A DNA stretch of 64,000 nt from an uncultured Gemmatimonadaceae bacterium (GCA_963781585.1 CAWAGQ010000007.1:192001-256000), one strand, 5' to 3'. Positions 1 to 64,000 are shown, counted from the first letter of the stretch. The notes: a model not told the origin generated them from the letters alone. Made by a program: numbers and translations.

Positions 1-1444
1 ACTGCGACACGGCCAGGTCGCGATTCTTGATAGCGGCAAAATCGGCCGGCACTTCCATGGTGAGCACGTTCTTCGTGTCCAGGCCGGGGTCGACCGCGGC
101 CAGGCGCTTCATCGAGCGCACCAGAAGGCCCGCGCCCGTCAGCAACATCACGGACACGGCCACCTGGGTGACGACCAGCCCCTGCTGCAATCCGCGGCGG
201 CGCCGGGTGCCGGTAGACCGCGCCCCCGCCGAGCTCAGGCCCGCGCCGAGCTGATGATCGCGGCCGATGCGGGGCGCGAACGAGAGCAGCACGGCCACCA
301 GCAGCGCCACCAGCATGGTAAACGCGAGCACCACCAGGTCCAGGCGAATTTCACCGGCGCGGTTGCTCAGGCGGGCGGTGAACGCGGCGAGCATCCCGAC
401 GCCGCTGAACGCGATCACGAGTCCGAGCACCGCGCCCGCCAGGGCCAGCGTGAGGTGTTCGGCCAGGAGCAGGCGCCGCAGGCGCGCGGTCCCGGCGCCT
501 AACGCGGCGCGCACCAGCATCTCGTGCTCGCGGCGCACGCCGCGCATGAGGGTGAGGTTGGCCACGTTCGCGCAGGCGATCACGAGCACGAACGCCGCCA
601 CGCCCATGAGCAGCCAGAGGGTGAGCCTGGCATCCTTGCCGAGGATTTCCTTGAACGGCGTGAGCGTCACCGCGTAGCCCGAGCCGGCGTCGTAGACATC
701 GGGATACTGGGCGTGGACGCGCGCAGTGATCGCGGCGACATCGGCGCGCGCCTGTTGCACCGTCACGCCCGGCGCCAGCCGCGCGATCATTTCCGTCATG
801 CGGTGGGTGCGGCCCTGGATCATCAGCGCGCTCACGTGGTGCTCGCTGATGGCCATGTTCATGATGGCGTCGACCTTCTGCGGAAAGAATGGCGCCGGCT
901 GGAGCACGCCCACCACCGTGGCGTTCTTGCCGCCAACCCGAAGGCTGCGGCCCACGACGGAGGAGTCGCCGCCGAAATGACTCTCCCAGTAGTCGTGCGC
1001 CAGCATCATGACCGGCGCCGCGCCCGCTCCGTCGTCGTTCGCGCTGAAGCCGTGTCCGATGACCGGGCCCAGTCCCATCACGTTGAAGTAGTTGGCGGTC
1101 ACGAGGCCGACGCTGACCTGCGATGCGCCCTGATCCTCCACCAGGTTCAGCGTGAACGGCGAGTACTCGGCGATGTCGGCGAGGGTGCGGGACTGCTGGC
1201 GGAAGTCGTTGATCTCGGGGACCGAGAACGCGATGTTGTCGCTGCCTTTGGCCAGCGCCGAATGGCGGAGGTACATGAGCCGGTCGCCGTCGCGATGGGG
1301 CAGGGGCCGCAGAAGCGCGCCCCGGACCGCGCTGAAGATCGCGGTATTCGCGCCGATGCCGAGGCCCAGGGTGAGGACCACGGCGATGGTGAAGCCGGGG
1401 GACCGGAGGAGGCTGCGGAAGGCGTAGCGGAAGTCAAGCGGCAT
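1..1444 (-). CDS. ABC transporter permease, MacB/FtsX-duplicated (ADOP-like); 3' end runs off the window
   Basis: Read manually: ATG at 1444 gives MPLDFRYAFRSLLRSPGFTIAVVLTLGLGIGANTAIFS, later ANVANL..RE..VRAALGA, which are hallmark motifs and match paralogues at 3650 and 57734. Confidence 0.9.
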   Translation of the reverse strand, partial: MPLDFRYAFRSLLRSPGFTIAVVLTLGLGIGANTAIFSAVRGALLRPLPHRDGDRLMYLRHSALAKGSDNIAFSVPEINDFRQQSRTLADIAEYSPFTLNLVEDQGASQVSVGLVTANYFNVMGLGPVIGHGFSANDDGAGAAPVMMLAHDYWESHFGGDSSVVGRSLRVGGKNATVVGVLQPAPFFPQKVDAIMNMAISEHHVSALMIQGRTHRMTEMIARLAPGVTVQQARADVAAITARVHAQYPDVYDAGSGYAVTLTPFKEILGKDARLTLWLLMGVAAFVLVIACANVANLTLMRGVRREHEMLVRAALGAGTARLRRLLLAEHLTLALAGAVLGLVIAFSGVGMLAAFTARLSNRAGEIRLDLVVLAFTMLVALLVAVLLSFAPRIGRDHQLGAGLSSAGARSTGTRRRRGLQQGLVVTQVAVSVMLLTGAGLLVRSMKRLAAVDPGLDTKNVLTMEVPADFAAIKNRDLAVSQ

Positions 1445-1610
1445 GGGAGCGGGTGGTGGAAGGCTTCATTCTAACCATTCGGGGTGGGTTGGCCACTCCC
1501 TCGAGCAGGCTGTTCCCCGGATGCGCGCGAACCGCCTCGAGCGCTTTCTGCGCGGGCGGCAGCACCTCAGCGCCCGTAGCGCCAGCGCCAGTTTCGCAGC
1601 CCGGCCCCAT

Positions 1611-1961
1611 TCAGGCCGTCCACCAGAGATACCCGGCCACAAACACCAGAAACACCGCGAATGCGCGCTGCAGGTCGCGCGGCGGCATCCGCAGCGCCGC
1701 GTGGGCCCCGACGAACGCGCCGACCAGCAATCCCAGCGCGACGATCGTCGCCACCCGGATGTCCACCAGCCCGTTCCGATAGTACTGCCAGGCGCCTAAC
1801 GCGCCAACCGGGAGCAGCAGCGAGGCGAGCGACGTACCGGTCGCCTTCTCGGGCGCGAACCGCGCCACCACCACCAGCGCCGGAACGATCACGACGCCCC
1901 CACCGATGCCAAACAGGCCGGACAGCACGCCGGCAACGAGACCGATGAACAGGAATTCCAC
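1611..1961 (-). CDS. Half-size TauE/SafE (TSUP) family membrane protein
   Basis: GLFGIGGGVVIVP and ATGTSL motifs; GTG start with GGAG upstream. Confidence 0.85.
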   Translation of the reverse strand: MEFLFIGLVAGVLSGLFGIGGGVVIVPALVVVARFAPEKATGTSLASLLLPVGALGAWQYYRNGLVDIRVATIVALGLLVGAFVGAHAALRMPPRDLQRAFAVFLVFVAGYLWWTA

Positions 1962-2061
1962 GAAAAGATCTCCGATACAAGGTTGCTCGCGGCGCCCGCC
2001 CGAATATTGCCTCTGTGCCACCCCGCGCTGCCCGCGTCCCGGCATCCGGGACCGGCAGATC

Positions 2062-3459
2062 CTAGATCATGGCCCTCCGCGGCTGCTGCCAGCCGCCCCG
2101 AGTGAAATCGGGGAAGGCCACCGGACGGCTCCCGCCGGCCACCGACTGCTCCGACAGGGGACCGGGGACGCTCCACGACGCGGCGTCGTACACGTCGATA
2201 TCGGGCACCAACCCCTCGCGCAGGCACTGCACCAGCCGCCAGGCCTCGATGTAATCCATCCCACCGTGCCCGCCGCTCCGCGCCCGCTCGCCCAGCGTCC
2301 GCCAGAGCTGGTGCTCGTGCTCGGCCTTGTACGGATCGATCGGCTTCCACGATTCCGACACGTTGGGCCCTTCTATATAGATGCGCGGCGGATAGTCCTC
2401 GAAGATCCCCTTCGTCCCCTGCACGCTGTTGATCCGGCTGTACACCCGCGGGCTGGTGACGTCGTGCTCGAGCAGAATCACCCGCCCCTTCGACGTCCGG
2501 ATCAGCGACCGGTTCAGGTCGCCCTCGATGTACTTCTCCTGCCACTTGGGGCTGTCCTTCGGCTCGTGCTCCGCGCGCCAGGCGGTGAGGCCGAACTCCG
2601 GCGTGCTCATCGACACCATGTGGTCGAAGCGGTCTCCCCGGTTCACATCCATATACATGGAGACCGGGCCCAGGCCGTGGGTGGGGTAGAAGTTCCCGTT
2701 GCGCTTCGTGTGGGGCAGGCGCCGCCACAACCCTTCGTCGCGGTTCTCGAACAGGATCTCGCGCAGGTCGTGGTTGTACGCCGCGCCGCCGGCGAATACT
2801 TCGCCGAACACCCCGGCCCGGACCATGTTCAGCACCAGCATCTCGGTGTAGCCGTAGCAGCAGTTCTCCATGATGAGGCAGTGCCGCCGCGTGCGCTCCG
2901 AGGTGTCGACGAGCTTCCAGCAGTCCTCCAGCGTGTACGCCGCCGGTACCTCGGTGCCCGCGTGCTTGCCATTCTCCATCGCCGCCACCACCACCGGCAC
3001 GTGCCAATGCCACGGAGTGGCGGTGTAGACGAAGTCGATGTCGTCGCGCGCGCAGAGATGCTCGAAATCGTGCTCGCCGCTGGTGTAGACCGCCGGCTCG
3101 TAATCGTGACCCGCTTTCTTCATCATCTGCTTCGCCATCTCCACCTTCTCGGGGACGATGTCGCAAAGCGCGGTGATCTTCACGTTCTCCACCCCGAGCC
3201 ACTCGCCGAGCATGCTCTTGCCGCGCAGGCCGGTGCCGACGATGGCGATGCGGACGGTGTCGTGACGCTCGAACGGCACTCCGATCATCGAGGCGGCCGC
3301 GCTGGGGGGCGCCGCGTCGCCCGGACTCGGGGGCGGGGCCGTCGATTCGGCGGCCCGCGATTCGCTTGGCAGAAGTGAATTGAGCGCCAGCCCGGCGCCG
3401 GTCACAGCCGCCGACTTCAGGAGGTCGCGGCGCGAAAACGGGGAGGATTCGTCAGGCAT
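2062..3459 (-). CDS. Tat-exported Gfo/Idh/MocA NAD+-dependent glycosidase, GH109-like (alpha-N-acetylgalactosaminidase-like)
   Basis: SRRDLLK Tat motif, IVGTGLRG Rossmann fold, ATPWHWH, MENCCY, YPTHGLGP, GGHGGMD. Confidence 0.88.
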   Translation of the reverse strand: MPDESSPFSRRDLLKSAAVTGAGLALNSLLPSESRAAESTAPPPSPGDAAPPSAAASMIGVPFERHDTVRIAIVGTGLRGKSMLGEWLGVENVKITALCDIVPEKVEMAKQMMKKAGHDYEPAVYTSGEHDFEHLCARDDIDFVYTATPWHWHVPVVVAAMENGKHAGTEVPAAYTLEDCWKLVDTSERTRRHCLIMENCCYGYTEMLVLNMVRAGVFGEVFAGGAAYNHDLREILFENRDEGLWRRLPHTKRNGNFYPTHGLGPVSMYMDVNRGDRFDHMVSMSTPEFGLTAWRAEHEPKDSPKWQEKYIEGDLNRSLIRTSKGRVILLEHDVTSPRVYSRINSVQGTKGIFEDYPPRIYIEGPNVSESWKPIDPYKAEHEHQLWRTLGERARSGGHGGMDYIEAWRLVQCLREGLVPDIDVYDAASWSVPGPLSEQSVAGGSRPVAFPDFTRGGWQQPRRAMI

Positions 3460-3649
3460 CAGGACTCCAGTCGGGAGAGCATGCCAGCCGACCGGGCTCA
3501 AACCCCGCGGCGCGGCCGACACGGCAACTGGAGTGCAAACTGCTCCGCGTCCATCACAGAATCCAGACCGGCGCCGCCACAACGCGCGCTCACATGACGG
3601 GCGACGGCTGGCTCCGCCCGATGTCGACAGGGCAGCGCGCTCGCCGAGG

Positions 3650-6115
3650 CTACACCGCTCGCAGCACGTCCACCGGGTTCGCGCGGGTGGCCCGCCATGC
3701 CGGTGCCGCGCTCGCCATCAGCGCGACGGCGACCAGCGCCGCTTCCGACACGATCAGGGCTACCGGATCGATATGGTAGAGATCGTAGGTGAAGTGATCC
3801 ACCAGCTTGTTCGTCCACAACGTGGTGAACCCGCCGACGGCGGTCCCCGCGAGGACCAGCACGGCCCCGTCACGCAGCACCGTACGGAACACATCGGCCC
3901 GGCGCGCTCCAATGGCCATGCGGATGCCGTACTCGCGGCTGCGCTGGTTCACCGCGTACGAGAGTACGCTGTACAGGCCAAGCGCGCACAGGAGGAGCGC
4001 GGCCGCGCCGAAACCGCTGAACAGCCGGGACAGAAACTGCTGGCTCTCGACCATCTGCGCGTACCGCTCCGTCCAGTGCCCGACCGCTCCTGTCCGGCGA
4101 GGTGGCAGCACGTCCCGCAGCATCCGCTCGATCTCCAGCGCCAGAATGGTCTGCCGCACCGGATTGGCCCGGACGACGAACGCGCGATAGCGCGGAACGT
4201 CCTTCGAGACCACGAACAGCGACCCCTGGTCATCTTCCTGCGGAGACTCCGGGAAGTTGAACCGGACGGTCTTCACCACGCCGATCACGCGGAGCCACGG
4301 GCGCGTGGACTCGCGATCGCCGGTCTTGATCATCCGGCCGATGGGGTCGTCCTGCTGCCAGAGGTGACGGGCGAGCGCTTCATCGATGATGGCGACCCCG
4401 TCGCCTGACGCGTCACCGGGCTCGAAGTCGCGGCCGGACACCATCGGAATGCGCATCGCCTGGAACAGGTCGGGACTGGCCACGATGTACCACTGCGCGA
4501 ACTGCTCGCGCGTGCGCCCGGAGACCAGCTCGGCGGTGAGATTGTTGCCGTCGGTGGCGTTGCCCGAATACCACGACGTCGCGTCCACGCCCGGCATCGC
4601 GCGCAGCCGGGCTTCCACCGCGTCGTGCATCGCGCGCAGCGCAGACCCGCCGGCCGATCGAACGGCGGCGGACGTCGGGGAGATCCGCGACGCGCGTTCC
4701 GTGCCGTGCGACGCGCGCTCCAGCGAATCAGCCGCCCGATCTGCGCGATTGTCGCTCACGACGCCGACGGTGAGGAGCTGGCTGGGATCGAAGCCGAAGT
4801 TGAAATGCCCCACCCGCTCGGCCGCGCGCACCATCAGGCCGGCGCCGGTGAGGAGCGACAGCGCAAGCGCCACCTGCGCCACCACCAGCGCCGAGTAGCG
4901 GCCATGGGCGCGCCCGGTCGTCGTCCCGGCGTTGTCCTGCAGCCGATGCGAGATCCGGATGTCGGAGAGCCGGAATGCGGGGAACACGCCGAACACCGCG
5001 GCCGCCGCCAGCGCGGTGAGCGTGGTGAGCGCGATGACCCGCCAGCTCACCTGCGGAACGAGCGACCCGAGGAAGGGCACGCTGTCGGGCATGCGTGAGG
5101 CAACGACCTCCACGCTCCAGATCCCGACCACCAGCCCGACCGCCGCGCCCGCCAGCGCCACCACCACGCACTCGGCGAGGATCTCCCGGATCACGTCGCG
5201 ACGGCGGGCGCCGAGCGACAGGCGCACCGCCATGTCGCGCTGCCTGACGAGGCCGCGGGCGAGCACCAGGTTGGCCAGGTTGGTGCAGGCGATCAGCAGA
5301 ACGGCGAACGCCGCCGCCAGGAGGACCCAGTGGATCTCGCGCAGCTGGAGCGGATCGCCCTTGAGCGGGATCTCCTTGTACACGAACTCCCGCCGACCCA
5401 CGCCGTGAACCGTGGTGAGATACTTCGCCGTCGCGGCCAGCTCCCGGTCCAGTTCTTCCGGTGTGGCGCCCTCGCGAAGCCGGATCGTGGCCGTGATGTA
5501 CCGTGAGACCACTGGCGACTCCATGGCGTTACGGCCAAGCGGCACCCACACGTCGGAGGCGGCCTCGTTGCCGAGGACCGGAGGGGCGACGCCCACCACC
5601 TGATACGTGCGTCCATCGAAGGTCAGCGTGAGGCGATCGAGGCGCTCGTCGCTGTCGTACATGGCGCGCCAGAGGCGGTGACTGATGATCACCGCGTGGT
5701 CCACGTCGCCGTCGAGCGTGGATTCGGTGAACACGCGGCCAAGCGCCGGGCGCACGCCTGTGACCGCGAAGTAGTTCGCGCTCACGGCGGTGGCGAAGAC
5801 CCTGCGCGATCGGGTACCGCTCTGCGCACCGCCGAAGTACGCGAACGCCGAGAACGCCGTCTCGCCGGCCGCTGGAATGCGGCCCGTAAGGGCGTTGATC
5901 CGGTCGGCATTGGTCACGTCGCCGGCAGCGCCGTCGCCCGAACCCCAGACATGATACAGGCGATCGGCGTCCCTGAAGATGCTCCGCGGATGCCGGAACG
6001 CATCCACCACCGAGAAGACCGACGTCGCGAGGCCGAGCGCGAGGCCCAGCGACGCGATCGCCACGGCCGAAAAGCCCGGACTGCGGCGGAGAGAACGGAT
6101 GGACGCGATCAGCAC
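3650..6115 (-). CDS. ABC transporter permease, MacB/FtsX-duplicated
   Basis: LLIACTNLANL, REYGIRMAIGA, PAWRATRANPVDVLR. Confidence 0.9.
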   Translation of the reverse strand: MLIASIRSLRRSPGFSAVAIASLGLALGLATSVFSVVDAFRHPRSIFRDADRLYHVWGSGDGAAGDVTNADRINALTGRIPAAGETAFSAFAYFGGAQSGTRSRRVFATAVSANYFAVTGVRPALGRVFTESTLDGDVDHAVIISHRLWRAMYDSDERLDRLTLTFDGRTYQVVGVAPPVLGNEAASDVWVPLGRNAMESPVVSRYITATIRLREGATPEELDRELAATAKYLTTVHGVGRREFVYKEIPLKGDPLQLREIHWVLLAAAFAVLLIACTNLANLVLARGLVRQRDMAVRLSLGARRRDVIREILAECVVVALAGAAVGLVVGIWSVEVVASRMPDSVPFLGSLVPQVSWRVIALTTLTALAAAAVFGVFPAFRLSDIRISHRLQDNAGTTTGRAHGRYSALVVAQVALALSLLTGAGLMVRAAERVGHFNFGFDPSQLLTVGVVSDNRADRAADSLERASHGTERASRISPTSAAVRSAGGSALRAMHDAVEARLRAMPGVDATSWYSGNATDGNNLTAELVSGRTREQFAQWYIVASPDLFQAMRIPMVSGRDFEPGDASGDGVAIIDEALARHLWQQDDPIGRMIKTGDRESTRPWLRVIGVVKTVRFNFPESPQEDDQGSLFVVSKDVPRYRAFVVRANPVRQTILALEIERMLRDVLPPRRTGAVGHWTERYAQMVESQQFLSRLFSGFGAAALLLCALGLYSVLSYAVNQRSREYGIRMAIGARRADVFRTVLRDGAVLVLAGTAVGGFTTLWTNKLVDHFTYDLYHIDPVALIVSEAALVAVALMASAAPAWRATRANPVDVLRAV

Positions 6116-6211
6116 GACGAGCCGGACGGAGGGAAGAGCCGAAGTGTATCGGTTTCTCGATACAGTACGAGCCGCCGGTGAAATCGTAACGCGGATCCCG
6201 CGCGGACTACC

Positions 6212-7552
6212 CTACCATTGATAGGCGTGCGGCCCGGGCGGCGAGAGAAAGAACGTCGACGTCGCCGCGTACGCCGGGAATGCCTCGCGGTACCGGGATT
6301 CCCAGTTGGTCACGAACTCGCGCGACCCGGCCACGGGAATCAGCGCCCACACGCTCCCACCGAATCCGCCGCCGAACGCCGATGCCGCCACGGCGCCGCA
6401 CTCCCGCGCCAGCCGCTGCAGCGTGATGGTCTGGGGGACCTGATTCCTCAACAGCCGCTCTGCGACCTCCTGGGAGCGATCGACCACCAGCCCGAACTCG
6501 CTGGTGGCGCCGCGGTTCAACGCCTCGGTGGCGGCAGGAATGATCTCGTAGGTCTCGACGAGGAAGTGATCGAGCCGGTCGCGCAGGTCCTGCGCGGTGA
6601 ACTGGCCGTCCCCGCTCTGCTCGGCGAGAGCCCGCAGGCGACCGGGGGCGTCGTGCGAGCTGTTGATCGCTTCGGCGAGCGTGACATCCCACCGCTTGGT
6701 GGCGCGATTCCAGATCTGCACCAGCCGTTCCACCGCCCGCGACGCGCGGTTGTACGCCTCGAGCACCGAGCCGGTCTTGTCCGAGGGCACGCCGCTCACG
6801 CCTAACGCGAAGATGAACTGCGGCATCAGGCGGATGGCCGCTTCGCGGCGCACGGGCGTGAAGGCGAACCGGCTGATCTTCCCCGCTTCGCAGCACAGGA
6901 TCGCCGTATGATCCTCGCTCCCCCCGAGCGTTCCGACGCCCGCATCGGCCGCGAACTGGCGGAACATGTCCCCGCTTTCCACCGCGCCAAGGTACGCGGC
7001 CAGCTCCTCACGGGACGATACGGCCTTCCGGAACTCGGCTTTGCTGCGCAGGTCGTTGGCCCGCGAGAGGGCGATGAAGGTGCCGATGACGAGCGCGCTC
7101 GAGCTGCTCAAACCGGCGGCCGCGGGCAGGTCGCTGGCCAGGACGATGTCCACGCCGCGTTTGACGCCGGGGAAGTCGCGCACCAGCCGGCGCACCACGG
7201 TGGTGACGTAGGACTCCCACGAGCCCGGATCGGGCGTGCCGTTGGCGCCGAGCGACGTCTCGTAGCGGTCGCCAAGTCCCACATCCACCACCCGGACCAG
7301 GGCGTCCTTCCGAGGCGCGGCGCGGATGCAGAAGCCGCGCTCCACCGCGCAAAGCAGACTCCGGCCCCCGCCGTAGTCGGTATGCTTGCCCAGCACTTCG
7401 ATGCGGCCTGGTACCCAGATGGACCAGCGCCGGGTGGCGTTCGCGTCCATGGCGTCGAGGGCCTTGTCGCAGCGCGTGTACAGCGGACTCTTGGCGGCGG
7501 CGTTGCGCGGCGACATGCCGAGGGCACGGAGTTGATCAGTGGCGAGGGTCAT
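6212..7552 (-). CDS. GHMP sugar kinase, galactokinase-like
   Basis: PGRIEVLGKHTDY, LPAAAGLSSSSAL ATP loop, FGGGFGG. Confidence 0.85.
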   Translation of the reverse strand: MTLATDQLRALGMSPRNAAAKSPLYTRCDKALDAMDANATRRWSIWVPGRIEVLGKHTDYGGGRSLLCAVERGFCIRAAPRKDALVRVVDVGLGDRYETSLGANGTPDPGSWESYVTTVVRRLVRDFPGVKRGVDIVLASDLPAAAGLSSSSALVIGTFIALSRANDLRSKAEFRKAVSSREELAAYLGAVESGDMFRQFAADAGVGTLGGSEDHTAILCCEAGKISRFAFTPVRREAAIRLMPQFIFALGVSGVPSDKTGSVLEAYNRASRAVERLVQIWNRATKRWDVTLAEAINSSHDAPGRLRALAEQSGDGQFTAQDLRDRLDHFLVETYEIIPAATEALNRGATSEFGLVVDRSQEVAERLLRNQVPQTITLQRLARECGAVAASAFGGGFGGSVWALIPVAGSREFVTNWESRYREAFPAYAATSTFFLSPPGPHAYQW

Positions 7553-7561
7553 CGGGGGGGA

Positions 7562-7600
7562 GGCCCTAGGCCAGAGGTCACAGGCCGGAGGTCATAGGCC
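7562..7600 (+). repeat. Heptamer tandem array GG(C/T)CNNA
   Basis: GGCCCTA GGCCAGA GGTCACA GGCCGGA GGTCATA GGCC, intergenic. Confidence 0.75.
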
Positions 7601-7645
7601 GCCACGCCGCTCCCCGCGACAGCGCGACGATGACCCCACTCGCCG

Positions 7646-8467
7646 CTACAGCGTGACATTCACGCCGCGCAAACGGTCCGCGACCGCGGCCACGTCGCCT
7701 CGCCGCGACAAGTCCAGCACGCCGAGCGCCATCGGGAGCACCGTGAAACGCTGTCCCAACGTCCTGACGGCATGCCGCACGGCGTTGGGCAGCTCCAGTT
7801 CCCCGCGCGGAGAGGGAGCAATTGCCTCGCACGCCTCGAAGATCGATGGAGCGAAGTACCAGAGGTTCATGCTCACCAGGGCGTGTTCGCCCATTCTCGC
7901 GAAGTCGTGCTCGTCAGGCTTCTCGACGATATCCACGAGGCGTCCGTCACAATCCGTTTGCAGGAGCGCGTACTGTCGGATCCTGTCACGGTCGATGTTG
8001 CTCAACCGCAGCAGTGCCTCGCGGTCGAATCCCGGCAGTCCCGGCACGCCGAGCCCGAGGAGCGCGCGATACGACTCCACGGGATAGTAGTTGTCGGCGT
8101 TGAGGACCAGGCAATGATCGGCCGCCGCGAACTCGCGCGCCGCGAGCAGGGCATCGGCCGTTCCCTTCGCGTCGCGCTGCACGGCGAACGAGAGCCGCAG
8201 TCGCGACACGCGCACGTCGCGCGAATAGTAGTCGCGGATGCGATCGTGCTCCGGTCCGATCACCAGACAGACATCGTGCACCCCGGCGTCCGCCAGACCA
8301 CTCAGCAGGTAGTCGAGGAACGGACGACCGACCGGAATCATCGCCTTCATCCCGGCGTCGGCGAGCGATGCCTGCTCGGCACTCAACTCGGCGCCGGCGT
8401 CGTCGCGTCGCATGCGGGAGCCGAGGCCGCGGGCGAGGATGACGGCCTTGCGCGAGCGACCGGTCAT
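7646..8467 (-). CDS. Sugar-1-phosphate nucleotidyltransferase
   Basis: AVILARGLGSRM, KAMIPVG, IVEKP, SPRGELELP. Confidence 0.88.
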   Translation of the reverse strand: MTGRSRKAVILARGLGSRMRRDDAGAELSAEQASLADAGMKAMIPVGRPFLDYLLSGLADAGVHDVCLVIGPEHDRIRDYYSRDVRVSRLRLSFAVQRDAKGTADALLAAREFAAADHCLVLNADNYYPVESYRALLGLGVPGLPGFDREALLRLSNIDRDRIRQYALLQTDCDGRLVDIVEKPDEHDFARMGEHALVSMNLWYFAPSIFEACEAIAPSPRGELELPNAVRHAVRTLGQRFTVLPMALGVLDLSRRGDVAAVADRLRGVNVTL

Positions 8468-8473
8468 CTGATG

Positions 8474-10261
8474 TCAGCCGACCGCTGAACTGCTGCTCGC
8501 TGCCGTTCCCCACATCCTCGGCAGCAACCGGATCAGGACCCCCGCGCTGATCACGAACGCCACCGTCCAGACGATCCCCTGGGCACGCCTTCCATAGATG
8601 AAGCTTCCGGTGCCGAACAGCGCCGAGTAGACGAAGAGACAGCCGAACACCCAGCCCAGCAGCGCCTGGGGCAGGGAATCCCGCGACGGCGGGAGTCCCG
8701 ACTCGGCGCGGATGTCGCGCCATCCGGGGCCGGCCGGTCGTACCAGACGGTAGAACGAAACGAGCTTCTCGCGCTCGGCGGGCGCGGCAATCAGCGTGGC
8801 CGCGATCCACACCACCGTCGTGACGGCCACGGTGATCATCAGCGAGATGTGCGACGGTATGTTCGCTCCCGCCTTCTTGGCGATGAAGAAGCCTATCGCA
8901 ACGACGAACGAGCTGGCCATCGCCGCAATCTCGCTCCACGCGTTCACCCGCCACCAGAACCAGCGAAGCAGATACAGGAGGCCCGTACCGGCTCCGATCG
9001 AGAGCAGCAGCTCGAAGCTCTCCCGCGCCGAATCGAGCACGAAGGTGAGAAACGCTGCCACCACCATCAGCCCCGCGGTCACCAGCCGGCTCACCATCAC
9101 GTAGTGCCGCTCCTCCGCGCCGGGCTTCACGAACCGCCGGTACATGTCGTGAACGAGGTACGACGTCCCCCAGTTGAGGTGCGTGGAGAGCGTCGACACG
9201 TAGGCCGCCAGCATTCCCGCGACCATGAGGCCGAGGAACCCGGCGGGGAGGAATCGCAGCATCGCCGGGTACGCCATGTCGTGGCCGATCAGCTTCGGGT
9301 CCACGTAGGGAAACGTCCGCGCGATGTCGGAGAGCTGCGGATACACCAGGAGCGAGGCGAGCGCCACGATGATCCAGGGCCACGGCCGCAGGGCGTAGTG
9401 CGCGAAATTGAAGAACAGCGTGCCCTTGAGTGCGTCGTTCTCGCTGCGCGACGCCAGCATGCGTTGCGCGATGTAGCTCCCGCCCCCCGGCTCGGCGCCG
9501 GGATACCACACCGACCACCACTGGATCGTCACCGGGATGATCAGCACCGTGAGCGTAAGCCCCCAGTCGCTGAAATCGGGGAGCAGGGCGAGCGTGGTGG
9601 GGCTGGTCCGGTGGATGAGCTGGGCGAGCCCGCCCACCTCGGGCTGCTTGAGCGCGAAGTACGCCGCGCTCAACGCGCCGGTCATCGCGATCCCGAACTG
9701 GATGAAGTCGGTCACCATGACGCCCCACAGCCCCGACGTTGCCGCGAAGGCGATGTTGAGCACCGCGCAGACGATCAGCGTCTGCGACATCGGCCACCCC
9801 AGCACCACGTTGGCAATCTTCACCGCGGCGAGGTTGACCGACGCCATGATGAAGCAATTGAAGATCAGGCCCAGGTAGACGGCGCGGAATCCGCGCACGA
9901 AGGTGGCGGCCCTGCCCGAGTACCGGATCTCGTAGAACTCGAGATCGGTGAGCACCCCTGACCGCCGCCAGAGCCGGGCGTAGAAGAAAACCGTCATCAT
10001 GCCGGTGAGCAGGAACGCCCACCACGCCCAGTTGTTGGCCACGCCGTGCTCGCGAACCAGGTTGGTCACGAGGTTGGGCGTGTCGGTGGAGAACGTCGTC
10101 GCCACCATCGACACGCCCACCAGCCACCAGGGGGCCGCGCGTCCCGAGGTAAAGAACTCGGTGGTGCTCGATCCGGCGCGCCGCGCCAGGATGACGGCCG
10201 GCGTAAACGACACCGCGATCGAGAGCGTGACGATGAACCAGTCGAGCGGGACGAGGTGCAT
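8474..10261 (-). CDS. Sodium:solute symporter (SSS) family
   Basis: SMVATTFSTDTP, VMVTDFIQF, YIAQRML; many TM segments. Confidence 0.92.
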   Translation of the reverse strand: MHLVPLDWFIVTLSIAVSFTPAVILARRAGSSTTEFFTSGRAAPWWLVGVSMVATTFSTDTPNLVTNLVREHGVANNWAWWAFLLTGMMTVFFYARLWRRSGVLTDLEFYEIRYSGRAATFVRGFRAVYLGLIFNCFIMASVNLAAVKIANVVLGWPMSQTLIVCAVLNIAFAATSGLWGVMVTDFIQFGIAMTGALSAAYFALKQPEVGGLAQLIHRTSPTTLALLPDFSDWGLTLTVLIIPVTIQWWSVWYPGAEPGGGSYIAQRMLASRSENDALKGTLFFNFAHYALRPWPWIIVALASLLVYPQLSDIARTFPYVDPKLIGHDMAYPAMLRFLPAGFLGLMVAGMLAAYVSTLSTHLNWGTSYLVHDMYRRFVKPGAEERHYVMVSRLVTAGLMVVAAFLTFVLDSARESFELLLSIGAGTGLLYLLRWFWWRVNAWSEIAAMASSFVVAIGFFIAKKAGANIPSHISLMITVAVTTVVWIAATLIAAPAEREKLVSFYRLVRPAGPGWRDIRAESGLPPSRDSLPQALLGWVFGCLFVYSALFGTGSFIYGRRAQGIVWTVAFVISAGVLIRLLPRMWGTAASSSSAVG

Positions 10262-10367
10262 GGGGGCCAAAGATAGAAGCCGACGTCGATATCCGGAACG
10301 AAGACTTCCATGCGGCCGTCACCGGCCCAGATTCCGGTGTGTCCGTCCGCCCGCATTCCTGACTCTC

Positions 10368-12563
10368 ATGCCCGCGCCGGAAATGCCTCTGCGCTCCCTC
10401 GTTCGACTCGGCTCCTCTCTGACAGCGGTGCCGTTCGGTCTGCTCATCGCCGCCCGGGCGCCGTCGGTGGATCGATCGCCGGCCGGCCACCGTCCGGCGG
10501 CGTCGCAGGGACCCGTATCGCGCCATACCCTGATGCCGGTCCCAGCGTCGGTGACCTGGGGCGAGGGGGAATACCGGCTGGACAGCAGCACCACCATAGG
10601 CCTAACGAAGTTCATCGACACCCGCCTGCGAAGCGCGGTGGAGCGCAGCGCGGCGCGCCTCGAAGCCCTCAGCGGCCTGGTCTTCGTGCCGCCGGCCGAT
10701 CATCCCCCGTTCACGCCGCGCATCGCCATCACCGTGGATGCCGCCGGACAGCGCGTGCAGACGGTGAGCGAGGACGAGTCGTACTCGCTCGCGGTCAACT
10801 TCACGGGAGCAACGCTGTACGCCCACACCGTGGTCGGCGCCCTCCGTGGACTGGAGACGCTGCTCCAGCTGGTCGAGTCCGACCGCGACGGCTTCTATCT
10901 GCCGGCGGTGCGCATCGAGGACATGCCGCGATTCCGCTGGCGCGGCCTGCTGATGGACGTCAGCCGCCACTTCATGCCGGTCGACGAGGTGAAGCACACG
11001 CTCGACGGCATGGCGGCCGTCAAGCTCAATGTCTTCCACTGGCACCTGACCGACGATCAGGGCTTCCGGGTCGAGAGCAAGCGCTACCCGCGCTTGCAAG
11101 GTTCGGGTTCGGACGGCCTCTACTACACTCAGGCCGAGATCAGGGAGATCGTCGCCTACGCCCGGGACCGCGGCATCCGCGTCATCCCTGAATTCGACAT
11201 GCCCGGCCATACCACGTCGTGGCTGGTCGGCTACCCGCAGTACGCCAGCGTCCCCGGGAAGTACGAGATCGAGCGCCACTTCGGCGCCAGCGACGCCATC
11301 TTCGACCCCAGCCGCGAACCGCTCTACACGTTCATCGACCGGTTCATCGGCGAGATCGCGCCGCTCTTTCCCGATCACTACTGGCACGTGGGCGGCGACG
11401 AGGTGGATCCGAAGCAGTGGAACACGCCGCGCATCCGCGCCTTCCGCAAGGCGCACAAGCTCAAGAATGCCGCCGAACTGCAGGTGTACTTCAACCGCCG
11501 CCTGACGCGGATCCTCGCCAGGTACGGCAAGCGGCTGGTCGGATGGGACGAGGTCCTCCAGCCGAACCTGCCGAAGACGAGCGTGGTGCAGTCGTGGCGG
11601 GGCGTGGACTATCTCGCGAAGTCGACCGCTGACGGGTACGCCAGCATTCTCTCGGCTCCGTGGTATCTCGACCACATCGACCCCGCCGAGCAGCTCTACA
11701 TCGCCGACCCGATCCCACCCACCACCGAGCTCACGCCCGAGCAACAGGCGCTGATCCTTGGCGGCGAGGCCTGCATGTGGGCCGAGCACGTGGCTTCGGA
11801 AACGGTGGACTCGCGCATCTGGCCGCGCCTGGCGGCCATCGCCGAGCGCCTCTGGTCGCCGCGGGACGTGATCCAGGTGAACGACATGTACCGGCGTCTC
11901 TGGGTGATGAGCGATCGGCTGGAACGCCTCGGCCTGATGCACGAGTCGCACACCAATCGCATGCTGCGGCGGATCACCGAGGACGACAGCACGCGTGAGG
12001 CGCTGGCGACAATGCTCGAGGCGGTGGGGCCGCCAAGCTTCGGCCAGCGGGTACGCGGGCAGCGCACCGATCAGCTCACGCCCCTGGTTCGCGTTCTCGA
12101 CGCCGCGGTGCCCGATCCCTGGGGACGATGGGAGACGTCGATGCTGGTGGATCGGTTGCTGAGCGACACGCTGACGCCGCCCGCGCGCATCGATACGACC
12201 ATCACCCTCGATGCCGCGCGTGCACGGCTGACGGAGCTGTTCACCCGGTGGCGTGACGCGGCCAATCCGGTACGGATCGGCGCGGACTCCACACCGCTGG
12301 TGGCCGAGGCAGTACCGGCGGCGGCCGCGCTGTCGCGGACCGCACAGGCGGGCCTGGAGGCGTTAGGCTATCTGGGCGGCAACGAGCGGCCGGCTCCGGG
12401 CTGGTCGGATGCGCTGCTGGCCGAGCTCAAGGGATACGAGCAGCCGCAGAACCTGCTGCGGGTGATGATCGTGCAGCCGGTGGAGCGGTTGGTCGCGGCG
12501 GCGGAAGGTGTTCACGGGTCGCAGGCCACAGGCATGGGCCAAAGGCCACAGGTTGGTCGATAG
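10368..12563 (+). CDS. GH20 beta-N-acetylhexosaminidase
   Basis: WRGLLMDVSRHF, FHWHLTDDQG, PEFDMPGH, HVGGDE catalytic pair, GGEACMWAE; start could be 10383. Confidence 0.93.
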   Translation: MPAPEMPLRSLVRLGSSLTAVPFGLLIAARAPSVDRSPAGHRPAASQGPVSRHTLMPVPASVTWGEGEYRLDSSTTIGLTKFIDTRLRSAVERSAARLEALSGLVFVPPADHPPFTPRIAITVDAAGQRVQTVSEDESYSLAVNFTGATLYAHTVVGALRGLETLLQLVESDRDGFYLPAVRIEDMPRFRWRGLLMDVSRHFMPVDEVKHTLDGMAAVKLNVFHWHLTDDQGFRVESKRYPRLQGSGSDGLYYTQAEIREIVAYARDRGIRVIPEFDMPGHTTSWLVGYPQYASVPGKYEIERHFGASDAIFDPSREPLYTFIDRFIGEIAPLFPDHYWHVGGDEVDPKQWNTPRIRAFRKAHKLKNAAELQVYFNRRLTRILARYGKRLVGWDEVLQPNLPKTSVVQSWRGVDYLAKSTADGYASILSAPWYLDHIDPAEQLYIADPIPPTTELTPEQQALILGGEACMWAEHVASETVDSRIWPRLAAIAERLWSPRDVIQVNDMYRRLWVMSDRLERLGLMHESHTNRMLRRITEDDSTREALATMLEAVGPPSFGQRVRGQRTDQLTPLVRVLDAAVPDPWGRWETSMLVDRLLSDTLTPPARIDTTITLDAARARLTELFTRWRDAANPVRIGADSTPLVAEAVPAAAALSRTAQAGLEALGYLGGNERPAPGWSDALLAELKGYEQPQNLLRVMIVQPVERLVAAAEGVHGSQATGMGQRPQVGR

Positions 12564-12712
12564 TTGATCGGTGGTTCGTAACCCCAATCGGCGCCGAGAG
12601 TTGGCCTGCGTCTGCGGCCGTAGTATGGGGGCGTCGCCGATGCAACGTGATGGGGTCGCCTCCCGACGCGGGTCGCTTAACGAAGCCGCGGTGTTCCGCG
12701 TAATCCAGTGGT

Positions 12713-14122
12713 ATGCTGAATCGATCTATCCGCTTGGCAGCTATGGCGCTTGTGGGCCTCTCGTCGGCGGCGCCCTGCCAGCGCCCCGACACCGTCCGCC
12801 TCTCCGTCGAAGACGCCGTCCGGCGCGTCCTCACGCAGAGCGACGAAATCCGTGTCGCCCGCGCCCAGGTCGACATCGCGGACGCGCAGGTGACCACCGC
12901 CCGCGCCGCTTCGCTCCCCGTTGCGCGGGTAAGCGGTAACTACTCGCAGACCGTGCTGAATGCACGGGCGGCGATCGTGAGCAGTCTGTTTGGACAGAGC
13001 TACAACTACACGTCGAACGTCAACATCTCGCAGCCGATCTTCCAGGGGGGACGCATCTGGGCGGGGATGCGGGCGGCCGGCGACACGCGCGGCGCCTCGC
13101 AGCTCACCCTGGCCGAGACGAAAGCCCGGCTGTCGGTGGACGCCCAGCGGGACTATCTGGGCGCGCTGCTGGCCCGCGAGCTGGTGGACATTCAGGAGCG
13201 GAACGCCGCGCTGGCCGATGATCGACTCACCCAGGTGGAGCAGCTGGAGAAGGCCGGGCGCGCTTCGCGCTACGACGTGCTCAAGGCCCGGGTGGACCGG
13301 TCGAATCTGGAACCGGGGCTGCAGCAGGCGCGGAGCGACCGCGAGCTGGCCGACATCACGCTGCGCCAGCTGCTCAATCTGCCTAACGACGCTCCGATCG
13401 TCCTCGCCGTGGAGCTCGACACCGCCGCGCTGCGTTCGACGGTGCAGGCGGTGGCCGCCGACAGCGACCGGACCGTGGTGCGGCCGGCGGTGCGCGCCGC
13501 GACGTTGTCGCTCGATGCCCGACGCGAGGCGGTCCGTGTGGCCCGCGCCGACTTCCTTCCCACCGTCAGCGTCTTTTTCCAGACCGGATACACGGCGCTG
13601 CCGGCGTCGCCCGGCTTCCCCACTGTCTGGGGGCACACATCGGAGGCGGCCTGCCCGCCCGGATCGACCGCCGGCAAGGTCTGCCAGAACAACGGCTGGT
13701 ATCCGGACCGGTCGTTCGGCGTGCAGGTGCAGTGGTTCGTGTTCGACGGACTGAAGACCAAGGGGAACCTGGATCTGGCGTCGTCGAACGAACGATTGGC
13801 GCGGACGCAGCTGGACCTGCAGAAGGAGACGGTGGCGGTCGAGCTCGCCCGGGCCGAAGCGGAATTCACGCGGGCCGAGACGACGTTCGATGCGCAACAC
13901 CAGAACGCGAACGAAGCCGAAGAAGCATATCGTATCGCGGCGCTTCGCTTCGAGCGCGGGCTGGGGACGCAGCTGGAGGTGAACGACGCGCAGGCGTCGT
14001 TGTTTACCGCGCGGGTGAATGCCGCCCGCGCTTCCATCGACTACTATCTTGCGGCTGCGGAGCTGGCGCGCGCGCGTGGGCACGACATCCCACTCCCGCC
14101 CACGCGACCCGCCTCACGCTGA
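12713..14122 (+). CDS. TolC-family outer membrane efflux protein
   Basis: Signal peptide, LSVEDAVRR, RFERGLGTQLEVNDAQ; first gene of RND operon. Confidence 0.9.
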   Translation: MLNRSIRLAAMALVGLSSAAPCQRPDTVRLSVEDAVRRVLTQSDEIRVARAQVDIADAQVTTARAASLPVARVSGNYSQTVLNARAAIVSSLFGQSYNYTSNVNISQPIFQGGRIWAGMRAAGDTRGASQLTLAETKARLSVDAQRDYLGALLARELVDIQERNAALADDRLTQVEQLEKAGRASRYDVLKARVDRSNLEPGLQQARSDRELADITLRQLLNLPNDAPIVLAVELDTAALRSTVQAVAADSDRTVVRPAVRAATLSLDARREAVRVARADFLPTVSVFFQTGYTALPASPGFPTVWGHTSEAACPPGSTAGKVCQNNGWYPDRSFGVQVQWFVFDGLKTKGNLDLASSNERLARTQLDLQKETVAVELARAEAEFTRAETTFDAQHQNANEAEEAYRIAALRFERGLGTQLEVNDAQASLFTARVNAARASIDYYLAAAELARARGHDIPLPPTRPASR

Positions 14123-14132
14123 GAGACACTCC

Positions 14133-15443
14133 GTGGCTCGACCGTTCATGAAGGGGCTCGCCCTCGCCGCGACCCTGTCGGCGATGATCGCCTGCGGCCA
14201 GTCGGGCGCCGCCGCCTCGGCCAGCAATCCGCCGGCCGCCGATCCGCCGGGCGATTCGGTCGGCACGCCGGCCGGCTCGCGCCCCGGCGGGGCCGGACGC
14301 GCGGGAGGACGCGGCGCCACGTCGGTGGTCCTCGGACCTAACGACGTGGCCGACGTGACCCGCGGGCCGATCGAGGACGCGATCGCGATCCAGGGCGACC
14401 TCAAGCCGATCGAGGAGATCGCCGTGCGCGCCCGGATCGAGGGGAACGTCGAGGCCGTCACCGTGCGCGCGGGCGACCGCGTGACGAAGGGGCAGGTGCT
14501 GGCGCGGTTCGAGAACAGCAATCAGGAGAGCGCGCGGAAGTCGGCCGAAGCCGATCTGGAGTCGGCCAAGGCCGACGTCGCCAACAGCCAGTGGAACGCC
14601 GACCAGTCGGCGGAGCTGTTCAAGGCCGGCGCGATCCCCGAGCGCGACCTGCGCACCGCCCAGCAGACGCTGGTGGCCGCCCAGGCGCGTCAGGCAGCGG
14701 CGGAAGCGCATTTGCGCGCCACTACCCAGGACTTCGATGATACCCGGGTGTTGTCGCCGACCACGGGCTCGGTGAGCGTGCGTAGCGTGGAGACCGGCGA
14801 GCATGTGGCGCGCGGCGCCACCGTGTTTACCATCGTGCGCAACGACGTGCTCGAGCTCGAGGCGGCGCTGCCGGCGCGGTTCGCGGGCGATGTGCGACCG
14901 TCGCAGCCCGTGCGGTTCAGCGCCGCCGGCCGCGACCTCGACGGCAAGGTGGCGCGGGTCAGTCCGACCATCAACCCGGCCAACCGGTCGGTTTCGGTCT
15001 ATCTCCAGCTGCCCAATGCCGACGGGAGCCTCAAGGGGAACACGTTCGCTACCGGCCGGATCATCACCCGGCTGGTGCCTGACGCGATGATCATTCCCAC
15101 GGCCGCGGTCCGCTACGTGCAGGCGCAGTCGCAGCCGTTCGTCTACCGCATCTTGAACGACGTGGTGGACTTCGCCCCGGTGCAGCTCGGCATCATCAAC
15201 GAAGTCGCCGGACTGGCCCAGGTGATCGATGGGTTGAACGAGGGCGATGAAATTGTGGTCGGGAACATCGGCGCGCTGGGGCGGGGTGTGAAGGTGACGA
15301 TCGCGCGCGCACCGGAGCCGGGGCGGAGCCGCCCGATGCGGAACGGTGGTTCCGGCCGCCGTGGGGGTGGGAACGGCAAGGGTCGAGGCGAGCCCCGCGC
15401 GCCGCGCGGCGGCGACAATCCGGTGCCGAAGCCGCCAGGCTAA
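14133..15443 (+). CDS. RND periplasmic adaptor (MFP)
   Basis: VRAGDRVTKGQVLARF lipoyl-like repeat, coiled coil, GLNEGDEIV; start could be 14148. Confidence 0.9.
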   Translation: MARPFMKGLALAATLSAMIACGQSGAAASASNPPAADPPGDSVGTPAGSRPGGAGRAGGRGATSVVLGPNDVADVTRGPIEDAIAIQGDLKPIEEIAVRARIEGNVEAVTVRAGDRVTKGQVLARFENSNQESARKSAEADLESAKADVANSQWNADQSAELFKAGAIPERDLRTAQQTLVAAQARQAAAEAHLRATTQDFDDTRVLSPTTGSVSVRSVETGEHVARGATVFTIVRNDVLELEAALPARFAGDVRPSQPVRFSAAGRDLDGKVARVSPTINPANRSVSVYLQLPNADGSLKGNTFATGRIITRLVPDAMIIPTAAVRYVQAQSQPFVYRILNDVVDFAPVQLGIINEVAGLAQVIDGLNEGDEIVVGNIGALGRGVKVTIARAPEPGRSRPMRNGGSGRRGGGNGKGRGEPRAPRGGDNPVPKPPG

Positions 15444-15445
15444 CA

Positions 15446-18400
15446 ATGTTCCTCTCTGACGTCTCCATCAAACGGCCGGTCTTCGCTACCATGATGATGG
15501 TGGCGCTGCTGGTGCTCGGCTTGGTGTCGTACCGACGCCTTGCGATCGACGAGTATCCGGACGTCACCTATCCCGTCGTCAGCGTCAGCACCACCTATCC
15601 TGGTGCCTCGCCCGAGGTCATGGAACGCGACGTCTCGCGCCCGATCGAGGAAGCCCTCAACACGGTGCAGGGCATCCGCGAGATCAACTCGTCGTCGCAG
15701 GAAGGCAGCTCGAATGTTCGCGTGAACCTCGAGCTCGGCGTCAACGTGCTGGAGGGGCAGCAGGAAGTGGTGGCCAAGGTCGCCAGGATCCGGCGCCAGC
15801 TGCCGCCCGACGCCAATGACCCGGTGGTGATGCGGTTCGACCCTAACGACCGCCCGATCATGTCGATCTCGGTGCAGTCCTCGGAGCGGTCGATTCGCGA
15901 TCTCACCGACCTGGCCGAGCAGGTGATCGCGATCGGCATCGAGTCGATTCCGGGCGTGGGGGGCGTGAACGTCGTCGGAGGCACGTCGCGCCAGATCCGG
16001 GTGGAGCTCAACCCCGACGCCCTGCGCGCGTACGAGATCAGTCCCACCCAGGTAACGCAAGCCCTGTCCCGCGAGAACCAGGAAGTGCCTGCGGGCCGCG
16101 TCTACCGCGGCGATGTGGAGAAGCTCGTGCGGATCACCGGACGCATCGTGAGCCCGCGGGCGTTCAACGATATCGTCGTCGCCACGCGGGCGAACGTGCC
16201 GGTGCGGGTGCGCGATCTGGGCACGGTGATCGACGGGAACGCCGAGGCGCGGTCGGCGGCGTTCATGGATACCACGCGCGCCGTGTCGGTGGAGGTGCTG
16301 AAGGTGTCGGGCACCAACACCGTGGAGGTCGCCGACGCGGTGCGCGCCAAGGTGGCGGAGATGGAGCACTCCATGCCGCCCGATATCAAGTTCATCCTGG
16401 TTCGCGATGACTCGGAGAAGATCCGGAGCTCGCTGTCGGACGTGCAGAAGACGATCATGCTGGGCGCCGTCCTCACGATCCTGATCATCTATCTGTTCCT
16501 GAACAGCTGGCGCTCGACGGTCATCACCGGGCTCACGCTTCCGGTGTCGGTCATCTCGGCGTTCTTCGCGATGTGGTTGTTCAATTTCACGATCAACACG
16601 ATGACGCTGCTGGCGTTGTCGCTGGCGATCGGGCTGCTGATCGACGATGCGATCGTGGTCCGCGAGAACATCGTGCGTCATATCGAGATGGGGAAGGATC
16701 ACTACAAGGCGTCGATGGAAGCCACCAGCGAGATCGGACTGGCGGTGCTGTCGACGACGCTGGCGGTGGTGGCGGTGTTCGTCCCGGTGGCGTTCATGGG
16801 CGGACAGATCGGGAAGATCTTCTACCAGTTCGGCGTCACCGTGGCATTTGCGGTGCTGGTCTCGCTGTTCGTCTCGTTCACGCTCGATCCGATGTTGTCG
16901 AGTGTCTGGGCCGACCCCGAGCTGGAACACGGTGGGCACGCCGAGACGCGCAAGCGGACCAGGAATCCCATTCGGCGGTTCGCGTTCGCGTTCGACGACG
17001 GGTTCGAGCGCGTCGCCGACCGCTACCGCAACTGGCTGGCGTGGTCGCTTCGCCATCGCGCGATCGTGGTCACTGTGGCGCTGGTGGCGATCGGGGCTGC
17101 GTTCGCGATCTATCCGCTGCTCGGCTTCACCTGGATTCCGCCGTACGACGCCGGTGAATTCAACGTCAGCGTGCGTACGCCGCCGGGCTCGCGGCTGGAG
17201 TACACGATCGCGCGGACGCAGGAGGTGGCGGTGTTCCTCCGGCGCGACCCGGACGTCCAGTTCACGTACATCTCGATCGGTGGCGGCGGTCGCGGGGGCC
17301 CGAACAACGGCCAGATCTACGTCCGGCTGTGCGAGATGGTGGGGGCGATCGTCGCGCCGTGCCGCGCACACCGCACGCGGTCGGAAGCCGACATCGAGAC
17401 CGATCTGCGCAAGCAGCTGGCCGCGATGCCATCGGTGCGCGCGTCGATCCAGCCGCAGCGGAGCATCTTCGGTGGCGGCGGCCACACGCCGATCCAGATC
17501 TACGTGCAGGGACCGGAGGAGACGCGGCTCAAGATCGCGGCCGATCAGGTGCTCCAGGCGATGCGAACGGTCCCCGGGATGGCGGAGCCCACGTCGAGCG
17601 ACGAGGGACAGATCCCGCAGCTCAACGTGCAGGTCGACCGGCAGCAGGCCTGGGCCGCGGGGCTCGGCATCGCCAGCATTTCGTCCACACTCCAACCGCT
17701 GTTTCAGGGACAGCGGGCCACGCGGTGGCAGGATGCGAACGGCTACGAGCACGACGTGATGGTGGTGTATCCCGATTCGATGCGGGTGTCGCCCGAGGAC
17801 GTGGCGCGCATCCCGGTCCTGAGCGCGAACATCGATCTGCGCACGGGGCAGGCGATCACGGTGCCACTGGCGCAGGTGGCGGACATCCGGGCGGGTGTGG
17901 GTCCGCAGCAGATCGACCGGCGGAGCCTCGAGCGGCAGATCTCGGTGTCGGCCGGTGTGCTCCCCGACTACAACATGGGCGATGTCGCCAACGCGGCGAC
18001 CAAGGTCATCAATGCGATCGGTCTGCCGCCCGGCTATCACACCGTGTTCGGCGGCGACGTGCAGAATCTCGAGGAGACGAAGGGCTACGTGATGGAGGCG
18101 ATCATTCTCGCGGTGGTCTTCATCTATCTCATTCTGGCGTCGCTGTTCGGGTCGTTCATTCAGCCGCTGGCGATCATGCTGGCGTTGCCGTTGTCGTTCG
18201 TGGGGGTGGCGCTGGCGCTGCTGATCACGAAGGGGTCGCTCAACATCATGTCGATGATCGGGATCATCATGCTGATGGGACTGGTGACCAAGAACGGCAT
18301 TCTGATGATCGACTTCATGAATCATGAGCGCGACCGCGGAGTGGAGCGGACCAAGGCGATCCTGAGCGCGGCGCGGATCCGGTTGCGACCGATCATCATG

Positions 18401-18664
18401 ACGACCTGCGCGATGATCTTCGGCATGCTGCCGCTGGCGCTCGCGTTAGGCGAGGGGGCGGAGCAGCGGTCGCCGATGGCGCACGCGGTGATCGGCGGGC
18501 TGGTGACGTCGACGCTGCTGACGCTGTTCATCGTCCCGGTGGTGTACACGCTGCTCGACGATCTGGCGGCGCGGGTGCTGGGGCGCAAGCCGGTGCCGCT
18601 GGCGGTAGTGCTTCCACCGCAGAGTCCCGAGGACAGCGAGCCGAGGCCGGCGTTCGGGGACTGA
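15446..18664 (+). CDS. RND efflux permease (AcrB/HAE1-like)
   Basis: 1072 aa; IKRPV, GLLIDDAIVVRENI, KNGIL, RLRPIIMT. Confidence 0.96.
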   Translation: MFLSDVSIKRPVFATMMMVALLVLGLVSYRRLAIDEYPDVTYPVVSVSTTYPGASPEVMERDVSRPIEEALNTVQGIREINSSSQEGSSNVRVNLELGVNVLEGQQEVVAKVARIRRQLPPDANDPVVMRFDPNDRPIMSISVQSSERSIRDLTDLAEQVIAIGIESIPGVGGVNVVGGTSRQIRVELNPDALRAYEISPTQVTQALSRENQEVPAGRVYRGDVEKLVRITGRIVSPRAFNDIVVATRANVPVRVRDLGTVIDGNAEARSAAFMDTTRAVSVEVLKVSGTNTVEVADAVRAKVAEMEHSMPPDIKFILVRDDSEKIRSSLSDVQKTIMLGAVLTILIIYLFLNSWRSTVITGLTLPVSVISAFFAMWLFNFTINTMTLLALSLAIGLLIDDAIVVRENIVRHIEMGKDHYKASMEATSEIGLAVLSTTLAVVAVFVPVAFMGGQIGKIFYQFGVTVAFAVLVSLFVSFTLDPMLSSVWADPELEHGGHAETRKRTRNPIRRFAFAFDDGFERVADRYRNWLAWSLRHRAIVVTVALVAIGAAFAIYPLLGFTWIPPYDAGEFNVSVRTPPGSRLEYTIARTQEVAVFLRRDPDVQFTYISIGGGGRGGPNNGQIYVRLCEMVGAIVAPCRAHRTRSEADIETDLRKQLAAMPSVRASIQPQRSIFGGGGHTPIQIYVQGPEETRLKIAADQVLQAMRTVPGMAEPTSSDEGQIPQLNVQVDRQQAWAAGLGIASISSTLQPLFQGQRATRWQDANGYEHDVMVVYPDSMRVSPEDVARIPVLSANIDLRTGQAITVPLAQVADIRAGVGPQQIDRRSLERQISVSAGVLPDYNMGDVANAATKVINAIGLPPGYHTVFGGDVQNLEETKGYVMEAIILAVVFIYLILASLFGSFIQPLAIMLALPLSFVGVALALLITKGSLNIMSMIGIIMLMGLVTKNGILMIDFMNHERDRGVERTKAILSAARIRLRPIIMTTCAMIFGMLPLALALGEGAEQRSPMAHAVIGGLVTSTLLTLFIVPVVYTLLDDLAARVLGRKPVPLAVVLPPQSPEDSEPRPAFGD

Positions 18665-18756
18665 GCCCGGCGACGCGGGTGACGCGCGTGTGACGGCCGT
18701 ACCGCAGCTTTCTGGAAGTGCCGAAGGTCTGACTTCCAGTACCGCGGAGTGCCCAC

Positions 18757-19143
18757 GTGGACGAGGACGCGGTGAACCGGGTGAGCGGGGAAGTGGTCGA
18801 TGCGGCGATCCAAGTGCACTCGGCGCTCGGTCCGGGGCTGCTGGAAGGTGCTTACAAGGCCTGTGTGCGCTACGAGCTGATCAAGCGTGGCGTGCCGCTC
18901 CAAGCCGAGCTGGCGCTGCCGGTGGTGTACGACGGGATGCGGATCGATCTCGGCTACCGACTCGACCTTGTGGTTTCGGACTGCGTGATCGTGGAGCTGA
19001 AGGCGATCGCGAAGCTCCTCCCGATTCATGAAGCGCAGCTCCTCTCCTATCTCAAGCTGAGCGGCCATCGCATGGGGCTCCTGATCAACTTCCACGTCCC
19101 GCGTCTCAAGGACGGCATCAAGCGCATGGTCAATTCCGGCTGA
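18757..19143 (+). CDS. GxxExxY protein (PD-(D/E)XK nuclease fold)
   Basis: LGPGLLEGAY, RLDLVV, IVELKA, HEAQLLSYLK, GLLINF. Confidence 0.93.
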   Translation: MDEDAVNRVSGEVVDAAIQVHSALGPGLLEGAYKACVRYELIKRGVPLQAELALPVVYDGMRIDLGYRLDLVVSDCVIVELKAIAKLLPIHEAQLLSYLKLSGHRMGLLINFHVPRLKDGIKRMVNSG

Positions 19144-19313
19144 CCCTGCGGGTCGACCGCGGAGAACACAGCGACCGCAGAGGGACCTATTCGCGCGCCA
19201 GCGCGCGGCGAGCAGTGTCAGGGCCGGCGCGTCCGAGCCAAGGAGCGGTGAGACTCTGCGTCCTCCGCGTTCTCTGCGGTGAACTGTTTACCGCAGAGTA
19301 GCTGTGTTAAAAG

Positions 19314-20627
<1,314 letters not shown>

Positions 20628-20670
20628 TCACCATGTATATCGACTGAGCATGGCGACCCGGGGAGTGCAG

Positions 20671-21900
20671 ATGCAACTGCCATATGACGCCAAACGGCGC
20701 AGCGTCACGATGGTGATCGCAGGGGTAGCGCTCGTCGCGGGCGCCTGCCGCGCCGGCTCGACCTCGGACCTCGGCACCTGGGTCGCCGAACGCGACACCG
20801 TCGGCGACACGGTCACCGTGCGGACCGTCTCCGGCAGCGTCTGGGGGAAGCCGGCCACGATGGTCGAAGAGCTCGCCATCGGCGAGCTGGACGGCCGCGA
20901 CGAGTACATGCTGGGACAGATCCAGGACATGGCGGTCGATGCCCAAGGCGGTATCTACGTCTTCGACGGCCAGGTGCCGGCGCTGCGGTACTACCACGCC
21001 GACGGCAAGTATGTCAGGACGTTAGGCGGCGCCGGATCCGGACCCGGCGAATACCGGGATGCCTCGCTCGGGCTGGCGGTGCGCCGCGATGGCCGGATCG
21101 TCATGCGCGATCCGCGCAACTCGCGGCTCAACGTCTACAACGCGGATGGAACGCCGGCGGATCAGTGGTCGGTGTCGAGCGGACTGTTCACCGCGCAGGC
21201 GATGGTGCTCGACACCGCCGATCAGGCATACCTCAAGATCCTCCAGGAGCCGCCGCAGGCGAACAAGGCGTGGCGCATCGGACTGCTCCACCTGGATGAC
21301 AAGGGCCATATCGTCGACACGATTCCCGATCCGGTCATCGCCGGCGAGTCGGAAAGTGGTGGCGGCCGGTTCCTGCCCAGCAAGGTCTGGGCGTGGAGCC
21401 CGTTAGGCTACCTGGTGGTCGGGGTGACCGACGCCTACCACTTCGAGGTGCGGGGCCCGGGAAAGCGCGTCACCCGCATCGAACGCACCGTCCCCGCCGT
21501 GCAGGTATTGCCGGAGGAGCGCGCGGAGTACGAAGCGGTCAACGACTGGATGCGCAAGAACCAGGGCCGGTTCATGACGTCGGAGATTCCGCCGATCCCG
21601 GCTACCAAGGCGCCCTATCGCGGCTTCCTCATCGGCGAGCGCGGCCGCATCTGGGTGCGCCGCTCGGTGACGGCGGAACACATGGACTCCGGACAGCCCA
21701 CGAAACCGGACCGGCCGCCACCCATCAATTGGGTCGAACCGGCGGTCTACGATGTGTTCGAGCCCGATGGAACGTACCTCGGCGAGGTGCACGTCCCGCG
21801 GCACACGGGACTCGACGTAATCCGCGGCGACACGGCGTGGGGAACGCGGACCGGAGAGCAAGGCGAGCTGTATATCGTGCGTCTGCGCGTGACGAGGTAA
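20671..21900 (+). CDS. 6-bladed beta-propeller (NHL-like) lipoprotein
   Basis: LVAGAC lipobox, YVRTLGGAGSGPGEY, YDVFEPDGTYLGEV. Confidence 0.8.
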   Translation: MQLPYDAKRRSVTMVIAGVALVAGACRAGSTSDLGTWVAERDTVGDTVTVRTVSGSVWGKPATMVEELAIGELDGRDEYMLGQIQDMAVDAQGGIYVFDGQVPALRYYHADGKYVRTLGGAGSGPGEYRDASLGLAVRRDGRIVMRDPRNSRLNVYNADGTPADQWSVSSGLFTAQAMVLDTADQAYLKILQEPPQANKAWRIGLLHLDDKGHIVDTIPDPVIAGESESGGGRFLPSKVWAWSPLGYLVVGVTDAYHFEVRGPGKRVTRIERTVPAVQVLPEERAEYEAVNDWMRKNQGRFMTSEIPPIPATKAPYRGFLIGERGRIWVRRSVTAEHMDSGQPTKPDRPPPINWVEPAVYDVFEPDGTYLGEVHVPRHTGLDVIRGDTAWGTRTGEQGELYIVRLRVTR

Positions 21901-21903
21901 TCG

Positions 21904-22971
21904 ATGCGGCGCTCCGCTGGAACCGGTCGCCTAATGATGGCGATTCTGTGCCTCCTCGGGGTTCTCATGAGCCATCGGGTTCAGGCACAAGGCACCGCAC
22001 TGCGCGGCCGAGTGGTCGACGATGTCGGCGCGCCGGTGGGCGGCGCACAGGTCGAGCTCCAGCCCGTGGGGCGCGCCGTGGTGACGGGCGACGATGGCAG
22101 GTTTGCGCTTCTCGGGCTCAGAGCCGGCGGGTACGATCTGTACGTCAGGCGCCTCGGCTACCGACCCGCCGTGATCCCGCTGACCATCGGCGCCTCCGAC
22201 ACCGCAGTGGTGATCACCCTGACGCCGATCCCTGCGGTCCTCGAGGCCGTTCGCATTCGCGAGAAGCGATCGGAGCTGCGCTTCTCGGCGGTGGTCCTCG
22301 ACGATCACGACCAGCCCGTGACGGACGCCGACGTCGTGGCGGAGGGCATCGACAATCATCTGCGGACCGATTCCAGCGGCCACGTGATCGTGCCGAAGGT
22401 CAAGCGCGGCACGTTGCTGGTGCGCATCAGGAAGGTGGGCTACGCGGCGTACTTCGGGTCGTTCACCATTTCCGGCGAGCGCGAGGACACACTGCGCATG
22501 CCCCGGCTCGCGACCGAACTGTCGCCGGTCGAGGTGATGGCGTTCAGCGGGTTCGGCCGGGACACGTTTGCATTCAACGATCTGCACGACCGCATGGCCT
22601 GGAAGTCGACGAAGGCCGGGGTGATATCGCGGGAGGAACTGGCTGGATTCGGAGCGGCAAACCTCTGCGATGTGCTGCCGCTCACGCTGACTGCCGCGAG
22701 GCTCCGGATGAACGGCAGCCAGAGCAGACAGGAGTGCGAGAATCCCGTCTGTCTCCTGCTCGACGGGGATCGCCCGGTGGTGCGGCCGCTCGCCGCCTAT
22801 CTGGCGTCGGAGGTCGAAGCGCTGGAGTACTTCCCCGAGAACAGCGACTGGTCGGGGACGATTCTGGCCCGCGCGGCTCACGTCTGCAATCCGCGCTATC
22901 GCGGGTCACGTGGGCCGGGGCATAGTCCCGCCGCCTGGGTCATCTGGCTCAGGAAGGGCGCGACGCCGTAG
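21904..22971 (+). CDS. Secreted protein with two carboxypeptidase-regulatory-like domains and a plug-like C-terminus
   Basis: GRVVDDVGAPVGGAQV, TGDDGRF, RRLGY; EVEALEYF...VIWLR; start could be 21934/21937. Confidence 0.75.
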   Translation: MRRSAGTGRLMMAILCLLGVLMSHRVQAQGTALRGRVVDDVGAPVGGAQVELQPVGRAVVTGDDGRFALLGLRAGGYDLYVRRLGYRPAVIPLTIGASDTAVVITLTPIPAVLEAVRIREKRSELRFSAVVLDDHDQPVTDADVVAEGIDNHLRTDSSGHVIVPKVKRGTLLVRIRKVGYAAYFGSFTISGEREDTLRMPRLATELSPVEVMAFSGFGRDTFAFNDLHDRMAWKSTKAGVISREELAGFGAANLCDVLPLTLTAARLRMNGSQSRQECENPVCLLLDGDRPVVRPLAAYLASEVEALEYFPENSDWSGTILARAAHVCNPRYRGSRGPGHSPAAWVIWLRKGATP

Positions 22972-23198
22972 AGGACGCGACTGCCGGGCCACCTAACGCT
23001 TCGGCGATTATGCCAGTGTGCGCGAGCAGTGCCACGACCTGTCCCGTGCCGTGCAGGGGAGGGGGGCCGATGCCCTGTGGTTCAAGGGGATTGGACCCGT
23101 TCCCTGCCACGTGGGTGCCTTCCGGGACATCGACCGCCGCACACGAGCGAGAACGCATCGATTCGAGGAGGTTCTGATCAGGCGAAATGCACGCGGCA

Positions 23199-23286
23199 CG
23201 GGCGACGATTCTGATGGAAGAGCAGTCGCCCATCCAGTGGCCGCGCGCCGGCGATCCGATTAGAGTCAACGCATGTCCTCGCCTCC
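23199..23286 (+). repeat. Direct repeat copy 1 (~88 bp)
   Basis: 23232-23275 is identical over 44 bp to 30631-30674; flanks similar. Confidence 0.9.
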
Positions 23287-23418
23287 CCTTTCCCCCATGT
23301 GACAGCGGAAGGGGCGAGGGAGGCGAGCGGTAGATGTGCAAACGGACGGCGCGTGACGGCGCCGTGTCAGCTGAACGGCAGCCACCTATACTGTTGTACA
23401 GGATCCCGCTTTCCGCAG

Positions 23419-24624
23419 ATGACGCTGCCTGTGACTCCCCTTCTCCGGTTCTCGCTGGCTGCCTGGGCGGGTGTCGGCGATGTCCTCGTGCCCGCCGCTG
23501 GCGACCTCGTCGCTCAGCACCCGACCATCCGGGACAGTGCAGACGTTCGGATCGTGGCGAACGCCGCCCGTGTCAGCGCGCCCGTGGCGTACAGACTCGG
23601 TCCACCCCTGCTCGACGTCGGCGGGTTGGAGTCGGATCCGGATGTCGAATTTCATCACGACCAGGGATATCTCCGCGGCGTCCGCCTCAGCGATGGCGGC
23701 CTCGCGGTCATTGATGTCGCACGCGTGCACTACTTCGACGCAAAGGGGAAGCGACTGAGGATCGTCGGTCGGGCCGGTCAGGGGGCGAAGGAGTTTCTCT
23801 ACCTCACGGCGATCTGCCGCACGCACGGCGACACCATCGTCGTCAACGATGAGTATAACCGGCGCCTCGCGGTACTCGACAGAGCGGGCACGATCGTACG
23901 CACGATCGCTCGGCGCGATCTGGGAAGCCCGAGCGACGATTTCTGCTTCGACGATGGAAGTTTCGTCCTTCAGCGCTCGGCCGTTGCTCCGACCGCCGTC
24001 GCCGGTCCAAAGCGCCTGACGCGCCTGCGGACTGACGGGTCGGTCGTGGATGTATTGGGTGAGTTTCCAAGCCAGGGATTCGACCTCGTCAGCCAGTTCG
24101 ACGCCGCGATCGTCGCGGCTGGTGAGCGGCTCTATTACGGCGACGGCTGGCCCAGCGAACTCAAGATCTACAGTTCCGCGGGCAGGCTTCTCAGCATCGT
24201 GCGCAGTGCCGACCCCGAACGCCGCATCACGGAGGCGGATGTCGACCGTCGCTTGGGCAGCATGGTGTTCCCCGGCATGACACCCTCGCAACGAGCCGCA
24301 CAAATCTCGCGCATTCGCGCGCGGCGGCGGACCTCTCCGGTTCGAACAACCTGGCCCGCGTACGCCGGCGTTCACGTTGACGCTGCCGGCGGCCTATGGA
24401 TCCAGGACTATCGCCTCTCTTATCCTGCGCCAGACGTCTGGACGGCCTTTGACCGGACGGGTCGTCTTGTCGGCCGTCTGGTCTTGCCGATTCCCGAGAA
24501 GGACGGCCTTCCTCTCGAGGTCATCGGTTTCGGCGCCGGAGACGTTCTGGTGCGACGGCGGGACGCCGATGGCGCCAGTCATTTGACGGTCTACCGTATC
24601 GTGCGGACCGAGAGAGCTCGATGA
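23419..24624 (+). CDS. 6-bladed beta-propeller-like protein (paralogue family of 20671)
   Basis: RIVGRAGQGAKEF, HVDAAGGLWIQDY, WTAFDRTGRLVGRL; start uncertain. Confidence 0.75.
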   Translation: MTLPVTPLLRFSLAAWAGVGDVLVPAAGDLVAQHPTIRDSADVRIVANAARVSAPVAYRLGPPLLDVGGLESDPDVEFHHDQGYLRGVRLSDGGLAVIDVARVHYFDAKGKRLRIVGRAGQGAKEFLYLTAICRTHGDTIVVNDEYNRRLAVLDRAGTIVRTIARRDLGSPSDDFCFDDGSFVLQRSAVAPTAVAGPKRLTRLRTDGSVVDVLGEFPSQGFDLVSQFDAAIVAAGERLYYGDGWPSELKIYSSAGRLLSIVRSADPERRITEADVDRRLGSMVFPGMTPSQRAAQISRIRARRRTSPVRTTWPAYAGVHVDAAGGLWIQDYRLSYPAPDVWTAFDRTGRLVGRLVLPIPEKDGLPLEVIGFGAGDVLVRRRDADGASHLTVYRIVRTERAR

Positions 24625-24721
24625 GCGAAAGCACCCTGCCAAGCCTGTCGTTGTTTCGACTCTGCCTGCCACCGTACCTGTTCGTGACACCGTGGATTCA
24701 GAGCGCGGAGATCAGCTCGCG

Positions 24722-25000
24722 TTAGGGAAAGGCAAGCCGGCACTGTGCTGCCGCATAGTCGCAATTGCTCACGCAGATGGAGCCGCAGAACACGAGATTC
24801 CCCAGTTCGTCGAAACCAGAACACGTGAGCTCGTAGGGAGTCGGCGGGCTGTAGTTGTAACAAAAGAGACGCCACTGGCAGGCTGGTAGTTGCCCGCAGT
24901 CAACGTATAGGGCAGGTGCCGCCGAGACGCGCATCGTAGAGAGTCCCACGGTTGCCGCGAGCACGAGAGTCGATCGGGCTAAGAGATTGGGGCGCCACAT
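24722..25000 (-). CDS. Small secreted cysteine-rich peptide (8 Cys)
   Basis: AGGAGG 9 nt before ATG 25000; Sec-like signal ending VSA-AP; RBS overlaps the end of the DsbA gene. Confidence 0.7.
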   Translation of the reverse strand: MWRPNLLARSTLVLAATVGLSTMRVSAAPALYVDCGQLPACQWRLFCYNYSPPTPYELTCSGFDELGNLVFCGSICVSNCDYAAAQCRLAFP

Positions 25001-25002
25001 GG

Positions 25003-25713
25003 TCACGTTCCTCCTTTGGGCCGCTGGTACTTGCGTCCATTTACGGTCGGCGCAGCGCCGACGAGTAGACGCTCTATCGCCTCGACTAGGAGCGAATCAT
25101 TCGGGGGCGCGGTATACCGCCATCCGTTCACGATCACAGTTGGCGTGGCTGTTACCTGGAACGCGGCTCTCGCCGCAAGCGAACGCTCAACGGCAAGCAC
25201 CTTGGTTGAGCTGCGCGCGCAGCGGTCAAACGAGTGGAGATCGGCTATACCCGCTTCTGCAGCGAAGGATTGCCACGATTTCAACCCGAATGAGTCTTGC
25301 TTGGCGAAGAGCACGTCGTGCATAGTCCAGAACCGACCCTGTTCCCCAGCGCATTCGGCTGCGCGGGCCGCAGAATACGCGAAGCGGTGAGTCGGGCTCG
25401 GAGTGTGGATGAAGACTTGTCTAATCTTGGTGCCGTACTTTTCTTCGACTATCTGCAGTGCTCCGGCGAACTCCCTACAGAAGGGGCACTCGAAGTCTGC
25501 AAACTCCACAATCTGAATCGGCGCGGCCGAGTCGCCCCGGTCCCTGCCGACCTGCAGTAGTTCTCGCCACCGGGGTTCAAAAACGAGGGCAGTCACTTCC
25601 CTTTCTGTCGCACTGCGGTCCCCTGCGAACTCGCGGTGCGCGAATGATGCCGCCACCACAAGCGCTGCGACGGCCAAGATTGCCGAAACGGTCGCTTCAA
25701 GACGAGACGTCAC
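25003..25713 (-). CDS. DsbA-family thiol-disulfide oxidoreductase with N-terminal anchor
   Basis: IVEFADFECPFC, AECAGEQGRFWTMHD, ATPT cis-Pro, VNG. Confidence 0.9.
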   Translation of the reverse strand: MTSRLEATVSAILAVAALVVAASFAHREFAGDRSATEREVTALVFEPRWRELLQVGRDRGDSAAPIQIVEFADFECPFCREFAGALQIVEEKYGTKIRQVFIHTPSPTHRFAYSAARAAECAGEQGRFWTMHDVLFAKQDSFGLKSWQSFAAEAGIADLHSFDRCARSSTKVLAVERSLAARAAFQVTATPTVIVNGWRYTAPPNDSLLVEAIERLLVGAAPTVNGRKYQRPKGGT

Positions 25714-26479
25714 GGGGAATTTCGGGTCCGACGACGTGCCCGTTCAGACAAGGGATTCAACAGAAATGCCGTTGCCCACTGCTCGGCGGTGGGTACCGAA
25801 GCCGGCAGCCGTCGGGCGATGGGAAGCAGCCTTGAGTGTTAAGTTCTCCACGCGACCAGCTCCACGGTGGCCCTATTGCCTGTATGATGATAAGGAGTCC
25901 ACGCAACACCGAACCGGTACGTGCTCACCAAGGGCGTGAGTCACGCCGCAGACAACGTCTGCTAACCAGCACCGGCGAAGGCTACGTCACGTTCTAGTCA
26001 GACTCACGCTCTTGGCAACTGGCTTCACGCGTCACGATTCACTCCGGGTCGAAGGTGCTGCTTACTGAGAATGCAGTCAACAGAAATTCGTCCCACTTTC
26101 CCGCGATTCGTCTCACGGCGCCTCAATTCCCGCGGCCTCAACGAGATCCTGGAGCTGGTCGCGGTTGGAAGACGCAGCGTCCAAGGCGTGGTAGTTGAGC
26201 CGATGATCACCACGCGCGCGGAAGCGAATCGATCGCTAGCCGGCGCGCTCGTCGTCGTCACGACGCGTTCCCAGAGTGCACACTGAGCGGCGGACTGTGC
26301 ACCAGAGAGGAGGAGGCTGCAGTCCATCGCAGTTCTTCCTGTACTGTTCTGGTGAGGCGCAGTGATTCTTGCCCCGTTGGGCGAGTGATGACGCCTCCGG
26401 TTCAGCAGCCTTTCTATGACGGAGGACGCAGGCTTCGGCGCGTGAGTGCTGACCGTCCGCGTGAGGGACGACGCTACCA

Positions 26480-26790
26480 ATGCAGATCCATTTCAAGGAT
26501 GTGGTATCGGGCTCCCTCGTAGTGTCCGCGCTCGTCGTCGCGGTCTCGTTCGTCCGGAATACCTGGTTCCCACGCGCGGACACGCAGCGCTCGAGTGCGG
26601 TAGAGGACACGGTTCGTACATTGATGTTTGGCGGGAGCACGTCGCTCCGGGGGGCGTTGGGGCTCGGCGTCCGCGCCGGTCACGATCGTCGAGTTCGGTG
26701 ACTTCGAGTGCCCGTTACGTCGTAGCCTGCAGCCAGTCTTGCGCCAGCTGCAGCAGCTCTCGTCGAGCCATGCAGCTGACGGCGCTCCAG
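26480..26790 (+). pseudogene. Frameshifted, truncated DsbA paralogue
   Basis: Anchor segment in one frame, GSASAPVTIVEFGDFECP in another; second Cys and the rest are missing. Confidence 0.7.
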
Positions 26791-27185
26791 GCGAGTCCGC
26801 GCAGCGACGCGATCTGACACATCATCATCCTTCACATCGTGGACGTCTCAACGCAACCGCTGCAGCTTGCGACGTGCACTGGCGCGGAGACGACGTTAGT
26901 GGCGGCGACGCGGTGCGCCGCCGCCGCGCGGCACGCGCGACCGTCCACGGCAAGTGCTCGACTCACCCGCGCGCCTTGCCAGCGTTCGAGCACGGCTTGT
27001 GGAACTCGGAGGCGTCGCACTGAAGAGCACAGCAATGGGGGGAGTAGGCGCTTCATGCGCGTCGCCCCGCCCCAGGCAATCCGCGCGGGGGTTACACGGT
27101 GTAACGCCATTTCCCATGGCGTGTCGGTGGGCGACGACAGCGCGTGAAATAGTAGAAAAGGGCGTGAGACTGCCTGAGTTCGGCA

Positions 27186-28058
27186 ATGGGCGTGTTGATC
27201 GCGGTCGTCTGCTCCGGTGCGGTGGGTCCGTGGCGGGTCACGGAAGCAAGGAGAAGCTGGATGTCGTCGGTCAGTCCTCCGTTGCGCGCGGTTGTCGCCC
27301 TGAAGGTGCGGGATGATATTGACCGCCTCGTTCGAGAAGCACTGCGCTCCGAAGCGGCGGTCAGCTCGTACGGGATATGGGACGAGTTCCAGCGGGCAGC
27401 AGCGCGAGCGGACTGCGCGATCATGCCGATACTGCAGTTCGAGCCCGAGTTGACTTATCACATGCGAGAGCTCGAGCAGGCGGCTCCTGACATCCCGCTG
27501 GTATTCATAATCCGTGAGGGCCTGGAAAGCCTGACTCCAGCTGTGGGTCTCGAATCGGGTGCCGCAGAACTCCTGTCGCTGAATGCCGTTGCGACTGGGC
27601 TTCCTGCGGCGATGGCGCGAGCGTTGGAGCGAACTTGGTTACGACGGGTGGCGCGGAATGCCGAGCGCACAAACAAGGTATCGCCGATTCTCGCCAACGC
27701 GATTGCCGCTGCCTGTCGAAGTCGAAGACCGGTCCGAACGCTCGATGATCTCGCGGCCCTTGTCGGGCGAAGTCGGAGCGACCTCGCGCGCCGGTGGCAC
27801 GCGACCATTCCCAAAGGCGTGACGCCGAAGGTCTTTCTCGACTGGGTTATCCTGCTGCGCGCCGTCGGACAGAAGACTCGCTGGCGCAGCTGGGAGGCTG
27901 CTGCTGACGAGCTCGGCGTGAATGAGGCGAGGCTCCGGAGCGCAGCCACGCGACTGATGCGGAGACGGCTGACCGAGTTGGACGCGGCGTCGCTTGCTGT
28001 TGTTCGAGCGGAATTCGATCGCGTCGTGCTCATTCCGCTGGGCATCGACGCGCCCTGA
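27186..28058 (+). CDS. Putative transcriptional regulator (degenerate receiver-like N-terminus, AraC-like HTH C-terminus)
   Basis: TLDDLAALVGRSRSDLARRW...TPKVFLDW...SWEAAADELGVNEARL. Confidence 0.55.
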   Translation: MGVLIAVVCSGAVGPWRVTEARRSWMSSVSPPLRAVVALKVRDDIDRLVREALRSEAAVSSYGIWDEFQRAAARADCAIMPILQFEPELTYHMRELEQAAPDIPLVFIIREGLESLTPAVGLESGAAELLSLNAVATGLPAAMARALERTWLRRVARNAERTNKVSPILANAIAAACRSRRPVRTLDDLAALVGRSRSDLARRWHATIPKGVTPKVFLDWVILLRAVGQKTRWRSWEAAADELGVNEARLRSAATRLMRRRLTELDAASLAVVRAEFDRVVLIPLGIDAP

Positions 28059-28332
28059 GACGAATCGTCGAAATGTGTGACGATTCTGAGTTGACGTGCG
28101 TGCTCGCCAAGCAGCCGTTTAACCGTCATCTGCATAGCGATGAATGAGACGCCGTGCCCATGACGAGGATCGTCCTATGCGCTCACAGAGCCGTACACCA
28201 CCCCGTGGCGCCGGTTGCCACATTCCTCTGGAACTTATTCTCCTGACAGCTTGCGTCACCGAAGCAACTCAGTCGCCGCCGCGCACTCCCCTCTGTGCCA
28301 AGTTTAGGTGAGACGGTCCCCTTCATAAGAAT

Positions 28333-28732
28333 GGGTCTTCTCCCGATCGAGTGGGTGAAATTGAGCGGAAACAGGGGTTGGGGGGAGAGAGCAGGCGGAG
28401 GCTTGCGACTGTGGGGCGATGGTGCATGATGAGCGGATGCCAAGACATCGTCGCAAACGCCGGCTCTGGGATGTGTACCGCTTCCCGGGGTTCTGGTCCA
28501 GTCCCACCGTCGTGGGGATCTTCGGGGATCCGCACGCGCGGGTCATTGCCCTCACGCGGCGCTCAAAAAAACGCGCTGCGGGACGTGTGGTCTGCTGTAT
28601 CACACCTGGTACGATCGGCAAACGCGCCGCGTCCGGGATCTCTCGTGTGGCGATCGCCGGATCTATCCCGATCTCGATCTCCGGCGCGTGGCGTGTCGGC
28701 GCTGTGGCACGGTGAAGCAGGAGCGGCTGCGT
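28333..28732 (+). mobile_element. ISL3-family remnant (left end plus Zn-finger N-terminus)
   Basis: GGGTCTTC end; ...GIFGDPHARVIALTRRSKK, A7 run at 28565-28571, then CGTC..WYDRQTRRVRDLSCGDRRIY..CRRCGTVKQERL. Confidence 0.7.
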
Positions 28733-29381
28733 CTGTGCGGCCCTCCTCCGCGAGCTCACGGAGCGCGGGGTGGCCCCGACGGGACGGCTCCTGGTCGTGG
28801 TCGATGGGGGCAAGGGTCTCCGTGCCGGCGTGGCGGACGTGTATGGGGATCGCGCCGAGGTGCAGCGCTGTCAGTGGCACAAACGCGAGAACGTCGTGAG
28901 CGATCTCGCCAAGGGCGACGAGGCGAAGTGGCGCGGCAAACTGCGGGCGCCCTACGCGCACCCGCACTACGGCGATGCCAAGCGCGCGCTGCTCCCGCTC
29001 CACCACGAGCTGCGGGTCCTGAACGAATCGGCGGCACCGAGGTTGCTGGAGGGTCTGGAGGAAACGCTGACGCTCCACCGGCTCGATGTGTTCCCCGAGT
29101 TGGGGCAGAGTTTCAAGACGACGAATGTGATCGAGAGCGTCATGGTGCGCGTGGAGGACCGGACGGCGCGCATCGATCATTGGCGAACCAGCGATCCGAA
29201 GTTGCGCTGGTGTGCTGCGGCCCTCCTCGCCGCCGAAGCGAAGTTCCGTCGCGTGAAGGGCTACGAGCAGCTGCCCTTGTTGCAGCAGGCGTTAGCGAAG
29301 CGGAGTTCATCGATCCGGGAGGATGCTGCGTAATACTTGTTAGGCACCCACTCGATTATCAACTCAGAAAGGGACACACCC
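28733..29381 (+). mobile_element. IS256-family (mutator) 3' remnant with right end
   Basis: VVDGGKGL, VQRCQWHKRENV, TTNVIES, FRRVKGY; stop at 29333; TCAACTCAGAAAGGGACACAC end-like sequence. Confidence 0.82.
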
Positions 29382-29762
29382 GGTAATGGCAGCCATGGCA
29401 CAGGGGCGCATGCCGTCATCCCCGTGCGCGTTGGGGGCGACCTCACGTTTCGCGCCATTTCCGTTGACGGGGTGTACGCGTGCGGGATTACGACCGCCGG
29501 AATTACCATGTGTTGGGGAGATAACTATGGTGGACAACTGGGGAATGGCCACGACCACGATACGACACCGATCTTCCCCGTGCCGATTGCGGTCGCAGGA
29601 GGGCATCGCTTCACAGAGATCGCCGCGTACGCGAACCACACCTGTGGGCTCACTGAGGAGAAGGAGATCTGGTGCTGGGGTGCGAACGACAGTGGGGAAT
29701 CGGGGCAGGACCCGAGCGCGGCGTCGTTGCTCAATATCCCAGTACGCGTCATCCTTCCGTAG
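29382..29762 (+). pseudogene. C-terminal fragment of an RCC1-repeat protein
   Basis: CWGDNYGGQLG and WCWGANDSGESG repeats; 5' part replaced by the IS256 end. Confidence 0.75.
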
Positions 29763-29983
29763 CGGAGCGCCAACGACCCCAATGCCCGGCGCGTGAGCGT
29801 CCCGTGGGACTGGCCGCGACGGGGGGGGCGGGGCGTGGATGTGCTGTGAAGGGGTGGAACGAAGACATGAAGTCGAGTGCCAAAACCATCCGCCTCGATC
29901 CCCGCCCGCCACGTCGGTGCCTTCCGGGACGTTCGCGTCGCGGTGATGTGCTCTCGCGCAAGAGGGCGATTGAGCAGGACGGC

Positions 29984-30397
29984 TTACTCGGCGCGGAACG
30001 GGTTTACCACCTGAACGAGGCCATAGAACCGCCTGTCCTCGAAGTCCTCGGAGTAGAGCGTTCCCAGTCCATTCACCTCGGCATAGGCCCACATGTGGGC
30101 GTCGAACCAGGAGAGCTGGTACGCCGCTGCGCCGCGGAGCGCGGTCCGCACCACGGCCTCGTCGGGGTAGAGCACCGGAATCTGTCGCAGCAGGTCTTCC
30201 GCCTCACGCCATGCGTCGTGCGGCGACAGCAGCGGTGTCGCGCCTTTCAGAGGCCGGGTGGTCGCGGCAACGAACTCCACCAGGCCCTGGTGCGCGAGGA
30301 AGAGTGATTCCTCCTCAATCCCGCGCCGCAGGAGCGCCGTGGCCGCTCGCTGCTTCCCGGGAAACCGGGTGTCGTTCGTGTCAACGAGCGCGGCCAC
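29984..30397 (-). CDS. PIN-domain (VapC-like) toxin, probably damaged
   Basis: ALVDTN, LSWFDAHMWA, LYSEDF; the usual hydrophobic residues after DTN appear deleted. Confidence 0.8.
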   Translation of the reverse strand: MAALVDTNDTRFPGKQRAATALLRRGIEEESLFLAHQGLVEFVAATTRPLKGATPLLSPHDAWREAEDLLRQIPVLYPDEAVVRTALRGAAAYQLSWFDAHMWAYAEVNGLGTLYSEDFEDRRFYGLVQVVNPFRAE

Positions 30398-30600
30398 GGT
30401 CGTAGAGCGCGTCGCGCGTCCAACCGCGACCGGCGGTTGGGGTCTTTCGCACCGTCCCGCGCTGCCGGGCGTGCTGGCGTGCGGTGGCCCGGTCGAAGTG
30501 GGCGAGCCGTTCGGTCGTGGTGGGCGCCGCGCGCTGCCCGCTCGACTTCAGGACGCGTGTGCCACCTGGTCCAACGATGAACTCGATCTCGTCGCCGGGC
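30381..30600 (-). pseudogene. AbrB/MazE-like antitoxin, 5' truncated
   Basis: PGDEIEF..., GRGWTRDALYDRG overlapping the PIN start; N-terminus replaced by direct repeat copy 2. Confidence 0.65.
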
Positions 30601-30685
30601 GACGATGCTGATGGAGCGGGGTGGTCGCCAATCCAGTGGCCGCGCGCCGGCGATCCGATTAGAGTCAACGCATGCCCTCGCCTCC
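30596..30685 (+). repeat. Direct repeat copy 2
   Basis: Matches 23199-23286. Confidence 0.9.
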
Positions 30686-30932
30686 GCGACCCTCGGCGCT
30701 CGCTCACTGGACACCGGAACAGATCGCCGCGGGAAAGCGTTGGGTCGAGACCTGGCGGCGGGCCGGGGAGGCACTGGAGCGCATCTGGCGCAAGGAGCTC
30801 CGGGAACTGGACGGCTACCGCGCCATCGCGATGCTCTCCGGCGGTCTGTTGGAGGCGCCCCCATCACGTCGTGAGAGCTCCGGGCTCGTGGAGCAGCAGC
30901 GCTGGTTCGTGAGGGCACGGCGCCATTACTGA
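30672..30932 (+). CDS. Small hypothetical protein, likely partner of the downstream nucleotidyltransferase
   Basis: WVETWRRAGEALERI..SGLVEQQRWF; overlaps next gene; TAGAGT 6 nt before ATG. Confidence 0.6.
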   Translation: MPSPPRPSALAHWTPEQIAAGKRWVETWRRAGEALERIWRKELRELDGYRAIAMLSGGLLEAPPSRRESSGLVEQQRWFVRARRHY

Positions 30933-31252
30933 GCTCTTCCAGGCCGCGGCCGCCCTGCAACAGGTGTGTGAGTCGCAGGGGTGGCGTTTCTGTTTCATCG
31001 GTGGCCTTGCCGTGCAGCGCTGGGGAGAGCCCCGTGTCACCGTGGACGTCCATCTGACCCTGCTCACCGGGTTCGGCAACGAAGCGCACTTCATCGACAT
31101 CCTGTTGCAGCACTTCGAGGGCAGGATTCCGGATGCCGGGCAAGCTGGACTGGGACTATGTTCGTGAACAGCTCGCCCCGCTGGCCGAGCTGAAAGGAGA
31201 GCCGGAGATTCTCGACCAACTGGCTCGGCGGCGCGCGGAATGCGAGCAGTGA
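30926..31252 (+). pseudogene. Nucleotidyltransferase-fold (AbiEii-like) gene with internal deletion
   Basis: FCFIGGLAVQRWGEPRVTVDVH (DxD lost), then a frame jump to GKLDWDYVREQLAPLAELK..*. Confidence 0.65.
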
Positions 31253-31313
31253 GTCGCGGTCACATTGCTCAATCGCCTTCGGCGAGTCTACCGGTGGCGA
31301 GGCGACGTGGGGA

Positions 31314-32714
31314 ATGCAGCCGATGGGAAACGTCATGACCACCGACTCCCTTCACATCGATCGCGACAGCGTCCTGGACCTGGAGATTGTCGTCCCCAGC
31401 GGGCAGGTCCGGGACCTTCTCTCCTTCATCGATCGTACCAGACTGCCTGAAAGCCGCCTGTTGCTCGAACGGCTGCTGCTCGCACCGCTGACGTCGGCCC
31501 AGGCGATCCTGTCGCGGCAGCGAGACCTTCAGGTCATCGCGGGGATGCTCCCGAGATTGTCCCTCGACGCGGTGAAGCGTGGCCTCAACGGGACGGAGCT
31601 ATACCTGGCCCGCAGGCCAGCGACGTTAGGAAGAAGTCTCGTCACGGGTCTGCTCATGCGCGCCTTCAACCCGAAAACGTACCACGAGACCCTGACTGGC
31701 TTGCTCCGTGTCCGCGATCTGCTGGATTTCGTCCAGGGCACGCTGGATATCCTCGACCAGATGTTCCTTGAGGAGGAGGGAGATCTGCACGAGATACACC
31801 AGTGCTTTCGCGCCGCGATGGATGACACGCTTCTGAGCACGATCAGGCGGGTCCGACCGGGTGTGGGGCTGGTGCGCCTGGACCATGCTGTACGATCAAC
31901 GAAACGCGAAATGCTCAACGCCGTTTTGTCCGCCCTGCGCCGACTCGACGCGCTGCAAGCCCTCGCCACGCTCCAGAACGAACCGGGGTTCAGCTACCCC
32001 GAAATCGTGGACAGCGAGACCCCGTTTGTGGAGGCCCGTGATGTCTTCCATCCGCTCCTCAAGGCACCCGTCCCGAATGACCTTCTGATGGGCGTCGGCA
32101 CGCGCGTGAGGTTCATCACTGGCCCAAACATGGCGGGGAAATCGACGCACCTGCGGGCGTGCGGCGTGCTGGTGCTGCTCGCGCAGATGGGCGCGGCCGT
32201 GCCCGGGAAGCGAGTCCGCCTGGGGGTCTTTGACCGAATCTTTGCGTCCATTACGGTGCGTGACTCCCTCCAACGCGGTGAGAGCTTCTTTCTCGCTGAA
32301 GTGCGACGCCTTCGCGAACTGGTCAACGCGCTGGGACGGGGTGAGCGTGTGTTCGCACTGATAGACGAGGCCTTCAAGGGAACGAACGTGCACGACGCGC
32401 TGGAAGGGACGGAACTCATCGTGAGGGGTCTCGCAGCCTGCCCGCGAGGCGTCACCCTCGTGGCCTCGCACCTCACGGAACTGGCGGATCGGCTGCAGCA
32501 CGCGGCTCCGGTCGATCTCTACTATTTCGACGCGGTTCTGGAGAGCGGGATGCTGAGTTTCGATTACCGTCTCCATCCGGGCGTGTCGCACACGCGGCTG
32601 GGCATGCACATCATCAAGAGGGAGGGCCTGGAGTCGTCGCTCCAGGCGATCGCTGATGGCGGCATGGCTGATGCTGAACCGGCGGGTGGCAGTGCGCGTG
32701 TGAGCCCCGTGTAA
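31314..32714 (+). CDS. MutS-related ATPase (domain V only)
   Basis: ITGPNMAGKST, GESFFLAEV, LIDEAFKGTN, ASH; no mismatch-binding or Smr domain seen. Confidence 0.88.
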   Translation: MQPMGNVMTTDSLHIDRDSVLDLEIVVPSGQVRDLLSFIDRTRLPESRLLLERLLLAPLTSAQAILSRQRDLQVIAGMLPRLSLDAVKRGLNGTELYLARRPATLGRSLVTGLLMRAFNPKTYHETLTGLLRVRDLLDFVQGTLDILDQMFLEEEGDLHEIHQCFRAAMDDTLLSTIRRVRPGVGLVRLDHAVRSTKREMLNAVLSALRRLDALQALATLQNEPGFSYPEIVDSETPFVEARDVFHPLLKAPVPNDLLMGVGTRVRFITGPNMAGKSTHLRACGVLVLLAQMGAAVPGKRVRLGVFDRIFASITVRDSLQRGESFFLAEVRRLRELVNALGRGERVFALIDEAFKGTNVHDALEGTELIVRGLAACPRGVTLVASHLTELADRLQHAAPVDLYYFDAVLESGMLSFDYRLHPGVSHTRLGMHIIKREGLESSLQAIADGGMADAEPAGGSARVSPV

Positions 32715-32739
32715 CCCGGACTCCGGTGCCTTCGCACCC

Positions 32740-33831
32740 TCACCGCCGCAGCCACACCACCGCCGCCCGCGCTCGATTGTCCATCGGCTCACGCTGGTCC
32801 GGGTTCCCCAGGCTCCCGGCGAGACCGGCCTGGCCCGACCGCAATCCAAAGGGATGGCTGCTGCGCGGCGTGGACGTCTCGCCGCTGCCGCACGGCATGT
32901 TTCGCGGCCACCGGTCCATCAGCGTGTTCGAGTAATCCTGATACAGCCCGTAGATCTCGACCGCCTCCACCTCGCCCGCCTGAAAATCGTTGAGCGTCGC
33001 CCCCGCCTTCGCGATCCCGTCCACGAACACGCACACGACACTGTCCACGACGATCAGACCGGAGCGCAGGAAGGACTGCGAGTAGCGCAGTGCGTCCTTC
33101 AAGTTGATGCCGTAGTGGCCGGCGAACTCCTGCCGCGCGATCACCGTCGACCGATTGCCCCGACGTAGCGCGCGTTCATCGAACTCCGACAGCACCATCG
33201 ACATCTGCTTGAATCCCGTAATGCCGCGCGCCGAGTCCATCGCCACCGCCAGCTCGATCGCGCCGTCGTGCGGGACGAACACCGACAGCATGCGTGTCTG
33301 GAACCCCGGCCGGTGCACGTTCACCACGTACGCCCCTTCCTTCACCGCACCGAAATTGAACCGGCCGGTGGCCGGTGTTTTCGCGGATGCATGCGCGCCG
33401 ACGACGTCGACATTGACCCCGTCGAGCGGATGCAGATCGCCCCGCGTGAAGACGGTTCCGAAGATGCCGGTGCGCGCGGCACGAATCGGGACAGTGTCGA
33501 GCTGCGTGAACCGCAGCAGCGCGATCGTGACGTCGAGGCCTTCGGCCGGCAGGTCGATGGACTGCTCGTCGGACTGGTATCCGCTCTTGACGGTGCGGAG
33601 GATGTGCGCGCCGCGCGAGACACCGGTGAGGCGGAATCGACCCGCCGCATCAGTATCGGTGCGCCTGGCGAAGTCGCCGGGATCGACGACCACCGTGGCG
33701 CCCTGAAGCGCGCGACCGGTCATGTCGCGCACGATGCCGGAGATCGTTCCGGGGCGCGCCTGCGCATCCGCCGTCCGCAGCGCAATCGTCCCCAGAGTCA
33801 GCACGGCGGCGATGGTTCGACCGATTCTCAC
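32740..33831 (-). CDS. Carboxypeptidase-regulatory-like domain protein (paralogue of 21904)
   Basis: GTISGIVRD, TDAAGRF, CVFVDG, EVEAVEIY, CG, VVWLRR; GTG start with AGGGAG. Confidence 0.75.
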   Translation of the reverse strand: MRIGRTIAAVLTLGTIALRTADAQARPGTISGIVRDMTGRALQGATVVVDPGDFARRTDTDAAGRFRLTGVSRGAHILRTVKSGYQSDEQSIDLPAEGLDVTIALLRFTQLDTVPIRAARTGIFGTVFTRGDLHPLDGVNVDVVGAHASAKTPATGRFNFGAVKEGAYVVNVHRPGFQTRMLSVFVPHDGAIELAVAMDSARGITGFKQMSMVLSEFDERALRRGNRSTVIARQEFAGHYGINLKDALRYSQSFLRSGLIVVDSVVCVFVDGIAKAGATLNDFQAGEVEAVEIYGLYQDYSNTLMDRWPRNMPCGSGETSTPRSSHPFGLRSGQAGLAGSLGNPDQREPMDNRARAAVVWLRR

Positions 33832-34043
33832 GGCGTACTCCCTCGCTGAGATCCGCGGCCTGCCGGGACCACGATCGTTACCCGTCTCCGGCGCACAAGT
33901 GCCCCCCATCTTCGCTCAGAATACCGGGCAAGTCACCCCCTTAACACCCCTTCCCAGCGCCCCGTCCGACCATCGCGTAATCTACGACGGCCCGGTGTGG
34001 CCGCGTCGGCCATCGGGCGTCGGCGCAACCGCGGAGCCCCTAT

Positions 34044-35006
34044 TTGAAGCGACGAAAGCACGAGGTCTCAACGAGAGGGCTATCTCCAGCGGAATCGTCC
34101 GGGAACTTCAGGACGGACGCCACTGCCGCCACCGACGCGAGGGGGGCGACCGGCGAGGGCGGTGCGACCAAGGGCGCGACTGGTGGTTCGGGCAAACGCA
34201 GGAGCAACAGCCTGATCGCACTGGGGTCCGCGGCAATAGTTGCCGTCTACGCGGCGGGCTACCAGCGCACCCGCGCCGCGGCGCAGAGCTTTTCCGATGA
34301 AGATGCTCGACGAAGGCCGGCTGCCCACGCGGCGCCAACCCCGTCCGCGACCGCGCCCGAGTTGGCGCTGAGCGCCTCGGCGAAGGTACCAGCCGCGAGC
34401 GAGAGCTCGACGGAGCACGACAGCGCAACACCAGCACCGAAGCAGGAATCCCGTCCTGATCCCCGAGCTGATGTCGCTCGAGCGGCGAAGGGGTCAACGC
34501 ACTTTTCCTCCGCTCCGTCTGTACCGAAGGTCGCCGACGCACCGGTGGCCGCGGCCGCGAAGTCCGCCGATCACGCCACTCCGCCCGGCTCGGTCGCGAA
34601 GGTGACGACGTCGCTCGACACGGCGCGCGCGCCGGCACCGGGGACTTCTACAGTCGTGGTGGCGGTCGACACACCGAGGACCAACGGAGTTCCCGACTCC
34701 ACGCAATCTGCCGATTCCGCCGCGAACGCAGCGCAGGAAGAGGCGAAGCTCAGGGATGGCACCTACACCGGATGGGGTACATCGCGGCACGGCGACATCC
34801 AGGCGGCGGTGCAGATCGAAGGCGGCCGCATCGTTCGCGCGTCGATCGTGCAGTGCCTCACGCGATACTCCTGCTCCTGGATCGCCGCGCTCCCGCCGCA
34901 GGTCGTGAGCCGCCAGAGCCCGGAGGTGGACTACGTGTCGGGCGCTACGCAGAGCACGAACGCGTTCTACTATGCCATCGTCGAGGCGCTGTCGAAGGCC
35001 AGGTGA
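34044..35006 (+). CDS. Membrane-anchored FMN-binding (flavinylated) domain protein
   Basis: TM segment, long Ala/Pro/Ser linker, DGTYTG..SRHGDIQ, DYVSGAT flavinylation motif; start uncertain. Confidence 0.82.
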   Translation: MKRRKHEVSTRGLSPAESSGNFRTDATAATDARGATGEGGATKGATGGSGKRRSNSLIALGSAAIVAVYAAGYQRTRAAAQSFSDEDARRRPAAHAAPTPSATAPELALSASAKVPAASESSTEHDSATPAPKQESRPDPRADVARAAKGSTHFSSAPSVPKVADAPVAAAAKSADHATPPGSVAKVTTSLDTARAPAPGTSTVVVAVDTPRTNGVPDSTQSADSAANAAQEEAKLRDGTYTGWGTSRHGDIQAAVQIEGGRIVRASIVQCLTRYSCSWIAALPPQVVSRQSPEVDYVSGATQSTNAFYYAIVEALSKAR

Positions 35007-36226
35007 GTCGCGTCTACGTGCACAGCGTGGCCGCCATGGGGACGGTGGTCACCATCCAGGCGATCGGTGACGGCAATGTTCTCGAGCGCTCGTCCGCGGG
35101 CGGAGGTGCTACTCGTCAGGCGGACATCCGGGCGCCGATTGTCGGGCGTGCCCTCGACTGGTTTCTCCGCATCGAGGAGGTCTGCTCGCGTTTCGATGAG
35201 ACGAGCGAGCTGCGCCGGCTGTGCGCGCAGGTTGGTACGCCGGTTCCGGTGAGCGAGCTGCTCTTCCAGACAGTGCAATTCGCGCTGGCGGTGGCCGCCG
35301 AGACCGACGGCGCGTTCGATCCGACCGTCGGGCGTCGCATGGAAGAGATGGGATTCAACGCGGACTTCCGGACCGGCGCCGTGACGGATTCGACCGGAGC
35401 CGCAGGCGACGCACTGGGTGCACGCGATCTTGCCGAAGGCACCGCAGGGTCGCGCCCTGCAGCCGGCGCCCCCGTGACGTTTCGCGACGTCGTCCTCGAT
35501 CCAGCCGCGCACACCATCACGCTGCTCGAGCCACTCATGCTCGACCTTGGCGCCGTGGCCAAGGGCCTCGCGATCGACCTCGCGGCGCGGGAGCTGCGTC
35601 CGATCGCCAACTTCGCGATCGATGCCGGCGGCGACCTGTACCTCGGCGGATGCAACGAAGAGGGCGTACCGTGGCGGGTGGGGATCCGCCATCCGCGTCG
35701 CGAGGGTGAATTGATCGAGACGCTCCACGTCTCCAACATCGCCGTGTGTACGTCGGGCGACTACGAGCGGCGCGCGGGAAATCAGAACACGGCCGGTTTC
35801 CTGGCGAGTGACGATGCCGAGCGAGATAGGCGTACTACGGAGGGCGTCGCGCGACCTGTCCGTGCGGGACTTCTCGCAGAAGATGTAGTGCGTGAAGCGA
35901 TCGGGCAGACTGAGGGCGATCAGGACCGACAGGGCAAGAAACGGCCTGCGCACGCCGGCGCCGGCACCGCGCACCATATAATAGATGCGCGCACCGGCCA
36001 ATCGGCGTCAGGCGCGGTGAGCACGACCGTCGTCGCCGACTCCGCCATGGTGGCTGACGCACTGGCGACAGCGGCGTTCGTTCTGGGCCCGGAAGCCGGA
36101 ATCCGGCTGCTCGAGTCGCACGGCGTGGACGGGCTGATGGTGACGTCCACGCTCGAGCGATTCGCGACCCGTGGAATGCAACAGGAGTACGTGAGGCCGC
36201 GGCCGGAGACGATCGGTGTGGAGTGA
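35003..36226 (+). CDS. apbE: FAD:protein FMN transferase
   Basis: AMGT, GAFDPTVG, DLGAVAKG, DAGGD, TSGDYER, HHIID, ADALATA; GTGA overlap with the upstream gene. Confidence 0.9.
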   Translation: MSRVYVHSVAAMGTVVTIQAIGDGNVLERSSAGGGATRQADIRAPIVGRALDWFLRIEEVCSRFDETSELRRLCAQVGTPVPVSELLFQTVQFALAVAAETDGAFDPTVGRRMEEMGFNADFRTGAVTDSTGAAGDALGARDLAEGTAGSRPAAGAPVTFRDVVLDPAAHTITLLEPLMLDLGAVAKGLAIDLAARELRPIANFAIDAGGDLYLGGCNEEGVPWRVGIRHPRREGELIETLHVSNIAVCTSGDYERRAGNQNTAGFLASDDAERDRRTTEGVARPVRAGLLAEDVVREAIGQTEGDQDRQGKKRPAHAGAGTAHHIIDARTGQSASGAVSTTVVADSAMVADALATAAFVLGPEAGIRLLESHGVDGLMVTSTLERFATRGMQQEYVRPRPETIGVE

Positions 36227-37028
36227 ACTCACGCGGTTCTTTCGCCGGCCAAAGGGATTGCTCATTCTCGCGCTCCTGCTCGTGCTGGGTATCGCGGCGC
36301 CGGCCGAGGGCGTAGTGCGAGTCGTCCCCGGTCTCCTGAGCGCGGTGCTGGCGGCCATGGTTGTCGATGCACCAATGCTCAGGTGGCGAGAGGGTGCGTG
36401 GGTCTTTCCCGATGGAGCGCTGCTCACGGGGCTCATCGTGGCGATGGTGCTGAGCCCGTTCGAGCCCTGGTACGTGCCGGCCGTCACGTCGGCGCTCGCG
36501 GTCTCGAGCAAATACGTCATCCGTACGCGATCAGCCAACGTCTTCAATCCGGCGGCGCTTGCGCTGGTGGTGACGTTCTATCTGTTCGACACGCAGCAGA
36601 GCTGGTGGGGGGCGCTGCCTGAAGTGGCGCCGGCGGCGCTGGTCGCGCTGTTCGCGACGGGGCTGTTCATCACGCAGCGTGTGAACAAGCTGCCGGTGGT
36701 GCTCTCGTTTCTGGGCGTCTACTACCTGCTGTTCACGGTGGCTGCGTTCGTTGGCGATCCGCGGGGCGTGGCGGAGGTGTATCGCGCCCCCGATCTGCAG
36801 GCCGCGCTGTTCTTCGCGTTCTTCATGGTCACCGATCCGCCGACTTCACCACCCAAGCATCCCGATCAGATCGTGTACGGCGCGATGGTGGCGGTGGTGA
36901 GCTTCGCGGTGTTCGAGTTGCTCGGCGCCGCCTATTTCCTGCTCGCCGGACTGCTCGTGGCCAACGCGTGGGAGGCGTGGCGCCGTGTGCGGGTCAGGCG
37001 GCCGAGGTGGGTGGGGGTGGTGGCGTAA
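36216..37028 (+). CDS. RnfD/NqrB-like membrane protein
   Basis: ALLTGLI, SKY...FNPAA, FFMVTDPPTSP. Confidence 0.85.
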   Translation: MWSELTRFFRRPKGLLILALLLVLGIAAPAEGVVRVVPGLLSAVLAAMVVDAPMLRWREGAWVFPDGALLTGLIVAMVLSPFEPWYVPAVTSALAVSSKYVIRTRSANVFNPAALALVVTFYLFDTQQSWWGALPEVAPAALVALFATGLFITQRVNKLPVVLSFLGVYYLLFTVAAFVGDPRGVAEVYRAPDLQAALFFAFFMVTDPPTSPPKHPDQIVYGAMVAVVSFAVFELLGAAYFLLAGLLVANAWEAWRRVRVRRPRWVGVVA

Positions 37029-37063
37029 GGAGAGGTGTGGGCCGACGGATCCCGGTAACTCCC

Positions 37064-37444
37064 TCATGCGGCGGCGGCGTCCACCGGTCCCGCATCAACG
37101 AGCACATGTCGGACGGGATCAACGCGAAGATTGAGACCTTCGAGGGTTCGCGCGCCCAACAGGACCATGTCACCCGGCTCCGCGAACACGACGTCGTCCG
37201 CCGTTTGCGAACCCGCAACGTGAATGATCGCGAAGCCGGCCTGCCGCTCGATCGCGCGTCCGTCTGCGACGCGGAAGCGCACGGACTTCTCGGGCTGAAT
37301 GCCCAGTGACTGGAGGACGGTCCGTGGCACCCACGTGGCCTCGCCGCCGGTATCGATGAGCACATTCGGCAACTCGCGGAACTCGCCGCGCCGGGTGTGG
37401 CTCTCGACAAGGATGGTCGTGCGGAATGTTCCCACATCGGACAT
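37064..37444 (-). CDS. Clan AA (retropepsin-like) aspartyl protease
   Basis: LIDTGG, ADGR, LLGARTLEGL; CAGGAG RBS. Confidence 0.8.
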   Translation of the reverse strand: MSDVGTFRTTILVESHTRRGEFRELPNVLIDTGGEATWVPRTVLQSLGIQPEKSVRFRVADGRAIERQAGFAIIHVAGSQTADDVVFAEPGDMVLLGARTLEGLNLRVDPVRHVLVDAGPVDAAAA

Positions 37445-38071
37445 GTTAATCTCCTGCATGCTGAAGCCCGCCATCATTCTATTTCGAACCGCATCACGCG
37501 CACAACCCGACAGCAGAACGGCGGGATCAGCGCAACGCATCCTCAGGGACAGGATGACAGTCGGACGACCCGGGTGCGAGTGGGATTGCGCCGTACTGCG
37601 CGCCGCAGCAATGTGCGAAGGACGCGAGGCAAAGCGTGAGGCATGACGGAGCCGTCGGCAGAGCTGGATCTCATCGTGCAAGTATCTGATCGGATGCAGC
37701 ACGCCACGGCGCGGCGGTGTGTTCGGCGACTGCTCATCCGGCTCGCGACCACACTGGCTGCGTGCCGGTCGCCATGTGAGGGCACGCTGATGTCGGCGCT
37801 GGGAACATTCCGTCTGCGGGTCCCGGTCAACATGGGGCGGGGCCGCGAGAGACTGGCCCCCGCGGCATCAAACACGTTCAACGTGTACTGAGATGACGTG
37901 AGGGCGTCCATGGCGGGCCCTCTTGAGTGCGACGCGCGAGCGACGGCCGTCGTGATCGCACTTCTCACTGGAGCGGTAGCGCGTGCGCAGGAGCCGGCGC
38001 ACGCAGGCCGGGCGCAGGAGGCGGCCCCAGTGACTCCACCTCCTCCCGCCTAACGCGTGTTGGTCAGCGGG

Positions 38072-39256
38072 TCACCGCGGCGACGGCTTCTTCGTGCATC
38101 CGTCCCGCAGCTGGAGCCGGACCACCGCGTCCGAGCTACGGATTTCCATCCAGCAGTCGCGATCTGCGATCGTCACGGTTGTGTTGCCCGCGCCGCGCAC
38201 GGTGATGTCGGAATTACCGAAGGATCCTGAGAAGCGGACGGGCTGCTGCGCCGGCGGAAGGGTCCAATCCATCCGCGCCTTCTGAAGGACCATTTGCGCG
38301 CGGTCAAGTTCTTCTCGCGAGACGGCTCCGCGCTCGTACTGGCGCTGGGTTTCTTCGACGTCGGCCTGAGCGGCAAGCATCTGTCGGGTGCGAGCCTTTA
38401 CCAACGCCAGTCGCGCCCTCTCCAAATCCTGGCGTGCGAGTAGGCCGTTCTCATACAGTTGCTCGGCCCGATCCAGCTCGCGCTGCGCATCCGTCAGTTC
38501 CTGCGCGACATCCGGCTCGCGGGACCGCGCGACCTCTCCCTGCGTCGTTTTGCGCGCCTCGACTACCGACGTCTTTGGCGTAGCGTCGGCGACGACTGTC
38601 TTCTCGAAGCGCGACGGAACGACCTTGTCGACGGAAACGTCGATGCGCTCGGGCTTGACGACCCGCACGCCCGCCGTGTCCAGGTTCACCCGCTCCGACT
38701 TGAGGACGATGGTGTCGCCGACAACCTTCGGGGGTGAAAACTGGATGAGCTTCGGTGTCACCGCTATCTCCCGATACGAGCCGGCGGTCACGGAGATGCC
38801 GAGGGTCTGCTGGCCGCGCTGCACGGTGAATCGCACGGTCTGACCGATGCGCGCGGTTGCCAGCCGGTCGGCACCCGCATCGCTGGTGAGGTCGAGACCG
38901 TCGATGCGCGCGAGGACGTCACCCGAGCGAAGCCCCGCTCGCTGCGCCGGGCCATCCGGCTCGACGGCACGGATGCTTGGAGGAGTGGAGAACTCCCAGC
39001 GGGTGCCGCTCCTGGTCTCGGTCATCGTGCAGCTGCCACACATGATGCTGAACCCGAACCAGACACGGTCGCCCTGGAGCTTGATCGCGTCCCCTGAGAA
39101 TTGGAAGTGCGGTGTTGAGTCGATCACCGCGCCCTTGTCGGGTGGACGACGTATCTCCTGCGCGGTCAAGCCGTGTGAAGCGAGTGAGGCGACTGCAACG
39201 ATCCCAGCCACGCGTAGCCAGGGGCGACTTCTGGGACACTTCGAGTTGGACGTCAT
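38072..39256 (-). CDS. Secreted PDZ-domain protein with coiled-coil repeats
   Basis: CGSC, VEPDGPAQRAGLRSGDVLARIDG; two LYExGxxxRxxLxRA repeats. Confidence 0.75.
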   Translation of the reverse strand: MTSNSKCPRSRPWLRVAGIVAVASLASHGLTAQEIRRPPDKGAVIDSTPHFQFSGDAIKLQGDRVWFGFSIMCGSCTMTETRSGTRWEFSTPPSIRAVEPDGPAQRAGLRSGDVLARIDGLDLTSDAGADRLATARIGQTVRFTVQRGQQTLGISVTAGSYREIAVTPKLIQFSPPKVVGDTIVLKSERVNLDTAGVRVVKPERIDVSVDKVVPSRFEKTVVADATPKTSVVEARKTTQGEVARSREPDVAQELTDAQRELDRAEQLYENGLLARQDLERARLALVKARTRQMLAAQADVEETQRQYERGAVSREELDRAQMVLQKARMDWTLPPAQQPVRFSGSFGNSDITVRGAGNTTVTIADRDCWMEIRSSDAVVRLQLRDGCTKKPSPR

Positions 39257-39371
39257 GGTGACCTGCTCCCGGAATGGCAGCGCATCGTGGACAACCGATC
39301 GCTGATAATTGCGGACCGCTGATGACTGACGGTTCATCCTGATAGCTGACCGCGGAACGCTGGCGAATGCT

Positions 39372-39716
39372 TCACAGCCACCCCACCAACTTGCCGTCGG
39401 CGGGTGCGGCGATGGTGCGAACATTGGGCGACGGAGACGGCGCCGCGCTGGACTCCGTATGCGGCATGAGCGGAAGCAGCGTCGCGCCGGCCGCCGCGCC
39501 CGCGGCGAAGAGCACGAAGCCCGCAGCGGCGGCTAGCGGGACCGGAATGGCCCGCCGATACCAGCGGCGCCGGGTGAACGCTTCCTCCACACGGAGCGCG
39601 TGGACCACGCGGTCCTCGACGGCGGGGTCGGGGGCGAGCGCACGGGGCAGGGCCAGGAACGCGGCGCGTTCGCTGTCGGTGAGTTCGAATTCGTCGTGGG
39701 TATCCATGGTATCCAT
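39372..39716 (-). CDS. Putative single-TM anti-sigma factor
   Basis: Directly downstream of an ECF sigma; one TM helix; start uncertain. Confidence 0.55.
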   Translation of the reverse strand: MDTMDTHDEFELTDSERAAFLALPRALAPDPAVEDRVVHALRVEEAFTRRRWYRRAIPVPLAAAAGFVLFAAGAAAGATLLPLMPHTESSAAPSPSPNVRTIAAPADGKLVGWL

Positions 39717-39718
39717 CC

Positions 39719-40282
39719 TCACTGCATGCCGGTGGCACATTCTGCATCCTGTTCGCTGACCGCGAGCAGACGTCTCACGGCGCGGCGTGCCTCGAACAAC
39801 TGGCTCTTGGACGTGCCGGGGGCGATGCCCAACATCTCTGCGATGTCCCCGTGGGTGAATCCTTCCACGTCGTGCAGGACGAGCACCGCGCGATATCCGG
39901 GGGGGAGCAACGCGATGGCCGCCTCGAGATCACCGGCTACGGGTTGCGGCGCGGCTTCCATCGCCAGCTCATCCGGGTCGAGATCGACGACCCGCGACTC
40001 TTCACGTCGGTGCGCACGCAACCATTCGCGTGCCACGTTCACGGCGATGCCGCGCAGCCAGGCCGCGAGGTTGCCGTCGGGCCGAAAATCGGCCAGACGG
40101 CGGACCGCGCGGAGCCAGGTCTCCTGCAGCAGATCCTCGGCCTGGGCGACATCGCCACCTGCGAAGCGCAAATGAAGCTGATACATGCGTGCGGAGTGTC
40201 GTCGGTAGAGTGTCCGGAATGCCCCCTCGTCGCCGAGCGAATGCAGACGCGCGATGAGCGTGGAGTCGGGTTCGGGAGGCAT
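39719..40282 (-). CDS. ECF RNA polymerase sigma factor
   Basis: AEDLLQETW, WLRGIAVN, LVLHDVEGFTHGDIAEMLGI, SKSQLFEAR. Confidence 0.92.
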   Translation of the reverse strand: MPPEPDSTLIARLHSLGDEGAFRTLYRRHSARMYQLHLRFAGGDVAQAEDLLQETWLRAVRRLADFRPDGNLAAWLRGIAVNVAREWLRAHRREESRVVDLDPDELAMEAAPQPVAGDLEAAIALLPPGYRAVLVLHDVEGFTHGDIAEMLGIAPGTSKSQLFEARRAVRRLLAVSEQDAECATGMQ

Positions 40283-40608
40283 GCCGGGAAAGAAGTGCGG
40301 GATCTGGAGCGCCGCAACGCGGAGTCGGGCGGTCGGTGCCGTCCTCTATATGGTATTGGCCGCGGTGGCTCGAAAGGTTGGTCCGCTCGGCCAATCGTCG
40401 CGCATCCCCGTCGGCTGATCACCTATGCTGAACCCGGAGACGGACGGCGGTGGTCCCTCGGGGCCTCACGTGGGCGACTTTCACCGGTGGACCTGTCAGC
40501 ATGCAGGCCAGCCGCCTGCGTGGGCGCAAGCGGCTGGTGGTGATCCGGGCCGGCTCTCCAAGGTGAAGCGAACGCGGCGCTTGGCGCGCCGGTGTGGCGG
40601 CGTGTTTC

Positions 40609-41163
40609 TTATGGAACGTAGTAGGCCGTGAAACACTGGCCGGAAGCGCCCATCAGCTGGCTACCTCGCTCCATGGCCGCAATCGTGCCGTTGAACGCAT
40701 CCACTGCGAGCTGGCTCTTGTGATAGGCCGCGCTGATCGTGGACCAGTGCGCGGCAGTGGGGAGCCAGCCGAGGATGGTCAACAAGTAGGCCTTGAAGTT
40801 GCCTGCCTCCACGTACGTGGTGACGTTGGGATTGCGGTTCCCCGAGTTGTTATTGAAGTCCACCATCTGGGTAGCGCGATCATACGAACGCTGCAGCAGG
40901 TCGCGCGAGTTGGTGGCTGCCACGGCGTACGCTCCGCTGGTGCCGTTCGCCTGCGCGTCGGCGCGCGCCGAGGCGAGCGCCTTTCCGATGAGGTTTCGGT
41001 ACCCGTCGATCGACGATGCGGTGAGCTGCGTGCAGGCACTGGCCGCGAGCGCGGCATGCGTGGTCACCAGGACGGCCTGCTGCGCGAGGGCGACTGGCGG
41101 CACCACCGCGCGGGCGGCGAACAGGGAACAGACGAGCAGGATCGAAGGGGGATTGGCGCGCAT
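40609..41163 (-). CDS. Secreted hypothetical protein
   Basis: Signal-like N-terminus, coding-like composition, two Cys near the termini. Confidence 0.65.
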   Translation of the reverse strand: MRANPPSILLVCSLFAARAVVPPVALAQQAVLVTTHAALAASACTQLTASSIDGYRNLIGKALASARADAQANGTSGAYAVAATNSRDLLQRSYDRATQMVDFNNNSGNRNPNVTTYVEAGNFKAYLLTILGWLPTAAHWSTISAAYHKSQLAVDAFNGTIAAMERGSQLMGASGQCFTAYYVP

Positions 41164-41291
41164 CGGTGGCTCCATCGAGGGTTCCTGCTCTCAAACGCCA
41201 TCCACCCCGGAAATCCGCCATTCCGCGTCGGTCAGCTGCCGTCGCGCCACCGCCAGGTTCTGCAACTTCCCATCGAAACCACAGGAGCTCG

Positions 41292-41898
41292 TCAGCCGCC
41301 ACCGTCGGTCCCCTCCGTCCCCCGCGCGCCGGTGTCCAGCTGCTCGAGCAGGTACGCCTTGGCGCGCGTCCACTCGCGCTCGACCGTGCGCACCGACGTG
41401 CCGAGGATGTCAGCCGTCTCCACGACGTTGAACCCGCCGAAGAAACGAAGCTCCACGATCTGGGCCATGCGTTGGTTTCGCTGCGCCAGCCGGTCGATCG
41501 CTTCGTCCACCCCAAGCACATCACCAGCCGCGTCGTCCCCGGGCGACCTGATGTCATCAAGCGCGATCTGCACCGCCGAGCCGCCGCGCTTTTCGGCCCG
41601 CGCGCGACGGGCGTGATCCACCAGAATGTGGCGCATGGCCCGGCTGGCGAAGCCGAAGAACTGCGCGCGGCCCTCCCACTGTCCGCCGGCGTGTCCCACG
41701 AGCCGCAGATAGACCTCGTTCACCAGGGCGGTGGTGGCGAGCGTATCGTCCGGTCGCGACGCCAGCAGGCGCCGGTGCGCGATGGCACGCAGGTCATCGT
41801 ACACCAACGTCACCAGCGTGGAAAAGGCAGCCTCGTCCCCCTCGCTCCACTGGGCCAGGAGCTGGGTGACCTGCCCCGGGGAAGTGTCCATTGGCATC
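41292..41898 (-). CDS. ECF sigma factor of the Ser/Thr-kinase-associated type
   Basis: VTQLL, TLATTALVNEVYLRL, MRHILVDHAR..KRGG, VELRFFGG, TVEREW. Confidence 0.88.
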
Positions 41899-42122
41899 GG
41901 TGGCAGGGTGGCCGGAATGGTCGCTTCGGCCAACTTACCTACAGCCCACCTCGCCGCAATCCCCGCCGCTGAGCCCCATCCGTTCTTCCCCGCGAAGAGG
42001 GCTCGCCGGGCGTTGTCGCACGGGACGGCATTGGTCCGCCACGCCAGTGGCGGATGCCCCTCGCCGAGTGCGTTCAGGTATCAGCGCGGCACGCCGCCGT
42101 GATGAATTCCTGAAGGAGGTGC

Positions 42123-43439
42123 ATGATGCTCCTCACGTCGCGCCTGACTGCGATCGCCGGCCTGCTCGCCGGCGCGCTGACGGTCACCGCTTCTCCCGCC
42201 CACCTCGAGGCCCAGATCCTCAAGGGCCTGAAACAGGTCGCGAAGGATGCCGCCAAACGCGAGTTGCGCAACGAGGTGGATCGCATGGTGACCGAAGCGA
42301 TCCGGTGCAGCGTACGCGACCCGGCGTGCGTGAAGCGCGCGGAGGAAAAGGGGCAGCCGGTGGTCTTCACGGATGATTCCGGCGCGGTGATCACGGATGA
42401 CACGGGCAATCCCATCGGCGACGAGGAGACCGCCGCGGCGACAGTGGAAGGCCCCGGCGCAGACGTGTGGGCGAACTACGACTTTGTCCCGGGCGACCGG
42501 GTGCTGTTCACCGAGGACTACACCAACGACAATGTGGGCGACTTTCCCAAGCGGCTGCGCTTCCTCGACGGAAACATGGAGGTGGTGGAAGCGAAGGACG
42601 CGCGCTGGCTGCGGGCGACCTCCGGATCGGCCTTCGCGATCGAACTGAGCGACACACTGCCCGATCGCTTCACTCTGGAGTTTCCGGTGTTATGGAACCA
42701 CCCGAATCAATGGATGCGGGTGCTGTTCGCCGTCCCCGCCAAGCTGACGGTGAAAGCCCGTGGCGTGAACGGGTACAAGCGGCCGCACCTCCAGATCGAT
42801 GAGCGCAACACGGGGATCTACAGTTTCGACCACTCCACCCCGACGGCGTTGACGCCGATCAAGGGGAGAATCCTGCACGGTCCGGCGATGATCCGGCTCA
42901 TGGCAGACGGCCAGTACGTGAAGGTGTACGTGGGAGAAAAGCGAGTCGCGAATATTCCGCAAACCGACCTGGGCCGCGCCGACAAGCTGTGGTTCACCAT
43001 CGCCGACGCCACTGACAAGAATCCGATGTACGTGGGCCCGATTCGCGTGGCGGCCGGTGGCGCCGATCTCTACGACAAGCTCGCGGCCGACGGGCGGGTG
43101 ACCACGCGCGGTATCCTGTTCGACATCGACAGCGACCATATCCGTCCCGAGTCGACGCCGACGCTCGACGAGATCGGGACGATGCTCCAGGGCCACGCGG
43201 ACCTCCGCATCGCCATCGAAGGACACACCGACGACACCGGCGATGACGCGCACAACCAGGACCTGTCCGAACGGCGCGCGGCAAGCGTGAGGCAGTACCT
43301 GGTGGATCACTATGGCGTCGTCGCGACCCGTCTCGAAGCGCACGGCTATGGCGAGACCAGGCCCGTGGACACCAACGATACGCCCGAGGGGCGGCAGAAC
43401 AACCGGCGGGTGGAACTGGTGAAGCTGACTTCGGGCTGA
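42123..43439 (+). CDS. OmpA-family peptidoglycan-binding protein
   Basis: YDFVPGD, ILFD, IEGHTD, LSERRA, NRRVE; AAGGAGG RBS. Confidence 0.9.
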   Translation: MMLLTSRLTAIAGLLAGALTVTASPAHLEAQILKGLKQVAKDAAKRELRNEVDRMVTEAIRCSVRDPACVKRAEEKGQPVVFTDDSGAVITDDTGNPIGDEETAAATVEGPGADVWANYDFVPGDRVLFTEDYTNDNVGDFPKRLRFLDGNMEVVEAKDARWLRATSGSAFAIELSDTLPDRFTLEFPVLWNHPNQWMRVLFAVPAKLTVKARGVNGYKRPHLQIDERNTGIYSFDHSTPTALTPIKGRILHGPAMIRLMADGQYVKVYVGEKRVANIPQTDLGRADKLWFTIADATDKNPMYVGPIRVAAGGADLYDKLAADGRVTTRGILFDIDSDHIRPESTPTLDEIGTMLQGHADLRIAIEGHTDDTGDDAHNQDLSERRAASVRQYLVDHYGVVATRLEAHGYGETRPVDTNDTPEGRQNNRRVELVKLTSG

Positions 43440-43456
43440 GACCGGGAGGAATCGCG

Positions 43457-44209
43457 TCAGCCAGCCGCCAGCAACTCGCGGGTGGCCGGATGGGTGGGAT
43501 GCGCAAGAACGTCCACCGCCGGCCCGTGCTCCACCAGCGCGCCGTCGGCGAGGATCACCACCCGGTCGGCCGCGGCACGCGCGAATTCCACGTCGTGGGT
43601 GGCGATCAGCAGCGCCCGGCCGCCGCGAGCCAGTTCCCGCAGCGTGGCGCCTAACGCACTGCGCCGCGCGGGATCGAGCGCCGACGTGGGCTCGTCCATC
43701 AGGAGCAGCAGGGGGCCCGGCGCGAGCGCCCGGGCGATGGCCACCCGCTGGGCCTCGCCGCCCGAGAGCTGGCGGGGATAGGCCCGGGCGCGCTCCGCCA
43801 CCCCCAGCGCCTCGAGGAGCCCGGCGGCCACCGATTCGGCGCGCGTGCGACTCCAGCCCAGCGCGTGCACCGGCGCCAGGGTGATGTTATCCATCGCCGT
43901 GAGGTGGTCGAACAGCGAGTGCGCCTGAAACACCATCCCCACCTTGGCGCGCAGCGCCCTGAGCCGTGACTGCGGAGGCACCGGGCCCGGATGCAGCGAG
44001 ACGTCGTCGATCGTGATGGTGCCGGTCTGGAACGGCTCGAGCGCGGCGATGGCGCGCAGCGCGGTCGTCTTGCCGGCCCCCGACACTCCCATCAGCGCGC
44101 AGACCTCGCTGCGCGCGACCTCCAGATCGAGTCCCCGCAGGACAGCACGTGGACCGCGCGAGATCGACAGGCCCTGCACCGCGAGCGCGGTGCCGTTGCT
44201 CGCGTTCAC
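43457..44209 (-). CDS. Polar amino-acid ABC transporter ATPase
   Basis: GVSGAGKT, LSGGEAQRVAIARAL, DEPTSALDP. Confidence 0.9.
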   Translation of the reverse strand: MNASNGTALAVQGLSISRGPRAVLRGLDLEVARSEVCALMGVSGAGKTTALRAIAALEPFQTGTITIDDVSLHPGPVPPQSRLRALRAKVGMVFQAHSLFDHLTAMDNITLAPVHALGWSRTRAESVAAGLLEALGVAERARAYPRQLSGGEAQRVAIARALAPGPLLLLMDEPTSALDPARRSALGATLRELARGGRALLIATHDVEFARAAADRVVILADGALVEHGPAVDVLAHPTHPATRELLAAG

Positions 44210-45747
44210 GTGACGCGCAGCCGCTGCTCGAGACGGCGCGCCGCGTGCGAGAGCGGCAGCGACATTGCCAGATACACCAGCCCGCACAGCAGACCAGGCA
44301 CCAACCAGCTCCCGATATTCGTGGCGTAGATCGCCGTCTGCTTGGTGAGCTCGACCACGGTAATGACCGAGACGAGCGATGAATCCTTGAGCAACGCCAC
44401 GAAGTCGTTCGTCATCGGGGCCAGCGCGAGGCGCAGCGCCTGCGGCCCCCGCACCAGGCGCAGGATCATGCCTTCCGACAACCCCAGCGTGCGCGCCGCC
44501 TCCAGCTGCGACCGCGGGATGGCTTCGAGGGCGCCGCGATAGATCTCCGACTCATATGCGGCGTAGTTGAGCCCGAGGCCCACGACCGCGGCGACAAACG
44601 CGGGGAGCCGGACCACGCCCGACAGGCCATAGTAGATGACGAACAGCTGCAGCAGGACCGGCGTCCCCCGCATCACCTCGACGAACGCGTGCAGCAGGAC
44701 GCGCACGGGCCGGGGTCCGTAGATCCGCCCCGCGGCAATGCCGATGCCCGTCGCTACCGCCAGCGCCATCGAAAGACACGACAGCACCAGCGTCACCACC
44801 GCCGCACGCAACAGCGCCGGCAGATAGTTCGAAAGACGGCGCACCTGCACGCCGGTGGGAGCGCCAGGCGTTGCCGACGCCAGCACCGTCTGGAAGTACG
44901 CGGCCTCGCGATCGTCCCAGACGTTCCAGGCGCGAAACGTCTTCTCCAGCGATCCGTCGCCCATGCGCTCGCGCAGGATCGCATTGATCGAATCCCGAAG
45001 CGCGAGGTTCGACCGCGCCAGGACGCCCACGTAGTGCGCGACCGCGACCGGATCCGGCTGGATCACGAAGCCGCCGGTGCGCCGCAGCGATCGCTCGGCG
45101 ATGATGTGATCGAGCAGTACCGCGTCCACGCGACCGGCGACCAGATCGCTGTAGGGATGAACGTCGTCGTCGTACGAGACCGGCTGGAGCCCCAGACTGT
45201 CGCGGGCCGCAAGCAGGATCTCGTAGGCGGTGGTGGCGCCGAGGGTCGCGACGCGATGTCCCCGGAGATCTGCCAGGCGACGAAAGCGGCTGCTGTCGGC
45301 CGGGCGCACTGCGAGCACCTCGCGAAACTCGAAGTACGGTATGGTGACCGCGTGCCGCGCCCGGAGCTGCGGCCGATCCTCAACGCCGGACATGCCGATG
45401 TCGAAGTCGCCGCGCTCCACGGATGCTTCTATGGAAGACCAGGCGACCTGCACGAACTGCGGCTCCCGTCCCAGCCCTGCAGCGATCATGCTGGCGATGT
45501 CGACGTCAAAGCCCCGAACCTTCGTGGGGTCGGCCGGATCGGCCTCCACGAAGGGCGCCCCACCTTCGGCGTCACCGCCCCAACGGAGGAGAGGACCGAG
45601 CGCCGTGGCCGGGGCGGTGGTGCCCGCCTGTACACCCGGCGCCCGCTGGGCCGGCAGGGAAACGGAAGCGAGCACGATTGTGGCGGTGCCCACCAACACG
45701 CCGATCGGGCGGGCTCGCAGCGCTGTGTGCTGACCGCTGGCATACAT
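44206..45747 (-). CDS. Amino-acid ABC substrate-binding/permease fusion
   Basis: GFDVDIA, GRVDAV; RGTPVLLQL, AYESEIYRG, LKDSSL; start uncertain. Confidence 0.88.
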   Translation of the reverse strand: MYASGQHTALRARPIGVLVGTATIVLASVSLPAQRAPGVQAGTTAPATALGPLLRWGGDAEGGAPFVEADPADPTKVRGFDVDIASMIAAGLGREPQFVQVAWSSIEASVERGDFDIGMSGVEDRPQLRARHAVTIPYFEFREVLAVRPADSSRFRRLADLRGHRVATLGATTAYEILLAARDSLGLQPVSYDDDVHPYSDLVAGRVDAVLLDHIIAERSLRRTGGFVIQPDPVAVAHYVGVLARSNLALRDSINAILRERMGDGSLEKTFRAWNVWDDREAAYFQTVLASATPGAPTGVQVRRLSNYLPALLRAAVVTLVLSCLSMALAVATGIGIAAGRIYGPRPVRVLLHAFVEVMRGTPVLLQLFVIYYGLSGVVRLPAFVAAVVGLGLNYAAYESEIYRGALEAIPRSQLEAARTLGLSEGMILRLVRGPQALRLALAPMTNDFVALLKDSSLVSVITVVELTKQTAIYATNIGSWLVPGLLCGLVYLAMSLPLSHAARRLEQRLRVT

Positions 45748-46124
45748 CAGACCGACACTAAGGGCTGGGCGCGCCGCGTCAACGGCGATCCCAAGACAGC
45801 GATCAGCAATCAGCGGTCGAGCAAAGCGGCCGCGAAAGCTGATCGCCGATCGCTGTCGTCCTGTGACGAGTCGACAAGCGAGCACGAGCATAGAGCCGCG
45901 ACACGGCGCTGTGCCCGCGGGCAGCTGCAAGGCCCTGAACGATGACCGGCCTCTGTCCCGGGGCCCTTGCCCCATGGCCGATGACATCCATGACCTGTGG
46001 CCTGTCTCGATTGTGACCGCGGCCCGGCAGCCGGGGTCTCCACCTCACCGAGCGCACAGTTGCCAGTTCGCACCGCGCCGCCTACTTTCGTGAGCGTACC
46101 CCCGAACGGGGATCAATCCTGATC

Positions 46125-46259
46125 ATGTACTCCAGCTTCCTCACCTCCTCACTGCTTCGTGATCACGCGCCGCGTGCCTTTGCGCGCATGGGCGAAGTGT
46201 GCCCAATCGCGACGCGGATTGCGGTCGGCGACGTCACCGCCGGAGGACGAGCACCCTAG
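46125..46259 (+). CDS. Putative leader peptide, 44 aa, ending GGRAP*
   Basis: Manual translation MYSSFLTSSLLRDHAPRAFARMGEVCPIATRIAVGDVTAGGRAP*; lies 26 nt before a terminator. Confidence 0.55.
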   Translation: MYSSFLTSSLLRDHAPRAFARMGEVCPIATRIAVGDVTAGGRAP

Positions 46260-46285
46260 GGGAACAGGATTCGAGGTCGTGATCC

Positions 46286-46324
46286 GGCCTTTCGGGTGCA
46301 GCAGACCCGAAAGGCCTTTTTGTT
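46286..46324 (+). terminator. Intrinsic terminator in the 5' leader of the ABC gene (attenuator)
   Basis: GGCCTTTCGGGT-GCAGCAG-ACCCGAAAGGCC perfect 12-bp stem followed by TTTTTGTT. Confidence 0.85.
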
Positions 46325-46349
46325 GCGCCTCACTCAACGGATCACGGAC

Positions 46350-48656
46350 ATGAATCAGGTTCTCATCGATCGCGAAGTCATCGAGCGGTACGCGGGCCAG
46401 CCTTCGCGTCTCCCTCCGCACGTTCGCGCGCAGATCGAGCGGGCGTGGGGCGGCGAGCCGGTACAGCTGTACGCCCTGGCCGATCTCGACGGTGCCCTCC
46501 GACTCGGCGAGTCGTGGCTCGCGTTAGGCCCGCGGCACCTGGCGATTGCCAGACGCGGCGATCATCCGTCGGCGATTCGGCTTCCCGACCGGGCGGCGGA
46601 TCGCGCTCCGCGCGCGCACGATGTGCAGATCGTCGATCGCTCACGGATCCAGGCGGTCCAGCAGGCGCCCGGGCTCAGCGCGAACACACTGATCGTGCTC
46701 GGCGCTCCTGACGACCCGCCGCTGGCGGTGGTGCGCTACACGCAGCGCCAGCGGGGAGCGTTCGAGAACATCCGCTTTGTCCTCGAGGAGGCGCTGGCGG
46801 GGCGCACGGTCACGGCCAGCGACGGCGACCGCATGTACGCCGAGTCGGTGGCGCGCCCGGTGCGGGACGCACAGGCGCTGGTGGCCAGGCGGCGGTCGGC
46901 GGTGCTGCTCCGCCTGCTGGGCTATCTGCAGCCATATCGGCGTCAGCTCCTGCTGGGCCTCTCGGCGGCGGCCGTGATCACGCTGGCCAGTCTCGTTCCT
47001 CCGTATCTGGCCGGCTTCATCATCGACCGCGCCGTGCGACCGGTGCAGGAGGGAACGCTGTCGCGCGGCGCCGCCGGCACGATGGCGTGGCTGGCGGTGG
47101 CGACGATGGCGGTGCTGTACGTGATCCGTCAGGCGGCGGCGCACGTGCGGCTGCGGCTCATGTCGGTGCTGGGCGAGCTGGTCGCGCGCGACCTGCGAGC
47201 GGAGTTGTACGAGCACATTCAGCGGTTGAGCCTGTCCTTCTTCTCGCGAAAGAAGACGGGGAGCCTGATCACGCGGGTCACATCGGACACCGACCGCCTG
47301 TGGGACTTCCTGGCGTTCGGCGTGGTGGACGTGTCGCTGTCGCTGATCATGATCCTCGGCCTGTCGATCGTGCTGCTCGCGCTCGACTGGCGGCTCGGCC
47401 TGGTCATGACGCTGCCGGTGCCGGTGTTCTGCTGGCTGATCTACTGGCACGGCGAATCGCTGCAGCGGCTCTTCCTGCGCGCGTGGCGCAAGTGGTCGCG
47501 GGTGACCGACGTACTGTCGGACACCATCCCGGGCATCCGGGTGGTGAAGGCGTTCAACCAGGAGGCGCGCGAGATCGGCCGGTTCGGCGAGCGCAACGAC
47601 GCGGTGACCGAGGAATTCAACCGCATTCACCGGATGTGGACCCTGTTCTGGCCGTTGCTGATGTTCGCGGTGCACGCCACCACGATCATGGTGTGGGTGT
47701 TTGCCGTGCCGCGCTTGTTAGGCGACGGCGATCCGTTGTCGGCCGGCGTGTTCGTGTCGTTCCTGCTGTACACCACCATGTTCGTGGCCCCGATCGAGGT
47801 GATCGGGCAGATGGCGCGGACCATGAACCGGGCCACGTCGTCGGCGCACCGCGTGTTCGAGGTGCTCGACAGCCAGCCCGAGGTGCGGGACGCCCCGGAG
47901 CCGGTGCGGCTGATGCCGGTGCAGGGCGAGGTGCGGTTCGAGAACGTGACCTTCGCCTACGACGGCGTGCGGCAGGTGTTGCGCGGGATCTCGTTCGCGG
48001 TGCAGCCGGGGGAGCTGATCGGGCTGGTGGGTCCATCGGGAGGCGGAAAGTCCACGGTGGTGAGTCTGATCGCGCGATTCTACGACGCCTCGGGCGGCGT
48101 GGTGCGCATCGACGGGGTGGACGTGCGCCGGCTGGACACCGGGCACTATCGCCAGCAGCTGGGGATGGTGCTCCAGGATCCGTACCTGTTTCACGGGACC
48201 GTGCTGGAGAACATCCGGTACGGTCTCCCGGAGGCGTCGTTAGGTGAGACGGTGGCGGCGGCGCAGGCGGCCAACGCCCACGACTTCATCTGCAAGCTGG
48301 GACAGGGCTATGACACGGTGGTGGGGGAACGCGGGCACACGCTTTCGGGCGGGGAACGCCAGCGGATCTCGATCGCGCGCGCGATTCTGCACAATCCCCG
48401 GATTCTGATTCTCGACGAGGCGACCAGCAGCGTGGACACCGAAACCGAGCGTGAGATCCAGGAAGCGCTGGAACGGCTCATTGCCGGGCGGACCGTCTTT
48501 GCCATCGCGCACCGGCTGTCGACGCTGCGCCGGGCATCACGGTTGTTCGTGATGGAGCAGGGACGGCTCACGGAATGCGGGACGCACCACGAACTGTTAC
48601 AGAAGCACGACGGAACGTACCGAAGGTTGTATGAGATGCAGCTTCAATTGCAGTGA
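46350..48656 (+). CDS. ABC exporter (TMD plus NBD) with extra N-terminal domain
   Basis: GSLITRVTSD, GPSGGGKST, LSGGERQR, DEATS; ~190 aa N-terminal extension. Confidence 0.92.
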   Translation: MNQVLIDREVIERYAGQPSRLPPHVRAQIERAWGGEPVQLYALADLDGALRLGESWLALGPRHLAIARRGDHPSAIRLPDRAADRAPRAHDVQIVDRSRIQAVQQAPGLSANTLIVLGAPDDPPLAVVRYTQRQRGAFENIRFVLEEALAGRTVTASDGDRMYAESVARPVRDAQALVARRRSAVLLRLLGYLQPYRRQLLLGLSAAAVITLASLVPPYLAGFIIDRAVRPVQEGTLSRGAAGTMAWLAVATMAVLYVIRQAAAHVRLRLMSVLGELVARDLRAELYEHIQRLSLSFFSRKKTGSLITRVTSDTDRLWDFLAFGVVDVSLSLIMILGLSIVLLALDWRLGLVMTLPVPVFCWLIYWHGESLQRLFLRAWRKWSRVTDVLSDTIPGIRVVKAFNQEAREIGRFGERNDAVTEEFNRIHRMWTLFWPLLMFAVHATTIMVWVFAVPRLLGDGDPLSAGVFVSFLLYTTMFVAPIEVIGQMARTMNRATSSAHRVFEVLDSQPEVRDAPEPVRLMPVQGEVRFENVTFAYDGVRQVLRGISFAVQPGELIGLVGPSGGGKSTVVSLIARFYDASGGVVRIDGVDVRRLDTGHYRQQLGMVLQDPYLFHGTVLENIRYGLPEASLGETVAAAQAANAHDFICKLGQGYDTVVGERGHTLSGGERQRISIARAILHNPRILILDEATSSVDTETEREIQEALERLIAGRTVFAIAHRLSTLRRASRLFVMEQGRLTECGTHHELLQKHDGTYRRLYEMQLQLQ

Positions 48657-48704
48657 ACTCCCGGCGCTTTTCCTGAGAGCTGACCGATGATGATTGGAGG
48701 GCCA

Positions 48705-49247
48705 ATGCAAACGATGGAGTTTCCTGAACTGACCGAACCGGTGGAGCGGGCATCGCCTCCCCCGGTGCGGCATCCGACCGTCTTCGCTCCCGGTCCGTTT
48801 CTGCGGATCGGGGCCGACGGCCGCCTGATATTCCACGGCGCGGGGGCGCCGGTCGCCGTGCGGCTCCGCCAGTGCTTTCCGTGGTCGGAGCCACACCGGT
48901 ACGTGTCGCTGCGCGATGCCGACGATCGCGAGATCGCGCTGGTCGACGATCCGGCATCGCTGGACGAACACTCACGTCAGGCGCTGGAACAGGCGCTGGC
49001 CGAGGCGGGCTTCGTGCTGGACGTGACAAGGGTCGTCGACGTCGACGAGGAGGTGGAGATCCGCCACTGGACGGTGCACACGGAACAGGGCGAGCGCACG
49101 TTCCAGACCCACCTCGACGACTGGCCGCGCGTGCTGCCGGATGGCGGGCTGCTCATTCGCGACGTGGCTGGAGATCTGTACCGACTGGACAATCCGGCCA
49201 GCCTCGACAAGCGGAGCCGCGAGCTCTTGTGGGCGTTCGTGGACTGA
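48705..49247 (+). CDS. DUF1854-like protein
   Basis: FPWSEPHRYVSLRD, WTVHTEQGERTF, LLIRDVAGDLY, LDKRSR; GGAGG before ATG 48705. Confidence 0.75.
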   Translation: MQTMEFPELTEPVERASPPPVRHPTVFAPGPFLRIGADGRLIFHGAGAPVAVRLRQCFPWSEPHRYVSLRDADDREIALVDDPASLDEHSRQALEQALAEAGFVLDVTRVVDVDEEVEIRHWTVHTEQGERTFQTHLDDWPRVLPDGGLLIRDVAGDLYRLDNPASLDKRSRELLWAFVD

Positions 49248-49252
49248 TCGGG

Positions 49253-50503
49253 TCAGGCCCGCTCCGCCGCGGGCCCGGCAGGGTCGGCGACGCGCGAGCG
49301 CGTCGCCGACCAGTACAGGCCAAAGCACCCCACCGTCAGCAGCGCCGCGGTGAAGAACGCGGCGCCGGGCACCTGGACCGGGGAGTCCGCCGCGGTGAAG
49401 TGGCCGAATAACCCCGTCATGATCGGCGGTCCGATAATCGAGCTGAGCGAAAACAGCGCGGCCACCGCGCCCTGCAATTCACCCTGGGCGTCAGGCTCCA
49501 CCCGGTGCGACATGATGGCGTTGGTCATCGGCATGACGATGGCGCCGACCAGCCAGGTGGTGAGCCACGCGAACATCATCCACCCCGCCGTCGCCGCGCC
49601 GTATCCGGCATAGCCTAACGCGGCGACGAAGACTCCCAGCAGTCCGGCACGGCGCTCGCCGACCCGTCGCACCAGCAGCCGCGGCATCGTCGTCTGGGCC
49701 AGCGTCATCACCGCCCCGGCCGCCGCCAGCGACAGGCCGATCATCGCTTCCGACCAGCCGAAACGATACCTGGTGTAGAAGCTCCAGGTGGTGGGCATCA
49801 CCTGGTTGGCGAGCATCCAGAGAAACATCGCGCCGAGCAACCCGGACACCAACGGCTGCCGCCGCATCTGGCGCAGCGTGCCGAGAGGATTGGCGCGCGT
49901 CCAGTGAAATGGACGCCGTCGCTCCGCTGGCAGCGATTCCGGCAGCACGAAAGTGCCGTAGAGAAGATTGAGCCCGCCCAGGATCGCGGCCGCGAAGAAG
50001 GGCGCCCGCGGTCCCAGTCCGCCCAGCAGGCCGCCGATCGCCGGCCCGGCAATGAACCCCACGCCGAACATCGCGCTGATCACCCCGAAGTGCTGCGCGC
50101 GCTTTTCCGGTGGACTGATGTCGGCCACGTACGCGTAGGCGGGCGTGAACGAGGCGCCGGCCATTCCCGAAATCGTGCGTCCAAGAAAGAGCCAGCCTAA
50201 CGTGGGCGCCAGCCCCATGATCAGGTAGTCCACGCCCAGGGCACCGATGGCGATCAGCAGGACCGGCCGGCGGCCGAAGCGGTCTGAGAGATTTCCCAGC
50301 ACCGGCGCACACAGGAACTGCATGGTGGCATACACGAACGCCAGCCACCCGCCGTCGACCGCCGCCTGACTCACCCCCTTGCCCGTCAGCTGCACGAGCA
50401 ACGTCGGCAGCACCGGGATGATCAGCCCGAAGCCGACGGTGTCGAGCAGCAGCGTGATGGCGACGAAGGCGAGTGCGTGGCGCCCGGGCGCGCGCGTCGG
50501 CAT
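49253..50503 (-). CDS. TetA/TCR-like MFS transporter
   Basis: LDTVGFGLIIPVLP, GNLSDRFGRRPVL, AYVAD, LPESL, QGELQG. Confidence 0.92.
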   Translation of the reverse strand: MPTRAPGRHALAFVAITLLLDTVGFGLIIPVLPTLLVQLTGKGVSQAAVDGGWLAFVYATMQFLCAPVLGNLSDRFGRRPVLLIAIGALGVDYLIMGLAPTLGWLFLGRTISGMAGASFTPAYAYVADISPPEKRAQHFGVISAMFGVGFIAGPAIGGLLGGLGPRAPFFAAAILGGLNLLYGTFVLPESLPAERRRPFHWTRANPLGTLRQMRRQPLVSGLLGAMFLWMLANQVMPTTWSFYTRYRFGWSEAMIGLSLAAAGAVMTLAQTTMPRLLVRRVGERRAGLLGVFVAALGYAGYGAATAGWMMFAWLTTWLVGAIVMPMTNAIMSHRVEPDAQGELQGAVAALFSLSSIIGPPIMTGLFGHFTAADSPVQVPGAAFFTAALLTVGCFGLYWSATRSRVADPAGPAAERA

Positions 50504-50658
50504 GGAGTTCCTCCGGCCCGGATACTGACCCCGAGGCCACGCCCGAGCAACGGTCCGGCGGCCGCCGGCCGGTCGCGATCCCAATGGCCCGGCTCCACTT
50601 GCCTCGCCGCAGGGTGCCGTTGAGATTGACCACGTAGACCCTATCCCCCGGCGTCGAT

Positions 50659-51558
50659 ATGCAAACATCATTCTCAGCTCCGGCCCGCGTACGTCTCGCC
50701 GCGCCACTCTTCTGTGCGGCGACGCTCTTCCTCGCCGTACCCGATCTCCAAGCGCAGCGGGGCGGCGGAGGTCGCGGTGGATCGCCCGAACTCCGCCAGG
50801 CCGCCAGCCTCGACACCGACGGAAAGACAACCGAAGCGCGCGCCATCTATCAGCGGCTCGCCGATCAGGCCACCGACCCGGCCACCAAGGCCAACCTCCA
50901 GCGGTCCGTGGCGATGTCGTACGCGTTCGACGGTGACTGCGCGAATACCGTCAAGTACGAGGAGATGGTCATCGCTTACTGGATGACACGCGAACAGGCC
51001 GAGCCGCAGAACGCCTTCTATCAGGAAGGCGAGATGGCCGATGAAGGGGCCCGCGTCTGCATCGATGCCGGCGATCTCGCGATCTCGGAGCGGATGTATC
51101 GGCGAGGCTACGAACTCGGCACCCGGGAGCCCGACCCGAAGACGCATCCGAAGAGCCTCTGGGACTATCGGCTCGCGCACGCCCTGGGGCGCATCGCCGC
51201 GCGTCGCGGCGACAAGGCCGAGGCGCAGCGCCAGATCCAGGCCGCGCGAAAAGCCCTGGACGGCGACCCCGCAATGGCCGAACAGCAGGAGCGGTTCTTC
51301 CCGTACCTCGTCGGCTACGTCGCCCTTTTTACGAATGACCTCAAGACCGCGGAATCGGAATTCACGAAGATGCTCGGCATGCAGGGAAACCAGAACGATC
51401 CCTTCATGAACTGCCTGCTGGCGATGACCTACGAGAAGATGGGCAATGCGGACAAGGCGAAGGAGCTGTACCAGAAAGCCTACGACCTCGCCACCGCGCA
51501 CAATCCGCCCGCGGCATTCGTGCGCCCTTACGCGCGCAAGAAGATCGCCACGTCGTGA
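50659..51558 (+). CDS. Secreted TPR-like helical protein
   Basis: Signal peptide; LAMTYEKMGNADKAKELYQKA. Confidence 0.75.
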   Translation: MQTSFSAPARVRLAAPLFCAATLFLAVPDLQAQRGGGGRGGSPELRQAASLDTDGKTTEARAIYQRLADQATDPATKANLQRSVAMSYAFDGDCANTVKYEEMVIAYWMTREQAEPQNAFYQEGEMADEGARVCIDAGDLAISERMYRRGYELGTREPDPKTHPKSLWDYRLAHALGRIAARRGDKAEAQRQIQAARKALDGDPAMAEQQERFFPYLVGYVALFTNDLKTAESEFTKMLGMQGNQNDPFMNCLLAMTYEKMGNADKAKELYQKAYDLATAHNPPAAFVRPYARKKIATS

Positions 51559-51659
51559 ACCGGCGGTCTCCCGACTCGTCGATCCCCGGATCTGAACCGA
51601 CCCCTCCCCTGGATCGCCGGTGACGACTGGCAGGGTCGGGTGTTCGTAGGGTGTTTCGC

Positions 51660-51750
51660 GAAGGTCGCGTTCCTCCACAAGCCCTTCACCACGGAGCGAC
51701 TGCTACGGGCCGTGCGTACCGCACTCGACGGGCAACGACACACGCCGTGA
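51660..51750 (+). pseudogene. Remnant of a receiver-domain C-terminus
   Basis: KVAFLHKPFTTERLLRAVRTALDG..* with no upstream domain. Confidence 0.55.
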
Positions 51751-51822
51751 CGCCGAAGGCGCAGTGACCGTCCGGGAAAGGCGTTCATCCGCCCACGCCT
51801 TTCTCACGCGACAGGAGTCAAA

Positions 51823-52368
51823 ATGCCGACATTGCCGTGTTTGAGCCACGCGAAACGCTGGCTGCGCTGGCTGGCCCCGGTCGCGATCATCGCCTGCAAG
51901 TCGGACAGCGGCCAGAACCCGGACCCCGGCGTCACCAGCTTCTCCGGCAACTACGACTGGACCTGCGTAGACGGTGTGACGTGCCAGGATGTGTACGACC
52001 TGGACCTGACCGCGGGCTCGGTGCTGACGATACGGGTGAGCAATGTGAGCATCGGGTCGGTGTCCCAACTGGCACTGTACGGGCCAGGTGTGGCGCTGGG
52101 AGGGATGAATCTGCTCACCGGAGACACCAACGAGCTGCGCTGCACGGACATTCACGATTGCTCCGCATACACGGCGGGCGAGCATGTCGACGCGTTCAGT
52201 GCAAACCAGAGCGGCACGTACCGGTTGGCGGTGACGCGAGACTGGGGCGCCAGCTGCGGAGGGGCTGGCACCTATCGCCTGGACGTGGAATCGACGCAGG
52301 CCTTCCACGTCCGTGGCCAGACTGTGAACGACCAGCCGTCAAACGCAACCGGATACGTCTGCCGCTGA
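51823..52368 (+). CDS. Cys-containing putative lipoprotein (PPC-like beta domain)
   Basis: AIIAC lipobox, CAGGAG RBS, SGTYRLAV/GTYRLDV. Confidence 0.65.
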   Translation: MPTLPCLSHAKRWLRWLAPVAIIACKSDSGQNPDPGVTSFSGNYDWTCVDGVTCQDVYDLDLTAGSVLTIRVSNVSIGSVSQLALYGPGVALGGMNLLTGDTNELRCTDIHDCSAYTAGEHVDAFSANQSGTYRLAVTRDWGASCGGAGTYRLDVESTQAFHVRGQTVNDQPSNATGYVCR

Positions 52369-52437
52369 TGGGGTGAGGACCCCACCCCGTACGCCGACCG
52401 CAGTACTGCCCGGGGACGCGAACCGATCCGCTCGCTG

Positions 52438-52737
52438 CTACGCAGCGACGGTTCCGTCTGCCTCGGGCTTTGGGGTGGAGACACCGGGCGGCCGTCCGCG
52501 CTGGTGTCGTGCCGCCGCCGGTTCAGCAAGCCGCGCGAGCCGGTTGGTATAGAAGCTCAGCACGCGCGAGCGAACTGACGCTTTCGTGTCGTTCGACGCG
52601 GCCCGGAACGGCGCATACCACTGCTGATCACCAGACACCTCGAACCACCACCACGAATCGGGCACCGCCCCCGCGGGGACGCGGACCTGGCAACGGTAGG
52701 TCCGTCCGCCCTCCGCAAACTCGAAAGCTTCAATCAA
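52438..52737 (-). CDS. Hypothetical protein
   Basis: GRTYRC, WWWFEVSGD, YAPF look protein-like; TTG start. Confidence 0.6.
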   Translation of the reverse strand: MIEAFEFAEGGRTYRCQVRVPAGAVPDSWWWFEVSGDQQWYAPFRAASNDTKASVRSRVLSFYTNRLARLAEPAAARHQRGRPPGVSTPKPEADGTVAA

Positions 52738-52970
52738 TTAGCGCTCCGGCAACGTGAGCCGAAATCTAACCAAATGCAGGCCATGGTCATAGGCTTGGGG
52801 CAGGCCAAAGGCCAAAGGTCATGGGCCGAAGGCTGCAAATTCCGCTCCTTCGCCCAGCGTGGTATCATCCATCTCCACGCATCAGTACGGAACCGGGCCA
52901 CGCTCCCGGCCTGGACAGCCGCGCGTCCTGGTGTTTTTCCGGGGAGCCTGCCTGCCTTGCGGAGACTGCC

Positions 52971-54707
52971 ATGATGTTTCGGCTCACTCGGCGCCTCACA
53001 GGCGCCACGGTCGTAACGCTGGTCCTGTCCGGCTGTTCCGGCACCGGGACCCGGGCCGATCTCGTGCTGCTCCATGGCACAGTCGTCACCGTCGATTCCA
53101 CCCACCCCGACGCGCAGGCGCTGGCCGTGCGCGGTGACACCATCGTCGCCGTGGGGACGGACGCCGAGATCCAGCGATACGTGGGGAGCCAGACTCGCGT
53201 CATCGACTTGCACGGCGCCACCGCTGTGCCCGGATTCAACGAAGCGCATGGGCACTTCATGGGACTCGGCGAATCCAAGATGCAGCTGGATCTCACCAAG
53301 GCCACGAGTTGGGACGACATCGTCCAGATGGTAGCGGCGGCCGCGAAGGCCGCGAAGCCGGGCACATGGATCCAGGGGCGCGGCTGGCACCAGGAGAAGT
53401 GGGACAAGCCTCCCCAGCCGAACGTCGAGGGACTGCCGCTGGGCGACAAGCTCGCGGCTGCGTCGCCGAACAACCCCGTGATTCTCACGCACGCCAGTGG
53501 CCACGCCATCTTCGTGAATCGCAAGGCGCTTGAGCTCGCCGGTATTGGTGCAGCGACGAAGAGTCCGCCGGGTGGCGAGATCGTACGTGACCACCAGAGC
53601 CGCGCGATCGGCATGCTGCGCGACCGGGCAATGGGACTGGTGACCCGCGTACTCGCCCAGGCGCTGTCAAGTCGCACGCCTGAGGAAGTGCGCGCGCATG
53701 ACGAGAAGGCGGTCGAACTCGCCGCGCAGGATGCGCTGACCAAGGGGATCACCACGTTCCAGGATCAGGGCGAGTCGTTCCGCACCATCGCGTTCCTGAA
53801 GGACCTGGCTGCCAATGGCAAGATGCCCATCCGGCTGTATGCCATGGTGCGCGGAGAGCCCGCCGACAGCATGGCCGCGCATCTCGCCGAATTCCGCACG
53901 ACTGACTTCGCCAACGACCATTTCGTGGTCCGCGCCATCGGGGAAGTGTCGATGGACGGCGCCCTGGGCACGCACAGCGCGTGGTTCCTGAAACCGTTCA
54001 CGGACCTGCCTTCGAGCACCGGATTGAGCGTCGTCACGCCTGACGAGTTGCGGCAGATCACCGAGCTGGCCGTGAAGTACGATTATCAGGTCGCCGCGCA
54101 TGCCATCGGCGATCGCGCGAATCGCGAGACCCTCGACGTGTACGAAGCAGCGTTCAAGGCGCATCCCGAACTGAAGGATGGCCGGTGGCGGATCGAACAT
54201 GCGCAGCACCTCGACCCCGCAGATATCCCGCGCTTTGGACAGCTCGGCGTCATCGCGTCCATGCAGGGCATTCACGCCTGCTCCGACGGCCCCTATGTGG
54301 TGAAGCGCCTGGGCGAGCAGCGCGCAAAGGACGGCGCCTACGTGTGGCGCAGTCTGCTTTCATCCGGCGCGGTGATTGCGAACGGCACCGACGTTCCGGT
54401 GGAAGACGAAGACCCGATTCCGAACTTCCATTGCTCGGTCACTCGCCAGCTCAAGGACGGCTCGCTGTTCTATCCCGACCAGAAGATGACGCGCCCAGAG
54501 GCGCTCAAGTCGTACACGCTCAACGCCGCGTACGCGATGTTCCAGGAAGACCGCCTCGGTTCGTTGAAGCCTGGGAAGCTGGCTGACATCACCGTGCTCG
54601 ACCGGAATATCATGACGGTGCCTGATGACCAGATCCTCGGAACAAGGGTGCTTTACACCATCGTCGGCGGCACGGTCGCGTACGAGCAGGGCGAGAACAA
54701 GAACTAG
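52971..54707 (+). CDS. Amidohydrolase_3 (YtcJ-like) lipoprotein
   Basis: LSGC lipobox, PGFNEAHGH, DGALG, HAIGDRA, RIEHAQ, GTD, GKLAD. Confidence 0.92.
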   Translation: MMFRLTRRLTGATVVTLVLSGCSGTGTRADLVLLHGTVVTVDSTHPDAQALAVRGDTIVAVGTDAEIQRYVGSQTRVIDLHGATAVPGFNEAHGHFMGLGESKMQLDLTKATSWDDIVQMVAAAAKAAKPGTWIQGRGWHQEKWDKPPQPNVEGLPLGDKLAAASPNNPVILTHASGHAIFVNRKALELAGIGAATKSPPGGEIVRDHQSRAIGMLRDRAMGLVTRVLAQALSSRTPEEVRAHDEKAVELAAQDALTKGITTFQDQGESFRTIAFLKDLAANGKMPIRLYAMVRGEPADSMAAHLAEFRTTDFANDHFVVRAIGEVSMDGALGTHSAWFLKPFTDLPSSTGLSVVTPDELRQITELAVKYDYQVAAHAIGDRANRETLDVYEAAFKAHPELKDGRWRIEHAQHLDPADIPRFGQLGVIASMQGIHACSDGPYVVKRLGEQRAKDGAYVWRSLLSSGAVIANGTDVPVEDEDPIPNFHCSVTRQLKDGSLFYPDQKMTRPEALKSYTLNAAYAMFQEDRLGSLKPGKLADITVLDRNIMTVPDDQILGTRVLYTIVGGTVAYEQGENKN

Positions 54708-54996
54708 CGGCGCACCATGGAGCTCCTGAGGGAGTTCCAATAATCGCGGCTTGCCGACCGGACGCCTCCGGGCCGGCAACGAATTTCCGGTAATCCCCAT
54801 CACACCGCCGACCCCGGCCCGCAGCGCCCGGGGGGAACCTCGGCACGGTGGCAAAGGCGGTCGACCGGCTGGTCCCCGTCGGAGTCGGGTGGGGGCGTCT
54901 CAAGACCTGACGTGTGAGGCCGATACTCTCAGGGCAGGCTCCGCCGTTCCACGCGCGGCGCGGGCGACGGCCCTCCATCATGAGTACCGGGTCCTC

Positions 54997-57690
54997 ATGC
55001 ATTCCGTATCGACACGTCTCCGCTGGCGACTCCTGCTCATCGCACTTCTCGCGGTAGTGCCGGCACTCGTCGCGATCGTCTATCTCCGGTCGGTCGAGCG
55101 TGCGCGCATCCGGGAGAGCGTATTTGCCGACAACCTGCGTTTGGCGCGCCTCGCCGCGAGCGAGCAGGCCAGCGTCTTCGACGGCGCCGGCCGCCTCCTT
55201 GAGACGCTCGGTGCCATTCCCGCTCTCCTGGCGGATGATCGACCCGGCTGTGACGCGATCCTGACCAACGTCCTGCGCGGCCACGCGGACTTCGTGAACC
55301 TCACCATGGCCAGCCGGGACGGGGAATTGCTTTGCGCCGCGGCCCCACTCGATCCGCGACTCCTGCGTTCGGAGGAGGCACGCGCCTGGTACCAGCGCGC
55401 GCTGGCGACCCGGTCCGCCGTGCTGGGAGAGCCTCAACTGAGCGCCACCACGGGCAGGGAGGCGATCATTGTCGCGCTCCCGCTGCTCGACGCGGACGGC
55501 GCTGTGGACCGCATCGTCGCGGCGACCATTTCGCTCGATCAGCTCAATCGCACGGCGTCGCAGGTGCAGCTCCCGGCGGGCGCGACCCTCACGCTGTTCG
55601 ACCGGTCGATGAGGATCCTCGCCAGATGGCCCGACGGGAGGTCGTGGACCGGCAAACTCGTGCCCGACTCCGCGGTACAGCGGCGGCTCGCGGCCGGTGC
55701 GCCCGAAGACGTGCGCGAAGCGACCGGCGTCGACGGCGTGCTTCGTCTGTACACGACGGTTCCGGTTGTCACCAGCTTCGACGCCGGCCTCTACCTCGGC
55801 ATCGGTGTGGACGACGCCACCGCGTTTGCAGCAAGCCGCGGAATCCTCCGGCAATATCTCGAGCTGCTCGCCATCGTATTGCTTGCTGGTGTCGGCGCCG
55901 CGGCGATCGGAGGGCAGACATTCGTGGTGGGGCCTGCCAAGGTCCTGAAAGACGTCGCCAACCGGCTCGCTGCCGGCGACCTGAGCGCGCGGGCGCAGCT
56001 TGCGGGCGGTGTGGGCGGAATCAGCGAACTCGCCGAGTCGGTGAATGCGATGGCGGCGGCGCTCGACGAGCACCAGCGTGAGCGCGATCAGGCCGAGGCG
56101 ACGTTGCGTGACGCGGAAGAGCGCCTGCGCTTCGCGCTGAACGCGTCGGGGATGGGGGTGTGGGAAGCGAATCTCCAGAAGGACGAGGTCCACTGGTCCG
56201 AGACGTGTGAGTCGATGCACGGACTTGCGCCCGGCACGTTCGGCGGGACCCTCCAGTCATATCTCGATCTCATCCTGCCCGACGACCGGGAGGCGGCTGA
56301 GCAGGCCATCAGCCAGGCGATCGCGTCGCACAGCGCCGCGGATCTCGAGTATCGGACGGTCTGGCCCGACGGCAGTATCCACCGTATCAGCACGACCAGT
56401 CGTTTCTTCTATGACGCCGACGGAGTCCCGGTGCGCGGCGCCGGCGTCTCGATCGACGTCACCGAGCGTCGACTCCTCGAGGAACAGCTCCGGCAATCGC
56501 TGAAGATGGAGGCAGTCGGGCAGCTCGCGGGAGGCGTGGCGCATGACTTCAACAACCTCCTGACCATCATCACCGGCAACACGGAGCTGGCGCTGGCGGC
56601 GTTGCCGGCGGAGGGCGAGGTGCGCGAAGACCTCGAGCACGCGCAAGCGGCCGCGGATCGCGCGGCCCAGCTCACCAGGCAGCTCCTGGCCTTCAGCCGC
56701 AAGCAGGTACTGCGGGTGGAGCCGGTGCACGTGAACGGCCTGGTGGAGGAGATCGCGCCGATGCTGCGGCGCCTCATCGGTGAAGACATTTCGATGGAGT
56801 TTCTCAGCGATGGATCCGACGCCGTGACGGTTGCCGATCACTCGCAACTCGAGCAGGCGCTCATCAACCTCGCAGTCAACGCGCGCGATGCCATGCCGAG
56901 TGGTGGATCGCTCCGGATCGTCACGGAGATCGTCGAGCTCGATGGGGCGACCGTTTCGCGGAAAGGGTACGATGTCGAGTCGGGGTCATTTGTGAAGCTG
57001 ACCGTAGCCGACACCGGGATCGGGATGAGCCACGAAGTCCTGGAGCGGGCCTTCGAGCCGTTCTTCACCACGAAGGCCGTTGGGAAGGGGACGGGTCTTG
57101 GTCTTCCGTCGGCGTACGGGACGGTGAAGCAGTTTGGTGGGCACATCGGCATCGAGAGCGCGCGCGGCCGCGGCACCACGGTCACGATCCTGCTGCCCTG
57201 CGTGTCGAACGACCAGTCTCCCGCGCAGGCTGGTGTCCCGGGGGCGAGCAGTGCCACTGTGTCAGGGTCGGCAACCGTTCTGGTGGTCGAGGACGAGGAA
57301 TCGGTGAGGCAACTGGCGGGTCGCATGCTGTCCCGGGCGGGGTTCACGGTGTTGCACGCAGCCAATGGTGAAGAGGCTCTGGAGCGCACACGGTCATATT
57401 CCGGGGAGATCCACCTGGTGCTGAGCGACGTGGTGATGCCGGGCATGTCGGCCGCGAAGCTGATTGCCGAAATCCGATCCGAGCGTCCTCGTATCGCGAC
57501 GTTGCTGATGTCCGGCTACCCCAACGACGAGATCCTGCGCAAGGGTATTCGGCGCCAGGATTTCTCGTTGATCGAGAAGCCTTTCACGGGTGAGGCGCTG
57601 GTGGAGAAGGTGCGGCAGGCGCTGCGCGAACACGGCCTCCGGCAGCGGGACTGGTCACTCATGCGGCCGATGGCAGCGGAAGTGGCGTAG
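54997..57690 (+). CDS. Hybrid sensor histidine kinase (Cache-HAMP-PAS-HisKA-HATPase-REC)
   Basis: AHDFNNLL, NARDAM, FFTTK, GTGLGL, LVVEDE, SDVVMPG. Confidence 0.95.
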   Translation: MHSVSTRLRWRLLLIALLAVVPALVAIVYLRSVERARIRESVFADNLRLARLAASEQASVFDGAGRLLETLGAIPALLADDRPGCDAILTNVLRGHADFVNLTMASRDGELLCAAAPLDPRLLRSEEARAWYQRALATRSAVLGEPQLSATTGREAIIVALPLLDADGAVDRIVAATISLDQLNRTASQVQLPAGATLTLFDRSMRILARWPDGRSWTGKLVPDSAVQRRLAAGAPEDVREATGVDGVLRLYTTVPVVTSFDAGLYLGIGVDDATAFAASRGILRQYLELLAIVLLAGVGAAAIGGQTFVVGPAKVLKDVANRLAAGDLSARAQLAGGVGGISELAESVNAMAAALDEHQRERDQAEATLRDAEERLRFALNASGMGVWEANLQKDEVHWSETCESMHGLAPGTFGGTLQSYLDLILPDDREAAEQAISQAIASHSAADLEYRTVWPDGSIHRISTTSRFFYDADGVPVRGAGVSIDVTERRLLEEQLRQSLKMEAVGQLAGGVAHDFNNLLTIITGNTELALAALPAEGEVREDLEHAQAAADRAAQLTRQLLAFSRKQVLRVEPVHVNGLVEEIAPMLRRLIGEDISMEFLSDGSDAVTVADHSQLEQALINLAVNARDAMPSGGSLRIVTEIVELDGATVSRKGYDVESGSFVKLTVADTGIGMSHEVLERAFEPFFTTKAVGKGTGLGLPSAYGTVKQFGGHIGIESARGRGTTVTILLPCVSNDQSPAQAGVPGASSATVSGSATVLVVEDEESVRQLAGRMLSRAGFTVLHAANGEEALERTRSYSGEIHLVLSDVVMPGMSAAKLIAEIRSERPRIATLLMSGYPNDEILRKGIRRQDFSLIEKPFTGEALVEKVRQALREHGLRQRDWSLMRPMAAEVA

Positions 57691-57733
57691 GTCGCGATCA
57701 GTTCTCAGTCGTCGGCGGGCGTCGCCGGGGCGG

Positions 57734-60238
57734 CTACTCGTAGCGCAGCGCCTGCATCGGATCGACGCGCGAGGCGCGCAGCGCGGGGATCTCGCCTGCC
57801 GCGAACGCGACCACCGCCAGGAACACTGCCGCCATCGCGACCACCAGCGGATCGGTGGACGACAACCCGTACAGCAGCGACCGCGCCACGCGTGCCAGGG
57901 CGAATGCCGCCCCAATGCCCACCACTCCGCCGATCACGGTCATCACCGCCACCTGACGCAGTACCATCCGTCGGACCCGGCGCCCATCGGCGCCTAACGC
58001 CATGCGGACGCCGATCTCCCGCGTCCGCTGCGCCACCGTGTAGGCCAGCACGCCGTAGAGCCCCACCGCCGCCAGGATCGTGGCCAGCACCGCAAACGCG
58101 CTGGAGAGGGTTCCGATCATCCGGTCGAGAAAGACGTTGTCCTGAACCTGCTGGGGCATCGTCTTGAGTTCCTCCACCGGCAGGTTCGGATCGAGCCGGG
58201 ACACCACGCCGGGCACGGTGCGCAGCAGCAACGCCGGATCCTGCGAGGTCCGCACGTAGAACTGGAGGTACCCGAGATCGTCATCCTGACGGTACGGCCG
58301 GAAGAACAGCGGCGGCACGTCCTGTTTCACGTCGGAGTACTTGGCGTCCTTCATCAACCCGACGATCTCGGTGTCGAGCTCGCGGTTCGGGCCACCGCCG
58401 GTGGCCAGGTGCTTGCCCACCGCGTCGGCGCCGAGGTGGAACTTCTTCGCGAACGCCTCGTTGACAATGGCGACCTTGGGCGATCCGGACACATCGGCCC
58501 GGGTGAATTCCCGCCCCGCGAGCAGGGGGATGCCGAGGGTCGTCAGGTATCCCGGACCGACCTCGTTGAACCGCGAGTTGGAGTCGATGTCAGGGCCGGA
58601 CTGGAATCCTTCCACCGAGACGTCGTTCCCCCAGTTGCTGCCGGCCAGCAGCGCCACCAGCCCACCGCTCACGCCGGTCACCCCGGGGAGCGCGGTGAGC
58701 TCGTCCTCCAGACGGGTGAACAGCACTCGCGAGCGCGCCGGATCGTAGCCGTTGAGCGCTGGTGAAATGCCGAAGGTGAGCACGTGGTCCACCTTCACGC
58801 CGAGATCCACGCGACTCACGTTGAGCAGGCTGCGAACGAACAGCCCGGCCACCACCAGCAGCGTCATCGACAGGGCGATCTGCGCGGTGACCAGTGAACT
58901 GCGAAACCGCGCGGCGGAGCGCGCCCCCGACATCTGGCCGGCATTGGCCCGGATGGTCGACACCAGGTCGGGTCGCGTGCTGTGCAGTGCCGGGAAGAGC
59001 CCGAACAGCATACCGGTGCCTAACGAGAGCAGGCCGGCGAACAGAACGGCCGAGGAGTCCATATGGAACTGCAGCGTGGTCGCGACCTGGGCCGGCAGCA
59101 GCGACATCACCAGTCCAAGCGTCCACTTCGCCATCACCAGGCTCACCACGCCGCCCAGCACCGCCAGCAGCATGGACTCGGTCACCAGCTGCGAGAGCAA
59201 TTGCCGGCGTCCGGCCCCCAGCGACAGGCGCACCGCCATCTCCATCGACCGGTTCGCCCCCCGGGCCATCAGCAGATTGGCGATGTTGGCGCAGGCGATC
59301 AGCAGCACGATGCCGGTGATCGAGAACAGGAAGACCAGCGGCGTACGTGCCTCGTGGTGCACCGAACTCTGGCCCCGCCGCCCATCCGACAGCGCGACCT
59401 CCTTCGCCTTGAAGCGCGCCATCGTCTGGTCGCTCATTCCCTTCTGAAGCGGCGACTCGACGTCGTTGATGATCGGGTGGTAGATCCGGTTGATCCCGGC
59501 CTGGGCCTGCTCGATCGACACGCCCGGCTTCAGTCGCGCGAACAGATACACCCAGTAGCTGCGACGATTCTCGAATCCCTGCCAGGTGGGCATCAGGACC
59601 TGGCGCATCGTGATCGGCACGAACACGTCCGGCTCCGCACCCAGCGTCGTACCCGTGAAGCCGGGTGGGGCCACGCCGATGATCGTGAACGACTGCCCGT
59701 TCACCACCAGCGTCTTGTTCAGGACCGAGGAGTCGGCGCCAAGCTTCGTCTCCCAGTACGGATAGCTCAGGACCGTCACGAAATGTCCACCGATGTTCCT
59801 GTCGTCATCGACCGTGATCAGCCGTCCCAACGCCGGGAGAAGGCCGAGGACCGGGAAATACGACCCCGACACCATCACGCCCTCGGCGTTCAATGTCTGA
59901 CCGTTGTAGGCCAGGTTGGCGCCGAACAGGCGATGTGCCGCGAGGCCGGTAAAGGGGCTTTGCGACGCGCGCTCGAGGTCGCGGAACATCGGATAGCTGA
60001 ACACCGTGTTGCAGTCGCCGGCCTGGCTGCACGACTGCGACCCGGGGTTCGGACCCGGCGCCGCGAGGTTGACCAGCCGCTCGGGCTCGCGAACCGGCAG
60101 GGGACGGAGCAGGATCTGGTTGAACATCGAGAAGATGGCGGCATTGGCCCCGATACCAAGCGCCAGCGAGAGCACGGCCACGCCGGTGACGAACGGCGTT
60201 CTGAACAGCGTTCGGAGTGCGAGCCGTGGATTCACCAT
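57734..60238 (-). CDS. ABC transporter permease, MacB/FtsX-duplicated
   Basis: LGIGANAAIFS, IACANIANL, RTREIGVRMALGA, VDPMQALRYE. Confidence 0.93.
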   Translation of the reverse strand: MVNPRLALRTLFRTPFVTGVAVLSLALGIGANAAIFSMFNQILLRPLPVREPERLVNLAAPGPNPGSQSCSQAGDCNTVFSYPMFRDLERASQSPFTGLAAHRLFGANLAYNGQTLNAEGVMVSGSYFPVLGLLPALGRLITVDDDRNIGGHFVTVLSYPYWETKLGADSSVLNKTLVVNGQSFTIIGVAPPGFTGTTLGAEPDVFVPITMRQVLMPTWQGFENRRSYWVYLFARLKPGVSIEQAQAGINRIYHPIINDVESPLQKGMSDQTMARFKAKEVALSDGRRGQSSVHHEARTPLVFLFSITGIVLLIACANIANLLMARGANRSMEMAVRLSLGAGRRQLLSQLVTESMLLAVLGGVVSLVMAKWTLGLVMSLLPAQVATTLQFHMDSSAVLFAGLLSLGTGMLFGLFPALHSTRPDLVSTIRANAGQMSGARSAARFRSSLVTAQIALSMTLLVVAGLFVRSLLNVSRVDLGVKVDHVLTFGISPALNGYDPARSRVLFTRLEDELTALPGVTGVSGGLVALLAGSNWGNDVSVEGFQSGPDIDSNSRFNEVGPGYLTTLGIPLLAGREFTRADVSGSPKVAIVNEAFAKKFHLGADAVGKHLATGGGPNRELDTEIVGLMKDAKYSDVKQDVPPLFFRPYRQDDDLGYLQFYVRTSQDPALLLRTVPGVVSRLDPNLPVEELKTMPQQVQDNVFLDRMIGTLSSAFAVLATILAAVGLYGVLAYTVAQRTREIGVRMALGADGRRVRRMVLRQVAVMTVIGGVVGIGAAFALARVARSLLYGLSSTDPLVVAMAAVFLAVVAFAAGEIPALRASRVDPMQALRYE

Positions 60239-60614
60239 CGTCAGTTCCCCTTTGCAAGCGGTAGCCGGAGGCAAGTGTCTGCGCCACGCCGGTCATCGCG
60301 GCGGCGACGCCGCAGATCGTGGCAGCAGAGGTCTCGACTCCTCGACGCTGCTCACGACGGTACTTGGACAGGCCGCCGCGACCAATCGTTTGCCTGCGGC
60401 CGATCGCGCGGCGCCAACGAACGCTCTACGGGAGCCGGTGTGCGGAAGGTTTCGTTCCTGGTGGCGCCGGGATGGATCGCGCGCTTGCGGGGCCAGGAGG
60501 ACGCGACGAGTGGCGTGGGGTGCGCTGTTGTGCGCCCGAGGCACAACTCCGATGTGTGCGCGGATCACCCGGGAGGGAGAGTGTGCGCCCTCCCGGGGCT
60601 CCCGCGCGATGCGG

Positions 60615-61442
60615 CTACGGCTTCACAACCCAGAAGCCCGGGTCCTGATCGGTGAAATCCTTGGGCAGATAGCTCATCCGCGGGGCGAACTGCAGGATGA
60701 TGTCCGTGGTCGAGATGACGCCCGCCGACGAGAGCTGGTTGAACATCTTCTGGCGGTCCGCGGTCATGGCCTTCTGCATGGCCGCATCGTCCGGTCCGGG
60801 ATCCAGTTCGGTGAGCGACTTCATCAGCCGGAACACCATGAACGTGGGCCCCGGCATTCCGGACATGACCTGATAGGTGGTCCAGTTCGCGGACGCCTTT
60901 GCATCGGTCACCACGGTCCGATACAGTTTGGCCGCCTGCTCGAAGTCGGTCTCGTGACCCGGACGCACCCGGAATATGATGACAGCGAAGTAGCGACCGT
61001 TGGGCACGGACATGCCGCCGGGCAGACTGAGATCTTCCCGGTAGCGCGCGATGAACGATCGTGTTTCACTCACGTTCTCGGCGTCGGAGTGGTTCAGCAG
61101 CCCGCTTGCCGCCTCGAGCCCGGGTGAATCAGTGACCGCCTTGTCCTGCGCCTCGAGTTCACCCATCGAACCCAGCGGCGTGAAGTACCACGCCTCGTTA
61201 GGCCCGGTTTCGGTCGTGGTGCCGAGCCAGTACACCGGCACGTTGGCCTGGCGGAACGTCTGGGCCCACTGCTGCTCCAGCGCGGTATGGGCGCCGGCCC
61301 GCCCCGCACGGACGGTTTCGATCCCCACCTGAATCACCGGCGGCGGGGCGTTCGGATTCTGCGCGGCGAGGTGGGCCGACGCGCACAGCGACAGCAGGGG
61401 GACCGCGGCCAGCGGCCGCATCCAGCTCATTCCAGGGTGCAT
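60615..61442 (-). CDS. Secreted hypothetical protein, two NIPSNAP-like repeats
   Basis: GGAGG RBS, signal peptide, VRAG/VRPGH repeats, REDLS/APRMSY. Confidence 0.65.
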   Translation of the reverse strand: MHPGMSWMRPLAAVPLLSLCASAHLAAQNPNAPPPVIQVGIETVRAGRAGAHTALEQQWAQTFRQANVPVYWLGTTTETGPNEAWYFTPLGSMGELEAQDKAVTDSPGLEAASGLLNHSDAENVSETRSFIARYREDLSLPGGMSVPNGRYFAVIIFRVRPGHETDFEQAAKLYRTVVTDAKASANWTTYQVMSGMPGPTFMVFRLMKSLTELDPGPDDAAMQKAMTADRQKMFNQLSSAGVISTTDIILQFAPRMSYLPKDFTDQDPGFWVVKP

Positions 61443-61695
61443 CGGAACCTCCAGGGGATGTGGGGAGAAGAAGCGCCCTGAGTGCGACTCCAGGAGCTTG
61501 CCCGAAGCCACTCTCGGCGCGGCCGCCAGAGGGATAGTGCTCGCGCGGCACGCCGTGGCAGCGCCCCGCAGGACGCAGCACTTCGCAAAGGTGCACAATC
61601 CCGAGCCGCGCGCAAGTGCCGCCGCTTGAACCGCACGGTGCGGCGACCGAAGTTCACGCCATCCGCCTCGCCGGATTCCTCGCCACGGGCTGACC

Positions 61696-63669
61696 ATGTC
61701 CCACCACTCAATTCGCGACGTTGCGCTGCGCGGTGTCCGGATCCTGTACGCCCGACTCCTGCCGCGTCGAGCAGGGTACGCGTCGCGCGCCACGGTGGTC
61801 CTGCTCGCGACCGCGGCGCTGTTCGGCGCTGTGCGTCGGGGTCGCCGATCGACGGACGCGGTGGGCGGTGCCCACGCCGCGTCCGGCGTCGGCCTCGGCG
61901 CTGGTCCATCCGCCGGGGTGCGACGCGGTGCGCTTGTGCGAAATGCGGTCGCGCACGATCTCTCGGCGCGCCTCGGTCCGATCGGGACAGCGGGCGGTTT
62001 CGACGGCGAACGACAGGGCGCGACTGCGCCGCCGCCGCCGGCCATCACCGTACCGGCGGGATCGCGAGACATCGAACAGACGTCCCAGGGCACGCGCCCC
62101 GCGGCGGAGTTCGTGGCGCGGTTCGATGGCCTCGGCGCCGGGTTCGCCGGGCCACAGGGCACCGTCACCGCGCGCAATCCATCCGACAACAGTCTGGCCG
62201 TGGGTCCGGACCACATCGTCCAGATCGTGAACTCGCGGATGGCGATCTTCAGCAAGGCGGGGCACCGATACGATTCCACCGGCCAGGTGCTGTACGGGCC
62301 GGTGCCTACCAACAACGTCTTCCGGGGCTTCGGCGGGTCGTGCGAGGCACGGAACAACGGGGACGCCGTGGTCCGCTACGACCAGCTGGCGGGGCGGTGG
62401 CTGATCGTGATGCCGATCTTCTCGCGCGGAGACGTTAGGCAGGACGACCAGCCGCCCGGCCGCTCGGGTGAGCCGGCCCGGCGCAGCCGGCCCGGCCAAC
62501 CCGGGCAGCCGGGAGCGTCGGTCCGCCTCTTCGAACCGCCGCCGCCGGACCCCGCCGACTCGGGACGTGGCGGGCGCCCGGGGCGGGGTGGGGGTCGCCA
62601 GACCGGCCGCGGCTCGCCAGGTCCCCAGGGGCAGTACGCGATGTGCTACGCCGTGAGCGTGGGCGACGACCCTTTCGGACCGTACTACCGCTACGAGTTC
62701 GTACGGCCGCTCTTCCCCGACTATCCGCGGCCCGCCATCTGGCCCGACGGCTACTACGTGCCGACCAGCACCGGCGATGACGTCATCCAGAAGCACGCCT
62801 GCGTGGCCGACCGCGTGCGGATGCTGAATGGGCTGGATGCCACCGAGCAGTGCGTGGTGATCGACCGCGTCAACTTCCTCAACAACGCGGACCTCGACGG
62901 CATGGCCCTTCCGCCGCGCGGCGCGCCGAACATCATGATGGCCACCGGCGGCACGCAGTTGAAGAAGGAGTTCGAGGGAGCCGCGATCTACGTCTGGACC
63001 TTTCACGTGGACTGGGCGGATCCGGCCGGAACGCGCGTCGCGGGGCCGACCCGGATTCCGGTGGCGCCGTATCACTATCTGTGCGACGGGCAGCTCACGA
63101 GCTGCGTGCCGCAGCCCGGCACCGATCGGCGGCTCGACGCCCAGGGCGACAAGCTGATGGCGCGGCTGGTCTACCGTCGGGTGGGGAACCGCGAGTGGAT
63201 CGTGGCCGTGCATTCGGTGAATACTGCGGCCGGCGGGGGCGGCGTGCGCTGGTACCAGTTCACGTTAGGCAGGGGACGCCGGGTGGCGCTCACCCAGCAG
63301 GGCACCTACGCCCCCGACAGCTTCTTCCGATGGATGGGCAGTCCGGCCATCGACCGCCGCGGCAACATCGCCATCGGCTACTCGTTCGGCGGGACGCCCA
63401 ATTTCGCCGGGCAGCGGTTCGCGGGACGCCTGGCTGACGATCCGAAGGGCCTCCTCACCCTCCGTGAGGCAGTGCTCGCGGAGGGTGAGGAGGTCCAGAC
63501 GAACACCCTGCGCTGGGAAGATTACGCCCAGACCGCTGTCGACCCGAGCGACGACTGCACGATCTGGTACGTCGGTGACTATATAATGAAAGGCGCCGCA
63601 GGCTATTCCACCCGCATCGGCGCCTTCCGGATGCCCGGATGCGGTTCCGCGCGAGACGCACGACGCTGA
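61696..63669 (+). CDS. Hypothetical extracellular protein
   Basis: SDNSLAVGPDHIVQIVN, YDQLAGRW, FPDYPR, RWEDY..VDPSDDCTIWY; start uncertain. Confidence 0.7.
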   Translation: MSHHSIRDVALRGVRILYARLLPRRAGYASRATVVLLATAALFGAVRRGRRSTDAVGGAHAASGVGLGAGPSAGVRRGALVRNAVAHDLSARLGPIGTAGGFDGERQGATAPPPPAITVPAGSRDIEQTSQGTRPAAEFVARFDGLGAGFAGPQGTVTARNPSDNSLAVGPDHIVQIVNSRMAIFSKAGHRYDSTGQVLYGPVPTNNVFRGFGGSCEARNNGDAVVRYDQLAGRWLIVMPIFSRGDVRQDDQPPGRSGEPARRSRPGQPGQPGASVRLFEPPPPDPADSGRGGRPGRGGGRQTGRGSPGPQGQYAMCYAVSVGDDPFGPYYRYEFVRPLFPDYPRPAIWPDGYYVPTSTGDDVIQKHACVADRVRMLNGLDATEQCVVIDRVNFLNNADLDGMALPPRGAPNIMMATGGTQLKKEFEGAAIYVWTFHVDWADPAGTRVAGPTRIPVAPYHYLCDGQLTSCVPQPGTDRRLDAQGDKLMARLVYRRVGNREWIVAVHSVNTAAGGGGVRWYQFTLGRGRRVALTQQGTYAPDSFFRWMGSPAIDRRGNIAIGYSFGGTPNFAGQRFAGRLADDPKGLLTLREAVLAEGEEVQTNTLRWEDYAQTAVDPSDDCTIWYVGDYIMKGAAGYSTRIGAFRMPGCGSARDARR

Positions 63670-63754
63670 TCCGGCCGCAGGAGCGGGCCGCGGCTGGCGC
63701 GTCGGAACCTCGTGATACACCACGCGTAGGGAGGATCATGATGGAGCGGCTCTC

Positions 63755-64000
63755 GTGACTCCGTGGGTTCTCAGGCTGCTGTTCGCCAACGTCGCGGTCT
63801 TCTTTCTGCAGATGACCATGCCGTCGCTGGCGAACAGCCTGGTGTTCGTCCCGGCACTGGTGCTCGTGCGCCCGTGGACCGTGGTCACGTACATGTTCCT
63901 GCACGGGAACTTCATGCACATCGCCTTCAACATGCTGGCCCTGTACTTCTTCGGGCCGCAGGTGGAGGCGCGGCTTGGATCGCAGCGCTTCGTGACGTTG
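63755..64000 (+). CDS. Rhomboid family intramembrane serine protease (partial)
   Basis: Manual translation: PWTVVTYMFLHGNFMHIAFNMLALYFFGPQVE. Confidence 0.88.
   Translation, partial: MTPWVLRLLFANVAVFFLQMTMPSLANSLVFVPALVLVRPWTVVTYMFLHGNFMHIAFNMLALYFFGPQVEARLGSQRFVTL

Follow-up and report, generated by a model that had tools for sequence, protein, structure and literature searches.

The genome that holds the window (the 64-kb stretch of DNA analysed here, taken as a whole) is studded with an octamer, GCCTAACG, that is imposed on its DNA against codon usage. In this source genome (G000; 17 contigs, 93.5% complete, 67% G+C), GCCTAACG/CGTTAGGC occurs 1442 times where Markov models of order 1 to 3 predict 44-90 copies, making it the top octamer of the genome. 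The original prediction had singled out the heptamer CCTAACG/CGTTAGG, which is indeed over-represented (1706 copies vs 118-646 expected under models of order 0 to 3), but the true unit is the octamer: a G stands in front of 1442 of these 1706 heptamers and of 20 of the 26 in the window. Among the three classes of signal that were originally considered (a methylation- or repair-driven site, an uptake sequence, or a nucleoid protein site), an uptake sequence appears to fit best, and we tentatively consider it possible, if somewhat short of an even chance, that the word is a tag akin to the USS and DUS of other bacteria that accumulates by transmission bias. By analogy, it resembles the "self tags" by which some bacteria recognise their own DNA. 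Among the publications listed by literature searches, none dealt with GCCTAACG.

An exact search of the window found 26 copies of the heptamer, 14 on the plus and 12 on the minus strand (Table 1), precisely the set that had been listed by hand and with no others. Dinucleotide-preserving shuffles of the window yielded 2.68 ± 1.66 copies (largest 8; 0 of 100 reached 26), and the 22 copies within open reading frames (ORFs) compare with 2.01 ± 1.44 when synonymous codons were shuffled per called ORF (largest 8 in 500). The earlier composition-based estimate of about 7 copies proved sound, as the order-0 expectation of 646 genome-wide amounts to 7.2 per 64 kb. The codon contexts were likewise as described, with the 22 in-ORF copies spread over four frames (TTA-GGN Leu-Gly, 16; CCT-AAC, 3; CTA-ACG, 2; GTT-AGG, 1). 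The reported lack of copies between 24.8 and 31.6 kb reflects a real gap, from 24.7 to 31.6 kb; Pfam families were absent from seven of the eight ORFs tested in this stretch, which is probably more recently acquired DNA.

Table 1. Copies of the word in the window (coordinates are those of the heptamer).
Feature	Position	Strand	Context
Octamer GCCTAACG (497-504)	498..504	+	outside called ORFs
Octamer	1795..1801	+	antisense in called ORF, GCG-TTA-GGC (Ala-Leu-Gly)
Octamer	6801..6807	+	antisense, GCG-TTA-GGC
Octamer	10601..10607	+	GH20 hexosaminidase gene, sense, GGC-CTA-ACG (Gly-Leu-Thr)
Octamer	12361..12367	-	GH20 gene, antisense, GCG-TTA-GGC
Octamer	13382..13388	+	sense, CTG-CCT-AAC-GAC (Pro-Asn)
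Heptamer only, A in front	14337..14343	+	sense, CCT-AAC
Heptamer only, C in front	15842..15848	+	AcrB-family pump gene, sense, CCT-AAC
Octamer	18444..18450	-	AcrB-family gene, antisense, GCG-TTA-GGC
Octamer	19611..19617	-	minus-strand ORF, sense, CGC-CTA-ACG (Arg-Leu-Thr)
Octamer	21020..21026	-	antisense, ACG-TTA-GGC
Octamer	21401..21407	-	antisense, CCG-TTA-GGC
Heptamer only, A in front	22992..22998	+	outside called ORFs
Heptamer only, C in front	24720..24726	-	outside called ORFs
Word-free stretch	24727..31623	.	lower G+C, 0.63-0.65
Heptamer only, T in front	31624..31630	-	antisense, ACG-TTA-GGA
Octamer	38049..38055	+	short called ORF, antisense, GCG-TTA-GGC
Octamer	43650..43656	+	outside called ORFs
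Octamer	46522..46528	-	ABC transporter gene, antisense, GCG-TTA-GGC
Heptamer only, A in front	48238..48244	-	ABC transporter gene, antisense, TCG-TTA-GGT
Octamer	49614..49620	+	antisense, GCG-TTA-GGC
Octamer	50196..50202	+	antisense, ACG-TTA-GGC
Octamer	57993..57999	+	MacB/FtsX-type permease gene, antisense, GCG-TTA-GGC
Octamer	59019..59025	+	MacB/FtsX-type gene, antisense, TCG-TTA-GGC
Octamer	61196..61202	-	called ORF, antisense, TCG-TTA-GGC
Octamer	62433..62439	-	antisense, GAC-GTT-AGG-CAG (Val-Arg)
Octamer	63263..63269	-	antisense, ACG-TTA-GGC

Genome-wide, most copies lie within ordinary genes, where the word occupies every frame that is free of a stop codon, and it is also found outside ORFs. 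The octamer occurs 1096 times in ORFs, compared to 54.1 ± 5.0 after within-gene synonymous shuffling, a null that is conservative because the inflated TTA count stays in it; genes thus carry the octamer about 20-fold above what their proteins and codon habits allow. TTA makes up only 1.0% of Leu codons, and 697 of the 1490 TTA codons (47%) are situated inside the octamer and 808 (54%) inside the heptamer. At [S/P/T/A]-Leu-Gly sites, the commonest encoding is xCG-TTA-GGC (696 of 4522), while 273 of the 862 X-Pro-Asn-[VADEG] sites that could hold the word do so. The suggestion that the DNA itself, rather than the encoded protein, is under selection or drive is thereby borne out: the copies fall in four frames and outside ORFs, take up about half of all TTA codons, and stay enriched under a codon-aware null and across the whole genome, with 1.9-3.4 octamers per 10 kb on every one of the 17 contigs. 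The word's orientation does follow gene strand (r = -0.51), so coding constraints shape its placement, as would be expected if amino-acid content, codon usage, a dispersed repeat family, or contaminating contigs had produced the excess. Yet the codon-aware nulls, the per-contig density, and the flanks refute such an artefact, to which we assign virtually no probability. The octamer is preceded by a pyrimidine in 79% of copies and followed by a G (position +8) in only 12%, and outside -1 to +8 the information content of the source-genome copies revealed only codon periodicity. A dispersed repeat element (REP/MITE) was rejected, as the flanks beyond the core are not conserved.

The two orientations are equally frequent in the source genome (718 forward, 724 reverse). 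With local GC skew as a replichore proxy, which is weak in this genome, the sense:antisense ratio was 131:279 in presumed leading-strand genes vs 93:197 in lagging-strand genes (odds ratio 0.99), and outside ORFs no orientation bias was seen relative to GC skew (97:120) or to transcription (84:107). The lack of strand skew noted earlier for the window thus holds for the genome, where the word displays no replication polarity of the Chi or KOPS kind. Like Chi, KOPS, and AIMS, the word is an over-represented octamer, with a density similar to that of Chi in Escherichia coli (about 1 per 4.5 kb). It differs from Chi (read by RecBCD/AddAB) and from KOPS/AIMS (read by FtsK) in lacking co-orientation with replication, and from Chi also in being made of rare rather than common codons and in that neither RecC nor an AddAB-sized PD-(D/E)XK protein was found in the source genome.

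Candidate readers were compared with the word, several of them across a panel of 32 genomes (16 word-rich and 11 word-poor Gemmatimonadales, 5 Verrucomicrobiota), where word-rich denotes at least twice the count of the reversed-word control. IntI, RecC, AddAB-like nucleases, Vsr, and the methyltransferases of the source genome all failed to track the word. RecC (PF04257) was present in 7 panel genomes and was found neither in the other 25 nor in the source genome (93.5% complete), in which the PD-(D/E)XK family (PF12705) gave just two weak matches, in ORFs of 557 and 576 amino acids. Nor do the sites cluster anywhere that would point to a reader gene. The uptake channel protein ComEC was found there and in 32 of 32 panel genomes; as it is present in word-rich and word-poor genomes alike, it says nothing on whether the word is an uptake tag.

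How the word is kept and where it is scarce bear on the transmission-bias reading. In a 300-kb alignment with a congener (G001; 88.7% identity), 61 of 74 words of the source genome (82%) were kept, compared to 221 of 433 (51%) for ten control octamers in the same alignment (odds ratio 4.5, p = 2e-7) and 45.5% for all 8-mer windows, so that the word is better kept than control words. Its density rises from 0.33 per 10 kb below 62% G+C to 3.5 at 68-70% in the source genome (rho 0.46), and was 2.43 per 10 kb in DNA shared with the source genome vs 1.50 in unshared DNA (p = 0.09); the word is rarer in atypical, low-GC DNA. Recognition is graded, in that one-off variants are enriched as well (ACCTAACG 8.2-fold, GCCTAACA 3.5-fold, and GCCTGACG 2.9-fold in the source genome). 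Copies in the source genome also avoid each other below 500 bp: 20 gaps were shorter than 200 bp vs 70.6 expected, and 68 shorter than 500 bp vs 169.6 expected, both below all 200 block shuffles.

In the mechanism that we propose, GCCTAACG would be a duplex DNA tag that is recognised by a putative sequence-specific protein, with a preference for a pyrimidine before it and a disfavoured G after it. Tagged alleles would be transmitted better than untagged ones and would pile up in the resident DNA, most likely because tagged DNA from kin would be preferentially taken up and recombined, as for USS in Pasteurellaceae and DUS in Neisseriaceae. We infer that a transmission bias at each site, rather than organism-level selection, is the force at work, because thousands of rare-codon sites are hard to hold by selection at the level of the cell, and that this bias acts at DNA uptake. 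The argument from rare-codon cost is that of the "molecular drive" literature on USS. Like USS and DUS, it is a short asymmetric word that is present hundreds to thousands of times, in similar numbers on the two strands and without replication polarity, that intrudes on codon choice in the few frames it takes within genes, that is conserved among relatives and scarcer in foreign DNA, and whose one-off variants are enriched too; a limitation to some lineages, with flank-base dialects, may also be shared. The differences are that USS and DUS are linked to an uptake bias and a receptor (ComP is the dedicated DUS receptor in Neisseria), whereas no receptor candidate for the word was found in a search that covered ComEC; that its density in the source genome is lower, 1 per 4 kb; that it has hardly any intergenic inverted pairs; and that its core recurs in a second phylum and equals the integron attC box.

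Several findings count against an uptake tag. Intergenic inverted pairs, which are frequent for DUS and serve as terminators, are rare in the source genome, where only 12 inverted word pairs within 200 bp were found, against ~1600 single boxes. The short-range avoidance is absent in a dense Verrucomicrobiota genome (G413), and literature searches found no uptake or transformation data for these bacteria. Viral contigs hold dispersed copies (L178, for instance, has 18 within 20 kb, spread over a tail/lysis module), which are easier to explain by a force inside the cell, unless the phages are temperate. Such a force might come from a cytoplasmic protein that acts on the chromosome as a whole, the word being its site and being kept by selection on the cell; the protein could be nucleoid-associated or loop-organising, or the word could be a "self" mark at which a nuclease or recombination machine, other than RecBCD or AddAB, halts or changes course. 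A signal profiting any DNA that lives in the cell fits the viral copies, and the asymmetric 8-bp core, whose edges show graded tolerance, the roughly even density over all 17 contigs, and the conservation between congeners are likewise in line with a protein site, as is the avoidance below 500 bp, behind which either a footprint or diminishing returns could lie. We nevertheless regard such a site as unlikely: a tiny per-site selection would hardly maintain thousands of sites built on a 1% codon, replication polarity is absent, the known nuclease readers are missing, and no reader gene is marked by clustered sites.

The viral copies, together with the amelioration of DNA with residence time, would also be explained if the word were a functionless product of biased mutation or repair, gathering in whatever DNA replicates inside the cell, through methylation-coupled very-short-patch repair of the HIP1 kind or another sequence-specific gene-conversion bias. 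A process acting site by site can override codon usage, and a mobile enzyme would fit both the patchiness and the reappearance of the word in another phylum. HIP1 (GCGATCGC) of cyanobacteria is likewise a hyper-abundant octamer that is forced on coding sequence and patchy among relatives, and we know of no established function for it; however, HIP1 is palindromic and linked to cognate methyltransferases, whereas GCCTAACG differs from its own reverse complement and is not tracked by those of the source genome. Among the enzyme families compared with the word (PF01555, PF02384/PF07669, PF00145, PF02086, and PF03852), PF01555 and PF02086 methylases are absent from the source genome, and its two Eco57I-type methylases do not follow the word. 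Its sole Vsr is fused to a Dcm-type C5 methylase, next to an EcoRII-like nuclease, within an island devoid of the word. In the panel, Vsr was present in 8 of the 32 genomes (2 of the 16 rich and 3 of the 11 poor Gemmatimonadales, 3 of the 5 Verrucomicrobiota) and did not follow the word. Moreover, a drive toward A/T would be needed in a 67% G+C genome, opposite to Vsr-type repair, and a site-independent process does not predict the avoidance below 500 bp. The methylation- or repair-driven option of the original prediction is therefore disfavoured, and we hold it to be quite improbable.

The distribution of the word supports the original notion of a lineage-specific signal only in part. It is abundant in only some genera of Gemmatimonadales: 7 of 31 and 16 of 401 sampled genomes were word-rich, all in three families of one order, as opposed to none of 136 genomes in the other nine families. 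Against strict lineage specificity, it recurs in five Verrucomicrobiota genomes of the Chthoniobacterales type, with 2140-5186 copies each. The sampled Gemmatimonadales retain the pyrimidine at -1 while +8 varies; in G413, the sole Verrucomicrobiota genome sampled for dialect, the unit is GCCTAACGA, a 9-mer, and 97% of copies have A at +8. That two phyla share one core is unlike the dialects expected of USS and DUS and would need a reader that is either transferable or strongly conserved.

One recombinase specificity, conserved across both phyla, would account for this identical core if the word were a half-site (R box) for a recombinase of the integron-integrase family, with the chromosome studded with attG-like landing or pairing sites for cassettes. 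According to PMC12901181, the attC consensus is RYYYAAC for R'' and GTTRRRY for R', and GCCTAAC is the R'' box of attC(aadB); GCCTAAC and GTTAGGC fit the two patterns, so that the word equals the integron attC R''/R' box. A relative (G021) carries 23 periodically spaced GCCTAACG copies, of which 22 open canonical attC sites; these sites measure 94-140 nt and terminate in GTTAGRC (20 GTTAGGC, 2 GTTAGAC). All eight bases of GCCTAACG form the R'' side in cassette arrays of this order, and an integron 5 kb before the window in the source genome has the same boxes. Although identical in sequence, attC sites are paired inverted boxes 50-150 bp apart with a hairpin, whereas the dispersed words are single and partnerless and lie inside ordinary genes, which cassette insertion would destroy. 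Nor does IntI co-vary with the word: of 31 relatives, 18 have an IntI score above the cut-off, including many word-poor ones, whereas IntI stayed below it in word-rich G005 and G015, was fragmented in G009, and could not be found in G413. A half-site of this kind hence seems to us very improbable; under the uptake-tag reading, the exact identity with the attC box is left as a coincidence, which counts against that reading. A bolder version, for which we see only a slim chance, is a portable "self-tag", whose reader, with the conserved R-box specificity (GCCTAAC/GTTAGGC), would have moved between Gemmatimonadales and Chthoniobacterales and driven thousands of copies into chromosomes and resident phages. 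If true, the chromosomal DNA and the integron cassettes of abundant soil bacteria would share one uptake or recombination signal. As a separate observation, a few of the 12 inverted pairs in the source genome fold like attC.

All 26 copies of the heptamer CCTAACG/CGTTAGG that the original prediction had counted by hand in the window were recovered exactly, and no others were present (14 on the + strand and 12 on the - strand); dinucleotide-preserving shuffles of the same DNA gave 2.68 ± 1.66 copies, with none of 100 reaching 26. The enrichment extends to the whole source genome, G000 (5.72 Mb in 17 contigs, 67% G+C; 93.5% complete, 7.2% contamination), where a genome-wide Markov comparison set 1706 observed heptamers against 646, 252, 118, and 156 expected under order-0 to order-3 models. 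Since the heptamer is preceded by G in 1442 of these 1706 cases (A, 183; C, 53; T, 28), we take the unit to be the octamer GCCTAACG/CGTTAGGC, hereafter "the word," which at 1442 copies against 44 to 90 expected is the most over-represented octamer of G000 and accounts for 20 of the 26 heptamers in the window. Its density lies between 1.9 and 3.4 per 10 kb on every one of the 17 contigs, and the signal is therefore not limited to a few possibly contaminating ones. The probability that we are dealing with an artefact is negligible.

The proposal that selection acts here on the DNA rather than on the protein was borne out by a codon-aware null, in which synonymous codons were shuffled within each open reading frame (ORF) such that the protein and the codon counts of the gene, inflated TTA included, were preserved. 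We applied it to 4063 ORFs covering 82% of the genome, called from their length and GC3/GC2 pattern (a crude set, in which some short calls are probably wrong), and found 1277 heptamers against 141.6 ± 9.1 in 30 shuffles, 1096 octamers against 54.1 ± 5.0, and, within the window, 22 in-ORF copies against 2.01 ± 1.44 (at most 8 in 500 shuffles). TTA makes up 1.0% of Leu codons in G000, which does carry a tRNA-Leu(UAA) gene, and 808 of its 1490 occurrences lie inside CGTTAGG, 697 of them inside CGTTAGGC. Among the peptide contexts in which synonymous codons could write the word, the share that does so differs five- to ten-fold between reading frames; for [SPTA]-Leu-Gly, the word is the most used encoding, followed by CG-CTC-GGC with 596 sites. 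Copies are distributed evenly along the length of ORFs, and in the window the word sits in ordinary genes, which encode a GH20 hexosaminidase, an AcrB-family pump, an ABC transporter, and a MacB/FtsX permease.

Placement of the octamer relative to codons in G000, and its use at sites in which synonymous codons could write it
Placement	Copies (of 1442)	Peptide context	Sites with the word
xCG-TTA-GGC	695	[SPTA]-Leu-Gly	696/4522 (15.4%)
nnG-CCT-AAC-Gnn	272	X-Pro-Asn-[VADEG]	273/862 (31.7%)
nGC-CTA-ACG	68	Leu-Thr frame	70/2409 (2.9%)
nnC-GTT-AGG-Cnn	51	Val-Arg frame	56/3382 (1.7%)
Beyond called ORFs	356		

The word is a DNA-level signal under a strong directional force that acts site by site. Its flanks hold no repeat, showing only a pyrimidine preference at -1 (C 51%, T 28%) and a scarcity of G at +8 (12%). 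Four single-mismatch neighbours exceed the codon null (ACCTAACG, 8.2-fold; GCCTAACA, 3.5-fold; GCCTGACG, 2.9-fold; GCATAACG, 2.3-fold), and the remaining TAA-containing neighbours fall below 1, against a null that is inflated for such words. In an alignment of 300 kb with the congener G001 (88.7% identity), 61 words are shared, 13 occur in G000 only and 12 in G001 only, such that 82% of G000 words are kept, compared to 41 to 65% for ten control octamers (221/433 when pooled; odds ratio 4.5, p = 2e-7) and 45.5% for all 8-mer windows. At sites with the word in one congener only, the two genomes often differ by two or three of the eight bases. The neighbour GCCTGACG, one transition away from the word, occurs 1166 times in ORFs against 404 expected and is 65% conserved between the congeners, above other control words; the reader of the word may accept it as a weaker substrate.

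DNA of higher local G+C holds more words: stretches below 62% have 0.33 per 10 kb, and those at 68 to 70% have 3.5 (rho 0.46). The word-empty region noticed earlier is real, spanning 24.7 to 31.6 kb of the window at a G+C of 0.63 to 0.65, and a Pfam search assigned no family to seven of the eight ORFs tested there. Copies also avoid each other at short range, to the same degree whatever their orientation: compared to the exponential expectation, gaps below 300 bp are reduced to roughly a quarter and gaps of 300 to 500 bp to 0.59-fold, whereas gaps of 1 to 2 kb are raised to 1.3-fold, and a block-shuffle null gave 70.6 gaps below 200 bp (minimum 46) and 169.6 below 500 bp (minimum 138), versus 20 and 68 observed. 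A search of G000 for word clusters that might mark the gene of a reader found none denser than three copies in 600 bp.

Orientation of the word tracks gene strand (r = -0.51 in 50-kb bins) because in the prevalent TTA-GGC frame the gene reads the reverse complement of the word as written. For genes on the strand that is locally G-rich, sense and antisense copies number 131:279, and for those on the opposite strand 93:197 (odds ratio 0.99), so that no effect of replication was found once gene strand was accounted for, with GC skew, which is weak in G000, serving as an imperfect proxy for the replichore. Beyond ORFs, orientation relative to GC skew was 97:120 (p = 0.14), and intergenic copies between tandem genes were split 84:107 relative to transcription. 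These ratios rule out a replication-polar signal of the Chi or KOPS kind and uphold, beyond the 14 and 12 copies of the window, the initial remark that the word lacks strand skew.

We searched for possible readers in a panel of 32 genomes, consisting of 16 Gemmatimonadales rich in the word, 11 poor ones, and 5 rich Verrucomicrobiota. RecBCD-Chi was rejected, as RecC was found in 7 of the 32 and is absent from G000 and most rich genomes, and so was AddAB, as the PD-(D/E)XK family is represented in G000 by two weak hits (ORFs of 557 and 576 aa) and no protein of AddAB size. A signal for binding in the cytoplasm or against nucleases of some other kind we consider rather unlikely. ComEC, present in 32/32 and hence universal, does not discriminate between rich and poor genomes.

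The original suggestion of a methylation- or repair-driven site akin to HIP1 fared badly, since neither the tested methylase families nor Vsr, present in 8 of the 32 panel genomes, follows the word; a word driven by repair or mutation now appears quite unlikely. No PF01555 or PF02086 methylase was found in G000. A TaqI-like methylase of 517 aa was discarded, with close homologues in 5/32 genomes and weaker matches in 6 more, as was an Eco57I/MmeI-like enzyme of 1079 aa, found across rich and poor Gemmatimonadales with few exceptions and weakly in one of five Verrucomicrobiota. The latter type of protein (~1080 aa) is encoded twice in G000, at locus L326:1-2889 (-), equivalent to contig C6:144811-147699, and at C2:158108-160996; the two copies are 90% identical, and homologues with 37 to 58% identity occur in nearly all Gemmatimonadales searched, a conservation that is unusually wide for a restriction-modification-type enzyme. 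The C5 methylase of G000 was rejected as well, being a Vsr fusion in an EcoRII-type module inside a 24.6-kb gap free of the word. Here, a 779-aa ORF combining a helix-turn-helix (HTH), a C5 cytosine methylase, and a Vsr mismatch endonuclease (locus L327:661-3000, +) is followed by an EcoRII-like endonuclease gene (L327:2984-3982, +), both within G000 C7:476337-479658. Lying in a stretch without the word, the pair resembles a mobile restriction-modification unit that brings along a repair domain of its own.

We scored a genome as rich if its word count was at least twice that of the reversed-word control. Seven of 31 relatives were rich (G000, G001, G005, G009, G014, G015, and G030, the last from a different family), with 915 copies in G001, 605 in G005, and 6360 in the 5.1 Mb of G009, while most others held 6 to 65 copies, under their own control. 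Of 401 genomes drawn evenly from the phylum, 16 were rich, all in families f1 and f2, and none of 136 genomes in families f4 to f12 was rich. One genus, g42, is mixed, with three genomes at 3479 to 4141 copies and one at 66. The pair of rich G233 and poor G286 from this genus was dropped as a contrast for decay, since at only 70 to 77% DNA identity the paths of decay are unreadable. Within the sampled Gemmatimonadales, the pyrimidine at -1 is constant and +8 is variable, and G009 is more lax at the first G.

A cross-species scan for two copies 200 to 230 bp apart, with one genome per species, returned at least 126 stretches, and the 80 of these that were listed mostly carried titles of Gemmatimonadaceae and of Chthoniobacterales (within Verrucomicrobiota), Verrucomicrobiae, or Spartobacteria. 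In DNA, G000 is matched best by the loci titled Gemmatimonadaceae, at 67 to 75% identity, the one check on its family. Five Verrucomicrobiota genomes indeed contain 2140 to 5186 copies versus 257 to 332 for their controls. The idea of a lineage-specific signal thus holds insofar as only some Gemmatimonadales are rich, but fails in that these five Verrucomicrobiota are rich too. One of them, G413 (59% G+C), was sampled over 391 kb, where the word takes the form of the 9-mer GCCTAACGA, with A as the next base in 97% of 469 copies and a consensus that reaches further to YGCCTAACGAGT; one copy occurs per 681 bp, and no short-range avoidance was found in this stretch. A search for horizontally shared genes between G000 and these 391 kb gave top identities of at most 73%, which resemble those of ordinary conserved genes.

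The word resembles part of the recombination sites of integrons, whose attC consensus, as set out in PMC12901181, comprises the integrase boxes R'' (RYYYAAC) and R' (GTTRRRY), with GCCTAAC as R'' of attC(aadB). An integron lies ahead of the window at G000 C7:160000-187000, with attC-like boxes at 160 to 185 kb and the integrase gene (IntI) at C7:185885-186829 on the minus strand, 5 kb before the window, which occupies C7:192001-256000. In the word-poor relative G021, 22 of the 23 GCCTAACG copies of a one-strand array (period ~550 bp) start canonical attC sites, which are 94 to 140 nt long, conserve an inner palindrome, and end in GTTAGRC (20 GTTAGGC, 2 GTTAGAC); hence, in Gemmatimonadales, the word is the R'' box plus one base. 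The locus concerned (L328:1-20000, on contig C95 of G021) is a long cassette array with the palindrome GCGCTTAAGCTGCGGCGC ... GCGCCGNCAGCTTCAAGCGC and two or three length classes. The one-strand clusters of 550-bp period that occur in poor relatives are cassette arrays of integrons rather than a tandem-repeat gene.

That the dispersed copies are half-sites of an integrase family is nevertheless improbable, as they are single, with only 12 inverted pairs within 200 bp in the whole of G000, a few of which fold like attC. IntI scored above cut-off in 18 of the 31 relatives, many of them poor, but fell below it in the rich G005 and G015, was fragmented in G009, and went undetected in G413, though it is present in G297, G114, G316, and G412. 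Because its presence does not follow richness, IntI is not sufficient for the word, nor is it necessary as far as incomplete assemblies allow, and we rejected it as reader or driver. An IS91-linked integrase-like gene was likewise rejected, occurring in G000, G001, and G014 but also in the poor G021. An integrase-like gene of 303 aa is present in G000 in triplicate, with identical copies at C7:172407, C7:183006, and C13:309327.

The data thus exclude chance, coding artefacts, repeat families, replication-polar signals, Chi of the RecBCD/AddAB kind, and those methylase and Vsr families that were tested. By analogy, we tentatively favor, as the best fit, a tag like the DNA uptake sequences (USS/DUS) of Pasteurellaceae and Neisseriaceae, whose copies would build up through transmission bias. 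Such a tag would account for the abundance despite codon usage, the strand neutrality, the conservation and amelioration, the enriched one-off variants, the dialects, the patchiness, and the short-range avoidance. Against it speak the occurrence of one word core in two phyla and the presence of copies in viral contigs; mechanisms other than those named here are, taken together, unlikely.

As to these viral contigs, a scan of IMG/VR for word pairs 200 to 230 bp apart gave 120 loci, most with two or three copies. In L178 (18 copies in 20 kb, 62% G+C), L195 (12 in 7.8 kb), and L166 (7 in 13.6 kb), the copies are dispersed with unrelated flanks. L178 is plausibly a phage or prophage module, since its 14 selected ORFs all lie on the same strand, and among their products are a protein of 1351 aa, one that weakly matches a tail-fibre-assembly family, and one that resembles an endolysin; a PHROG search left 11 of the 14 without a match. 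Four further loci labelled viral (L170, L212, L167, and L183; 30 to 58% G+C) hold one-strand repeat arrays with conserved flanks around GCCTAACG, which are probably cassette arrays or other repeat families rather than dispersed words.

To our knowledge, sequence-tagged DNA self-recognition is established in only two Proteobacteria families. If the word is indeed an uptake-like tag, it would be a third case, showing that DNA tags of this kind belong to bacterial genome evolution in general. Among the matches listed, literature searches with the octamer in either orientation and with the 9-mer returned primers and oligonucleotides only, and none linking a Gemmatimonad with an uptake sequence was found within the journals searched. 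The word is unusual in occurring in two dominant, little-studied soil phyla, in overriding codon usage to the point of holding about half of the occurrences of a rare codon, and in being identical to a box recognised by integron integrases. It can serve as a marker for matching phages and contigs to hosts and as a simple bait for its reader, and it gives reason to test natural transformation in Gemmatimonadaceae.

Two other words stand out in G000. For the E. coli Chi octamer GCTGGTGG, an order-1 model predicts 267 copies, and 1504 are present; it groups with the CTG-GTG-rich words that top the order-1 lists, and its excess seems likely to be due to common codons. A profile search found G000 to be without RecC. 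The heptad AGGCCAA, unrelated to GCCTAACG, forms an intergenic tandem of 4.6 units at window positions 52802-52833 (also 49317-49325), and CTTTGGCCT/AGGCCAAAG occurs 285 times genome-wide against ~8.5 expected with flanks periodic at 7 bp, indicating that short heptad arrays are dispersed throughout the genome.
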